Shown one piece after another: positions 1 through 64,000 of a stretch of DNA of 64,000 nt (positions are counted from its first letter, which is position 1; each line of letters begins with the position of its first letter). The stretch lies in contig NC_059439.1 in the NCBI RefSeq assembly GCF_021028975.2, positions 5,952,001 to 6,016,000 on the forward strand. Reading direction: 5' to 3'. The position numbers and the translations under genes are program-made. Under the pieces are notes generated by a model that saw nothing but the letters and a program-made list of their open reading frames with translations, was not told where the DNA came from and searched no databases. Source of the DNA: Sphaerodactylus townsendi. Lineage: Eukaryota.

Positions 1-1015
1 GGTAAGGGCATAGGAAATGAAATCAGGATTCCTGGTAAACACAAATGCTACCCATTGCAAACCATGTCCTGTCTAGCAGCCTTCAGCATACATTTGCTTG
101 ACTTTATTAAGATTATTTCCAGAAGTTCAAGGGCTAGAAATATTTGGTCTTTTGAAAGAAAAAGCTCAGAATATGGAACAGATGCATTTTATGTAAGAAA
201 ATTTAGTGGACTTGCAACAGTGCTGCAAATTAACACCTCCAAGTATGCCAGCAGAATGAAAAGTGTTGAAAGAGTCCACAAGAGCCATCCAGTCCAACAG
301 CCTGCCATGCAGGAACGTACAACAGAAGTACTAGAAACTGCGATTGGTAGCTGATGCTGCCTAGTAAACTCACAGCATCGTAGATTTTAATGTGCTAAGA
401 CTGGAATAATTCCACATAAAGATTGAACTGTGAGAATCATCCTCAAACCTTGTTGGAATTATACCTTCAGTAACATTTTATTGGATGTCCTGGGGTATAT
501 CATGTTCTGTGCTTAGGTAGTTGGTGCCACTGTTCAGTGTGACCCCAGTCATTATAGAAGTACTGCAGAAATGTGATAATTCTAAGCTGTCATATCAGTA
601 TCATCAGAAAGTTAAGAGTGAAAATGGCTTAAAGTACAAATAAGTTCGGTAAGTAGTCCATGCTTTTGGCAGTCCAAGTAGTCCATGTTTCTGACAGTCC
701 AGAGGGCAATAGCTGACTTGAATGTTCTAATGAATTCTTTTCAACTACCCTTTTAATGAATGTGGCTGGTACCATGGTAGTTCCTTTCCCTGATCCTAAA
801 ACAGCAGTGCCTACCAGTGTGTTTCCTGGCAGCCATTTACTTGAGTCTTGAGTGAAAATCTAAAGCATCTTGAACAGCAAAGAAAAATGTTCAAGTTGTG
901 GCCTACCATCTGACTGACTAGCACAACAACAAACTCATTCCAAATAGCCATTCCACAAACATCCATGTGCCATCTGATTAGCCACAGTCAGGATTTCCTT
1001 ACATCTCTGGACTTG

Positions 1016-1312
1016 GAAGAAGAGAAGAAGAGTTTTGAATTTATACCCCTCTTTTTTCAACTCTAAGAAGTCTCAAAGTGGATTACAAATGTCATCCCTT
1101 CCTCTCCCCACAGCACACACCTGGTGAGGTAGGTGGGGCTAAGAGAGTTCTGTGAGAACTGTGACTAGCCCAAGGTCAGCCAGCAGGCTCATGCAGAGGA
1201 GTGGGAAAACACACCCACTTTACCAGATAAGAGTCTGTTGCTTATATGGAGGAGTGGGGAATCAAAACTGGTTCCCCAGATTAGAGTTCACCACTCTTCA
1301 TCGCTACACCAT
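1016..1312 (-). mobile_element. tRNA-derived CORE-type SINE (Squam3-like)
   Basis: tRNA-like head (tggtgtagcg...gtttgattcccc on minus), gtgaccttgggc core and (ctt)n-like tail. Similar copies elsewhere in the window; mirror copy at about 16985-17320. Confidence 0.8.
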
Positions 1313-1344
1313 ATTCAATATGCATAAAAGCCAGGAAGATTTTT

Positions 1345-2330
1345 AGCCTACCATTTAAGAAAGGAAATAAAGGACAATTAATTAACTAAAGAAGAATGGC
1401 AAAACTACCTACATAAGAGGAAGGAATCCAAGATCAATTTGCCCAATTTTTTTCTGAGTTGTATTGTCAAAAAGACGTCAACACAGTGACTCTAAATCCG
1501 TGGTGGCGAACCTTTGGCACTCCAGATGTTATAGACTACAATTCCCATCAGCCGCTGCCAGCATGGCCAATTGGCCATGCTGGAAGGGGCTGATGGGAGT
1601 TGTAGTCCATAACATCTGGAGTGCCAAAGGTTCGCCACCACTGCTCTAAATGAATACATTAAAAAGCTTTCACTTGAGAAATTCACTACAAACCATCATG
1701 AAATATGAAATTAGAATATCTCAATTCAGGAGTTGTCATAGGGCTATCAAAGAACCAAAAAGCCCCAGGGTCAGATAGATCCACGGCAGAATGCTATAAA
1801 AGCATGGAGGAGCTGATAAGCCTAATACTACTTGAAGTGATGAATACCATCAACTCCCCTGACACTTTACCATCTTCATGACAAGAAGGACGTAAAATCC
1901 TGATCCATAAAGAAGGAAATGACCCAGAGTTAACAGCAGTCATATAAGCCCTCTGAATGTGGACTACAAACTTTTAACATCAATAATGACAGTTGGACTG
2001 AGAAGATGTACTGACAAATTAATTCATAAAAGCCAAACTGGATTTATTCCCCAAAGATATATGAAACACAGTGTACGATTTGTTATTAATGCCCTTTAAT
2101 GTGTTAAATGAAGGAAAATCAAAGTTGCTTTTATTTTCTTGGATGCTGAGAAAGCTGTGGATAATATTTCTTGGGACTGTGTTGAAAACATTAGAACATT
2201 TAAAATGTAGCTACAGATTTCACAATTGGATTTGTACATGTACCAAACGAGCCAGACTATTAATAAATGGTCTTCTTCCTGAAGAACTGCAAATTGAAAA
2301 AGGTATGCAACAAAGATGTTCTCTGTGCTC
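1345..2330 (+). mobile_element. Degraded L1/Tx1-like LINE ORF2 (RT) fragment
   Basis: Frameshifted motifs KAPG.D, ILIHKEGNDP, LNVDYKLLTSI, QTGFIPQR and GMQQRCSL (GxRQGCPLS-like). Mirror copy at about 15870-16930. Confidence 0.75.
1498..1643. mobile_element. Palindromic hAT MITE
   Basis: Near-perfect hairpin element flanked by an exact 8-bp TSD ctctaaat (1490-1497 and 1644-1651). Confidence 0.9.
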
Positions 2331-3139
2331 TAGGCAGGCAGGAGCTAGAGTGTGGCCAGACAGGCTGGAGTCAAGATGAACAGCATGTGAGGTGCAGTCA
2401 TAACCAGTCCAGAGTCAGGACAGGCAGAAAGCAAAGCCATAGTCAATTCAGTCGAGGATCAGGGAAGGCAACGGCATGGTCAAAGGTAGAGTCAAGGCAC
2501 AGGCAGGAGATCGGACAGCCTTCTCTTCATTTTTGATATGAGATCAGGGTTGCTGTTTTTTTAAACAAAAAAACATACTCAGGATTTACCTCAACGACCT
2601 GTAGTTTGACGCCTAGAAACGGAACGTGTTTTCCTAGTGCTTGCTAAGATTCTCCTGTGCCTACTCCAAATACCATATAATTACGAAACTGAGCATAGAG
2701 ATATACTCCTTCACTCAGTTTACCATTTTCTTTGTACACCAGGCTTGCAAGTTATACCAGTTTTTTTCCCTTACCACTCCTGGCTAAATGTCAGCAGTTC
2801 CTCTAGTGTGGCTTGTGTGTATGTACCAGTGAGCAGCAGCAATCACCTGCTTAAATGTAAATGGTGGTTTCTTATGTTCGGAAAGAGTTACTGGGAGCTG
2901 GTAAGACAAGCTTGCCAATCCAGTTAGTTCGGGTTATGGAGATGATAAAATGAAACAATCCTTGTAGATTGACAAAGGTCGCTTCAAATGCTGGAGACAG
3001 ATCATTGGCTGTTAGGTATAGCATCATTTAGGTTGGAAAGTGGCCTCTTGCTTAAACTTGCATGTTTTAATAGTTTGTTTCTGTCTCCTGAATTGCTGAT
3101 GCTGCATCCAAAAAATGTCAAACATTTTTTTTCAACTGT

Positions 3140-3395
3140 ATTGTTGGAGACTTTCGTGGCTGACATTAGCTGGCTGTTGTGGGTTTTCCAGGCTGTGTGG
3201 CTATGGCCTACTAGGTTTTTGCTCCTAGTGTTTCACCCGCTTCTATGGCTGGCGTCTTAAGATATCTGTTATGGTAAGGTGTGTTTCTGTCCATGGCACG
3301 TTGTGGAGAATGGCGCAGCCATAGATGTGGGTGAAACTTTAAGAGCAAAAATTAGCAGGTCATGGCCACACAGCCCAGAAAACCGACAACAGCCA
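3140..3395. mobile_element. Penelope-like terminal repeats in fold-back arrangement, degenerate hammerhead motifs
   Basis: Inverted pair related to the 37340 element. Minus-strand core is mutated (CTTAAGA...GAAA). Mirror copy at about 14775-15030. Confidence 0.7.
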
Positions 3396-5045
3396 ATTTT
3401 TTCCAGCTTTCCCCTCTGCTGTAGTAAACAAGTTCTGAGTTCTTTGGCTTCTTGAACTTTAGCCTACTTTCCAGTGTAGAGTAGAAGATAAAGGGGTATT
3501 CTGGTTTGGGGTTGGGAGATCTATGTAGCTATGAAGCAAACTGTTCTAGCCCTGAGCTATCATACTGTGTCAGCTGAATATCACAGGGTTCTCACAGGGT
3601 TCTTGGGAGGATTAGATAAGTGTACATTGTCACCATCCACAGCCCTTGAGGGGGGAAAAATAAGAATTTCTTTTCAGATGTCTCCGTTAGTGGAAGTTTA
3701 TTAATCAGGTAGCTGAATGGGAAATGGGGAGCAGTCTGGGAAACCCCAGTCTGTTTGGCTGAGGATCTTAATGTATATGTTGCCCGTTTTTGTGCTTCTA
3801 ATTCATTAAAAAAATAGACACCACCTGTGTTTTTGCATTCTCTTAAAAATAGATGCAAGTTTTGTAGTCTTTGGTGAACCGACTTCAGGTTTTATTTCTT
3901 GTGACATTTTCCTTCTCCAGGGAGAGGGAAACCACATGGCTTCATGTGTGGGGTTATTCCGCAGGGTGGTATCCTGACCCTTTCCCCTGCCTCAGATTCT
4001 TCACCCTGATTTGTCTTGCCAAGAATGCAAGAAGAGATGTAGGGATGGTGCCTTCATTGGCTCTTCACACTGTTCACTTTGCACTATGTGTTGTTATTAA
4101 GGAATAAACCAACTGTGCTTAGCTACAATATGAGGTAGATTAGGATACTTTTATTTACCTTTACCCTGTTGAGAGGAACTTAGTTGTAGCAAGTTTCTCT
4201 TTTAAAAAAAACTATCGTGATTTAACATGAAATCAGAAATTAAGGCAAATGCATCATATCTGAAAATGAGTTATGACTTCATCGAACTTTTGAGAACCAC
4301 CTTTTCTTTGTAAAGAAAGGACCGTGAGGAAAAAGATCTTCATGAGTCATTGCACAGCACGATAGAAGTGTGCTGTGAGCAACTACCATGATGGACTAGG
4401 ATTTGAGGGACCCTAGTTCAAATTTCCATTTTGCCATGCTGTTCACCAGGTACTTAAGGCCAGTCACTCTCAGTCTAACCTATCTCGCAGGTTTATAAAG
4501 AGGATAATAAAATAATCCAGGAAGAACTATGTATGTCATTCTGAGCCCTGTACAGTAAGGGCAGAATAAAAATGTCCTAGATATGTGACTTGATATCATA
4601 ATGCTTTATGTTAGGCTTGATGATAGTGAGAGCCAAGGACTGGCCCAAGCTCTTCACCCACTGGTTCTGACCCTTTTACTCTTTATCTGCCAAGTACTTA
4701 CCATCAGTCCCTGCTTTTGATTGAGATTATTTACTTTTGTGGGTCGTGGTAGGGTGGCCAAAACAGAAAGGATCCCTGGGAACAAGGAATCCCTTTTAGT
4801 GTTGATTCAGCTTAGTCCTATCTACACAAGTATACTTCTTGTCATGGCTGTTTATTATAAAAGAGACACTATCTGGAGTCATGACCATTAAGCTATCTAA
4901 AAATAGGCAATCTAGGGGGTATTGTTTTCTGAAATAGTAACATGGTTGTCTTAAATATTTAAGGGGTTTATAATGTAGCCTCTAAGATTATATGTAGGCT
5001 GTTAAGTTATAAATACTTTTCAAAATAACTACAATCCTTCCTTTA

Positions 5046-5574
5046 CAATTATCCCTTCCACATCACTGGGGTTAGGGGCACAGTGCACCCTGCAATCTGG
5101 AAATCTGCATAAAATATTTTGGCCCTCCCTTCGTACTAGAACAGGAGTCTGCAAACTGTGGCCCCCCAGATGTTCATGGACTACAATTCCCATCAGCCCC
5201 TGCCAGCATGGCCAAGTGACCTTGCTGGCAGGGGCTGATGGGGATTGTAATCCATGAACATCTGGAGAGCCGCAGTTTGTAGACCCCTGTACTAAAGAAT
5301 AAGTTTGAATTTTTTCTTTTCTTTTAACTTTAAAAAAGAAATTGTGTATATTCATGGTATTAAAAGATCAAATATATTGACATTTGCTATACATACACTA
5401 TACATACATGTTATGCATTTCTGAGTTTCTAAACTTTTTCTGTGTCGTCTGCTGGCCCTCACATGTCATCTGCAGCTTCCGCAAAACTCCCCCCAAAATC
5501 CCATTTAATTTCTTATGCTGACCCGCAATATATCAAAACCACAATGGGGAAAGTTACAGTGTGAAGGATAACTG
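5046..5574. mobile_element. Tc1/mariner (Tigger-like) non-autonomous element with nested hAT MITE (5142-5289)
   Basis: TA|caattatcccttccac ... gtgaaggataactg|TA terminal inverted repeats. The inner palindromic MITE has an imperfect 8-bp TSD. Confidence 0.75.
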
Positions 5575-6074
5575 TACTTAGGAAGTACCCAGTAGGTGTG
5601 ACACATTTCAATATTTAAAAAAAAAACATTTACACTGTAAGGCTTTTTCCCTATCACTGGGGATTTGATTCAGATTACTAATTTAATTCACGTTGACTTA
5701 AATCAGTCCACTGTGCTTTGAACCAAATGTTGCTGCTCAGATACAAAACATGCAGGTCTGTTCTTGGCATAGTCAAGTTTCTGCCTGGGTTACAGTCCCA
5801 ACAAACTGCTGACCTGCTGTTGGAAGAAACAGTTGGGATAGCCCTAAAGGTTTCTTGTGTAATCCAACTGTATACTCAGAGCTGCGGTTTATTTTTCTTT
5901 GAGCCTTTCTAAAAAACTTCTGTGCTATCAGAAAAATGCTGGTATTGAAACATATCAGGTACTCTTAAAATAAAATACATATGGTAGGGGGGTTATCCCA
6001 TTTTATCCCACAACTGTGAGATTGGCTGGACTGAGAGTAAGGATTTGATCACAGCCCCCCCCCCCCCTTGCATA

Positions 6075-6362
6075 GGCAGCAGTGTCATAGTGATTAAGAT
6101 CAGGTGTAGTCTAATCTGGAGGAACTGGGCTTGATTCCCCGCTCTGCCGCTTGAGCTGAGGAAGCTTATCTGAGGAATTAGCCTGTGCACTCCAACACAT
6201 GCCAGCTGGGTGACCTTGGGCTAGTCAACAGTTCTTTGGCGCTCTCTCAGCCCCACCTACCTCACAGGGTGTTTGTTGTGAGGGGGGGAAAGGAGTTTGT
6301 AAGCCCCTTTGAGCCTCCTTACAGGACAGAAAGGGGGGGATATAAATCCAACTCTTCCTCTT
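6075..6362 (+). mobile_element. Squam3-like SINE
   Basis: tRNA-like head, CORE segment gccagctgggtgaccttgggc and tail ggatataaatccaactcttc. Confidence 0.8.
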
Positions 6363-6627
6363 GTCCACATCCAGTACTTTCCCTGCGGCACTACATTTAC
6401 TCTTGTAGACATCCTTCACAATAGCAAGACAGTTGGTTTGACAAGCTGAGTACTGGAGACTTCATGAGAGAGTTGGCTTTAGAAAGGGGCCTCCTATTAA
6501 GCTAACATGCAGAGGAGAGGTTAGGAAGCAGGATCGCGGTTACAAAATCCTATGCCACAGTACATTGTTTAGCCATGAAGGTGTGTGTCTTTTTAAAAAA
6601 AAACCTGTGCAGCAACCAATTGCCCTG

Positions 6628-6930
6628 ACTTGCATAGCCCCAGGCTAGCCTAATTTCATCAGATCTCAGAAACTCAGCATGGTTGGCCCTGACTAGTAGT
6701 TGGAGGGGAGATTACCAAGAGATACTGGGGTCATGATGCAGAGGCAGACAATGGCACCTCTGAGCATCTCTTGAAAACCCTGTGCCAAGCAGGGTTCTGC
6801 AACCTGCGGCCAATTGGCCATGCTGGCAGGGGCTGATGGGAATTGTAGTTCATGAACATCTGGAGAGCCGCAGGTTGCAGAACCCTGCCCTGTGGGGTCA
6901 CTGTAAGCCAGCTGTGACTTAACAGCAAGA
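6628..6930 (+). mobile_element. 5S rRNA-derived SINE with nested partial hAT MITE (about 6790-6887)
   Basis: Degenerate 5S internal-promoter region (gatctcagaaactcagcatggttggccctgactagtagttggaggggaga) followed by a Sauria-like body. Confidence 0.65.
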
Positions 6931-7654
6931 AGAAGGACATCTCTTCCCTTCTCCCGACAACTACGAGTTGCACATTCAGGCTTTGCCAAACTCGGCTTTT
7001 GAGAACAAATAAGTTCAAGTAATAATTCAAGTAATAATTTACAAGTAATAATTCTGCGAAGTCGGAGCTTTCTGGTGTGTGCGCTGTGAACATTCATTAA
7101 TGCAGCTTGGCAGGGCAGCCTTTGAAAGAGAGCTTTATCAAGAGGGCCTTTTTGTAAATGGGCATCAGTTTCTGCCAGACAAAGGCGGGTATGTGTTCAC
7201 ACAGTGGTGCTGTGTTAAGTTCTTGTTCCTTTGTTCCAAGGAAGGTCTTGATGTCTCATGTATGCGGGTGTTGAGTGAAAAGCGTTATTTTTCTCCTGTT
7301 CAATTGTGGTAGCATGGACGACGGGTGGCTTCTAATTGAGGAGACTTTGCAGTGGGATTTCTCTGTTGCTCCTGACACTGAAGGCCTGTTTGCCCCCTTC
7401 TGCAGCTACTTCATCATGTACTAGAAACGCCAGCAGAAAGAGAAGGGCAGAATTAGGAGTACCATGTCAACATGGTTCTATAGAGGGATGGACACAAGAC
7501 AGTTTTATTCAGGTCAATTTCATCTGGGTTAAGCAATCTACCCCATTTGCTGCTCCTTGAGCTAGGTACAGTGTGGAGGGAAGGAGTTAATGTGACACCA
7601 CCACCCCCACCCCCACGGGTTCAGAACTCCACAAGAAATGTTTGGCTGTCTTTA

Positions 7655-7832
7655 GCTACACATGAAGCCAGCTGGGTGACCTTGGGCCAGTCATCATTCT
7701 TTGGAACTCTCTCAGCCCCTCCTACCTCATGAGGTGTCTGTTATAGGGAGAGGAAGGGAAAAGAGTTTATAAGCCACATTGAGTCTCCTTACAAGAGTGA
7801 AAGGGGGGGTATATATCCAAACTTTCTTCTCT
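7655..7832 (+). mobile_element. 5'-truncated Squam3-like SINE
   Basis: CORE and 3' tail similar to the other copies. Confidence 0.7.
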
Positions 7833-8379
7833 TTGTTACATATCTATGAGCAAGGCAACATCTCAAGTTGTAGATCTGGCAAGCTGATTGCTTGAGAAGA
7901 ATTATTTCTCTTTCCAAGGGAATAGCTAATTTTAATCTGTGGTATCAGAGAATCTACAGATAAGCCTGTGTCTTAACATTTTATTTAGCACCAGGAACAT
8001 GCTAGATTCTATCTCCAGCATAGACATAGCAACTACAGCATTGTACTTGTTATCAAAGAGAGAGACCTAGTTCTTTCTAAGGTGGCAAAGCATTGTTTGG
8101 GCTATACCATTTAAGCTGAGGGCTCACGTGATAGAAAGAATTCCCTCCACATATGAAACAAACAATCTGGGCGAAAAGTTCTAGACCGCCCTTTTTATTG
8201 ACTTGCTAGTTTTTTCGTAGGCTGAGTTTTTCATTTCCACAGAAAAACGTACAGTCAGGCGTGCCCCTTGCCTGCAGTCTGAAATTATATACCTAGGATT
8301 GAGATTTTTGCCACTTCAGTGAGACCTAGGCCAGAGAGACATGACAAATGCAGCAGGGCAAGTGAATATTCAGTCAAAG

Positions 8380-8686
8380 GCAGGGGTTTTGAACTCATTT
8401 GTTACGAAAGCTGGATATGACACAAATGTAATTTGGTTGGGGCAACCGTGTGTGTGGTGTGTGTGCCTGCCTGCCTGCCTGCCTAGCTAGCCCCAGAATG
8501 GCACTGGGGCAGGTGCCTGGACTGGCAAGCCCACAGCGGAGTGGGCTGACTGTCTTGAGAGGACTTATCAGGCAAGCAAGCCAGCAAGCAAGGGAGGGGG
8601 GGGGGTTGCTTCAGCTGGCTTGTGGGCCTGAAAAGCTCCCTTAAGGACCCAGAGTCCACCTCTGAACCACACGTTTGACACCCCTG
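8380..8686. mobile_element. hAT non-autonomous element
   Basis: Termini caggggttttgaac ... gtttgacacccctg. Confidence 0.6.
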
Positions 8687-11287
8687 GTCTAAGTGGTTGG
8701 GGGGATTCAGGTATTTAGTCTCCCTTTCTGGACCACTGGCTCAAGGAAGGCTTTGAAGGATAACTATTTTTAAAGAAGAGATTAAAAGAACAGAGGGTGG
8801 CCAGATGGCTCAGAATGGGGATCTGGTTCAAGGCAGAGGCATGAAATGAAACAGTTCACTAGCTGTATAAGCCACCAGGCTGCAGTAATAAGAACCAAAT
8901 ATCAAGAAAACTGGTGCCAACAGAAACAACACAGCACACCAAGAGCTGGGCCATCTGCAGGCATAACGCTTGGGCGTGCTTTGTTTTCCTCAGCCAGAGT
9001 TCATCATCAGATCTGAATACATAAACAGTGACAAATCAGGATCTAAGCTGGATTGCAAACCGTGGTTTGTGTTAACCACAGTTAAGCATTATCTGTGTGA
9101 CAGTGTGCCATGGTTAAGACAGTTCATTTCTCTAATCCATCCTTATGCAAAGTGTTAAATAAGGAGAGAGCTTTACATTGGCCAATCTGTCCATCTTTAG
9201 GATGTTGAAGAATAACATAGCAAGTCTACTGTCATCTGCTACCATTAATTGATAGAGGAGAGGGAAGAGACCAAAATCAATGGAAAGGGTGCACTTTTAC
9301 CTCCTCCCTATTAATTTGATTGGCACCTGGGAACTGAGGTTGAAAGGGACTGCTGGTGGAGGAAAACCCAGCAGAGATCAGCGTCCATCAGCCCCTTCCT
9401 TCCTTTTTCTTTTTTAGGGAATCCAGACAATTAAGCAGTTTTTGTTATATGGAGAAAATACACTCCAGTACAGAAGCTTTATATGCAAACCTGCCCACCA
9501 TGTATACCAGTTTTTTTTTTGAAGTAACAGATTATGCCAGGACAATTCAGAATTTATGCTCAGGATCAGCGTAAGTGTATGAAGATACCCTAAATCAGCA
9601 AGGCACCTACCTCAACAATCTGGAAACACTGGGTTGGATTCAGTCATTAATTTTTTCAAAATTAGCATGCCTAATGCATACAATGTATGTTTTCCACCAA
9701 TGGCTGCTGTAGCAAGATACCAGCACGTTCCTTTCAAGTATTATTTTTTATCTCATGCTTGCTCTTCCCCAGATTGAACCACAGTGGTTACCCTGCAGGC
9801 AGGGAAAATGTAAAACTGGAGAGCTGGAGTGGGCATCAGAAATGAATTATAACAGTTTGAAGCAGTTGTCGATTCAAAAATGGTATGCAAATGTCAAACA
9901 GTAGCAGAAATGTGTTTTATTTTAGAAATAGTGCTTTTTAAAGCACTTGCACTTTCTTACCTGTGTAAAGGGCAGTTGCTTGCAACATGCAACCTTATAC
10001 AAACCCTCTTCTGAAGAATTCTATCTTACTCAAAAGTTTTGAAGCAACCATATTTTATTATTTAAAGCAAATTTGAAGCTGTGAGCCTGAGCAGCAAATG
10101 TAACGTTTCAGTGTAACACATATAGTGACACATTGAAGACTCCCCTTTCCAATTGTAGTTCCCTTACACTGCCTGAAGAGCCATTTTCAGGCAGTGTATA
10201 ATTTGTTTACTTTATTTATACGCCAACATTTCCCACATTGGGTAGGTGTGCTTTATTTTATCCTCACAACAGCCCTGTGAGGTCAGTTAGGCGTGTGTGA
10301 CCCAGCAAGCTTTCATGGTACAGTGGGTATTCAAAACGGGCATCTCTCAGATCCTAGTTCAGCTCTTTGACTACTGTATCACACTAATTGGGGCATGAAT
10401 ATGGAATGATTCTGGTGTGAGCATCAGTTCCTTGGAATCCCAGCCCAAGTGTTTTATTAGTGTTTTGTTTTTAGTAGCGTGCTTGTGATTTATTTACAGC
10501 GCAGTCCTGAGAAGAGTTGAAACTTTCTACATCTATTGAAGTCAGGGGCTCAAAAGGGTGCGACTGCTTTGGAGTGCGTTATAAGACTCCTGTTGTTTCC
10601 GTTCTGTGCCATAACCATCTACTGAGGAGTTGTAATTTTAACATTGGTAAAATGGCTCAGTCTTCGTGGGCTAATGTTTGAACACACAGGATTTGTGAAA
10701 CATCTCTAACCGCTGCCAGGTTTGGCTTGCAAAACCAAGTAATTAGTGTCAGAGGTACTGTTTAAATATGCATCATTAATCTAGAAAAAGTTAATCCAGA
10801 AAAATAAGGCCCTTTACAAATCATTCGGGACCACAGTTGCAGCTGTAGCTACCTCTGCTCCTCTTTGGTCTCTAGTCATGAATGAAGCCAAAAATATACA
10901 ACCAATAGAGAGAAGGGCCATGAACTTTCCTCAGGACTCTCCTTTGTCCTTTATCTGGATCTCTCAGCACTGTGACCTGGATTATAGCTGGGTGAAATGC
11001 CGTTGATGGCTTAGTAACAATTCCCCCAGATACTGCTGCCGCCTGACATTTGGGCTCAGCAACCTTTGGAAGAAGGGCCGCTTCTTGAGCTAGTGACTAA
11101 TCAGAATGGGGTTGGCTTCTGTACTGTTGCTGCTTGGCTGTTGTGTAGTTAGGTGGGATTTTAAATTGGCTTTGCTTCTAGATGTAAGCTGGAAAGGCCG
11201 TAATGGAGAGGGTCCTCTCTCTCTCTCTCTCTCCACTCCTTGATCCATACTAGAGGAATTCCATAGTGCTAACTGTATTTCTTGTTT

Positions 11288-11568
11288 CAGTGGTGGGATC
11301 CCAAAATTTTAGTAACAGGTTCCCATGGTGGTGGGATTCAAACAGTGGCGTAGCGCCAGTGGGTCTGGGGGCGTGGCCTGGCCAGGAATTCCGGGGGCGT
11401 GGCATTAATAATTTCTCTGTTACTGTAAAAAAAAAGTTCCTAATTTCCAACTGGTATCTTCCTGTCCATAATTTAACCTTATTATAGCAAGTCCTATCGT
11501 CTACTGCCAACAGAAACAACTACTTTTCCTCTAATTGACTGCCTGTCAAATACTTAATACTTTCAAAT
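11288..11568. mobile_element. Left part of a CAGTGGTGGGAT-type hAT element carrying a short CR1 fragment
   Basis: Same terminus as the 60867-61682 element. About 11420-11480 translates on minus to KLWTGRYQLEIRNFFFTV (CR1 ORF2 C-terminus-like). Ends at the Penelope repeat. Confidence 0.6.
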
Positions 11569-11569
11569 A

Positions 11570-11696
11570 GGTTGGGTGCTGTGTGGTTTCCGGGCTGTAT
11601 GGCCGTGTTCTAGCAGCATTCTCTCCTGACGTTTCGCCTGCATCTGTGGCTGGCATCTTCAGAGGATGATCCTCTGAAGATGCCAGCCACAGATGC
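11570..11696. mobile_element. Penelope-like terminal repeat with fold-back, truncated at the inversion junction
   Basis: Same family as 47245-47494. Perfect 28-bp-arm palindrome at 11640-11696. Confidence 0.75.
11624..11666 (-). ncRNA. Minimal type-I hammerhead ribozyme motif (Penelope-type)
   Basis: Minus strand: UCCU CUGAAGA U GCC-AGC-CACAGAU-GC-A-GGC GAAA CG UC^AGGA. Stem I UCCU/AGGA, full CUGANGA and GAAA core, stem II, palindromic ACGU helix III, GUC cleavage triplet. Expression and activity are not shown. Confidence 0.8.
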
Positions 11697-14600
11697 TAAA
11701 CAATGTACTGTGGCATGGGATTTTGTGGCTTGATCCTGCTTCCTAACCTCTCCTCTGGTAGCTTAATGGGAGGCCGCACAAAGCTGACTCTCATGAAGTC
11801 TCAATTACTCAGCTTGGTCAAATAACTGTACTTGCTATTGTGAAGGATGTCTACAAGAGTAAATGTAGTGCATGAGAGAAGTACTGGATGTGGACAAGAG
11901 GAAGAGTTGGTTATATCCCATCTGTCCTGTAAGAGGGGCTCAAAGGGGCTTACAAAACTCTTCCCCCTCACAACAAACACCTGTGAGGTGGGTGGGGCTG
12001 AGAGCCAAGGGAACTGTTGACTAGCCAAGGTCACCCAGCTGGCATGTGTTGGGTCGTTAATTCCTCAGATAAGCTTCCCTCAGCTCAAGTGGAAGCGGGG
12101 GAATCAAGCCCAGTTCCTCAGATTAGACTGCGCCTGATCTTAATCACTGCCAGCACTGCCTATGCAGGGGGCTGTGATCAAATCCTTACTCTCAGTCCAG
12201 CCAATCTCACGGTTGTGGGATGGAAATGGGATAACCTACCATATGTATTTTATTTTAAGAGTACCTGATATGTTTCAATACCAGCATTTTTCTGATAGCA
12301 CAGAAGTTTTTTAGAAAGGCTCAAAGAAAAATAAACCGCAGCTCTGAGTATACAGTTGGATTACACAAGAAACCTTTAGGGCTATCCCAACTGTTTCTTC
12401 CAACAGCAGGTCAGCAGTTTGTTGGGACTGTAACCCAGGCAGAAACTTGACTATGCCAAGAACAGACCTGCATGTTTTGTATCTGAGCAGCAACATTTGG
12501 TTCAAAGCACAGTGGACTGATTTAAGTCAACGTGAATTAAATTAGTAATCTGAATCAAATCTGACCAAGGAAAAAAAGCTGATGTAAATGTTTTTTTTTT
12601 AAATATTGAAATGTGTCACACCTACTGGGTACTTCCTAAGTACAGTTATCCTTCACACTGTAACTTTCCCCATTGTGGTTTTGATATGTGCTGGTCCAAC
12701 ATAAAAAAATTAAATGGGATTTTTTGGGGGTTGCAGGAAGCTGCAGATGACATGTGAGGGCCAGTGACAGAAAAGTTTAGAAACTCAGAAATGCATAACA
12801 TGTATGTATAGTGTATGTATAGCAAATGTCAATATATTTGATCTTTAATACCATGAATATACACAATTTCTTTTTTTAAAGTTAAAAGAAAGAAAAATTC
12901 AAAACTTATTCACTTTAGTACAGAGGGTCACCTGAAGCTACGGCTCTCCCAGATGTTCATGGATTACAATCCCCATCAGCCCCTGCCAGCAAGGTCCTTG
13001 GCCATGCTGGCAGGGGGCTGATGAAGTGAATCCATGAACATCTGAGCTCCCACAGTTCTGAACTCCTGTTCTAGCTCTGAGGAGAGACCAAAATATTTTA
13101 TGCAGATTTCCAGATTGCAGGGTGCACTGTGCCCCTAACCCCAGTGATGTGGAAGGGATAATTGTAAAGGAAGGATTGTAGTTATTTTGAAAAGTATTTA
13201 TAACTTAACAGCCTACATATAATCTTAGAGGCTACAGTATAGACCCCTTAACTATTTAAGACAATGTGTTACTATTTCCAGAAAACAATACCCTAGATTG
13301 CCTATTTTTAGATAGCTTAATGGTCATGACTCCAGATAGTGTCTCTTTTATAATAAACAGCCATGACAAGAAGTATACTTGTGTAGATAGGACTAAGCTG
13401 AATCAACACTAAAAGGGATTCCTTGTTCCCAGGGATCCTTTCTGTTTTGGCCACCCTACCACGACCCACAAAAGTAAATAATCTCAATCAAAAGCAGGGA
13501 CTGATGGTAAGTACTTGGCAGATAAAGAGTAAAAGGGTCAGAACCAGTGGGGTGAAGAGCTTGGGCCAGTCCTTGGCTCTCACTATGTCCATTCAGCACT
13601 TAAACATTATGATATCCAAGTCACATATCTAGGACATTTTATTCTGCCCTTACTGTACAGGGCTCAGAATGACATACATAGTTCTTCCTGGATTATTTTA
13701 TTTATCCTCTTGCAAACCTGAGATAGGAGTTAGACTAGTGGCCTTAGAGGTACCTGGTGAACAGCATGGCAAAATGGAAATTTGAACTAGGGTCCCTCAA
13801 ATCCTAGTCCATCATGGTAGTTGCTCACAGCACACTTCTATCGTGCTGTGCAATGACTCATGAAGATCTTTTCCTCACGGTCCTTTCTTTCCAAAGAAAA
13901 GGTGGTTCTCAAAAGTTCGATGAAGTCATAGCTCATTTTCAGATATGATGCATTTGCCTTAATTTCTGATTTCATGTTAAATCCTGATAGTTTTTTTTAA
14001 AGAGAAACTTACTACAATAAGTTCCTCTCAACAGGGTAAAGGTAAAATAAAAATTATCCTAATCCTGTATTGTAGCTAAGCACAGTTGGTTTATTCCTTA
14101 ATAACAACACATGGTGCAAAGTGAACAGTGTGAAAGAGCCAATGAAGGCACCATCCCTACATCTCTTCTTGCATTCTTGGCAAGACAAATCAAATTGAAG
14201 AATGAGGGCGGGGGGGGGGGGGGGGGTCAGGATACCACCTGCGGAATAATACACAGCAAACCATGTGGTTTCCTCTCCCTGGGAAGGAAAATGTCACAAA
14301 GTAACCTGAAGTCGGTTCTTAGAACTACAAAACTTGCATCATTTTAAGAGAATGCAAAACACAGGTGGTGTCTATTTTTTTAATGAATTAGAAGCACAAA
14401 AGCGGGCAACATATACATTAAGATCCTCAGCCAAACAGACTGGGGTTTCCCAGACTGCTCCCATTTCCCATTCAGCTACCTGATTAATAGAAGCACCCAC
14501 TAGCGGAGACATCTGAAAAGAAATTCTTATTTTCCCCCCCTCAAGGGCTGTGGATGGTGACAATGTACACATATCTAATCCTGCAGAACTAGAGACCCTG

Positions 14601-17600
14601 TGTGATGTCCAGCTGACACAGTATGATGATAGCTCAGGGCTAGAGCGTTCTTCATAGCTACATAGATCTCCCAACCCCAAACCAGAATACTATCTTCTAC
14701 TCTACGCACAGAGAAGTAGGCTACAAAGTTCAAGCCAAAGAACTCAGAACTTGTTTACAGCAGAAGCTGGAAAAATTGGCTGTTGTGGGTTTCTGGGCTG
14801 TGTGGCCATGACCTGCTAATTTTGCTCTTAAGTTTCACCCACATCTATGGCTGCATGCATTCTCCCACAGCGATGCCATGGACAGAAACCTGCAACAGAT
14901 ATCTTAGGATACGCCAGCCATAGAAGCGGGTGAAACACTAGGAGCAAAAACCTGGTAGGCCATAGCCACACAGCCTGGAAAACCCACAACAACTTTCAAC
15001 TAATATCAGCCATGAAGTCTCCAAGCAATACAGTTTAGCAGAAAAAAAAAATGTTTGACATTTTTTGGATTTGGCATCATTAATTCAGGAGACAGAAACA
15101 AACTAACAAGAAACATGCAAGTTCAAGCCAGGAGGCCACTTTCCAAGCTGGTGTTATGCTATGCCTAACAGCCATGATCTATCTCCAAACGTTAACGACC
15201 TTTGTCAATCTACAAGGATTGTTTGTTTTATCATCTCCATAACCGAGACTAACTGGGATTGGCAAGCTTGTCTTTTAGCTCCCAGTAACTCTTTCGAACG
15301 TGCAGAAACCACCATTTGCATTTAAGCGGGTGGTTGTACTTGCTGCTAATTAGTACATACACACAAAGCCACACTAGGGAACTGCGTGGCAGCATTTAGC
15401 CCAAGAATTGAGTAAAAGGAGGAGAAAAAAAACTAGAATTGCATCAGCACAAAGCCTGAATTGTACCGAAAGAATGCATGGTAAACTAGGTGAAGGAAGG
15501 GTATATCCTCATATGCTCAGTTTACATTACTATGGCCATTTGGAGTAGACACAGGAGAATCTTAGCGAAACTACTAGGAAAGCCGTTCCGGGACAAGGCG
15601 TCAAAGCTACAGATCGTTAGGGTGAAATCCTATGGGGTATGGCAAAACGGCAACAGCCCTGATCTCATATAAAAGAATTAGAGAAGGCACATCAAGATCT
15701 CCCTGCCTGTGCCTTGGCTCTACCTTTGACCATGCCGTTGCGTTCCCTGAATGTCGACTACGTTGGCTACTGGCTTTGCTTTCTGCCTGTCCTGGCCTGT
15801 CTGGACTGGGTTATGACACCACCCTCACATGCTATTTCATCCTGACTCCAGCCTGTCCCCAGCCTCTAGCTCCTGCCTGCACAAGAGCACCTGAGGAATT
15901 TATCTTTGTTGCCATGCACCTTTTCAATTTGGGTTCTTCAGGAGGAGATACATTTATTAGTCAGTCTGGCATTTGGGTACATGTGCCGATCAATGGTGGC
16001 GATCTGTATGCGAACGATTTTAAATGTTCTAATGTTTCCAAGCTTACACCAGTCCCAGAAATGCCATCAACAGCATGGCATCCAAGAGAATAAAAGCAAA
16101 CTTTGGTTTTCCTTCGGCTTGCTACACTAAGGAGCGTGTGCTAACGAATGTTAATGTGTTCCCTATCTCTTTGGGAATAGAAATCCAGTTTAGCTTTTTT
16201 ATGAATTAATTTGTCAATTACATCTTCCTCAGTCCAACTTGTCATACCATTGATGTTAAAGGGTTTGCTTAGTCCACATTCAGAGGGGGCTTATACTGAC
16301 TGCCTGTTAACTCTTCTGGGTCTATTTTCTTCTTTATGCAGATCCAGGATTTTTACGTCCTTCTTGTCATGAGAAGATGGTAATAAAGTGTCAGGGGAGG
16401 GAGTTGATGGTATTCATCACTTCAAGATGAGTATTAGAGCTTATCAGCTCCTCCATTGCTTTTAGAGTAGCTTATTCTGCCATGGATCTATCTGACCCTG
16501 GGGCTTTTGGTTCTTTGATAGCTACTCTATGACAACTCCTGAATTCGAGATATTCCTAATTTCATGTTTGCATGATGGTTTACAGTGGAAGAATTCTCAG
16601 AGTGAAAGCTTTAAATGTATTCATTTAGAGCGAGTGGTGACGAACCTTTGGCACTCAGATGTTATGGACTACAGCTCCCATCAGCTCTCTTCCAGCATGG
16701 CTATTAATTAGCCATGCTGGCGAGCCGCTGATGATAGAATTATGAGTCTATAACATCTGAGAGCCAAAGAGTTCGCTAACACCTATAGTTCGAGAGTCAC
16801 TGTGTTGACGTCTTTTTTGACAATACAACTCAGAAAAGAATTGGGCAAATTGATCTTGGATTCTTCCTCTTATGGTAGAGTAGTTTTGCCATTTCTTCCT
16901 TTGGATTAATTAATTGTCCTTTATTTCCTTTCTTAAATGCTAGGTACATTCTAAAAATCTTCCTGGCTTTTTATGCATATTGAGATATGGTGTAGCGATG
17001 GCGAAGAGGTGGGTGAACTCTCAATCTGGGGAACTAGAGCTGGTTTGATTCCCCACTCCTCCACATATAAACAACAGACTCTTATCTTCTAGTAAAAGTG
17101 GGTGCAAGTTTGGTCCCACTCCTCTGCAGTGGACGAGCCTGCTGGCTGACCTTTGGGCTGAGTCACAGTTCTCACAGAACTCTCATCTTAGCCCCACCTT
17201 ACCTCACTAGGTGTGTGCTGTGGGGAGGAGGAAGGGACTGACATTTTGTCCAATCAACTTTGAGACTTCTTAGAGTTGAGAAAAGGAGAGGTATAAATTC
17301 AAAACTCTTCACTTCTTCCAAATCCAAGAGATGAAAGGAAATCCTGACTGTGGCTAATCAGATGGCGTAGCATAGGATGTTTGTTGCTTGGGAATGGCCT
17401 TCTTTTGGAATGAGAGTTTGTTGTTGTGCTAGTTCAATTCTGATCCAAGTATTGATCAGATGAAGTAGGCAATACAACTTGAGACATTTTCTTTTACTGC
17501 TATTCAGGTTTGGGATCGCTTTAAGATTTCACTCAAGACTCAAGTGAAATGGCTGCCGGGAAACACACTTGGTATGGGGCACTGCTGTTTTAGCGATCAG

Positions 17601-18535
17601 GGAAAGGAATTCTGTGACCATGGTACTCCAGCCACATTCATTAAAAGGGTAAGCGTTAGCGAAAAGAATTCATTAGAGGAGACATTCAAAGTCAAAGCTA
17701 TTGCCCCTCTGGGACTGTATCAAGGAACAACATGGGACTGCCTATGGACTGCCGAGAAAGCATGGGACTACTTTACAGAACTTATTTGTACTTTGAAGCC
17801 ATTTTCACTCTTTAACTTTCTGGTGATGATACTGATATGACAGCTTGTTAGGAACTGGAGGTATACTGCACATTTTCTGCAGGTACTTCATATAATGACT
17901 GGGGTCCACTACTGAGACAGTGGTAAGTGCACCAACTTCACCCCTAAGCACAGAACATGATATACTAGGACTTAGGACATCCAATAAAGATATTACTAGA
18001 GGGTACTCAAATTCCAACAAGGTTTGAGGATGATTCTCTACCAGTTCCAATCTTTTATGTGAATTAATTCCCAGTCTTAGCACATTAAGAAATTCACTAG
18101 GATGCACAACTGTGAGTTGCAGGGCAGCATCAGGCTACCAATCGCAGTTTCTAGTACTTCTGTTGTAATGCGTTTCCTGCCATGGCAGGCCTGTTGGACT
18201 GGATGGCTCTTTGGTGGACTCTTCGCGCAACACTTTTCAATTTCTGCTGGCATACTTGGAAAGGTGTTAATTTGCCTGTATTGCAGAGTCCACTCAATTT
18301 TCTTTTACATAAAATGCATCTCCTGTTCCCCTTAATTCTGAGCTTTTTTTCTTTCAAAAAAAGACCAAAAATATTTCTAAGCCCGCTTTGAACTTCTGGA
18401 AATAATCTAATTAAAAGTCAAGCAAATGTATGCTGGAAGAGGCTGCTAAGACAACAGGACATGGTTTGGTACCTAATGGGTAGCATTTGTGATTTTACCA
18501 AGGAATCCTGATTCTCTCATTTCCTATGCCCTACC
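11695..18535 (-). repeat. Right arm of large inverted duplication, indel-noisy copy (probable assembly artifact)
   Basis: Mirrors all unique sequence and repeats of 1-6573. Near-identical at about 12250-12560 and increasingly insertion-rich toward 18535. Confidence 0.95.
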
Positions 18536-19084
18536 TACAGATCACTTTGAGTTTATTTAAAACATCTTTATGCACATCAGTCATTCCCACTGCTTGGCAC
18601 TCCCTCAATGCCATTAATAACAAATATTAAGACTTTTATCATTTTGTGGGTTTTTTTCTTTTTGTAAAGCCTCTTTACTTAGGCTCTTTAACTTACCATG
18701 AAGGAAAAAAGCAAATGCTAAAACATTCTCAGAGAAGTAAATAGAGTAAAATGAAGGCAAGAACAATAAAATACCACATTATCAAAATTATAAATACAAA
18801 TAGTGCTTTAAGAAAGAAAGACGTTAAACCAAAAAGCTTAACAGAGGTATTAGACAAAACAGCATCGTGATAGAAGTAGCTACCGAAGTAATGAATACCT
18901 AAATGAACAGCAGTTTTTTTGCTTGGGTGTTGACAGCAAAGCTGGTAGTGATGAAGATAAATATAGAGTTTCCTGGGAAAAGAAATCAAAGGGCCAAGTT
19001 ACACAAATGCCACTAGAAAAGAGAGACAATCTACTACCACCAAAATGACAGGGGAGGGATGAAGCAGGAGGCCTCAGAGGAAGC

Positions 19085-19370
19085 ATCTAGAGTGATTAAG
19101 ATAAGCATACATAGTGAGAAGAGGCCCAGTTCTTTAGATATCCTGGCCCCTAGGGATACTTAGGGCTTTTAGAGAGATCAAATCAGCACTTTGACTCAGC
19201 CCAGGAAATAAACAGGAAGTTGAGGTGCAGAAACATCAAAGTTACTCCTGTCTCTCTTGCAGCTAGAATTTTTGCATCAACTGTGTTTTCCAAAAGCCTT
19301 AAATAGTCAGTCATGCCTACCGAGCACATTACAGTAATCTGATCTGGATGCTTGTATGAAGGCGTAATGT
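19085..19370 (-). mobile_element. Degraded L2 LINE 3' fragment
   Basis: Resembles squamate L2 ORF2 end (agggcttt...atcagcactttgactcagcccaggaaataaacagg). Confidence 0.5.
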
Positions 19371-20952
19371 GTGAGAACAGATCAAACAGCCCCCATCCAA
19401 AGGCACTTCAGGGGATGGGGGTGGGTTGAGCTAGAAAGGGCTTGTGGAAGCTAAGTGAGGAACCTCTCCAGGAGCACCTCTACCTGTTGAGAGGGCAGAC
19501 ACACCAGAAGCGCTGCCAAGTCCTGCTGCTGCAAAACCTCTAGAAGTTTGGAGCTGCAGCATGGGGGAGCTGTCTTCTAGTGTCCTGTTGGGATGCCAGA
19601 ATGGAAATTTGGCTGGCAGAGGAGCAGGCCAGGGAGGTTCTATGGAGCGAGAACCAATGTTAGCCTGGCGGCTCCTTCACTTGGGGTTTTAGGGTCAGTT
19701 ACGCCCCATGGCACCACCAGCTCTCAAACGTCCAGCCACCCCTTTTTGGTGGTGTATATCAACTATACTCTACCAGGACTTTTCAATGGGTGGGGGGGGA
19801 GTTTGAGGGGCTTTCCCGAAGCTCCTGGAAGCAGTGGTAAGTAAGCCCTACTGGAGTGCGCACCACTTTTTCCAGTGCTGTTCTTCATCCTACCACCTTT
19901 GGGTTTTGGATCGGGGACTCTGCAAAATCTCTTCAAAAGAGATTCAATAGAAGCCATCTCAACCCTAAACTGCAAACAGGACCGCCTCCTGTTAGCTACA
20001 CTTACCTGAGTTTTATGGTTAGTGCTAAATAAACTGGGAACCCATGCAGAAAAGTTTTTAAGCCTATCCTTGATGGGTTTCCCCTCCCAAAACAACTCAT
20101 ATTAATTGTCATCTTGTCTAAATTAAGCTCCTGTTTTTAAACTTCTAATCCTTCATTGATCTCAGGCACTGGTGCAGGGATCTCCACTGACTTCCTAGGA
20201 TCTGATGGAAAGAGAGACAGAGCTGCATGTCACCTGTACCTAGATCTTCAGGTATCACCCTGGACAATTCTGCATAAATAAATAGCATGGAAAATAAAAT
20301 GGAGCCCACAGACCTTCTCTACAGGCCAAAGGAGACAACAACAGTTTCACAACCTCTTCAGAACCAAATGAAGACGTTAACAACTGCTCCCCCAGGTCCA
20401 TATCAGCTGTGCAGCCCACAACCCCTGCTGATGGTACTAAAAGCCTCTTGAGAAGTCCAAAGGACCCAGAATTGATATGTTCTCATTAGGTAACTACCAG
20501 ACTACTAACAGAAACAGTAGTGGTCTCCTATTACACTGTTTCAAGTTTGCTTAATTTGATTATCATAAAGAATTCTAATATTATCAAGGATACAAGAGAA
20601 GAACATTAATATTCCTTCAAAGGCTAGAAATCTCTCCCCCGACCCCCACCCATATGCCGTGCCTTTGGAGGAAGCACCCTGCCACTGGCGGAAGAGGCAA
20701 TTCAAAAAGTTTGCAGCAATTTTCAATCTGGCTACATGGAAAGGAAGAGATGAGAATTTTGAGTTGCAGTTGACTGAAGGTGGGTATAACCTCAGGTAAA
20801 GCTGAATGGCTGGCTGTAAGTTGTTATGATGCCTCTTTTAACAGCTTCGCTTCCTTCTGATAGACTCTCCTTATTTTCCTTGCAAACGGATAAAAAAGAC
20901 ACCAGAAATCTCCATGGCTTTCCCCAATCCAACGAAAGCAAAACATTTAGGA

Positions 20953-21100
20953 CAGGGGTAGGGAACCTGCGGCTCTCCAGATGTTCAGGAACTACAATTC
21001 CCATCAGCCTCTGTCAGCCTGGCCAATTGGCCATGCTGGTAGGGGCTGATGGGAATTGTAGTTCCTGAACATCTGGAGAGCCACAGGTTCCCTACCCCTG
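20953..21100. mobile_element. Young palindromic hAT MITE
   Basis: Near-perfect 148-bp palindrome caggggtagggaacc...ggttccctacccctg with TSD atttagga/atttaggg. Confidence 0.9.
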
Positions 21101-21167
21101 ATTTAGGGCTACCAACAATGCTATTTTTGGAAGTACTAATACATTGTGTGGCCTGGAGGGAAAGCAG

Positions 21168-21475
21168 AATGGTGTAGTCCAATCTCATTACATCTCAGAA
21201 GCTAAGCAGGGTCAGCCCTGGTTAGTACATGGATGGGAAACCAAGGCAAGCTCTGCGAAGGAAGGCAATGTCAAATCACCTCTGCTTCTTAGTTGCCTTC
21301 TAAGTCTCTTAATGGATCGCCATGTTGGAAGCTAAGCAGGATCAGTACTTGGATGGAAGACCACCAAGGAAGGCTCCGCAGAGGAAAGCAATGGCAAACC
21401 ATCTCTGCTCCTTGCTTGCCTTGAAAGCCCCTTGTTGGGGTTGCCATAGGTCAGCTGTGACTTGACAGCACTTTT
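21168..21475 (+). mobile_element. Two tandem 5S-derived SINE units
   Basis: gaagctaagcagggtcagccctggttagtacatggatggga (5S box A to box C) followed by gcaatggcaaaccatctctgc; the unit occurs twice. Confidence 0.75.
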
Positions 21476-21727
21476 ACATACCCAATATATTGTTCACAGC
21501 CTAGTCTTCAACATTTCTTCCTTGTGCTGAAAAACAGCACCAAATCCAATCAAACTGACCCAACAGATGGACCAAGGGAGTCAGGATTTGCAAAAAGTTG
21601 CTTTCCATGCTGTTAAACATGAGGCTTTGTTTTGGTTTTTTTTGCTTGCAGTCAACCAAGGCCTCCCATTCATGCTGATATTCCCAAATGCACATTCTAG
21701 CATTCAACAAACCAGAAGGCAGCTTAC

Positions 21728-21789
21728 CGAAGTAGCAGCTCTTTGGGGAGCTTTTTATTGATCGCAGCCTCATCGTTATTTGAGAACAT
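21728..21789 (-). CDS. FBXL20: FBXL20 coding exon 2 (start of F-box)
   Basis: Polypyrimidine tract, then cag|ATG TTC TCA AAT AAC GAT GAG GCT GCG ATC AAT AAA AAG CTC CCC AAA GAG CTG CTA CTT CG|gtaagc = MFSNNDEAAINKKLPKELLLR. 62 nt, phase-0 junction to exon 1, LPKELLLR F-box start. Intron 1 is about 40.4 kb. Confidence 0.95.
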
Positions 21790-23696
21790 CTGCAAGGGGG
21801 AAAAAAGCAATAAAACTCATTTAGCCTTTTGCATGGTCATTATGGATCATTGTTTCTTATAAAAAGCAGGTAAATGTGACCCAGGGGAAGGTTTAGCAGA
21901 AGCAGATCTGATTCATGGCCCTTTGCAAGAGGGAGAGAGAGATTTATGGGAATCTGAATGGGTGACATTTAGAGACCATTTAAATGCCACCCATAAATAT
22001 TACATTTTAAAACTTGGTTTCAACATGTATTATAAACCACACTGTGCTGTCTATATTCCTAAATTAAGAAGCCTTAACTTTAAGATATTTGTTTATTTTG
22101 GCCGCTTAACAGTGGACCGCTGGGACTGAGAAGAACCTTGGAATATTTATTCTTATCAGAGCAAAAGGGTCTGCTACAGCTAGACGGAGGATAAGGAGAG
22201 TGGCCTTAATACAATTTTCTATGAGATTAATTTAGCAGATTCTATTCTCCTCAGGGATTAAAAAAATGCTCCCTAGGACTGACCTCACAAGCAAACTGAG
22301 GGGGATTTTCCCTTTCCGGGAAGTGGGTGATTTGGTTCATGGTCACCTTAAAAATCTTAATCTGATTCATTTATTTGTTCTTGCTCTCTGACTTGAGGGA
22401 AGGTGGAATATGACAGCTCAATCTGACAGTACAAGGATTCATTTCTACTCAAGTTTATACTATTATATCTGCATTGAAAATGTTTGGGGACTCACTTTAA
22501 GGAGGGTAGATATTTCACTAGTTTCAGCACAATGTTGCCCATCATAGTCACACAAATTATAAACATTGACTGGTGAAACGGGGATTTGGTTTCAGATAGA
22601 AAATGTTAATTAATGTGCTTGATGCACTTATAAGGAAATTTAGTTCTCAATAAGGCTATACATTAGACTATAGTCACAAAGTTCATAAAATGCTGCTTCA
22701 TACGAAAACAAATTCCTTACAAACACAAAACCAACAGCTTGATCAGGCTATCAACTTTTCTTCACATATTTTGATTTTCTATATGTATGAAACCATTACA
22801 TTTGGAGGAGCATTCTAACATCTGGTGACCCCACCCCACTGCAGCCTGAAGAAGTATAGCACAGGCCTATGTTTGCCACCTCAGGAAAAACTACCTCAAG
22901 GTATGGCTTGCATAAAGATCACTGTAGCCAACCAGAAATGGAGTTGGCAGCTATAGAGGTCAGGGGGTTGATCATTTCCTCAATATTTTTCCAGCTTGCA
23001 CTCCAAAGACAGAAAGCCAGTAGAACCTGCGGAATTTTGCTGGTGGTGCATCAGTGAAGAGTCTCTCCATTTCTGCATGCTCCCTCCACCCATCCCATTC
23101 ACACTTACAATTCATTAGAAATATGTCCAAAGCGACCACAGTTACACAATACAGCAGGATAGAATTTATAGACAGATATACATCAATGACTTCACGATGG
23201 GGAAGGAGTAATGAGGATGTGAAACAGAATCAAGATGAATGGAAATTGTGGCAGTCAGTGTGATTTCATAAGTTACACAACTCAGGATTTTTTGTCATTT
23301 CACAACCAGTATGATAAGATTCAATCACACAGACACAGACACACACAGAGTCCAATAGCAGGAAAAGAATAAAATATTTGACTAGTCTATTCAAGTTTCC
23401 CATCACTTACAGGCAAATGTGCACATCCACAGGCATTGTAGACCAGAGTTTTATTAGTTGAAATACCACTATTTGATGGTTTTAGTGTTGTGATAACTGA
23501 ATTTTGGAAGTGTTGTAAGATGTACTGAGTATGTCCAGATAGAAACTGGCGGCCTAGAAATCTAATAAATGAATAAACAAACTGCAAGACCAAGCAACTA
23601 AAACATTGTTAGAATACAGCTAAGCCTCAGTGGAGCAGCATAAAACTACTTCCTGAATGGCTAGAAAAATAACACACCCCTGTGCAATTACCTAAA

Positions 23697-23922
23697 CCAG
23701 GAAGCCAAGGCAACCGGCTTCTGCGGGACTTTCAAAGGTGCCTCGCTCCCCAGCAAGGAAGGGGGCGAGGCGCTTTTGAAAGCCCCGCAGAAGCCGGCAG
23801 CCAAGGCAACCGGCTTCTGCGGGGCTTTCAAAGGTGCCTCGCTCCCCAGCACGGCAGGGGGGCCAGTCAGGGTCATCTGGCGGGCGGGATGTGGCCCGCG
23901 GGCTGTATAATGCCCAGGTCTG
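23697..23922. mobile_element. hAT fragment with about 97-bp-period internal tandem duplication
   Basis: agccaaggcaaccggcttctgcgggrctttcaaaggtgcctcgctccccagca occurs twice; ends ggcccgcgggctgtataatgcccaggtctg. Confidence 0.55.
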
Positions 23923-24394
23923 ACCTAAACATTTGACATTGTCTCTTAAAAATTATGATTGGTTTTCAACCCCCGTCCTGCATGCACTTTTCTCTCTTCT
24001 TCAGGTTGTGCCTCAGAGCCAGTCAACACATCCCACAGCATCACGTTCCGCTTTCTATTTTGTCTTTCTTCCTCCACTCCCACAACCAGCTAGCTCGGGT
24101 TAGCCCCTTGATTTCAAGTCATGGTTTGAAATGGGTTTGCAAATCATGGCTAAGTGTCAAAGCACCAACCAGCTGATGCTCATTCAGATGACTTGGTAAA
24201 TATTGCTTAGAGAAAACTAGGGAACAGAAGATGAAATCTGCAAGGAGGAGGAGCCCATAGCACATTCCTGGGTCTCCAAAAGCTCATTCGCATCAGGATT
24301 AGGTCAGTTTGGACAACCTTCCACCCTTCCCTCAAGTACTCTACTTGTATAAACCACAAGGGGATCTCACACCCCAGAAGAGCCCTGTTACCCT

Positions 24395-24732
24395 TCTTAA
24401 TTATTTATTTAGCTGTACACACAAAATCATAAGTTACATTACAAGTTAAATGTCTCACATGGCGACTAGCCCATTAACTTTAAATACACTAAAAATTCTA
24501 AACTGTAGGTACAGAAATCTAAAAAACCGCAAAAGGAGGGGTAGTGGAGAGGGAAGCCAACTGAATGATAGAAACCAGAGATGCCTCAACCATACGCCTG
24601 GTGGAATAGCTCCGTCTTACAGGCCCTGAGGACCTATATCAAATCCCTCATGGCCCTGGTCTCATTGAACAGAGCGTTCCGCCAGGTTGGGGCCAGGGTT
24701 GAAAACACCCTGGCCCTGGTTAGGGCCAGCTG
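24395..24732 (-). mobile_element. L2 LINE 3' fragment
   Basis: Minus translation ARVFSTLAPTWRNAL resembles the L2 ORF2 C-terminus (RAFSxxAPxLWNxLP). Confidence 0.7.
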
Positions 24733-24955
24733 AAAAACAGCAAGCTTCACTGTTTTTCTTCCATGATCCTGCATAGAGTTCAGGGATCCCCATGCTATGA
24801 TGTGCACAGAGCAGTTCTTTAAGCCAACAGCTTCAACCATTCCAGAACTGGGACTCTCTGAGCTACAAGAATGTCAGCACAGTCAGTGACAGAAAGAGGG
24901 AGAGACAGAGTTATTACTGCATCAGAGTCAAGGGGGTGGGGCGGTCTACAAATAT

Positions 24956-24956
<1 letters not shown>

Positions 24957-25032
<76 letters not shown>
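24957..25032 (+). repeat. (TAA)n microsatellite, likely the tail of a short L2-type 3' end
   Basis: About 25 perfect TAA units preceded by ggggcggtctacaaat. Confidence 0.95.
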
Positions 25033-25033
<1 letters not shown>

Positions 25034-25263
25034 GGTCAGAACCGTGGGCACTGGAGCAAGAGAAACGAACAGGAACTGTAAGCAGAGCACTGGGAGGAGC
25101 ACTATAGCGAGGAATGCCAATGTTCAGAGCCACGGAAGAATCTTTTCCACTCCTGGGTGATCCTGCCCCACTGTCCCGCGGCCTCTCTTAGGATTGTTTG
25201 TGACTTTGCTCTCTCTGTGTTTCAATTCTACCAAAAGGCAGCAATTTTTTTCAAACTTTGTAC

Positions 25264-25548
25264 AGAAGAAGAAGAGGTTGGGTTTATACCCCACCTTTTC
25301 CTGTAGGACTATCAAGGCGGCTTAAAAACTCCTTTCCCTTTCTCTCTGAGCAACAGATACCTCGGGAGGTAGGTGAGGCTGAGAGAGTTTTCAGAGAACT
25401 GTGACTAGCCCAGGGTCACCCTCACAGGCTTCATGTGTAGGACTAAGGGAAACAAGTCTAGTTCACCAGATAAGAGTCTGCCGATCATGTGAAGGAGTGG
25501 GGAATCAAACCCAGCACCTCTCTAAACCACTACATCACGCTGGCTCTC
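25264..25548 (-). mobile_element. Squam3-like SINE
   Basis: Same family as 1016-1312. Confidence 0.8.
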
Positions 25549-25755
25549 ATAGGGCTTGCGATCCAGCAGTTGGTGCTTTATAATCTACCTAAGGTTCCCC
25601 AACCCAAGAATGGACATCTTGAAGTAACAGTCAGTTAATGGGTGCACCATTATAACTGTCAAATACCAACTTTTCATCTGTTTGCTCTCTAACAGCCTGT
25701 TACGATCACAGAAATGCCATATTCTCAAGAATTCTCTAGCAAAATGAGCTTGATA

Positions 25756-26027
25756 AAGTAAAGGTAAAGTTTTCCCTCAGTTGTGTCTGACCCTGGAGTA
25801 CCACTGCAAGCAGTGATTTCATAGGCAGGCCATTTTTGTGGGGTAGTTTGCCATTGTTTCCCTGGCTATTCTTTACCTCCTAGCTATGTGCTAGGTACTC
25901 ATTTACCGTCCAAGGAATGGATGGATGGCTGAGTTGACCATGAGCCAGTTGCCAGGATATCTGACCCACAGGGGGCTCGAACTCTTGACTGTGTGAGTGG
26001 CAGTGCAAGCACTGCCACGCGGCTCCT
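25756..26027 (-). mobile_element. Sauria-type SINE
   Basis: aaagtaaaggtaaag tail, ttgccattg and ggtactcatttaccg...ggatggatggctgagttgacc motifs. Confidence 0.7.
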
Positions 26028-28059
26028 TTGAGCTTGATAGTCTTCCCAATTTATTTACTTTCTGAAGTTAAAACAAATGAACAAACAAAAAACTGAGGAA
26101 TGCAAGGAAGTTTTACAATCTGGCAAGTTCACCAATATTTTCAGCCTGGTTCACTGAGAGGCACTTTTCAAGGATGACTGATGTTATTAAGCTGGCCTTC
26201 AATACAGCTTATCCTGTCGTACCATTGTTCTTTACAATCCAGACAGAGCAGTAAAAGGCCCACATACAGGGTTTTACCCAGGATCAGCATAGCCACAATT
26301 GCTGAAACTGTCTACATTTCTGATTTTCTATGCCTTTCCCATACAAATTAAAAATCAACTGCAGAGAAGGTAAAAAAGAGAGGAAATTAAGAGCTAGCAT
26401 GCACAGTGAATAAATAGTCAGCCCTGGAATGGGGAAGCCTGGCTCTAAATTCCATGAAGTTCTTTATTTAACTTTGGGTCAGAAATCATCTTCAGTTCCC
26501 TGTAGGTTGCCCCAAATTCCTTGGAGAAAGGAATGGATACAAGGATGAGACAAGTTACAAGAGGCTAGCCATGTTAGTTACCTGCACAAAAAGCAGCATC
26601 TGACAAACACCCTGAAGCAGAAGAGCCCATCCTGCCAGATCTAAGACACATACATGGAAGTGAAAAAGAAGTGGGGAAATCAGTACAAGCCAAGGGAAAA
26701 GCATCAAGCAATGCAGAGATAACTGTGCGTGTTAGCTGGGAAGATGGGAAGATTGCACAGAGCATATTAAATACGGGATCCGGTCAGAAGAAATGTGACC
26801 CAGTAGCTACTAATGAAGAATAGGCATAGAAACATGCAAACAAACACCAAAAGAGGTGTTTACTTTCCACAGTGTGCCAGCTACTCCCATGACCTACTAA
26901 GTCCATGTCGAATTTTATCTGCAGGGAGCACCAAATTGATTGGAAGCTGTACTGCTTGGTCAGTCCCTTAGATGAATACCACCAGGAATACCACCCATGC
27001 AAGATTTTGTTTAACTTTTCCCCCTTCCAAAGTCCACTCTCAGCAAGCAAAAAACCCCTGACAGCCCATCTTAAGAGTTCTCAACACAGGCTTCCTGTTT
27101 CCCCAGGAGCTCCTGTGAGCAAGACGTCTCTAGAGAGGCTAAAACTGTACCCGAGAACTAAGGGGTTGTTGGGTTTCGATCCTTTAAACAATAAACTGAC
27201 TCTAGATTGCTGATCAGCAGTGTTTATTGGAAAGGCAACAAAGCACCCAGTTTACAGGAAGCCAGTCCTGCCCCCACCTGGCTTTTGAACCCCCCCTCCC
27301 GTTTTCCCAAAGAATGTGAGAAAGAGTGACATCGGAGTCCAAGCATGCCCCAAGGTCAGTGACAGAAAGAGATAAACCCACCTGGTCTCCTGCCCCCACG
27401 GAGCAATGGAAACCCGCTTCCCATGGGAATACAGGGGTGTCAGGGACAAGCCTAGTTACCTACCAAGCATGTGAAACAGATCAAGGAAAGAATGTTCCAT
27501 TAACACTGTGGTTAAATTTAGCAGGCAGCGTACAGATATCTAAAAGCAGTTATGTTGAAAGGGACGCATCTCAATCAGCTAGATACAATCACCGTCTCCA
27601 ATTTATGTGGCCCTAACCCGGGGTTGGGAATGTACCTTAATCAACCAGGTGCCAACCCTGACATGGGTACAGGTATCCTCTGCGCTAGAACAAGTAAAGG
27701 ATTTTCAACTTTGCCATCAGAGTTCACCACCCTCCTCTAAGTAAATCAGATACAGTTGGAAATAGAAACAAGTGTATTCAATACTGCATACAGGATACCC
27801 TGCATGTAACTGTTTTATTGTCTGGGGGTTCTTGCCTGCTGTTCTCCTCCTACAAGGGTCTGGAATGGGCACCACAGCATCCATGTTTCATTTTACTTTC
27901 CCTATGAGGTAAGCCAGATGACAGAGAATTCAGGGGAGAGCAAAGGTTTGAGACTGCAGTTGCCAGGGTCCCAGTTATACATTATACAAATATTTAACAT
28001 AGGTGTGGGGGAGATGCAATGGGCCCTAGGAAAGGGTGGTGGTGGAGGAAGAATCTCCC

Positions 28060-28460
28060 CTGCTCCCAGTGTGACACATGGGACTTTTGTGGGCCTGGGT
28101 CTGTGGCTTGGGATGGGCAGATTGGAGAAGTGTGGCTTCGGGTAGGGTGAGTCTTGGGGTGATGGTTTGGGGTAGGGGGAATGGAGTGACTATGGTTGGG
28201 AGAGGTTGAAAAGGTAAGAGTTTGGGTGGGGGAAGGTGGCAAGGTGAGGGTTGGGGTGGGGGAAGGGTTTGAAGGTGTCTCTTGGGGTGGGGGGTAGCAA
28301 AGGTGAGTATTGGGGTGGGAGTGGAAAGATGAGGTTTGGGATGGGGAAGTTGAGAAGGTGAGGCTTGTGGTGGAGGGAGGGTTGGAAGGTGGGGTTTAGG
28401 GTGGGGGAGGGTGTAGGTTGGGTGATTGGGATGGGGGGGAGGAAGGAGGGCTTTGCTGAG
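28060..28460 (+). repeat. G-rich low-complexity tract or degenerate minisatellite
   Basis: Repeated ggggtgggggaagg-like units; strongly G-skewed. Confidence 0.75.
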
Positions 28461-28789
28461 ACCTTGGGGACGAGCCCCCGGCCTGGCTGCTTGAGGCAGG
28501 GAGGGAGGAGGTGCCACGATAGCACAGAGCCTACAAAATGGTGGGCACAACTGTACTAAAGCGAAAGTGCTGCTGACAGCTGTCTGGAGCACTATAAATG
28601 CTCTTTTACCAAAGCGCAATGTTTAATATTACAACGGATAATGGTTTTGATGAAGCTGGAGCTTAAGGACTATTCTTGCATCCTAAAAGAGAATCAGGTC
28701 CTCCTTGAAGGGCGGAGATATGCATAACCGGCTCCCAGTCAAGCATGCACGACTGAATTGTCTTCTTTCTCACCAAAAAAGGTAGAAGC

Positions 28790-29915
28790 AAGCCTTTATT
28801 GGCATAGACAACAGTACAACAATAATAAAAAACAGATTAAAAAGCATATACAATACAGGAAATAAATGTTAGGTTGAAGGAAATCTACTGGCGTTTAGTA
28901 ATTTCCAGGAGAAAGTCTGCCACTATCATACAGAGAGAAGGATCAGGGTTGTTCAACAAGTAGTGTAATCTAATTAAATCGGGGAGATGGGGTAAATGTA
29001 AAGGAGTAAGATTCACATACTTGGATCTGATTTCCTTGAATCTGAGACAGTGTAGTAATTGGTGGGCCAGAGATTCAACTGAGCCATCGTTACATGGGCA
29101 CAATCTTTTAGCCTTTTCTTGCTTATTAAATCTGCCATGTAACAAGGCAGAAGGCATAACATTCAACCTGGCGAGCATTATGGCTTAACAAACAGGGTTT
29201 GTTAAGCAATACAGGTAGTGTGCCAAGTGGCCCTGTTCAAATGGGAGAGAAAAATACAGGAGGGGGACACGTTTTCTTGGCTGTGATGATTAGGGTAGAG
29301 AACTCTCTATCCAACAGTTGACCTTTTAATTTCCTATAAGCTTCTGAATAGGACAAAGGGCAAAGTGAATCCACTGACAGTCCAATAGAGGCCAATTTTT
29401 CTTCAATTATGGAAAACCAGGGGTTGGAATGGGTGTCAGAGAGCAGACGGTGGACCAGGGAATTACAGTCTGAGAGAAAATGAATTCGCAGCCAGAATCT
29501 AAAAAGTCCAAATCAGCCAAGCTGTATGATTCCAAGGAGTTTTCGGACCTAACTCCAGACAAAGGGCTGTGTATAGGGCAATTTAATTTGGGGAAAGTCC
29601 AGTTATTCTTATGAAAAAATATTGGATTTGAAGGAGAATTCAAGGAGTGGTTAATAGCTTGAATCCAAATTGGGACTCAGTAGAGCAATCTCGAGGCGAC
29701 TTTGGCATTGAAAAATTTGAGGGCAGGAGGGATAAAGGAGTGGCCACTGCTGTAAAAGAAAAGTAGTAATGCTGACATACTGTTAGATGTAGCTAGGAGA
29801 GTGGCCTTCCTCTGGGTTGCCCATGAAAGGTTAAAGGAGAATGAGAAGCCAAGGTAATTATAGCACTTAACCTGTTCAATTTGGGTGCTTTTATCCAAAA
29901 AAGGTATAACTGGAA
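28790..29915 (-). mobile_element. 5'-truncated non-LTR retrotransposon (RTE-X-like) 3' part
   Basis: IEQVKCYNYLG, ARLNVMPSALLHGRF and RLCPC...ESLAHQLLHC (C-terminal Cys/His motif); 3' end tatgccaataaaggctt. Clade assignment is tentative. Confidence 0.7.
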
Positions 29916-30359
29916 ACTTAAGAAGTAAATAAGCAAATAAGTAAATAAATGGGCTGGAAGCAGTTGCAACACTTTTCAAAGGCAACCACAGAGTGTGTTA
30001 GAGTCATCTAATCTAGATGTCACAGGGGCATGAATTGCTATGCTGTATACCAGCATGATCTACTTGCTCCAGCACACCTGGAAAAATAGGTTACAAACCT
30101 CAACCAATCCCACTGAGCACAGGACCTACCCTGAATCTGAGCCCCAGCAAAATTTCCTGAAGTTACTCTACTGAAGTGTCAAAGGCTTCTTCAGATGAGT
30201 TTCTTTCAGCTATTGGCTTAGCTGCAAACAGCATGGTCAGAGAAAGAATATTATTTAAAGAAGAGGGTGTGCAAAACGTGAGACAGAATAAAGGCAGTAG
30301 AAATAGACAAACTGAAATAAAACTGAAGTAAAATGCTTCCCTGCACTGCTTGCTAAGGC

Positions 30360-30414
30360 GAGAGAGAGAGAGAGACAGACAGAGAGAGAGAGACAGACAG
30401 ACAGAGAGACAGAG
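30360..30414 (+). repeat. (GA)n/(GACA)n microsatellite
   Basis: Seen directly. Confidence 0.9.
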
Positions 30415-30961
30415 AATGTGTCTGGGACTGAAGAAAGAAATTATGCATAAGAGAAATTATGCAAGTGTGCAATACACATACAACCACATAGCACAAATAT
30501 TCTCCCTTCCCCCAATTTTATTAAAGTTCATACAAACCAAGTTAAGAAAAAATACATGACATGGGGATTAAGAACTAGATGCCCCATAAACTTAGAGAAG
30601 GAATCCAACCTAATCCAGGGGTGTCAGATATGTGGCCCGTGGGTCAGATCTGGGAACCTTGAGGGGGCTGAGACAATCCCCCTGGTCAACCTGCTGCGGG
30701 CTCACCAGCCCAGCCCCTCCCACAGTGTAACAAATGAGTTTGATACTCCTCCCCTAATCCTTGATTCCCAGAATTTTTATTCATACTATACAGCTAATTC
30801 TGTCATCACACTTTCAAACATTTGAGCAAGAAATCAAGTTTACTTTTTAAAGGCAAGGAAACCAAGAATTCTGCAGGGCTGACAAAATACTGACGCAGGT
30901 GGCATCCACATTTTGAGAGGAGAGTTAATGCAAGGAAGATTTTAGTTATCAGTCCTTCACA

Positions 30962-31172
30962 AAGGTGGTGTAGTGTAGTGGCTAAAGTGTAAGACAAGCA
31001 TCCGGGAGACTTAGGTGCAAATCCTCACTCTGACATCAAAAGTTGCTGGGTGATCTTGGGTCAGTCAGACCCACTCAGCCCAACCAATCTCAAAGGGCTG
31101 TCGCAAAAACAGAGAACAGACTGATGTAAGCCTCTTTAAATCCCCACTGAGGGAGAAAATCAAGGGATAAAT
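30962..31172 (+). mobile_element. Old MIR/CORE-like SINE
   Basis: gtggtgtagtgtagtggctaaagtg head and gctgggtgatcttgggtcagtca core. Similar old copies at about 4370-4570, 10210-10385 and 56440-56630. Confidence 0.6.
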
Positions 31173-34100
31173 ATTACCATATATAATTCCCTAAGCAGCG
31201 ACCAGTTGCCATCTTTCGATGATGAACCCTCACCCATTGGTGGGCATGCCCATTGGTGGGACGTCCATCCCCCGACCGCCTTCTCCCAACCCAGCAGAGA
31301 GCCAGGTCTGCCACCTTCTCCACCCATGACAACTTTCCCACCTCCACCCCTGGCTTCCCACCACCCACAAGGCACCCAGGCCTGCCTGGCAGCAGCAGCG
31401 AGAAGCAACAACAGAGCAGCAGTGCAATGAGTTGCAGAGCAAGACTGCCCATGGTGACCACAGGGTGAGTTTGGGATCATGGCCGGTGTGGGAGGGAGGC
31501 AGGAGAAGGCGGGTGTCAGGGGGATGTTATCTAGGTGATTGACGGGCATTCCCAGAACTGTGTAACTGCTTAAAATAATGAATTGCTGCTGCTACTAAGA
31601 TATATGTAACCAGCCTGTTATATTTATTCACTGCCATCTGCGCATTCTTTCCTTGCTCTTTATTTTATGGCTTCACATGCCTGTAGACAACTAGACTTCC
31701 CCTGTCCCTCCTGTCCCATGGGAACAATGTTACATTTGTTATTTTGTGAGGGAGGAAGACAGGTGGCTTTCTCTTGCTGTCTGCTGGCGACAATGGGGCG
31801 CCTTAGCTCCAAAAGCTGTTTTTCACAAATTCTTGGGAAAGCAGGAGGGGGGCTCACTCTGGGATAAAGGGAGCTGTGGATGCCGGCTTCATCAGAACTG
31901 GCTTTACCAGTGTGGTGCTTCAATGTCTATTCAATAAATGCTACTGATCAATACTTCAGAGTCTATTTATTTATTTATTTATATTTATTATTAGATTTAA
32001 GAACCGCCCACCTCCCGAAGGGCTCTGGGCAGTGTAAGGGTTCAAGACCTAACAGTGGGAGGCTTGGAACACCTACCATCAGCCCACCCATTCCCCCATC
32101 TGCACTGTCCCCACTGTCTAGAGTTCATTTTATGGAAATGTGAAATGGACTTTCCTACTAGTGAGGCAAATAATAAACAAATAAAAATAGACTCTTTCCA
32201 AGTACCTATAGCAATAGTTAACCTTGCTGCATTTACCTGAACACTTTTCACATCCCAGATTACAAGTGAAACAAACAAGCAAGCAAATAAAAATGTGATT
32301 CTTATCTACAATTTTGCCCAGATTGTTGTGTTAAATCTCATAAATCACGTTCAGGAGTGTAGAGTACAGAAGAATGGAATATTCACAGCCTTGCTTGACC
32401 AAGGTCAGAACAGATACTGATCTGCTGGTAAACTCAGCTGCTTCTCAGCTGAGAAAGCATTAGGGCTTTTCTCTTTTTAAAAACTTATGCCGGCCCTTAT
32501 GATTAAGAGGATCAGTGCCAAAAGCAGCAACCAGCAGAAACTGCCAGCTTGGAAAGAGGACCTTAACCTCATCAGGCCATTCTTCTGAAGCACAAGACTG
32601 CAACGGTGATCTGGCCAGAAACTAGACCCTCCCTTCAGACTTGCGATGAAACAGTCAGACCTACAACTACTGTTTGAAAAACAATCTGCCTTTTTTAAAT
32701 TGAGGGGAAAAAATATGGCTGAAGTTTACCAAGTTCAATCTGTCCAGAACAATTCTGCAAGAATGTCCAGGTCTTAGAAAGAGAAATGAAGTCCATTGTT
32801 GACTACACTGAAAAGGTGTATGAATTATTCTGCTGAATGACTCCAGATCAGACACGAGGCCAAAAGAAGACTGGTGCTTTGTGAATGAACCTCCAGTTCA
32901 CACAGAGCTCCGGTGCAGTGCTCCCCTTCCATTTCATGGCAAACTTTAACTCACAATAATACCCAAACCAGAAAACTGTGGCGTGGCTTGCCCTCTCCGC
33001 CAGAACTGCAAACCAGTGGCAATTCCGCTCATCAACATAAGTACAAGCCAGTTCTGATTCAGTTGCAAACTGCAGGCCAGGAGGCCAACCTGCTTCATAT
33101 CGAACAGCAATATAACTTCCACATACTTCTAAATTCTGCTTCCATGAGTGGTATTCAGAAACCCTCCATTCTTCTGGGATGAGCTGCACACAGCAGGTTG
33201 TTCATTGCAAATGTATAAATAATAAATAGAGTTCAGACCAGGTGAACTTCTCTTGGAAGTCCCGGCTGTCCAGGGACTTCCTCCCCCAGCTCTTTCCTTT
33301 TTGTGGCTCACTTTAATCTGCATTAAATCCCTCTGGGAAATGGCTGTCTGCAGTCTAATGCAGCAGTTTCTGATGAGCCCTATCATTAGCAGCCTCACTC
33401 CTTTGTTGTTTGCTCCAAGCATCAGCAGGCCCTGAGGAACTGAACACAGAGGGTTGATTAGGCACGCCATACACTTCTGCCCCAATGTTGATCGGCTCCT
33501 GAGAAGTATAGAGTAGTATCCCCTGCCGTCTCAAGAAGGTCAGAAAATGCTGGGGGATGGAGGGAGTCAAAGGAGAAGCTTGGTGCTCTTGAATGACCAG
33601 GCTTCATGAGCTATGCTGTTCATTCTGTGGCACTAGCTTAACTATTAAGAATCAGCATAGTATAGTAGACAAGGACTATTTGATCAGCCAGGTCAGGAGT
33701 CAAATCCCTGCTCAGCCGCAACACATGCTGGGCGACTGTGGGTCTGTCCCTATCTCCCAGCCTTACCTGTCTCACAGAGCTGCTGTGATGATAAATGGGT
33801 AGCTGTGATGATAAATGGGTAGGGAAAATCTCGTATGCTACCCGGAACTCCTTAAAAGGGCAGGACATTAAATATCTTAATTCTGAAAAACACCAAAGAA
33901 CCAGGATACATTCTAGTAAATCTGCCTCCTAACCTGCCAAAATCACAGGACAGGCTTAAAAATGTTCAAAGTGGGATATGGATTTTAGAAATAACATAAA
34001 GGTTAGGTAAATTCATTTTGTCCACCTATTACAAGCTTGTGTACAAAATATGAGAGGTGTTGAAATATCAACATATGCAAGTGGGCAGCACTTTTGAAAG

Positions 34101-34454
34101 CTAAACTTTCTTTACTAGTGTTAAGAATGTTAAAATACATATACCATACCTCACAGAAGTACAATTATGAAGGATTATTCTGTTCCCCTTTCAAATATCA
34201 TCTGCTGCTGAGGCTTTAATTAACTCTGACCACTGCTGTGATCCAGAGCAATATAAATTGCTATTAATAGAATTATGAAATGTAGATCTAAGTGTTTCTT
34301 TGTTTACTGAAAATCGTTCTCAGAGAATGGCAAAACTTCCGATTTCTTCCATTTTGAGCAACACAGAACAGGGAGTGAGACAACAAGACAAGCTGGATGC
34401 CCTTCTAACAGCTTGTTTTTCCCTCCACTTCAACCAGAACTTTCCATAGCTATT

Positions 34455-34540
34455 CCCTTCGGGGATCGGGCGGTATAGAAATTGAATGAATGAATGAATG
34501 AATGAATGAATGAATGAATGAATGAATGAATGAATAAATA
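34455..34540 (+). repeat. (GAAT)n microsatellite at an L2-type 3' end
   Basis: ggggatcgggcggtatagaaatt followed by about 13 GAAT units. Confidence 0.85.
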
Positions 34541-34765
34541 ATACATTGGCTTGTTGGTAAAGCCAGTACAGTAAGGCTTGCAGCATAACAACCTCCTGAA
34601 TGCCTCCAGCGCCAGGCTACTGGTGTTAGTATTGCTGGCTGGAACGTCAGTGAGGAAGTACAGCACGTAATTCTGAGCTACACATTTAGGAGCATGCAGA
34701 AGTGAAAAAGAGGCAGGACTAATAAAAACACGTTTGCTGCTTGAGAAGGTAAGCATAATCTCCTA

Positions 34766-34906
34766 GGCTCATTCCACACATGCAGAATAATGCACTTTCA
34801 AACTGCTTTCAGTGCTCTTTGAAGCTGTGCGGAATAGCAAAATCCACTTGCAAACAGTTGTGAAAGTGGTTTGAAAATACATTATTTTGCGTGTGCGGAA
34901 GGGGCC
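34766..34906. mobile_element. Palindromic MITE, PIF/Harbinger-like
   Basis: ggctcattccacacatgcagaataatg ... cattattttgcgtgtgcggaaggggcc flanked by a 3-bp duplication cta. Confidence 0.65.
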
Positions 34907-35113
34907 CTAGTTAACAAAGCAGAAGATCTGAACGTTATCTACTATTGCACTGTGGAAAAGAATTCCACTCCTACAGCATGATTAGGGCCCAAAACACAGC
35001 ATGATCTTCTGAAAACAATAAGCCAGTTTTGGGGACAATTTTATGCAGATCTACTCAGATATAGCGGAATGTGCCACCGAGTCGTAACCAACTCATGGTG
35101 ATACCCTCTATGG

Positions 35114-35248
35114 CATAGGTGTCAAACTCGCAGCCCTCCAAATGTTATGGGCTACAGTTCCCATCATCCCCTGCCAGCTTCATGCTAGCAGGGGATGATG
35201 GGAACTGTAATCCATAACATCTGGAGGGCCACGAGTTTGACACCTGTG
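35114..35248. mobile_element. Palindromic hAT MITE
   Basis: cataggtgtcaaactcg...cgagtttgacacctgtg with TSD ctctatgg/ctctatgt. Confidence 0.85.
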
Positions 35249-36404
35249 CTCTATGTGGTGTTCCAGCTCAGAGAGGAGTAGAGGTGGTTTGCCATTGCTT
35301 AAATCCCACTTTATTCAAGGGAGCTTACTCCTGGGAAAGTGTTCTTCAGATTACAGTCTTTGTCACCCATTCCCACAATCCAAGCTTCTGGGAAATATGC
35401 CAGAGTACGGCCCAGAGTACTCTGCATGAACGGGAATTCAGCACCAAGCAAACTGATGTGGAATGGATTGTCTGGATATACAACGGATATATTCCACTGG
35501 CCAATATTTCCACATAAAAATGATTGCAGCACTAAGTACTGGGGCCCCAATCTATAGGGAGAGAAAAGGTGACTTGCAGAAAGCTGCTCAGACAGAATCA
35601 TGGTTGAGCAAGGATTTGAACACAGTCCCTGTCGGTCATCCCCTAGCCATCCATAGCCAAGCTACACATTAACTCTGACCTCAGAGTTGCCATCACAACA
35701 CAGTCAGAGTTGCCATCACAACACAACAGAGTTGCCATCACAACACCATCCTGGAAGCCAAGCTGCAAGAGAGGAAAGCAAAGGAGGACAGTCAGACATG
35801 GTTTGTGTGAAGAAGTGTCAGCCATTAGGGCTCATAACCAGCCCGATGTCCTATGGAAGGCTGTCCTATGGAAGGCTGCATGTGGCATTATGCAGTAGGC
35901 AAGGTAGTCAGTACATAAAAGTCTTGCAAAAATGAGGGATAGTATACAGTAGCTCCAGAGGCTGCTAACCACTATTTAAACCTAATAGCCAGAAGCCAAG
36001 GAGAATGCCCCAGGCCTTCCCTCCTGGCTCCAAGAGTGGGAGGAAGTTCAAATGTGCACCGGAACAGCCTGAAAAGGGCAGTTGATGACAATGTGATCAC
36101 CCACCCACCCATTCTCTTCCCTTCTCTTCTGGAAAACAAGCCATCATGAATTCCAGAACTGTCCACACAAGTAAACATCTTCAGCTAGAGAACTGGGAAC
36201 CAGCACTAGGCAATATTACCACAATTTGAACTATATTAACTTTTTGCTTAGTGTACCAAAAAGAGGCTGTTTTTGTATCTTCAACTGGATGGAATCCATT
36301 TTTGCTCCTACTTCCCACCAAGCCAAGGACAGATCTTCATCACTTAGTGACAGCCTATGCCTAGAGTTTGGATTCAGTTGGTTTGCATCGGTTCTGCCAA
36401 ACCA

Positions 36405-36872
36405 GTAGCTAACTGGCTGAATCCCACCAATGGCACCACCCCAGGGCAGCCACCGATCGGGCCGCCAGCCCAGAGGCACGCAGCCTGATCAGAAGCTGCC
36501 CTGGGGGGTGCCATGGTGTGCGGCCTTCAGGGGAGGGCAGGGAGGCCTGCTGGAGCGCTAGCAAGGCAGGCCACTCCGGCAGGTCACACAATGCACGTAG
36601 CATGTGGCCTCCCATGAAGGCCATGCCACCAGCATGCAGCCCGATCAATGGCCAGCCCCCCCATGGGGGGGAACTGGTTGGCCCAGCTCCAGCAGGCCTC
36701 CTGACCCTCCCCCAAAGCCCGCGCTGCAGCTGGCCCCCCAAAGCCACCACCTTCCTTCACCTCCCCCCGCCTAACATCAGAAAAGGGGGGCTGGGGGCTC
36801 AGCAGCCATGTAAGTGGGGGGGGCGTGGCGGGGGGGCAAACCGGTGGCTGATCCAGTTGGATCCCACCACTG
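36405..36872. mobile_element. Right part of a CAGTGGTGGGAT-type hAT element
   Basis: Ends ccagttggatcccaccactg; GC-rich interior. Confidence 0.55.
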
Positions 36873-37337
36873 CCTATGCCCACCCAAATCAACAAAGCAT
36901 TCTATACAAGATGCAAAGAGATAGAGCCCAAACAACTGTGGCCTAAAGATCTGTGTCCCTTTTCTTGTTTTTTAACATCCAGTCAGACCTGGACAACTCA
37001 AATGCCTGGAACACCATAGGTTGCATTAGCTTACTCAGTCTAAATAAAAAGGTCTTATTATGTGGTGTCTGTTTTGGGACTTTGATACCTTTTATTTTTG
37101 CCAACATAAATTTGCTCCCCAGGGTATCCTAAGTACTGAATAATTCCTCTAATAGTTACTAATTCACAAATTACCACCACAAAGAAAATGCAAACTGCAG
37201 AGCCTTCCTATTTCTAGTGAGTGCTGCAGCCAGGTTTGAAGACTGCTACCAAGCACGCTGGAAGGGCTATATGAAACTTAAGTAAATCAGTATCTGCTCA
37301 GGTGTTCGATCAGAACTCCACAAACAAGACAGGAATA

Positions 37338-37607
37338 TATTGTCGAAGGCTTTCACGGTCAGATTCCACTGGTTGTGGTGGGTTTTCTGGGCTGTGTGGC
37401 TGTGGTCTGGTGGATCTTGTTCCTAACGTTTCACCTGCATCTATGGCTGGCATCTTCAGAGGTGTATTACAGAGGGAAGGACACAGTGTGTAACAGACTT
37501 CCCTCTGTGAAACACCTCTGAAGATGCCAGCCACAGATGCAGGTGAAAAGTTAGGAACAAGATCCACCAGACCACAGCCACACAGCCCGGAAAACCCACC
37601 ACAACTA
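37338..37607. mobile_element. Penelope-like fold-back element with two divergent hammerhead motifs (37422-37462 minus; 37515-37555 plus)
   Basis: Inverted arms of about 105 bp. Left core CUGAAGA..GAAACGUU, right core CUGAAGA..GAAAAGUU. A roughly 30-nt extra tail (tgtcgaaggctttcacgg...) is present on the left arm only. Confidence 0.8.
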
Positions 37608-37865
37608 ACACAGGAATAGTTAGTATGTTTGTGTGCATGTATATGTGAGTGAGACAAACAACCATGGTATTGATTAGACAAGTGTAGAATAACAGGTCTG
37701 TGATCTATGGAACCTTCTTAGTGCTTCATTCCCTACTGACCATTTTAATGCATTCTTTCACAACATAATTAATTTTCAAACAAAATAATATTGGTTAAAT
37801 ACAAGATCAAGTATTTTACCATGTTTATGTAAGTGAAATGACATTGTGAATTTAAAGAGCTTCAG

Positions 37866-40125
37866 CTTATAAGCATAAGCATTTTATTGTCATTGTGCAC
37901 GCACAACGAAATTTACAGCAGCATTCCTCGATGCACACAATTTCAGACTCATACATCATCCTCACTTTCCCCTTCCTCCACCCATCCCTACACAGCCCCA
38001 AATACATCAATATGAAGCAGCGGAGTTTAGCATAGCCACAGCTCTAGAGTAGAAGCTGTCTCTAAGCCTCTTTGTCCTAGTTCTGAGGGCCCTGTATCGT
38101 CTGCCAGATGGTAACAGTTTAAAAGAGAGTGTTAACAATGGATGAGGACTGACGGTCCCTCAGAATGATTTTGGTGGGCTTTATTTAGGCTTCGGGAATT
38201 ATAGATTTCTTCCAAGGAGGGAAGAGGGCAGCCGATAATCCTTTGTGCAGTAGTGATCACCCTTTGGAGAGCCATCCTATTCGCCACTGTGCAACTGGAG
38301 AACCATACACAGATGCAGTAGGTTAGGACACTCTCTATAGCACAGCGGTAAAAGGACACCAGAAGTTTTCCATCTAGTTGTTGCTTCCTTAAAAGTCTCA
38401 GAAAGTACCGCCTTTCCTGGGCTTTCTTTAACCACCAAGGCAGTCTGTGCGCTCCTGGTCAAGTCCTCTTTAATCATAACGCCTCTGTGAAATTTAAAAC
38501 TAGCCACCCGCTCCACTCTGATCTCCATTTATAGTCCAAGGCGCTGGAATTTCTGAGCTATTCCTTCTATAGTCCCACTATGAGCTTCTTTTGTCTCTGT
38601 TAGTGTTAAGAACCAAGGTTATTTTCCCTGCACCATGAGAGCAGTCGGTCCCACTTCATTCCTCGATAGGCAGACTCATCCCTCCAGAGAGATGAGTTCC
38701 CCACCACCGTTATTGTCATCAGCAAATTTGATAATGGTGTTACTATGATAGACAGGAGTTACAGTCATATGTATAAAGGGAATTGAACAGTAAAGCGACT
38801 CAACACACAGCCCTGTGGCGTTCCCATATTTAGAGTAAGAACTGAGGAAACCCGATTTCCCAGTCTAACCCTCTGAGGAACGTCCAGACAAGAAGTCCCT
38901 AATCCACAAACAGATTGAATGTGAGGAGTCCAAGATCCACGAAGCTAGTCACCAGTCTTTGTGGCCGAGATTGTATTAAATCGCGGGACTAAAAAAAAAG
39001 TCCGGCAAAGAGCATTCGCACATAATTCCCCTGGATGTTCCAGATAAAGCTGCCAAAAGCAGTGTGGAGAGCTAGCGTGGCAATATGGCCTCCTCCGTGA
39101 GATCTATTAGCTGGTCCGATATGCAAACTGGATGTTTATCAAAATGTATCTGGAAGGCAAGAACTAATATGCCCTATGGACCAGTTTTTCAAAACACTTC
39201 ATGGCGATGATGGGGGGTGAGTGCCACTGGTCATATAATCCTGAAGATTGTCAGCAGGGAAATCTCTTTGGTGGAAGTCTGGAACAATGGTGGAAGCTTT
39301 CAAACAAGATGGGATGGTGGACTGGGATAGAGATCGCATTAAAGATCCCAGTAAAACACGCCAGCCAGTTGGTTAGCTGCGATTCTCTTTAACACCCTCA
39401 ATCGGGAATACCATCCGGTCCAGCAGCTCCTTCCTTGGATTCACAGCGCCTCAAAATCCTTGCCTCACCTCATAGTTCCCTCCACAGTGAGGTGTGAGCT
39501 GCAATCACTCTCCAGTGGCTGTGTGTCATCTCCTTCTGATAAAACCTGATTGTTTCAAAGCCGGGCAAAAAAGTGATTTAGCTGCTCTTGCCAGAGAAGA
39601 AGAATCCCCATCTACAGAGATGTCATTGGTTGGTTTATGATTGGTAATTTGTTGAATCCCCTGCCACACCTGCCTCATGTTGTTATTATTAAAATAATCC
39701 TCAATTTTTCTCTTATAACTCATCTTGGCTTGTCGAATACCTCTCTTGAGACTGGCTCTCGCCGCACTGTATTTTGCCTCATCACCAGATCTGAAAGCAA
39801 TATTCCTGTCATGCAAAAGTCGCTGAACCTCCGTTGTCATCCAGGGTTTATGGTTGGAGTAAATCCGGATGCGCTTATCCACAGTAAGAGTGTCTGTGCA
39901 GTAGGTGATATAACTCAGAACAGCAGTGGTATACTCTTCCAGATCTGGGTGGTAGAAAACATCCCAATTTGTTGTCTCAAAACAATCTTGAAGTAATTTA
40001 GAGGCATCATCAGGCCAGGATTTCACAGTCTTTATTACAGGCAACACCCGCCTCCCAAGTGGAATATATGCTGGTGCTAGAAACAGTGACAAATGGTCTG
40101 ACTGACCCAAGTGTGGTAATTGTAT
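37866..40125 (-). mobile_element. 5'-truncated Rex1/Babar-like LINE
   Basis: PHLGQSDHLSLFLAPAY (APE end), LLQDCFETTNWDVF, KPWMTTEV, VWQGIQQITN, KFADD-like RT motif near 38720 and FYRCAIESVLTYCICVWF C-terminus; short (ttatgc)n tail. Confidence 0.85.
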
Positions 40126-41701
40126 CACCTCTGAAATATCCAACTTGCAAGTACTTTATGCTCTCTTCTATTTTAAAAAATAATAAAAATACACACTCAA
40201 ACATATTAGATAATTTGGGAGACTGCACTCTGACGCCACCCAACTTACAACTTCTAACCACATTTTTAACAAAAAAAAATGGTTAATGTCTGCCTTTTAG
40301 GTGTCAGTTGAAGTTTTTAAATCTGTACCACAGCAGGAAAAGCATACCGGTATAGACAGATAAGTTAATCACACCTTTTTGTCCATGAGGAAGATTCATC
40401 TACAAAGTGAAACATGTATTAATACTATTGGATGTTAAGGTACTTACTGTGCAAGGCTACATTATAGGAGACAACTCTGTTCTGGTTTGTAATTAACCTG
40501 TTATTAACACACATTACAATTTATTGAAAATATACTATAACTCTCCAAAGTTCAAGATAATATTTACATCTAGGGCCACAAATTCTCACAGGAAAAACGA
40601 TTACAATTTAACAATCAATTACAAACGACAGCATCATACCAAATTCAGCAACTGAAAGACCTTCAAAGGAAAATGCTTTTAGATACCCAAAAAGGTTATA
40701 CTGGGAGGAGGAACAATTTTGAACTTTGACAAAATCAAATGCTTGCTGGTATCTGGTCCAAAAGAAATTCACCTGTATGAACAGTTGGAGTTGTTCAAGG
40801 GGGGAAAATGTGTGCTGTCCTCGAAAACATCAAGATTGGGACGGGGGGAAGGGGGGATTGCCTCCACTGGCTTGCAGGCCTAAGTCCTCTCAAGGCAGCT
40901 GCATCGCAGGTGACCCAAGTGTGAAAGGGGTGTGGAGATAGTGAGGGCTGCTCTGTATCTCCCCTTCGAAAAGCACCCAAACATTGAACATCTTTCAGAA
41001 GAATCTGAAGGCTTTCCTATAAAGGCTAATCATTTGCCAGTAGGGTTTAGCAGACATGGAGATTAAGAACTTCCATGCTTAGACAACCAGTTTAAATCCT
41101 AGTTCTATTATGTATTTTTTCAAAGGGTAAAGAGATGATACATTTAAACACACATCCATCTTTAATAAGGCTGTGTATTTACCAATGCCTCTATGGGTGC
41201 AAAGGGAGAAACTAAGCATGAAATTCAGATTCCCCGGGATCTCAGGGAAACTTTGTTTAAACTTTTAGCTCATGTGTTTATGAATATATGTTTCAAAGAA
41301 TATGAGAAGTTAGATGAACGTGATTCTTACAGGTTGGGGAAGGCTTCAGCACTCTGCATATGCCACTTACCATGAGGAGACAAAAACGTGTGCAAACTAA
41401 GATTAAATATAGAATTCTGTAAGAGAAATGTAAGTTTGTTCACATAATATATGAGCAGCACTCAGCTTGCTGCCAAACAAAAATTGGATTATCCAAAAGC
41501 ACAGTTAGTTATTTTTTAATTATTATTTTATTTTATTGGATTTTGTAGAGTTTACTACACACAGCCCTGGTTATAGTTCTGAATCTGTGGGTAAAAGCTA
41601 AAGCATTTTTTAAAGAATTAGTAAATGTATAAATAGCTTTGAAAATAAACGCGCTCAAAGTAGAAAACAAAAACAGAACACCACATTAATTAGCAGCAGT
41701 A

Positions 41702-41985
41702 AAAGAAGCATTGGCTTTATACCCCACTCCTCTTAACCATGAGGCATCTCAAAGAACATACAAACCTCTTCCCTTCCTCTCCCCACAGCAGGTAGGTGAG
41801 GTGGGTGGGGTTGAGAGAGTTCTGAGAGAACTGTAACTAGCCCAAGGACACCCAGCAGGCTTCATGTAAAGGAGTGGGGAATTGAACCTGGATCTCCAGA
41901 TTATCCACTGTCATGTAGAGGAGTGGGGAATCAAATCCGTTTCTCCAGATTAGAGTCTACTGCTCTTAACTGATACACCAAGATG
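41702..41985 (-). mobile_element. Squam3-like SINE
   Basis: Same family as 1016-1312, with a duplicated head segment. Confidence 0.8.
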
Positions 41986-43402
41986 GCCCCACAGATGACC
42001 AAGCAGTTCCCAAACTCAGCTGGAATATCAATAAGCATAAGTTTAAGAAGTTGTATGTGTGCTTGGAGAGCTTGGAGCTGCCTTGCCATATCCCATTTTT
42101 ATCAGATAAGAAAGAACATGGGATATGTAACAGGGTTCACAAATTGTCCAATCTCTATTGCAGCCTAAGAGACATAAGAAAAGAACTCTCAGGGTCCTCC
42201 CATTTTCAACCGGATATTGTGCAATGCCCGGTTGGTTATGGATCATTACATCACAGATGTGCAAAAATTTCACTCCATTTGCTGTTCTTAAAACAATGTA
42301 AGCAAAGAACATTTTACATTGTTTTATTTGTTTTACATTTATTGTACTGATGAATTTGAGTATAAAGCTTTGCATGTCAACATTTTTTTCTTACTCAAAC
42401 ATTTCAATTCAAGAATTTCTACTGGACCATAAAATTAATAACTGAGCACTTTTAAAATGTGCTTACTAAACATAAGTTAAAACAGACATGCTAAATCAGA
42501 TCATGATCAGATAACAGATGGCATTGTACAGCTTTCCAGTTCTAATCTTTCCAGAAAACTAGTATTACTGGTTAGGGCCACTTTAAATTGGGACAAGTCA
42601 ATGACTACCATGGTAGCCAAGTCCGACTTGACAATACAACCTCAGTATAAATACCAAAGTCCCATTAACACAATGCTTCAAAGGGTCCTCAACAATTGCC
42701 TCCATAAATTGCTTCAGGACGCTTGCAGACAAACTAGGAGGCTAGTACACCTACAGGAACTCTAGACCATCCCTGTTACCCAGCACAATCAATAAAGGCA
42801 ACTGCTTGAACTGAGAAGATGTGAAAAGAGCGGACATCCACACCCATGGCATATTGCGGGGCTTGGGGAAAACAGATTTACTTTCGGATAGACTAAGTCG
42901 GGGCCTACGCCAGTGGCTTCCCTGGCCTGAAAGCCCAGTGGAAGCTGACTAAGGTTGGCTCCATCCCTGGGAACACCTCCAGTCCATCCCCAACCATGCC
43001 AGCTTCCACATTTATGCCAGCGTGGGTCTGGGGCAGGCAGACCTTCTAGGTCGGGTGCTGCACAGCTTTGTGGCACCTACCCACTGCCCCATTTGCCCTT
43101 CCCACCAGCATAAATGCCACCTATTTTTTATTTATAATTTCAATTTAATCGCCTACCACCAAAGGGATCTGGGAAGTGTACAACACATTTAAAACGAATA
43201 GATAAACTGTTGGCCAAGTGGGCAAACACACTGCCATGAGCACACACCATTTCCTTCCCATACTCCTTCCCCCTCTGGATAGGGCTGCCGGTCTCTGAAC
43301 CACAATATCCTGATAAATGATTCAGCAGAGATATTTGATGTTATGATTTTTGGTAGAATGATTTCACCTTTGGTAGGCATGCAAGTCAAAAATTTTTTTT
43401 CA

Positions 43403-45600
43403 ATTCAATAACCTTTATTAAGCATAATTTAAAAATAAAAAAATATTAAAAGGGGAGGAAAACAGAATAAAACCTACCGTATATACTCATGTATAAGTCG
43501 AATTTTTCAGCACATTTTTAATGCTGAAAAAGCTCCCCTCGACTTATATGCGGGTCATTAAAATTTTTTGTTTGTTTTTACTTTGCCGGCCAGCAGGGGG
43601 CGCAGTTTTCATGCTAGCAGCACCAAAATTTCAGGGTACCCTCAGAAGACACTTCTGATGATACCAGCCAGGTTTGGTAAAGTTTGGTTCAGGGGGTCCA
43701 AAGTTATGGACCCCCAAAGGAGGTGCCCCCATTCCCCATTGTTTTCAATGGGAGCTATTAGTCGATGGGGCTACCCTTTTGAGGGTCCCTAACTTTGGAC
43801 CCTCAGAACCAAACTTCACCAAACCTGGCTGGTCTCATCAGGAGAGTCTCTTTATGATACCAGCCAGGTTTGGTGAAGTTTGGGTCAGGGGATCCAAAGT
43901 TATTGACCCCCAAAGGGGGTGCCCCATCCCCCATTGTTTACAATGGAAGCTAATAGTAGATTTTCTATTTCTGATAATATCCCTCTTAAAATCTAAGTTG
44001 GGTTACATTTGGACATACAGATGATGATGAGGATTCCAGTTTTGAAGGATTTTAACTCTTGTGTTTTAGCTTGGTTGCTGGTTGAGCTAAGGTTTTTGTA
44101 CTTTTAAAGTTATTGTTGATACCATATTGTTCTTGTTGACCCTCTTTTCCACTTACAGAGCCAGTTTACTGTTTTTCTTTGAAATAAATATTCAAAAACA
44201 TTTAACCTACTGATGCCTCAATTGATGTAACTTTATTGGTATCTATTTTTATTTTTGAAATTTACCAGCAGCTGCTGCATTTCCCACCCTCGACTTATAC
44301 GCGAGTCAATAAGTTTTCCCAGTTTTTTGTGGCAAAATTAGGTGCCTCGACTTATATGCGGGTCGACTTATACACGAGTATATATGGTAATCAGGTTAAC
44401 TAAGTTTTGTTCAGGGCCAAAGCAAGAAACTTTGCCACATCCTTGGTCCGTTTAGAATAACAATCGTTGAGGTGTATCTGAGTCTTAACCCTGTCGGAAA
44501 GAGCAGGTTTTGAGTTTATAATCGGCTCAATAAATTGTTTACATAAGTTAGTGTGATGGGGGCAATACAATAGAACGTGTTCTGTCGTTTCCAATGTGAT
44601 TGAGGAACATGGACAGGTCCTTTTAAGTGGCGGAATACCAAGGTATCTTCCATGTATTATTGCAGTGGGGAGGATATTGAAACGGGCCTGCATAAAAGCA
44701 CATCAAAACAGGGGACGTGAGGTTAGAGAAATAATCCGGCAAGGCTCCTGAGGATGACTGGGATATCCCATAAATCAGTGGCGAACAAGGACCAATGGAG
44801 TGGGCTAGTAGAGTTTGTTTTTCCACATCCAGAATTCTTTGTTTTAGTAAGTAAAGTATTTGGGCCTCATCATGGTTTAGAAACATATCAAAAGAGAAAC
44901 CATAGATCTTAATATAATGTAACATTTTGGAGTCCCAACTAGAATAGTGGGAATCGTTTCGACTGTGCCACATTAGGCTGTCTGGCTTCACTCTAAAATG
45001 GAGGCGAGTTCAGAAATGTAAGGTTACTATCCAAATACAAGATGTTATTAGGTTTAGGCCCAGTTCAAGATATAAAGAAGAGTGCGCCATGCAGTTGGGC
45101 AGGCCAAGAAGTGTTCAAAAGAATCTAGATAGTATTGTATCTAACACCTTCGTGGAGCCACTAAACCATACTGGGGCCCCTTAAGAGTAATTTAGGAAGC
45201 AGCTTGGTGGAAAATATTTTGATAGTAACGGGTAGATACTGGCCACCTTTAGTGAAATAGAAGCGCTTGATAGCAGTCATGTTGCGCTTAACAAGTAAGA
45301 TGGTTTGCTCAATTTGGGCTGTCCATTTCAGATTGTATTGGCATGTCACACCTAGGTATCGAAAGGTTGGTACTTGTTAAATTACATTCCTGTTTATTTT
45401 CCATTGCTCTGGTTTCCAGGATTTACCACATACCATTATCTTAGTGTAGTTGATCGTCAGAGTGTTTCTTTGGCAGTAGTTGGAGAAGGCTTGCAAGAGA
45501 TGGATCAAGCCAACACTGGTCCTTGAGAGTATTACTGCGTCATCAGCATACAATAAAACAGAGATCTTCTGGGAGTTCAGGGTAGACTGGTGACCATCGA
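43403..45600 (-). mobile_element. RTE-X-like LINE 3' part, interrupted by a Tc2-like MITE
   Basis: LLYADD near 45540, FRYLGV, ARFNILPTAIIHGRY and RTCPC...ETTEHVLLYC; 3' end taataaaggttattgaattg. Confidence 0.7.
43477..44387. mobile_element. Tc1/mariner (Tc2-like, CCGTA-TIR) non-autonomous DNA transposon
   Basis: TA|ccgtatatactcatgtataagtcga ... tcgacttatacacgagtatatatgg|TA, with subterminal cctcgacttata repeats. Confidence 0.85.
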
Positions 45601-47244
45601 TATTTAAAAGAAGTCTATAAGGAGTAAGTCACTGATAAATTGAATAAATAGGGGGCCAGTACACAGCCTTGTTTGATCCGTCTGTTCGTTGGAATTTCAG
45701 ATGCGCAGGGTAGGCATGTAAGTCTTGTTTCGTTGTTATATTTGTGAGGTTTCCTTCCTTCAGGAAGAGCCAAAAGGTATCTGACAATAACCATGAATTA
45801 ATTTTTAACATTCAAAGTGGTCGATGATAACATGGGCAGAGTTGAGGACACCAGAGGACAACAGGCCGTCTTCCTGGTCATGTGGGGGGCCGATTTTGCA
45901 CCCCCACATGACCAGATCAGTGGCGCCCCGGGACAAAGGGTATCCCCTGTCCCTAGGCAAATATGCCACTGGTTGGGAGACACCAACAACAGGTACCACC
46001 AGGCACAGGCATTGGTCCCTTTCCAGACACACCAGGCAGCTGTCACAGTGCTCAGAGGAGTCACATATGGCTTCCAAACTGGTGGGCAGAACTGGTCTAA
46101 TTGAAGGCTGAATAGGAAAAAGAAGAACCAGAACAAAAGGCTTTATCATACTATCTGGGGTTCTGAAAAGCCACATAACTCAGAACCTAAAAGCACTGAT
46201 TGTCAAAATCTGGACAATTTATTTTATCACATCCATTTCCTTCAAACATCTTGAATAAATTTTACTGACATTTTAAGGAGAAAGGCACAATGGTGCAAAT
46301 ATGTCCTAGCTGGCATTTGCAAGGTTAATGAACTAAGAGGCTAAGCATCAATGACTGCATGTGCAAGACCCGTAGCCGTCAAGCCCAGCTATGGAAACAT
46401 ATTGAGAACTCCTTCTCCACAGAAACCTGTTGTGTTGGCCCAACCCACTTGATACTGCTCTGTCCCAGCAGCACTCACTCAGTGTCTAACAAAGATCCAT
46501 ACTTGCAAATACCACAACCACATACCATAATATAGCTATTAATATGAAACATGGATCTAATGACTAAAGAGCCTTTGTGCATATACTCTTCCTAGTACTG
46601 GGACACCTGGAGAGCAAGGAATTCCCTCTCTGCCTTCCAATTCTCTCCCCAATCTGAGGCACAGCAGCTCAGGTGAGAGAGTGAGATTGCCAGGGGGCCT
46701 GGGGAAGTGCAGAGTGCCAGTGGGAAAAAGGCAGCAGACCCATTCAACTGTGCATAGCTTGCTTTTTTCCTGGCTCTCTGCCATGGCAGCTATTTTTCTC
46801 TCTCTTTTCGATGCTGAGCCTGGTCTCTTACCAACAGATCCCACTTGCTGGGATCAGATCATGGAGCCTTTAGAGAAACAGGGGTGTGTGTATGTGTGTG
46901 TCTGTGTTGAAAAAGCCTTTACTTTCACCCTGGTATGAATCCCATAGCTCATGGAGGCTTGTAGCTTACCTAATGCCTAGCTAGCCCCTCTGCCAGCAGC
47001 TGTTACATGGTAGGAACCACATGCCTACCACCAGTGATGTCAGGGAACAGCCTTGCAAGCTTCACTGGAACTTAGGACAGGTACCATATTAGGGAACTGT
47101 GCTCAGAAGAGGCTTGGGTGGTATCTCGATGAAGAACTGCACAGATGGGCAGCACCAGCAAAGGTGTAAATAAAACAAAGCAAAAGGTGCACCAAAAATC
47201 CTCAAATATGTAAACCGAATCATCAAATAAATGCTGTTGACATA

Positions 47245-47494
47245 TGTACTGTCGAAGGCTTTCATGGCCAGAATCACTGGGGTGTTGTGTAATTTCCGGG
47301 GTGTAGGGCCATGTTCTAGTACCATTTTATCCTGACATTTCACCTGCATTTGTGGCTGGCATCTTCAGAGGATCTGATGGTAGTAAAGCAAGTGGAGTAT
47401 ATATATACCTGTGGAATGTCCAGGGTGGGAGAAAGATCCATTTGCCTGTTAAAAAGTGTAAAGGGTGCAATTAACAAGCTTGATTTGCATGAAT
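47245..47494 (-). mobile_element. Penelope-like element 3' end
   Basis: Tail gtcgaaggctttcatggcc, hammerhead-bearing repeat and additional internal sequence; cut off by the CR1. Confidence 0.75.
47329..47373 (-). ncRNA. Minimal type-I hammerhead ribozyme motif
   Basis: AUCCU CUGAAGA UGCCAGCCACAAAUGCAGGU GAAA UG UC^AGGAU. 5-bp stem I and intact core; the helix III palindrome is altered (ACGU to AUGU). Confidence 0.7.
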
Positions 47495-48219
47495 GCAGAG
47501 ACTATTGAGAAAACTTAGCAATGAAGGAATAAGAGGGGAAGTCCTCCTATGGATTAAAAAAAGGAAAAGGTGTAATGGGAAGTTCTCACAATGGAGAGAT
47601 GTAGGGAGTGGTGACCCCCAGGGATCCGTTTTGGGACCAGTTCTCTTTACCCTATTCATAAATGACCTGGAAGTAGGGGTAGGTAGCGTGGTGGCCAAGT
47701 TTGTGGATGATACCGAATTATGTAGGGTGGTGAGAACGACCCATTGGGTACTCACCGTGAAGGGGTCTTCTGGTGGATGACGTGAGGCCGTCTCGTTCGG
47801 GTTTTCTCTGCTCTTGGTTAAGGAGGCAGGAACCAACTTTTGGCCACTCCCACTTGTGTCGTAGCGCCTCTACACCCCAGTATCTGAGTGCTGGGCGAGG
47901 CCATGTGTAACATACATGCAACAAAACACCAACAGGAACCTAGGAAACGACCTAACTTAAAACAGGTCAACAACTATTCTAGGAGTGGCTAGTAATGTAG
48001 TAGGCTCTCATGTAAGGGAGTGTGCTAACTGAGGAGTTCCCAACACCTGGGAAGAACACATGATGGGGGAGAAAAAACCAACAGGGTGGGCCGAGACGGC
48101 CTCACGTCATCCACCAGAAGACCCCTTCACGGTGAGTACCCAATGGGTCGTTCTAGTGGATGCCGTGAGGCCGTCTCATTCGGGACTTCCCGAGCAGTAT
48201 GTCCCCACGGGTGGGCTGT

Positions 48220-50413
48220 TTAGTCCCCCACGATGTGTTCGAGGATGCGCCTGCCAAAGGATGCCTGGACCGCATCAATTGAGGATATCCTATAGTGACA
48301 TATGAAGGAGGAAGGGGAGGCCCAAGTGGCCACTCTACATATCTCCTCCCTCCCACCTTAGGAAGGACCGTGGCTAGGGCCGCTAGCTGTCGTCTAAGTG
48401 TGGCACTCCTGAGTCCGCCCTTGTAGCCTTCCTGGAGGAAATTTAGGATAGCGGAAAGTGGTGGGTGTTCGGGGTCCAAACTCTTGCACCTGCACCATCT
48501 AACGAACGCCTTCCAGGATGAATTGTAGATCTTTATGGTAGACTTCTGTCGTGCTGCCAGCATGGTGTTGACTACCTCTTCGGAGTAGCCTCTCTCCTTC
48601 AGCCTGCGCCTCTCAACAGCCAGGCGGTCAAGCAGTAATGCCCTGGATCTGGGCGTAGGATGGGACCTTGTGACAGTAGATCGGGGCCACTGGGAGACGG
48701 AAGGGAGTTGAAATGCTCAGTTCCTGGATGATTGAGAACCAGGGCCTGTGGGGCCAGTGTGGTGCTACCAGAATCAGCAGCCTCCTCTCTAACTGGATCC
48801 GGTGTAGGAGCCTGGGGATGGTCATGAATGGCGGAAAAGCGTATAGAAGGCCTTCTGGCCAGTCTGCCGTCAGGGCGTTGGTCCCCAGTGCCAGAGGGTG
48901 GTGGAATCTGGAGAGGAAGACTGGGACCTGTCGGTTTTCCTGAGACGCGAAGAGGTCTATCGTTGGGTGTCCGAACCTCTTGCTGATGGAGCAGAAGATG
49001 GATGGGTTCAGACTCCACTCCGACTCCTGGATCTTGGATCTGCTGAGCCAATCGGCCTCCGTGTTCAGAAGGCCCTTGATGTGCTCGGCTCTTATGGAGG
49101 CCAGGTTTAGCTCTGCCCATGTGAGGATCCTGAATGCCTCCCTGTGGAGGGTTGATGACCTTGACCCGCCCTGATGGTTCAGGTAACACTTCGCTGAGAT
49201 GTTGTCCGTGTGGATGATCACGTGTGTTTGACGGAGCTGCCTCTGGAAGTGTTTTAAGGCCAGGAACATGGCTCTGATCTCGAGCATGTTGATGGGTAGC
49301 GATTGCATTCTGGCCGACCATGTCCCCTGAACGTAGAGATGACCTAGCTTTGCCCCCCAGCCTGATAGGCTGGCATCCGTGAATATGTGTCGGGGATCCG
49401 GGACCGCGAAGACCTTGCCCTCCGTCAGGTGTTCCCGGCGAAGCCACCATCTCAGGCTGAACCTCACGGCTGGTGGTAGGCGAATCAGGCAGTCCCTTCT
49501 GAGGATGATCTGTTTGGCAAAAGGTCTTAAGAGGGAGTGAAGAGGCCTGGCATGGGCCCTGCCCCATTGGACCATGTCCATGGTGGATAATAGAAGGCCT
49601 AGGAGGCTCACGAGTTGGAGAAGGGTCTGAGAGACTGTCTGCAGAATCTTCACGACCTTGTTGTCTGGCACCGATAACTTGGAGTCGATAGTGCTGATCT
49701 TGGCTCCCAGATGTTCCATGGTCTGGGCTGGGCAAGTTGAGCTCTTCTCCTGGTTGACAATGAAGCCGTGCTCGGCCAGGATCTGTTGTACTAGGACATC
49801 CCTCGCAGCTGCGTCTCTTGATCTTGAGCGGATCAGGATGCCGTCCAAGTACGGGTATAGATGAATGCCACGGCTCCTGATGAGGGAAATTGGGGTGACT
49901 AGCACCTTCGTGAAAACCCTGGGGGCCGTGGCCAGCCCGAAGGGCAACGCTGCATATTGAAAGTGCCGCTGGTCTATGGCAAAACGAAGGAACCGTTGGT
50001 GAGCCCTGTGGATTGGAATGTGCAGATAGGCTTCTGCCAAGTCCAGAGAGGTAAGGAAGTCGCCACGCTGGATCATCTCCACGGTAGACCTGAGTGATTC
50101 CATCCGGAATTTGAACCTCCTGAGGTGCCCGTTGATGTGTTTCAAGTTGAGGATAGATCTGGCTTCCCCGTTCTTCTTGGGAACAATGAAAAAGTGGGAG
50201 TAGACTCCCTTGAACCGTTGTTCCAGAGGTACTGGTAGGATAGCCCTGATGTCTAGCAGATGTTGGACTGCGGCTGTCAACTTGAGGGCCTTGGAGGGAT
50301 TGTGGCTGACAGCTGATGGAATTAAACGATCTCTCGGCCATGATCTGAATTCCAAGGAGTATCCTGCGGAGACTACTTCCCTGACCCAGGCATCCACATG
50401 GCACCCCTCCCAA
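48220..50413 (-). pseudogene. DIRS1 ORF3 (overlaps pol) ending in tyrosine recombinase with internal deletion
   Basis: 604-aa alternative-frame ORF, then RLKERGYSEEVVNTMLAARQKSTIKIY (core-binding domain), and an out-of-frame C-terminus EICRVATWASPSSFICHYR...SFGRRIL* at 48220-48345. Confidence 0.85.
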
Positions 50414-50742
50414 CGTGGACTGAAGGCCAGCAGATGAGCTCCTATGGGAAAATCTGGGCAGTCATGCCTTGTTTCCGCCAGGTTCCTGGTGGAAACCCTT
50501 GCCTGGCTTACTAGTCTGTCTAAAGTCCTGTCTCTTGCGAAAGGAGGATTGTGTGTGCCATGGCTGCCTTCTGCTGTCTCTACCTGAGTGAAAGGATGGT
50601 CTGTAGGACCGAAAGGACTGCCTAGGGGTAAATTTGGATTTGTCTGCCCGGATGTATTTGGGCATGGTCTTTTTATTATCTTTTGTGTCAACCAGGATGT
50701 GGTCCAGCTCTGAGCCGAACAAGATGCCGGCCTAGAAATCAA
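48599..50742 (-). pseudogene. DIRS1 ORF2 pol: reverse transcriptase, RNase H, methyltransferase-like domain
   Basis: LDLAEAYLHIPI, LPFGLATAPRVFTK, YLDG (expected YLDD), FTDASLSGWGA, INMLE, HTDN, ADWLSR and IDLFAS...YAFPPF. Frameshift near 48685 before DLLSQGP...TAWLL. Confidence 0.92.
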
Positions 50743-52185
50743 AACTGGACACCACCATCTTGGAATGCGTGTCCGCCTGCCAAGGCTTGAGCCAAAGGAG
50801 GCGACAGACCACTGAAGCGGTAGCCATGGTGCGTGAGGAGGTTAGGAATGCGTCTAGGGTAGCATCTGCCAGGAAGGAAATGGCCAGGAGCACACGCTCC
50901 ACTCCCTCCCTGATCCCCTGGTCTTCTGGTGGGATACGCTCGAGAAGGCGGTTAAGCCAGACAATGGTGGCTCTGGCGACTGTGGCTGCGGGTGCTAGGA
51001 TCCTAGAGGACATAGCCAAGCCTTCGTGCACCCTGCGTAAGAGGTGATCCGCCTTTTTATCCAGCGGGTCCTTAATGAATCCCTCCCCATCCCTGTAAAC
51101 CAGGCCCCCTGACTGTATTGCTGAGACAGGCCCGTCCACTAATGGGGTCTTAGTCAGGAAGGAAAGGTGGGGGGGGGGATCAAGTAAGTTTTCTTGAATA
51201 CCGAGGGGAACCCTTTGTTTGAGGCTGGGGTGGCCCACTCCTTTCTGTATTTCCTCTCAAATAACTTGGGGAGCGGAAAAAACTTTTCACCCTCCTCCTC
51301 CTTGGGGAAAATGGAGGCTGAGCCCTTGGGGCATCCTTTTATGGCCTTAGCTTTCTTCTCTGAGGGATCTTCCGCGTCCGCGGGATCGTGCAGCTCCAGA
51401 GCTGCAATGGTTTTGGATAAAAGATAGGAGACGTCCTCCACTTTAAAGAGCCTGTGGGACTGCTCGCTGGGCTCTGCAGTAGGGGCCTCTGCGTCTGAGA
51501 AATGATCAGAGTCAACCAGCTCTCCCTCACTGACGAAGCTACTGTCTGAATAGGGAGACAGATCGCACCAGAGTCTGTCCCTCTTGGCCCTGCGTGGTGA
51601 CTGTGATCTGCCCCTGAGTACAAGTGAGCCCTCTGCGGCTGGGAGGGAACCTGGGAGCCCGTAGCGCCCCACCTCCTCCCTGATGGAGTCCTTCATTATG
51701 GCTATGAGCTTGTCCGGGGTGAAATTCGCCCATTCAACGCCGGGGCGGCCCGGGGACATGGCGGAACTCGCCTCCCCCTCTCCCTCTTGCCTGCGCGCCA
51801 ATAAGGATGTGGATGGCGCTCCTCCGCTGTCTGAGGCGCGATGCGGCAGGGCGGGCTGCTGCCAGGTGCCGGTGGCGGCTGTGCGATCTCGCAGCTCTAC
51901 GTCCATCCCGCGTGCGCTCGAGCGGCTGCGGCAGCCTGGGCAGGGCTCTGCCGAAGAGGACCGTCTGGCTCCCACTCGCCTGCGCATGAGCTCCCTCGAC
52001 GGGGACCACCGGCCAAGCTCTCGGCTGCACTGGGTCCCTGCGCTCTCATCCTCTCTCCCAGCCCTACGGCTGTACGAGGAGGAAGAAGCGCTCTTCGCTG
52101 CCGCCCGAGTGTTCTCGGCGGCTGATCTTGAGAAGAATTGTCTGGGCGGGGAGAAGGGTGCGGATCGGCTGATTCCCTCAGCCAT
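50462..52185 (-). pseudogene. DIRS1 ORF1 (gag-like, LAP2alpha-type domain), disrupted
   Basis: Three ORF pieces joined by one frameshift at the G10 run (51169-51178) and an in-frame TAG at 50732-50734. Motifs PLVDGPV, KDPLDKKAD, RRLLWL-like CRLLWLKPW and LFGSEL. Confidence 0.8.
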
Positions 52186-52782
52186 GATGACGGAGGCCTT
52201 TTTGGCGGGAAGTAGGCCTCACCACACAAACACCCTTTCAACCGCACAGAACACAACGAGTACTGGTAGGGGATTAGGTAGACAAACAATCACACGAAGG
52301 CAACAGAACAAGACAATCACAAGCACTCAAAAACTCACAAACATTCGATCAGAACAAAGGAGCCTACTGAGGAACCTGCTCTCCCATAGCAAGGCAGGAA
52401 GATACTGGGGTGTAGAGGGCGCTACGACGCAAGTGGGAGTGGCCAAAAGTTGGTTCCTGCCTCCTTAACCAAGAGCAGAGAAAACCCGAACGAGACGGCC
52501 TCACGGCATCCACTAGAAGCACAAAGGATTGCGAAGAGCTCCAAGCAGACCTTTATAAATTAGATGAGTGGGCTAAGAAATGGCAAATGCAGTTCAATGT
52601 AGCAAAATGTAAAGTGATGCACATAGGGGCAAAAAATCCAAACTTCACATAAATGCTACAGAGGTCAGTGCTATCAGTCACAAACCATGAAAAGGATTTA
52701 GTTGATAGTTCCATGGAATGTCAACTCAATGCATGGCAGCTGTGAAAAAGGCAAACTCTATGTTGGGGATAATTAGGAAAGG

Positions 52783-53474
52783 TTACAGCCTTTAAGAGTA
52801 TTATCCCTATGATGAGTATTATCCCTATCCCTATCCTTATGATGAAATGTTATCCCAAGGTATTTAAATAATTTAACTTGTTCGATGTCAACCCCTTGGA
52901 TGGACCATCTCATGGGTCTGAAGGTGTTAGAAAAAAACCACACTATTTTAGACTTCACAGGGTTAATAACCAACCTTTTGTTTCGACAATATTCATCACA
53001 TTTGATCAGGGAATTTTTAAGACCTGACCTTGTTCTTGATAGCAAAACTGCATCATCGGCATAAAGGAGGATGGACAAAGGAACAGCATTCAGATAGGGC
53101 CAATGAGAGTTGGAATTATTCAAAGTGCAGGCAAGATCGTGCAGAAAAAAGTTGAATAACACAGGTGCTAACACGCATCCCTGCTTTACCCCCTGAGAAA
53201 CCAATATTTTGGGTGTCAGAGGGCCTGATGTTGTACACCTTATCTGACATATGGGATTTCTGTATAGAGACCTAATTAATAAAAGAAGCCTGGGTTTTAT
53301 AGCAAGCTTCTGAATTTAAGCCATAGCAGTGATCGAATCAAAAGCCCCCTTGAGATCAATAAACACTACATATAGGTTGGATTTTCCTTTGTGAAGATAT
53401 TTGATTTCAAGTGCTTCCAGTGTCATGAAGTGGTCCAGGGTGGACTTTCGTTTTGTGAAACCAATCTGCTCTAT
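52783..53474 (-). mobile_element. Internal RT fragment of an RTE-X-like LINE inserted in CR1
   Basis: EQIGF...STLDH, FIDLKGAFDSI, GVKQGCVLAPVLFNFF, LLYADD and FKYLGI; flanked by direct repeat taattaggaaagg (52770-52782 and 53475-53487). Confidence 0.85.
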
Positions 53475-54000
53475 TAATTAGGAAAGGAATTGCTAATAAA
53501 ACTGCAATGACTGTCATGCCCTTATATAAAGCAGTGGTGCGACCGTACTTCAGAACTATTCAGTTCTGGTCGCCACATCTCAAAAAGGATATCGAAGAGA
53601 TAGAAAAAGTGCAGAGAAGGGCAACGAGGATGATTGAGGGATTGGAGCACCTTCCTTATGAGGAGAGGCTGCAGATATGATTGAAGTCTATAAAATTATG
53701 CATGGGGTAGAAAATGTTGACAGAGAGAAATCTTTCTCTCTTTCTCACAATACTAAAACCAGGGGGCATACATTGAAAATGCTGGGGGGGGGGGGGGAAT
53801 TAGGACTAATAAAAGGAAACATTTCTTCATACAACGCGTGACTGGTGTTTGGAATAGGCTGCCAAAGGAGGTGGTGATGACCTGGATAGCTTTAAAAGGG
53901 GCTTGGACAGATTTATGGAGGAGAAGTCAATCTATGGCCACCAATCTTGATCCTCCTTGATCTGAGACTGCAAATGCCTTAGCAGACCAGGTGCTCAGGA

Positions 54001-54031
<31 letters not shown>

Positions 54032-54270
54032 GCCATTGCTTTCACATCCTGCATATGAGCTCCCAAAGACATCTGGTGGGCCACTGCATGTAGCAGAGTG
54101 ATGGACTAGATGGACTCTGGTCTGATTCAGCAAGGCTCTTTCTTATGTTCTTATAAAGAAAGCATAATCAATTAGTGAGGGCATCTGAATTGTAGTAGCC
54201 TGGCCTTTTGATCCCTTTCATTGCTTTCTGCTTAGTGGTGGGTGGTGTTCTGGGTGGTGTTCACTAGCCC

Positions 54271-54538
54271 TTTGGTATAGTGGTTAAGAGCGATGGACTC
54301 TAATCTGGAGAACTGAGTTTGATTCCCCACATCTCTACATGAGCATCAGACTCTAATCTGGACTTGTTTTCCCATGCCTCCACATGAAGCCTACTAGGTG
54401 AGCCTGTATCTCCTCGAACTCTCTCAGCTCCACCTGCTCACAAAGTATCTGCTGTGGGGAAAGGAAGGAGTGGAGTTTGTAAGTCATTTTGAGACTCCTT
54501 ACAGCAGAGAAAAGTAAGGTATAAATCCAAACTCTTCC
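54271..54538 (+). mobile_element. Squam3-like SINE
   Basis: tggtatagtggttaagagc head through ggtataaatccaaactcttc tail. Confidence 0.8.
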
Positions 54539-55234
54539 AAACCTAGATGAGCGAGATTACCTGCAGTGACCAAGGCCACCCATCACTTTGAAAGGAATCT
54601 ATATTCTTGTACTTCATTATCATAAGTCAACTCAGGCCATACAGAAGCTAAATCATTAAGGAATTTACACTCAGTTGCTCAGCTGGGCAAACTCTGTGAA
54701 CATGGCCTTTTCCCATTATTACAAGGGATGGAAATAATTTGCAAAGCACTTGATTTCTACTTTTTATACACTAAGGTCCCCAACAATCAAAGAGGAAAGG
54801 AGCAGCCTACTGAAAATTTCCCTCTGCCTTGTTTGCTCTACTGGAGCCAATGTGACTATTTTCTCCATAGGAGCCACACCTTCAGAACAGACATTCTTCG
54901 CATATGCTCTCACTGTGGCACAGAAATCAGCCAGCAAACACTGCCACAAGAAAGGATTTCATTTTCAATGTAATAAGCTGACTGTGACATGTTAAGTAAA
55001 AGATTGAAAACAATATTTAACGAGCAGCCCATATGTTATCAAGTGTGTCATGATGCAAAAACAGACAATTGCCCAGCATACCCAAAAAGCATTCTGGAAA
55101 GTTTAAAAGATTATTTATTGCATTTAACAATTGTTTAGGAACACAAATCTCATTAGATGAGAAAGGGATTTGTGTATGTAGCTTCACAGCTCTTGAAACA
55201 CAAAACAAGCTACATCAGGGAACTAGATATGGAT

Positions 55235-55470
55235 GTTTAGTAGGCAGACTATATTTATGGGGTGGTTTGCCATTGCCTGCCTCAGTCATCTACACTTTAT
55301 CTCCCACTCCCCCAAGCAAGCCGGGTACTCATTTTACCAACCTCAGAAGGATGGAAGGCTGAGCCAACCTTGCACCGGCTACCTGAAACCAACCTCTGTC
55401 AGAATCGAACTCCAGTTTGTGTAGATCTTGGACTGCAGTACCGCAGCTTACTACTCTATGCCATAGGGCT
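55235..55470 (-). mobile_element. Sauria-type SINE fragment
   Basis: ggggtggtttgccattgcc...gggtactcattttaccaacctcagaaggatggaaggctgag. Confidence 0.75.
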
Positions 55471-57580
55471 CCCTAGATCTACTCTCTTGCTTTTGGAAAG
55501 TTCAACAGGACAAGTTGAAGAAACCCTGACCTCAATGAGACAGCACCAAAACATGCATGAGACATAACACTGGAAATTGCATTACTACTATACATTCAAT
55601 AGTTGTTCAATCTGCAGAAGTGGCATCTACATATACTTAACCATCACCAGCAATGCTTTCCATTGGTTTGCCCTCAACATACATTTCAGGCACACCCACA
55701 CAAAAAGTTAAAGAGTTTACTGTATTCTTCTGGAATATGGAAGAATAGAAAATGTCCATTAATTGGGCAGACAAGCCCTCTTAAGATCCTGTTATTCAAG
55801 AAGAAGAAAAAATGGGAAAGAAAGAAATTATAACATTAATCAGCTTTATCCACAGTTTCATAACACTCCATTGTTCGGAGAAACAGCATTGCCTGCCAAG
55901 GGACCGACTCATACTCCTGAGACCCAGAACTCCCACTAAAGTCAGAAGGAATTTTGCACGACGAAGGACATGCTTAATGTGTTCATTTATAGATGCTTAA
56001 ATCATTGCTCAACCCATTCTGTGTGGCATCCTCAGTCACACTGCTTTACTTTACAGACAAACAGTTAAGAAGTCTTGGTTCAGAATTAAATGCTGTTCCT
56101 GCTCATTTTGTACCACTTCACACATAATTAACCTACTCAACAACAAAAAAGTCCAAGACTTCAAACTGTATTATATACTGTGCACTATGTACCTCCAATA
56201 TTTTGTGATGCACAGTAGAACAAAATAAATACATGAGATGGAAAGATGATTTGCAGTCTAATTTTCTCACCCTCTCTGGCAGAGACGGTGTGCGAATGTC
56301 AGTAACCAACCCACACAATCAAGTCAGACAAGCTTGCTACATTTACTGCCCAAATGCCTTCGCTGCACTTCTTAAAATATCATCCCAGCAATGTCATCCT
56401 GGGCATTGATCAATGTTGCTCCTCTTTTTTGTTTCAACAGAGTGATTAAAGTGTCGGACTAGGATGTCGGTAAACCCAGGCTTGAATCCTCACTCTGTCA
56501 TGGAAGTTTGCTGGGTGATTTTGAGCCAGTGACAAGTTCTCAACCTACCTCACAAGGTTGTTGTGAGGATAAAATGGAGGAAATGCTGTAAATTCCAATT
56601 GGGGTAAAAGACCAGGGATAAAGTAAATAATAAATACCTACTTATATGTACCTGAAAAGCTTACTTCACATATTCTGAAAGTTAGATGCTACAATGAAAA
56701 AGATACTGTCTTGCAGTTTTCTTCTCTTTATAGTGGCCTGTCACAGACCTCCCACATTCCAAATGCTAACCATGGTGTAGCAGTTAGGACAAAACAAAAC
56801 ACTCAAAGCCTCACACTCCTCTCAGCTGGGGTTTGGCATCATCTGACCATTGCAAACAATCCATAAGCATACCTGTTAACGATAAGACAATGCTGCTCAA
56901 TGTTCAGAAAACACTGTGCGTGCATCATTCCCATGACCCTGTTCTAATTTAAAAAACTGAGCATCTTTTCCTGGAGTAGAAATCTTGCCTCACTGCAACA
57001 ATAGGTAGCACCCTTCTACTCGATATAGACTGTGCACACGTGGCAGAGGAGCTGAGCATTTTGTGATTAGGCCTTAATGTACTTTGGCTGTGGCTATTCA
57101 CACTGAAGCAGCCTCTCTGGCTGGAAATGAACTACCTTTTGGTCGTGTAAGATGAGTTCTGCATAATTCAAACCAGAACAGTCCTTTTTCAGCTACTGGT
57201 ACAACAAAAAGCTAACCCTCACGTACTTCTGTACCTCATATTGATTGTGAGACAATTTTCACAGTTTCTAGCTTTTTATAACATCATAGGCACATGTTCC
57301 CACATTTTCTTTTTCACATAGATACTACATCGTCACCCACAATTATTCTCAGCAAATGTAAAAAAAAACATGATTTTTTTCTTCCAACGACAGCTGGAAA
57401 ACCACGTTCCACAGACATTCCTTTCTGAGGAAACCACTAACCCCCACCCCACCCCACCTATCAGTGCCTGGATACATGTTCCACAAGGGAAAAAAAAGCC
57501 CATCAATGGGCAGCTGTAAAATTCATTCACAGATTTAAAAACAAACAAGCCACTAAAGCCTAAAGATAACTAACCCTCCC

Positions 57581-58066
57581 AGGAGCAGCTGTGGCATAGT
57601 GGTTAAGAGCAGGTGTACTCTAATCTGGAGGAACCAGGTTTGATTCCCTGCTCTGCAGCCTGAGCTGTGGAGGCTTATCTGGGGAATTCAGATTAGCCTA
57701 TGCCAGGTGTCTGCAGCCTGCGGCTCTCCAGATGTTCATGGACTACAATTCCCATCAGCCCCTGCCAGCACGGCCAATTGCCCATGCTGGCAGGAGCTGA
57801 TGGGATTTGTAGTCCATTAACATCTGGAGAGCCGCAGGCTGCAGACCCCTGGCCTATGGACCCCCACACACGCCAGCTGGGTGACCTTGGGCCAGTCACA
57901 GTTCTTCTGAGCTCTCTCAGCCCCACCTACCTCACAGGGTGTTTGCGGGGGGGGGGGGAGGTAAAGGAGTTTGTAAGCTCCGTTGAGTCTCCTGTAGGAT
58001 AGAAAGGGGGATATAAATCCAACTCTTCTCCTTCTCCTGCTCCTTCTCCTGCTCCTCCTCCTTCTG
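57581..58066 (+). mobile_element. Squam3-like SINE with nested hAT MITE (57704-57851)
   Basis: SINE split by a palindromic MITE with TSD gcctatgc/gcctatgg. Confidence 0.85.
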
Positions 58067-60444
58067 AATCCAAAGGTTCCTAACTTTCAATTTAAAGGAC
58101 TCAGTTTTCACCACCTTTCCTGGTACATGGAACACAGAATTTTAACTATGCTGCTAGCTGAAACATTAACTGGTCACCTTTTCTGAATTAGTTTCCACAC
58201 CAACTTACATGTTACTGTACTTTCAATCCACAGCAATTTCATTCAAACACCCCTCCTCCCTTCAGCCTCTTCAGTTTGATCTTTGTACTAAACAGCTATT
58301 GGTATTTCTAAGAAACTCAAGAATGAAGTTAAAACATAGTTTCTACCTGTTTCAGTCCTCCGGCCAATTTCTGAAAGAAGACACTGCTCTTTTTCATCCT
58401 GCAGAACTATTAGCCTCTGCCAGGCTGCACCAAGTCAAGTCAAGTTTCCACTCAGTCACACCTGCTTCCACTTTCCAGACCACAATGGAGGAAAGCTACC
58501 ATCAGGGTTCTGTCCCTTGTTCAAGCTATCCTCAGGTCACACCGCGGAGAGACTTTCCTCAGGCAGTTTATTGTTCTCCTCTGTGAAAACGGCACAAAGT
58601 GAGGAGAAAGGAAACATCCTCTTGGTCTCATTTGTATCACCCATGTCACCTCTCCCCCTTCCCTTTAGTGAAGAAAAAACAATAAAGCTGTTAGAACAAA
58701 GAGTTGGAAGGAACCCTTGTTGGATAGGGCGCTTTTGTGTGGTCCCATATCATGCTGATTGCGTACTATAGATCTTCCTGAATAGCACTCATTGTCTGCC
58801 CTTTGCCTGCCCCCCCTCCAAGCATCTCCACCCCCTGGACTTCCCAGCATTCAAATTCCCTTCACTATATTAAAATAAGGCAAAAATACTGGGCGTTCGT
58901 GTTTTTAGGGCTTTCTCAAGTTAAACACACATGTGGTTATATTTCCTTTTTTTTTCTAAAACATCTTCAGCAACCATTTTGCATAACACCTACAGCATCA
59001 CATGTCAAAATAGTAGTTCACCCTATTCTGCAATGCCCTTAAGTCACACTTATATTTTACACTTTAAGATAAACTATGTTATCCAAAGCTTGCCAAAGCA
59101 GCAAAATCTCCCTTACTATGGAATCAACACACAGGAGATTCACAACTACTTTCTGAACTCTTACCAATGAGCAATCAAGCACACCACTGGGTAGAATCTA
59201 TACATATAATTACAATTACAATACACATGTGTAGGGCATATGCCTGTTGTGCTCTTTTAAAAAGGAGATGATCCAGATCTGAATACCCATCAATTTTCCA
59301 TCACTGAACACACAGGTGATCGTATACTCTCACATATCTACCTGTGATGCTTTTCAGCTCTCAGTGTTTGCCCTTTTCCCAGCATGTGACCTACATACAA
59401 CATTGTTCTGTGTGTCTGCACACATATGTGTATGTTCTTGCCACTTAACCAGGCAGGAAGGACCAATAACTCCATAGCTAGCAGCAGGCAAGACCTGCCT
59501 CTCACTGGCATCATTAAGATTAGTCAGCACTGTGTCCCCCGTCCCCCCACCACACACAAACACAGTTTTTGAGGACCAGGGCTCCTTCCCTCCCACCTCC
59601 ATTTAGTCAGTATCTCATCTCCCATCCAATCCCACTCTGCAATCTGCTATTCTTCTGCACTATCCCCCTCCCACTGAGCAAAACATCCCCCCAGGACCTT
59701 TTTTACCTACAAGTACTTACATTTCTTTAACTTATTTTCCTCCTCTTGAAAATCCCAACACACTTCCAGAGCATCCCCTGCAATGCCCACCCTTCATAAT
59801 ACCACCTCAAACTTGTCATAATTGCAACACAATCTCCCATCATCCCGTACAAATAACAAGCAAAGACTTCATGAGCAACGGATACCTCTACTCTTGGCAA
59901 TATGTTCCATCCAACATGGTTATTTCCTCCTCTAATGTCTCCAACAGTTCATCACTTTCCTCAGGTGCAGCCTCTCCCTACTTACCCAACAACAACACCC
60001 CACCCCCATAATCTAGTATGTTTGAAGGGCCATTCTTAATGCTCTCTCTTTGAACATTCATCTATTCCATTCTGGCAAATCGACCCAAAGACCACTATCT
60101 CTCATACACAAACACAACACAGCAACCTTTCCAGTCTCCCTTAGCTCATGCCCAGCAGCATTTCGTTTTAGTGCTGGGGTCGTTAAACAAAACCCTGCCT
60201 CGCTGCAACATAATCTATCTACCGCATGGAAATCCTGTGTAGACTGGCTCCGATCTAAGCCAACCGATTTCAACAGGTCCAAGCTCCAGTAATTTAGCAC
60301 AGGATTGCACCATAATATTCTTTGAATCCCCTATTGCCCTCCCCAGGATAATATGCACCCAATAATATCCAGAGAACACACAAGAGCCCGTACTTCCTAC
60401 AGTTTGTCTGCCCCACACACAGGTACACACACTCAGTATAGGAA

Positions 60445-60660
60445 AAGAGATTCCACCTGAACATTAGGAAGAACTTCCGGACAGTAAGGGCTGCCTGACA
60501 GTGGAATATGCTGCCTCAAGAGTGTGGTGAAGTCTCCTTCTTTGGAGGTTTTTAAACAGGAGCTGGATGACCATCTGTCAAGGATGCTCTGATTGTGTAT
60601 GCTTTCATAGCAGAAGGCTGGACTCAATGGCCCTTGTGGTCTCTCCCAACACTACGATTC
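60445..60660 (+). mobile_element. CR1 LINE 3' end fragment
   Basis: agattccacctgaacattaggaagaacttcc...ggaggtttttaaacag and 3' UTR. Confidence 0.8.
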
Positions 60661-60866
60661 ACTCTCCCTCATACATGCACAGAGCTCAGGCCTTTCATCT
60701 TCCTGTCTCCAACACAAATGGGGAAAATGTGTTCTGTCCCCAGAAAACTAAATATTTGTTATACAATGAAATTTGTATTGGCTTAGTCTAAATTTTAGGG
60801 ATGGTGGATGACTGCAATAGACAAACTTCTTCTGTGTCTTGCCCCCTTCTGCCATAAGCTTCCCTC

Positions 60867-61682
60867 CAGTGGTGGGATTCAAATAATTTAACAACTGGTT
60901 CTGGGATTTAAATAATTAAACAACTGGTTCTGGTGGGTTTTCCAGGCTGTGTGGCCGTGGTCTGGTGGATCTTGTTCCTAACGTTTCCCCTGCATCTGTG
61001 GCTGGTATCTTCAGATGTGTATCACAGAGGGAAGTCTGTTACACACTGTGTGATACACCTTCCCTCTGTGATACACCTCTGAAAATGCCAGCCACAGATG
61101 CAGGCGAAACAAGATCCACCAGAGTGTCCAGAGAAGTGGTTTCCAACGTTTTCGACATCACAGTACCCTTGACTTCACTCTTCATATCTCACGGTACTCC
61201 TGCCATCCTCCCCCCAGCTTCCCCTCCCAGTTCCCCTGCTTGCCACCCCCCACCTTTCCCTCCCAAGGTGAAGGGAAGCGGGGGGGGGAGTAGGGGGGTG
61301 GGAAGTGGCTGCTGACCTTGAAGCAGGCCCTACCCCCTGGTCCAGCTCCATATTGTTGCTGATGCCAGCAGGAGACACCACAAAAGTGAGGGGGGCAGTA
61401 GCATTACTGCGGCACCCCAGGGTACCATGGAACCCTGGTTGGGAATCGCTGGTCCAGAGAGAAGGAAATGTTTGGGGTATATATTGTCCATTTCCCAGGG
61501 CGGGGAACCAATCAGTAAGTGTTTGGGTGGAACTTGTTATGCAAAGTTGTGGTTGATAGTATTGTATTGCGGGTGGGGCTTATCAGTCCAGTCCAGTCAC
61601 ATTAAACAACTGTTTGTTTACAAGAACCATTTTAACAACAGGTTCTGCCGAAGTGGTGCGAACCTGCTGAATCCCACCACTG
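60867..61682. mobile_element. Complete hAT non-autonomous element with nested Penelope-like fold-back (about 60920-61123)
   Basis: TIR cagtggtgggattca/tgaatcccaccactg with exact 8-bp TSD cttccctc. The inner inverted pair has mutated hammerhead cores. Confidence 0.9.
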
Positions 61683-61999
61683 CTTCCCTCCCTACTAATG
61701 TGTTTCCTTCCCTGTAAATGAAGAGGGACAGAGCCTCTGTCAGAAAGACGACCTAAAAACGAAGCCCAAGGAGGAGAAAATATCCTTCAATCTAGTGGTG
61801 CCATTGGTCCCCCTTCCCAATTACTGACTTAATCAAAAGGCCACCAGGAAATCCCACCTTGTCCTCCCTTAAGCCCCCTCACAGGTTCTTAAGAAAGGAA
61901 TATCTTCTCCTTCCTACCCCCCAACCACAAATGGCGACACACGTGGGCACATTTATATTTATACAGGGGCAGTCCTCACACGAACAGAAACACCCCTCT

Positions 62000-62830
62000 C
62001 CCCCAAATGAGGCTGTCAATCCCGCCTTGGGAAATGCCCGGAGATTGCGGGAGGGGCTCAGAGGGGGTGGGATGAGAGCCTCACCTCCCCCCTCCAGCTG
62101 CCGGATCCTGGTGTCTGGATATGAAGATCAGGCGCCACTCCGGGAGAAATCCAGGAACAACCCCCCCCCCCCCTTGTAGGTCGGCCACAAAGCCCCGACC
62201 GACCCGCCCCCCGCTCACCTCAAAGCGGCTCTTGGTCACGCCGTTCATTTCCCTCCTCATGATGGAGGCCCGGCGGCGGGGGTCGACTCGGGTGAGGCCG
62301 GGCCAGGCCAAGCCGGGCCAGGCCTGGCCCCCCCTCGTCCTCCTCCTGGGCGGCGTCAGCAGCGGCTGCAGGCACCCCGGGCAGCCCGCCCCGAGCCCGG
62401 CCTGACGCGGCGGAGACGGGAAGCGGCGACGGCTGCGAGGAGGGCGAAACGGAGGCACCAGCCTTTCCGTCGCCTTTCTGCTCCGCCAGCCCGGGCGGCG
62501 CTGAGGCGGAGGGGCGCCTGAGGTAGGCTCGTGGCCTCCGGACGAGGGACGGAGCGTGGCGGGAAGGGGGGCAACGAAACCCGCTCAAGCCCTCAGCGGC
62601 CACCGCGAGGCCGGCCCGCCTCAACTGCAACTACTTCTTCTTCTCCTTCTTCAACCCAAAACAAAAACACTCGGCACCTGCCAGCAACAGCGCCGCTCAT
62701 TGGTCGAGGAAGGCGCAGGCTGGGGGAGGAGGGAGGGGGCAGGGGTTGCGCACGCGCATGGCCCGAGCAAGGGGGTTGCGCGCGCACCTCAGATGCCCGG
62801 AGAGGTGGCTGTGGGGGGGAACCGGCTCTC
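62000..62830 (-). promoter_or_regulatory. FBXL20: CpG-island promoter and 5' UTR of FBXL20
   Basis: Very GC- and CpG-rich region around exon 1. CCAAT box on the minus strand (ATTGG at 62699-62703), perfect NRF1-type site TGCGCACGCGCA at 62747-62758, and G-rich Sp/KLF-like tracts. Confidence 0.85.
62219..62260 (-). CDS. FBXL20: FBXL20 (F-box/LRR protein 20, SCRAPPER) coding exon 1
   Basis: Minus strand reads ATG AGG AGG GAA ATG AAC GGC GTG ACC AAG AGC CGC TTT GAG|gtgagc = MRREMNGVTKSRFE. This matches the FBXL20 N-terminus as I recall it (MRRDVNGVTKSRFE). 42 nt, canonical GT donor, A at Kozak -3, inside a CpG island. Confidence 0.95.
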
Positions 62831-62839
62831 TTGCAGGTA

Positions 62840-63364
62840 CGGTTGCCACCCTCCAGGTAGAACCTGGAGATCTCCTGGAATTACATATACTGTCCCCCGG
62901 GGGAAATTGCTGCTTTGGAGGCCGGACTATAGGAAGCTGTGGCCTGCTGAGGTCCCTCTGCTCTGAGGTTGCCAACCTCCAAGTAGTATCTGGGATCTCC
63001 TACTTGTCTGAAATGAACTGCCCTGGAGAAAATGGATGCTCTGGAGGGTGGACTCTATGGCATTCTACAGGGATGTCTGCCTCCAGAGGGAACTTGGGGA
63101 TCCCTTGGAATTTCAGCTCACCTCCAGACTATAGGGATCAGTTTCCCTGGAGAAAACGGATGCTTTGGAGGATGGCCTGTATGGCATCGAACCCTGCTGA
63201 GGTCCCTGTCCTCCCCAGGATCCATATCCAAATCTCCAGGCGCTTCCCAACCTGGATCTGGGAACCCTAATACCGTGCTGAGTTCCCTCCCTTCCCCAGA
63301 TCTCACCCTCCTCAAGCTCCACCCCCAAACCTCCAGGAATTTCCCAGCCCATACCTGGCAGCCT
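62840..63364. mobile_element. Non-autonomous DNA-transposon-like repeat (GGTTGCCA termini)
   Basis: Repeated modules ggttgccamcctcca...ccctggagaaaatggatgct...gaggtccct; ends ctggcagcct. Confidence 0.55.
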
Positions 63365-64000
63365 GATTGACCAGGCTGCAGAAAGCCAAACCTGCCCAAT
63401 GTAAATACTAGACTGGCCCCACTAGCATGTCATCAAAAAAAGGTTGGCCTCTTATATTAGTTACACTAATGCCCAATAATTTAAAAATGTTGTTTTGTGC
63501 ATGATGGGGTTGCCTTACATTTAAGCAGGGTGCAGGGGGTGTCCTTTCAAGGCAATGCCTTTTAGGAAGACCAGCCAGAATAACACAATGCACTGAGCCA
63601 GCTTCTCAGCTGTCCACAATTCTTGCCAGGCTGAGTTGGGAGGTAAGATGGCGTGGGGAAGGAAAACATTTGCATGAAGCCCTCTGGGTATAGGGTACTT
63701 AGCTGGGTTCAAGCAGCTGCAATGCCAAGGATCCTCCCCACCCCAGCATACACACCATAGCCATTCCAGTCCCCATCCAAAATGATAAGAACATGAGCGG
63801 TGCACTGTTAGCCTCTCCTAGCTCTCAGGGTAGAGGCAAACGGCAGAGAGGCAAATGAGGTAGTCCCCTTTGGGACCCCGGTGGGGAGAAAGGCAGGATA
63901 TCCATGAGTTGTTTTTTAAATGAGCTGGTGGCTGGACACACCTGTCTTACCGTGACATGCCTCTGAAGATGTCTACCATATAAATGGGCAAAACAGTAGG

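Follow-up and report, generated by a model that had tools for sequence, protein, structure and literature searches.

A probably false inverted duplication in an intron of an FBXL2/FBXL20-type gene in the Sphaerodactylus townsendi assembly

Within the window, i.e. the whole stretch of 64,000 nucleotides that was analysed, the assembly carries a long inverted duplication whose right arm we regard as false and not as a second genomic copy (probability about 0.93). The right arm was probably produced as a noisy re-read of the left arm that filled a gap next to a block of 13.9 kb, comprising arm and spacer, which itself likely stands backwards. The first-pass annotation had proposed an unpolished long-read gap fill or a fold-back read next to a mis-oriented contig, and this proposal gained support from three sides: short-read contigs reproduce the left arm exactly and at about the depth of the flanks, the differences in the right arm follow a read-error spectrum, and the target sites of the terminal repeats fit a flipped block. 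Taken together, the exactness of the left arm, the indel and strand bias and the target sites thus suggest that the block likely stands backwards and that the gap was likely filled by a noisy re-read of the arm. Positions below are those of the window, negative numbers lying upstream of its first base.

The inverted match and its host intron

Self-BLAST of the window aligned positions 5–6573 with 18532–11695 on the minus strand (85.0% identity over 7033 columns with 327 gap openings, E = 0), and local alignment within the window carried the match from base 1 to 6573 against 18535 to 11695. The inverted duplication of at least 6.5 kb with a 5.1-kb spacer, which had been read from the sequence as running to the window edge, is thus present in the assembly, aligned from base 1, and it is longer than claimed. 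With upstream DNA added, the self-comparison gave a single long inverted match that extends another 2.35 kb, to position –2355 (contig position 5,949,645) versus 21082. The full match (–2355..6573 vs 21082..11695) is ~86% identical, with arms of ~8.9 kb (left) and ~9.4 kb (right), and the offset from the arm end at 6573 to 11695 amounts to 5,121 bases. It includes unique DNA, as had been stated: in a whole-genome search, 5640–6010 matched the two arms only. The divergence is indeed patchy, and the identity noticed at about 12250–12560 corresponds to the longest identical run between the arms, 325 bp at 5662–5986 (partner of ~12240–12560), which lies beside heavy damage. In genome searches, neither arm nor spacer turned up at length anywhere else in the assembly, be it as a third copy or on unplaced sequence, and no N gaps occur in the 204 kb or in the 794 kb around the window. 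Over these 794 kb, no other long indel-rich pair was present among 98 pairs of at least 400 bp; two short pairs also exceeded a gap share of 0.35 (one of 737 bp at 0.38, the other of 543 bp but with only 4 differences). Since only one long pair was seen in 794 kb, we do not claim that artefacts of this kind are frequent in the region.

Exons of an F-box/LRR gene were found on the minus strand on both sides of the feature. The exon 21789–21728 splices in frame (CG before the junction, A after it) to an exon of the same strand that begins at –2688, so that the whole feature lies within one intron. The host gene is of the FBXL2/FBXL20 type and, following the first-pass annotation, presumably FBXL20 rather than FBXL2. 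A later exon matches FBXL2 in PDB 6O60 (E 7.7e-47), and a short-motif search did not find the first exon. The intron as assembled measures ~24.4 kb; without the right arm it comes to ~15.2 kb, plus an unseen stretch. The parts are listed in Table 1.

Table 1 Positions of the parts of the inverted duplication and its surroundings
Feature	Position	Strand	Basis or remark
Left arm, accurate copy	1..6573, starts upstream at ~–2240 (contig position 5,949,760)	+	short-read contigs, alignments
Left-end MITE	–2363..–2221		outer half noisy; flanking 8-mers match 3/8; left arm starts just inside
Spacer, single-copy intronic DNA, natively joined to left arm	6574..11696	+	contig spanning 6573
Palindromic repeat	11574..11696	.	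stops 28 bases into its second arm; hairpin centre 11640–11696
Inner junction	11695..11696	.	2 shared bases (GC), right arm next
Right arm, noisy part; left-arm DNA, likely as read once by a long read	11697..20729	-	alignments, error spectrum
Right arm, outer clean part	20730..20952	-	within 261-base run identical to left arm
Intact 148-bp palindromic MITE	20953..21100	.	flanks ATTTAGGA / ATTTAGGG, 7/8 match
F-box exon of host gene (MFSNNDEAAINKKLPKELLLR)	21728..21789	-	splices in frame to exon from –2688

Differences between the arms and evidence from short-read contigs

The difference spectrum was determined with –2237..6573 (left) as reference versus 20969..11695 (right). Of the 881 differences, 334 were substitutions; relative to the left arm, the right arm had 405 insertions and 142 deletions. 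Small indels therefore dominate the divergence, as had been noticed, with 62% of events (547/881, 0.62) compared with 282/2106 in 69 natural repeat pairs of 80–92% identity, where the maximum was 0.31. The arms differ by ~13%, mostly by indels, unlike the copies of a heterotype (two-allele) false duplication, which are separated by heterozygous alleles. On the + strand of the right arm, A>G exceeded T>C (82 vs 24, p 4e-8) and G>A exceeded C>T (59 vs 34, p 0.007); nine natural repeat pairs were balanced (A/G 163, C/T 147). For all five inner repeats, the left version scored better against other copies. The divergence is thus not substitution-led, not strand-symmetric and not present in both copies, unlike that of a real segmental duplication. 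The earlier claim that damage is confined to the right arm held for five of the six nested or terminal repeats tested and failed at the outer-end MITE, which is clean on the right (20953–21100) and noisy on the left. A 2.7-fold enrichment of C>T/G>A at CpG (9/146 vs 84/3552, p 0.01) leans towards some natural change or methylation-linked miscalls.

The noisy right arm is deletion-leaning by the junction and insertion-heavy from ~15,000 to 20,000, and its spectrum resembles that of a single nanopore-type read. Nanopore reads, in the error profile given in PMC8486125, show an excess of A/G substitutions on the read strand and have deletions as their commonest error. The A/G excess would put the direction of the read from 11697 towards 21000, and the surplus of insertions (405) over deletions (142), unlike the deletion-led nanopore pattern, leaves the sequencing platform uncertain. 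Noise alone proves nothing, because the second arm of a genuine inverted duplicate can be noisy in nanopore reads too, at least in the cases described in PMC7229812.

Short-read contigs were aligned to window positions –2999..7000 (termed L015; L015 8685–9018 corresponds to window 5685–6018). Contigs came from four of the 11 listed runs (X6–X9), the runs X2–X5 (share 0.08), X10–X11 (0.00) and X1 (0.52) being left out. The four runs represent three samples of one study: X6 and X7 (= X8) from organism D, and X9 from organism C, which is related. It may be that the assembly was made from sample X6, or from neither of the organism D samples. Depth values throughout refer to contigs rather than reads, and rare variants are lost from contigs of this kind.

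Five pieces of X6 in the arm (L015 759–1904, 2026–4049, 4626–4932, 5037–6194 and 6366–8078; 6,348 bases) had 0 other letters and 0 gaps versus the left arm, while X7 and X8 showed 0–1 differences per piece. Over four of those X6 spans the arms differ at 47, 250, 218 and 107 places; the contigs match the left arm where the arms differ, so the reads carry left-arm letters. Two spans contain 10 and 12 exact arm-shared runs of at least 31 bases (longest 261 and 258), and the contigs are unbroken there. That right-arm letters are absent from the reads would follow from the left-arm depth and the unbroken contigs. The idea that the left arm was itself deletion-damaged upstream of ~+1500 was rejected, as short-read contigs match the left arm there. 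The contigs of X9 differed by ~1% from the left arm, chiefly through substitutions (57 places, with 5 non-repeat indels among those listed).

A homozygous duplicate would give about double depth, and any second copy that is real should show up as higher depth or as broken contigs. With the left arm aligned alone, arm pieces of X6 had depths of 26–30 (one 15.5) versus 32.2 and 25.6 in the flanks, and those of X7 had 20–25 versus 24.1 and 18.1; in both, arm depth is about that of the flank and a gain by duplication is absent. Depth in the arm was noisy in X8 (36.6–110.4). At L015 8685–9018, which holds the 325-bp identical run, depth was 8.6, 5.25, 16.6 and 3.06 in the four runs and hence not doubled, but this bin was used neither for nor against duplication because the filter omits some records. 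Moreover, a contig of 335–336 bases crosses the arm/spacer junction at 6573 in X6, X7, X8 and X9 (4/4 runs) and a graph branch is absent, demonstrating that the link between left arm and spacer is native. In the spacer, 0.92–0.97 of the sampled words at 7800–11500 were present in three runs, and 10600–11300 has one match in the genome. It is this depth and contig continuity, not the noise, on which the exclusion of a real copy rests.

Junctions, proposed route and alternative explanations

At 11695 the spacer stops 28 bases into the second arm of the palindromic repeat, shares GC with the right arm and then switches. The repeat, presumably Penelope-like, has 255 + 249 strand matches genome-wide (reversed control 0), and two intact copies continue ~100 bases beyond the truncation point. 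Self-BLAST revealed a 57-bp self-palindrome at this inner end, 11640–11696. We considered this hairpin as a scar of fold-back and rejected it, as its centre is family-wide among the matches listed (100 of 504).

The MITE at the outer end of the right arm is 148 bp long, clean and 93% self-complementary, and would be hAT-like on account of its 8-bp target-site duplication. Comparison of target sites gave 7/8 between arm and downstream flank and 3/8 between upstream flank and arm. Among 22 other full-length MITEs serving as controls, 15 reached at least 7/8 and five scored at most 2/8 (ends extrapolated without indel correction), and unrelated flank pairs reached at least 7/8 in 16/924 cases. 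The 3/8 at the left junction is thus weak evidence, since 5/22 controls score no better than 2/8. None of the contigs listed for the four runs crosses the left junction, although repeats tend to interrupt contigs in any case. Those from upstream end at L015:640, where they have entered the MITE by four bases, and carry 19–21 unfitted letters in X6–X8. The X9 contig begins fitting at L015:781, while its other 114 letters fit nothing there; it is from L015:781 onwards that the sequence of an empty insertion site followed by the downstream flank would agree. Together, these sequence comparisons point to the arm's outer end belonging beside the DNA right of 21100, not beside its assembled left neighbour.

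The following route probably explains these observations. The accurate block, ~–2240 to 11696 (13.9 kb), is bounded by hairpin repeats, in which both of its ends fall. Short-read contigs would have broken at these hairpins, and the block would then have been oriented wrongly between the two. A gap closer that keeps scaffold orientation may have inserted a read that truly reached the downstream flank and thus re-read the arm. Such a read likely ran in the direction suggested by the A/G excess; possibly it was the latter half of a read that had folded back. Identical patches between the arms may reflect partial polishing. The true order on the + strand would be upstream flank with its own MITE, an unseen stretch, reversed spacer, reversed arm, MITE 20953–21100 and downstream flank. 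A genome search with MITE end and target site did not find the unseen stretch that the flipped-block model predicts; the same search, meant to locate the partner that the upstream MITE lacks, gave 87 matches, all of them away from the locus, and the one inspected (1/87, on C841) was an independent insertion with its own flanks.

The duplication would also be false if the animal carried a real heterozygous inversion of at least 14 kb between two young palindromic MITEs and the assembly had stitched both haplotypes, one reading upstream flank, MITE, arm, spacer and the other reversed spacer, reversed arm, MITE, downstream flank. We consider this unlikely. The full-length MITE at the left junction does have non-matching flanks (3/8), as recombination between MITEs would leave, and by eye its noisy half resembles the young subfamily of 20953–21100, of which C841 carries a near-identical copy; moreover, the noisy half-hairpin could come from one read truly crossing the junction, and at least one MITE seems absent from the related organism. 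When the two MITEs were compared as potential hybrids, non-matching flanks were found at the left one alone (3/8, with 5/22 controls at 2/8 or below), while the right one keeps its own flanks (7/8), and the reciprocal junction of a recombination between inverted repeats is not in the assembly. What counts against an inversion is that the left junction is crossed by none of the contigs listed for four runs, even if contigs break at repeats, and that, had such a haplotype existed, reads from the spacer end into the downstream flank would be expected to have closed the right gap without noise. If true, the inversion would be a lizard example, if a modest one, of structural variation driven by MITEs.

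A genuine second arm is less probable still. An inverted duplication that is very young, confined to the assembled animal and represented in its second arm by one hairpin-degraded read appears highly improbable: depth is not raised and the contig is unbroken across 6573 in both organism D samples, and the target site common to the arm's outer end and the downstream flank would be left unexplained. This holds even though the read sets may come from other animals, the two shared bases of the junction lie in a hairpin repeat, as template switching can leave, and nanopore accuracy drops in the second arm of the real inverted duplicates reported in PMC7229812. For an old inverted segmental duplication, diverged by ~14%, one could cite the 86% identity and the mild CpG enrichment. 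It is practically negligible given an indel share of 0.62 with one-strand bias, identical runs of 260–325 bases beside heavy damage, damage confined to one copy, and a related organism (X9) that differs from the left arm mainly by substitutions.

We thus favour the noisy re-read beside a flipped block, which has no biological weight, as the feature is intronic, leaves the flanking exons in order and in frame, and has a second copy that is likely false. What it calls for is a curation flag: ~9 kb of the intron are likely spurious and the 13.9-kb block is likely backwards, so that variant calls or repeat dating at C15:5.95–5.97 Mb would mislead.

Comparison with known artefacts and real inverted duplications

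In our analysis, the feature would work like a homotype false duplication as characterised by Ko et al. 2022 (PMC9516828). It shares with the cases described there that both copies are on the same scaffold, that the copy is about one raw read long and probably made of sequence errors, and that depth is not raised (contig depth in X6 26–30 vs flank 26–32; in X7 20–25 vs 18–24). That description further has haploid-level depth when both copies are in the reference, depth below haploid on the false copy, whose specific k-mers are errors, and discordant read pairs. As for the scaffold or depth gap between copies that it includes, an N gap is absent here, and the left junction is without a spanning contig among those listed. 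The present copy differs in being inverted, in being paired with a likely flipped block and in lacking an N gap. According to the account of TGS-GapCloser drawn on here (PMC7476103), that tool keeps scaffold order and orientation, uses one best read per gap and adds misassemblies. A probable one-read fill with retained orientation, patchy accuracy and no N over 794 kb make our feature similar to such a misassembly, whereas the inverted re-read geometry does not figure in that account.

A fold-back read artefact, as treated in the Breakinator description (PMC12870357), turns to the opposite strand and re-reads itself, and the right arm resembles it in this respect and in its nanopore-like errors. 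The right arm does repeat the locus on its opposite strand. In that description, the turn also lies near the midpoint of the read. The fold-back option of the first-pass annotation did not survive in its strict form, i.e. with a turn within 200 bp: the turn in the assembly is offset, with a restart 5.1 kb away. Finally, real inverted duplications sequenced by nanopore (Spealman et al. 2020, PMC7229812) likewise have a second arm that is of low accuracy from the junction onwards. For these, the cited description leads one to expect raised depth and missed bases, whereas here depth is flat and insertions dominate.

Inverted copy of a host-gene exon

A search around the FBXL2/FBXL20-type host gene revealed a 312-bp inverted copy of its IFSFLD exon, including the donor site and the following intron, at a position about 25 kb past the last exon of the gene. 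The copy and the original shared 88% identity, differing by 18 substitutions and 2 gaps, and a truncated palindromic repeat was found immediately ahead of the copy. Since these differences look natural, the copy is likely a real captured fragment.

Coordinates of the features (negative values lie upstream of the window)
Feature	Window	Scaffold	Orientation
Exon-copy fragment	-58497..-58186	G000:C15 about 5,893,503-5,893,814 (fetched stretch L006)	inverted vs -2687..-2979
Intact palindromic MITE	20953-21100		
Near-identical MITE		G000:C841 about 53,300-53,455 (fetched stretch L018)	
Nested MITE	6790-6887		
2.1-kb pair	-18042..-16082 and -6037..-8123		inverted
543-bp repeats		G000:C15:5,782,014-5,782,555 and 5,787,209-5,787,740 (fetched stretch L071)	direct
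Low-depth segment over longest stretch identical between arms	5685-6018		
CpG-island-like stretch	62001-63000		

Palindromic elements

The contig of X9, the short-read run of organism C, stayed outside the intact MITE and carried 114 other letters instead (at position 781 of L015, a stretch beginning 3,000 bases upstream of the window). Judged from this contig, the element seems to be absent from organism C, and it may be a recent insertion. A second MITE, nearly identical to this one and from its young subfamily, was observed on a different scaffold, 4.7 Mb long, where a perfect 8-bp target-site duplication flanks it. A further MITE, nested in another repeat, exhibited perfect 20-bp terminal inverted repeats, with one arm short by about 50 bases and only partial duplication in its flanks.

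Neighboring repeats, contig depth and base composition

The inverted 2.1-kb pair within the host gene showed 73% identity with substitution-led divergence and probably represents two old LINE copies. The direct repeats, 97.4% identical and spaced by 5.2 kb, could mark the two ends of a young element or reflect a local overlap in the assembly. In all four short-read runs, contig depth was low across the longest segment in which the two arms of the long inverted match are identical, possibly owing to a filter effect. Finally, the CpG-island-like stretch (GC 0.67, CpG observed/expected 0.68) is possibly a promoter.

Follow-up and report, generated by a model that had tools for sequence, protein, structure and literature searches.

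Much of what frames the repeats described here is already published for Penelope-like elements (PLEs). EN+ PLEs may begin with a 5'-truncated copy in inverted orientation and show target duplications, junction palindromes, and a tail of 30-40 bp that is often found at one end only; a TATA and an Inr-like motif are described for one Adineta pLTR (accessible text of PMC8557442, PMC3846280, PMC2377424, and PMC8969392). Inverted pLTRs and the one-sided tail are therefore established PLE features. In PAc, a Poseidon element of Anolis carolinensis, the ORF begins at hammerhead stem II, and the cleavage site is 26 nt past the start codon. Reverse transcription initiates at two internal positions, which bound the tail, and in vitro the element cuts and extends both strands of the target (PMC11167929, accessible text). 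Dispersed single hammerhead motifs from truncated PLEs, as well as opposite-strand pairs 100-700 bp apart, have also been noted (PMC4209133, accessible text).

The parent element of the present repeats resembles PAc in encoding an RT with a C-terminal GIY-YIG, in the ORF start at stem II, in the cut site 26 nt past the start codon, and in two 3' ends bounding an optional tail (in PAc, near +111-118); the counts of fold-back stubs, the tail asymmetry, and the 5' end peaks given below go beyond the accessible part of that account (PMC11167929). Compared with EN+ PLEs having inverted pLTRs, most copies here lack any ORF, there are roughly 100,000 insertions in the genome, the one-tail rule is nearly absolute, and the data favour two-strand priming over self-priming. 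The hammerhead has the metazoan PLE minimal type-I layout, with the core, an unpaired base between 9 and 10.1, a G10.1-C11.1 pair, and a palindromic 15.2-16.2 (PMC4209133, accessible text). Unlike those hammerheads, it shows no covariation, and its helix II of 3+2 bp also encodes the ORF start. Non-LTR retrozymes are likewise non-coding, PLE-derived, and hammerhead-bearing, but they form direct tandem repeats with at least two same-strand hammerheads (accessible text of bioRxiv 10.64898/2026.07.22.740005; see also PMC7229834), whereas the copies here are solo or head-to-head. No tandem direct units with hammerheads of the retrozyme type were found in the window, and same-strand neighbours occurred in 6 of 84 sampled clusters. 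Counts of tail asymmetry or maps of 5' end peaks were not found in the openly accessible articles and preprint texts searched.

Copies in the window and the host gene

The window, i.e., the whole stretch of 64,000 nucleotides of Sphaerodactylus townsendi DNA, had been annotated in a first pass as carrying related repeats at seven places, with four fold-back pairs. The repeat is indeed present at each place, and the four distinct fold-backs are those at 3.1, 11.6, 37.3, and 60.9 kb, with solo copies at 47.2 and 63.96 kb (Table 1). A profile built from natural copies detected arms at six of the seven places and had 0 matches in reversed decoy DNA. At the seventh, 63960, the arm is cut by the window end; its remaining ∼50 nt, which lack a tail, lie at 1-50 of the adjoining genome stretch (L069). 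The target duplication of the 37.3 kb copy was read by eye in the flanks, having been missed by the automatic picker.

Table 1. Features of the window. Arm coordinates are relative to the element ATG; they come from local alignments and are accurate to a few nucleotides.
Feature	Position	Strand	Remarks
Inverted duplication ~9 kb, left copy	upstream of window to 6573		
Old fold-back stub	3139-3396		T-rich target duplication; minus arm about -20 to +116, tailed; plus arm +5 to +86, tail-less; both cores broken
Subfamily B fold-back	11572-11696		minus arm -11 to +83, no tail, core 11662-11628, the only fully intact hammerhead; plus arm cut at breakpoint 11695
Inverted duplication ~9 kb, right copy	11695-21078		
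Mirror of 3139-3396 in inverted duplication	14772-15035		not an independent insertion
Host gene coding exon 2	21789-21728	minus	
Subfamily C fold-back	37338-37607		9-bp target duplication; minus arm -26 to +115, tailed, core 37459-37424; plus arm -45 to +81, tail-less, core 37518-37553
Subfamily B solo stub	47245-47494	minus	-127 to +116; TATA block, hammerhead, tail; core 47368-47334, G10.1-U11.1 wobble, helix III palindrome altered
Subfamily C fold-back	60921-61123		minus arm -43 to +87, core 61014-60979, lacking the G10.1-C11.1 pair; plus arm truncated at +48, G8 and U16.1 lost
Host gene coding exon 1, FBXL2/FBXL20 family	62260-62219	minus	
Degenerate old solo arm	63960-64000	plus	G12 lost

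The copies at 3140-3395 and 14775-15030 are one insertion, inside an indel-rich inverted duplication of ∼9 kb. The window thus holds six insertions rather than seven. The duplication is probably an assembly artefact (a false duplication), and at its breakpoint the 11.6 kb copy loses its right arm. In two runs, 11569 is followed by a sequence for which no match was found in either the window or the 20 kb upstream. Contig cover is little or none at 15248-15500, which proves nothing.

The host gene is probably FBXL20, a name based on its N-terminus. The exon peptides match FBXL2 (PDB 6o60_C). The minus-strand copies at 37.4 and 47.3 kb had been placed within host intron 1, in agreement with the exon positions, from which it follows that the 60.9 kb copy is also inside this intron.

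Parent element and the ends of its copies

The repeats are almost certainly 5'-truncated 3' ends (pLTR, hammerhead, and optional ∼33-nt tail) of autonomous Penelope/Poseidon elements, and dead ends. One locus (L063) has frames matching RVT_1 (E 4e-10) and GIY-YIG (E 1.5e-6) joined to an arm, and among loci with RT matches, an arm lies about 0.8-1 kb downstream in 27 of 30. Another (L281) has an open ORF of 819 aa with the ATG within hammerhead stem II, preceded by an inverted arm. GIY-YIG scores above the Pfam threshold in L063 and not in L281; a Pfam search with the three first test peptides gave nothing. The repeat is linked to a one-ORF architecture (RT plus C-terminal GIY-YIG), and has the hammerhead at the pLTR-ORF junction, the optional tail of 30-40 nt, the inverted 5'-truncated copy, and the target duplication of EN+ PLEs. 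Since the L281 translation, read by eye, contains the DKG motif and no Zn-finger-like linker, Neptune and Nematis are excluded (criteria from the accessible text of PMC8557442). The original assignment to Penelope-like elements with a minimal type-I hammerhead and palindromic helix III is borne out by this linkage and by inspection of the motif.

In a random sample of 1.51 Mb, we found 143 arms in 84 clusters, 45 of which contain a head-to-head pair. Three duplicated and two edge-cut pairs were removed before classification; the lengths of 43 fold-back pairs run from 98 to 602 nt. The 3' ends of arms cluster at +83-88 and +114-119. Exactly one arm is tailed in 36 of 37 classifiable pairs (p 3e-10 against 50:50), six further pairs being unclassifiable, and 23 of 37 pairs have an exact target duplication of at least 8 bp (mean 0.3 in shuffles). 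Arm-end coordinates are distinct in all 26 well-aligned pairs. A hairpin with a one-sided tail is likely to arise anew at almost every insertion.

In two subfamilies, the 5' ends are concentrated 25-31 nt downstream of a TATA block. In subfamily B, 19 of 54 arms start at -16 to -10, the TATA starting at -43; in subfamily C, the respective figures are 17 of 47 arms, -48 to -42, and -73. As the peaks also coincide with small palindromes, and in B with a polypyrimidine-AG site, the transcription start is inferred rather than mapped. The mapped promoter of Drosophila Penelope is TATA-less (PMC2377424, accessible text). Origin from hammerhead-cleaved RNA was rejected, as only 4 of 101 arms begin near the cleavage site. 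We also looked by eye for a cap-derived extra G at the 5' ends of 30 solo copies; the G at -12 is also templated.

State of the hammerheads

The statement that all copies show the CUGANGA...UH layout proved too broad: all 11 core positions are intact in five of ten scored arms (those with cores at 11662-, 37459-, 37518+, 47368-, and 61014-). The core is broken in both 3.1 kb arms and in the 63.96 kb copy, and the 14.8 kb mirror, outside the ten, fails the core pattern. Only 11662- among the scored window arms adds the G10.1-C11.1 pair and the ACGU palindrome to an intact core. The full minimal type-I set (core, 9/10.1 bulge, G10.1-C11.1, and palindromic helix III) is found in this arm and in L281; 17 of 87 sampled arms keep every such feature. 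Rfam gave no hammerhead match at E<=1; the minimal motifs fall outside its models. The only matches were sub-threshold ones to miRNAs on palindromes.

Covariation in stems I and II, whose lack was to count against the proposal, is absent in 104 arms: there are five double changes in total, four at one CpG-prone pair, and stem breaks exceed double changes at every pair. Arm-versus-arm differences in 32 pairs amount to 10/194 in the core and 126/1721 outside it (p 0.30), and the essential G12 has decayed like other CpG sites (8/22 and 57/175, respectively). Core decay is thus close to neutral, the arm-versus-arm test having low power. Relative to the family majority, non-CpG changes are fewer in the core than downstream, both in subfamily B (2.8% and 5.0%, p 0.075) and in subfamily C (5.0% and 8.1%, p 0.02). 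This may reflect master-lineage variation together with detection bias, or weak selection.

A fold-back has one sense hammerhead per strand and therefore cannot dimerise in cis. The predicted hammerhead fold costs 40-79 kcal/mol relative to the hairpin, so the ribozyme is predicted to be buried in the long hairpin and presumably does not cleave.

Formation of the fold-backs

Overall, the best explanation, which we hold to be probable, is that the copies are truncated copies of the autonomous element and that fold-backs formed at insertion. Two-strand priming with run-off is the somewhat favoured mechanism. The element protein would prime reverse transcription on both nicked target strands, one cDNA being primed from the +116 site (tailed arm) and the other from the +84 site (tail-less arm). 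Both would extend toward the RNA 5' end and often drop off there, at the putative transcription start; joined head-to-head via short homologies, they would leave a target duplication. The hammerhead would be carried along owing to its position, as the start codon that it overlaps is flanked by the RNA start on one side and the priming sites on the other. After insertion, it decays like neutral DNA. The one-tail rule and the 5' end pile-up may be clues to this mechanism.

A rival origin, proposed for Adineta elements (PMC3846280, accessible text), is snap-back, in which the priming is done by an antisense template or cDNA itself. This would account for several junctions being short palindromes or 1-4 nt overlaps, and also for those of 25 well-aligned pairs in which the tailed arm is longer at the 5' side (five) or equal (five). 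Yet the tailed arm is shorter in 15 of the 25, which snap-back of cDNA cannot yield, while self-priming on antisense RNA is unaffected; we consider this origin quite unlikely. The 5' end peaks could instead mark a splice acceptor or a structural RT stall, given that a pyrimidine tract and an AG, directly 5' of helix I, precede the B peak, that the intron of Drosophila Penelope ends at helix I (PMC4209133, accessible text), and that secondary C peaks coincide with a small palindrome. However, solo copies ending at -12 have no common upstream exon sequence, and the C peak, 35 nt further from the hammerhead, tracks the TATA block and not the ribozyme, which makes this reading unlikely. That intronic hammerheads were co-opted to cleave host pre-mRNA is extremely improbable. 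The solo copy at 47.3 kb does lie in the sense orientation of the gene, and the hammerhead is the fold of lowest energy predicted for it, but the stability of this fold is no better than that of shuffles (z 0.42), 10.1-11.1 is a wobble, helix III is changed, and the nearest same-strand partners are 10-14 kb off, within hairpins. Moreover, monomeric minimal hammerheads show no cleavage (PMC4209133), and the PAc ribozyme depends on its protein, with no RNA ends seen at the cut site (PMC11167929; accessible text of both).

The first-pass annotation had also suggested a non-autonomous, ribozyme-bearing class of fold-backs. For the copies considered here this is not supported, since lengths and junctions vary, covariation is absent, decay is near-neutral, and the hammerhead is buried and without a partner in cis. 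Neither the window copies nor most sampled pairs share a length and an internal junction while having separate target duplications, and the window junctions have one and six matches genome-wide. A second shared junction (L108/L201) turned out to be a segmental duplication. The exception is J1, a two-step junction with 323 exact matches genome-wide and 0 control matches, which means that not every fold-back was made anew. In three inspected J1 copies (L131, L282, and L301), the flanks and the target duplication are the copy's own, and in L282 it is the opposite arm that is tailed. A 41-nt pattern designed to match the non-passenger form gave six matches, one of them inspected. Against this, 17 of 20 fetched J1 loci, and probably an 18th, have common flanks and one ancestral target duplication, i.e., they travel as passengers in another repeat; the empty site of that repeat is common, with 11 matches. 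J1 has thus spread mostly as a passenger. With the distinct arm ends, the absent covariation, and the buried hammerhead also speaking against it, a non-autonomous family of hairpins that the Penelope RT copies as units and that is kept for its ribozyme is very doubtful.

A small remnant of the non-autonomous idea survives at J1, outside the window. Tentatively, two-site, two-strand priming may have used fold-back RNA as a template, J1, after multiplying as a passenger in another repeat, having founded a small non-autonomous lineage re-mobilised by the Penelope RT. The junction would then be inherited and both arms rebuilt, and the tail could switch sides. J1 may also be the start of an ORF-bearing master element. 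If the template reading is true, the 100,000 stubs would document across the genome where the RNA starts and where the two priming sites lie.

As a finding on the host gene or the ribozyme, these copies carry little weight, such copies occurring about every 15-20 kb of the genome. The origin of tandem and inverted pLTRs in PLEs is, by contrast, regarded as an open question (PMC8557442, accessible text). The ∼100,000 stubs, together with a biochemically active close relative, make pLTR formation testable, and exact predictions for PAc in its in vitro system follow from the one-tail rule and from the peaks of 5' ends.

Penelope stubs in and beyond the window

We found related sequence at every place listed by the first-pass annotation. 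A profile of arms (single hammerhead-bearing Penelope 3'-end stubs), built from natural copies and checked for specificity against reversed decoy DNA, detected 11 arms across the window but had no match in the decoy. The listed places represent six insertions, because the copies at 3.1 and 14.8 kb sit in an inverted duplication of ~9 kb; the density (six per 64 kb) is close to the genome average. The two duplicated segments differ largely by indels, and the breakpoint falls within the 11.6 kb Penelope hairpin. At 11695, contigs from three sequencing runs of one study exit the window rather than enter the Penelope arm. One run's contig carries the left copy's letters at 11727-11731 (by-eye comparison). 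The duplication is likely, if unproven, a false one created in assembly.

The host exons match FBXL2, and we take the gene to be FBXL20. The annotation's placement of the ~37 and ~47 kb copies inside intron 1 holds; there is no sign of a role at the host gene.

The repeats are real and, as had been proposed, Penelope-like; they belong to an ordinary Penelope/Poseidon family. Genomic matches reach variable distances upstream, into a frame with GIY-YIG at its end. In particular, locus L063 has RVT_1 and GIY-YIG frames, then an arm, then a tail (an optional ~33-nt 3' extension). An arm lies downstream in 27 of the 30 best RT matches, and endonuclease sequence is present in the locus for 9 of the 30 best matches to the 47.2 kb subfamily. 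Another locus, L281, carries an open 819-aa ORF with its ATG within stem II and an inverted arm ahead. This layout is that of the Anolis carolinensis Poseidon element, PAc, whose ORF begins at stem II, with the cut 26 nt past the start codon and with two RT start sites bounding the tail (PMC11167929). The L281 element lacks a 3' pLTR and has a 233-bp flank duplication (96%). Elsewhere, three RT matches inside 5 kb (G000:C8:10035659-10040561) are possibly a tandem element array.

Genome-wide, a 26-nt core pattern had 34,420 exact matches and no control matches. Across 151 evenly spaced 10-kb stretches, the 143 arms found form 84 clusters; extrapolated to the 1.81-Gb genome, this corresponds to 126,000-171,000 arms and as many as ~100,000 insertions. 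Head-to-head pairs occur in 45 of the 84 clusters, a lower bound, as several apparent solo arms have a short second arm that was missed.

The window also holds a second palindromic family, unrelated to Penelope and probably a MITE, whose match to Rfam mir-5408 stays under the threshold. The stubs at 11.6 and 60.9 kb lie within or beside a repeat of identical start, and the 11.3-11.6 kb region has very high depth in sequencing runs.

Coordinates of features (window positions unless a locus is named)
Feature	Position	Remark
Arm at 63.96 kb		truncated by window end; runs on into L069
Host intron 1	62218-21790	contains 37.3, 47.2 and 60.9 kb copies
Inverted duplication, ~9 kb	1-6573; 11695-21078	host intron 2; left copy from L067:7647
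Palindromic family, ~160 nt	1493-1648; 5137-5296; 6807-6895; 12959-13057
Same, further copies	16636-16695; 20946-21117; 35118-35250; 57697-57868
Repeat of identical start	11330-11570; 60868-60925	at 11.6 and 60.9 kb stubs
Further inverted and direct repeats	43621-43925; 47767-47868/52418-52519
CpG-rich stretch	48-52 kb
L281 element	L281 668-3829	819-aa Penelope ORF, inverted 5' arm
L281 flank duplication	L281 668-899; 3597-3829

State of the ribozyme

The hammerhead layout had been ascribed to all copies, but all 11 core positions are intact in just 5 of the 10 scored window arms, and a single scored arm, 11662-, also has G10.1-C11.1 and the helix III palindrome. The stem covariation that the annotation proposed to look for was absent across 104 arms. 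Between the arms of 32 pairs, differences affect 5.2% of core and 7.3% of other positions (p 0.30), and decay at G12 is similar to that at the remaining CpG sites. When copies are scored against the family majority, the core shows somewhat fewer changes; variation in the master lineage or detection bias can account for this.

In predicted folding, the hammerhead costs the fold-backs (head-to-head pairs of arms) 79, 49 and 40 kcal/mol relative to the hairpin. The solo at 47.2 kb is the one copy free to adopt the hammerhead fold, which there is no more stable than in shuffles. Published minimal hammerheads show no activity as monomers (PMC4209133); the PAc ribozyme requires the element protein, and PAc insertion in vitro is possible without cleavage (PMC11167929).

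Origin of the fold-backs

Forty-eight pairs were collected, and 43 were analysed after removal of three duplicates and two edge-cut pairs. Their length varies from 98 to 602 nt, end coordinates are distinct in all 26 well-aligned pairs, and exact target duplications of at least 8 bp flank 23 of the 37 pairs with classifiable tails. The 60.9 kb junction is unique genome-wide; the simple 37.3 kb junction has six matches. The suggested non-autonomous, ribozyme-bearing fold-back class is thus not borne out for these copies, and a separate ribozyme class is not supported. GIY-YIG-bearing (EN+) Penelope-like elements are reported to have inverted copies at the 5' end, tails on one side and target duplications (PMC8557442, PMC3846280, PMC2377424, PMC8969392), and PMC4209133 reports opposite-strand hammerhead pairs with scattered singles, derived from truncated elements. 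The gecko repeats are not direct tandems, unlike retrozymes (bioRxiv 10.64898/2026.07.22.740005).

Exactly one arm is tailed in 36 of the 43 pairs; one pair has no tail and six are unclassifiable. For PAc, both target strands are cut and extended, and a dimer is predicted (PMC11167929). Synthesis of cDNA from each of two RT start sites would yield a head-to-head unit with a single tail, and we infer such an origin for the one-tailed fold-backs. Snap-back of the cDNA cannot explain them alone, because the 5' side of the tailed arm, compared with the tail-less one, is shorter in 15 of 25 pairs, longer in five and equal in five.

The 5' ends peak at -16..-10 relative to the ORF ATG in subfamily B (19/54) and at -48..-42 in subfamily C (17/47). 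In B, a TATA block begins at -43 (14 of 18 copies with a match) and an initiator-like motif occupies -15..-9 in 23 of 25 copies; in C, the TATA block begins at -73. Hence the peak tracks the promoter-like block and not the ribozyme, which suggests, at the level of sequence, that cDNA synthesis would run off at the RNA start.

Among junctions the exception is J1, a recurrent two-step fold-back junction with 323 exact matches. Of 20 loci fetched, 17 have common flanks, one probably so, and two have their own duplications. The shared-flank copies sit in a common non-coding repeat, present in 42 of the 151 stretches and with 11 empty sites; its end presumably resembles that of a hAT-type transposon. 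At L283-L300, L090, L147 and L198, a single J1 fold-back has multiplied as a passenger of this high-copy repeat. J1 also occurs in separate insertions with separate target duplications (L131, L282, L301), and in L282 the tail sits on the opposite arm. The J1 set fits a fold-back RNA whose junction was inherited and whose arms were rebuilt, the source being either a hairpin or a master element that, like L281, carries an ORF.

In the open literature searched, we found no paper that puts numbers on the one-tail rule or on the peaks of 5' ends. Both are testable clues to the insertion mechanism, and the J1 subset is likewise of interest.
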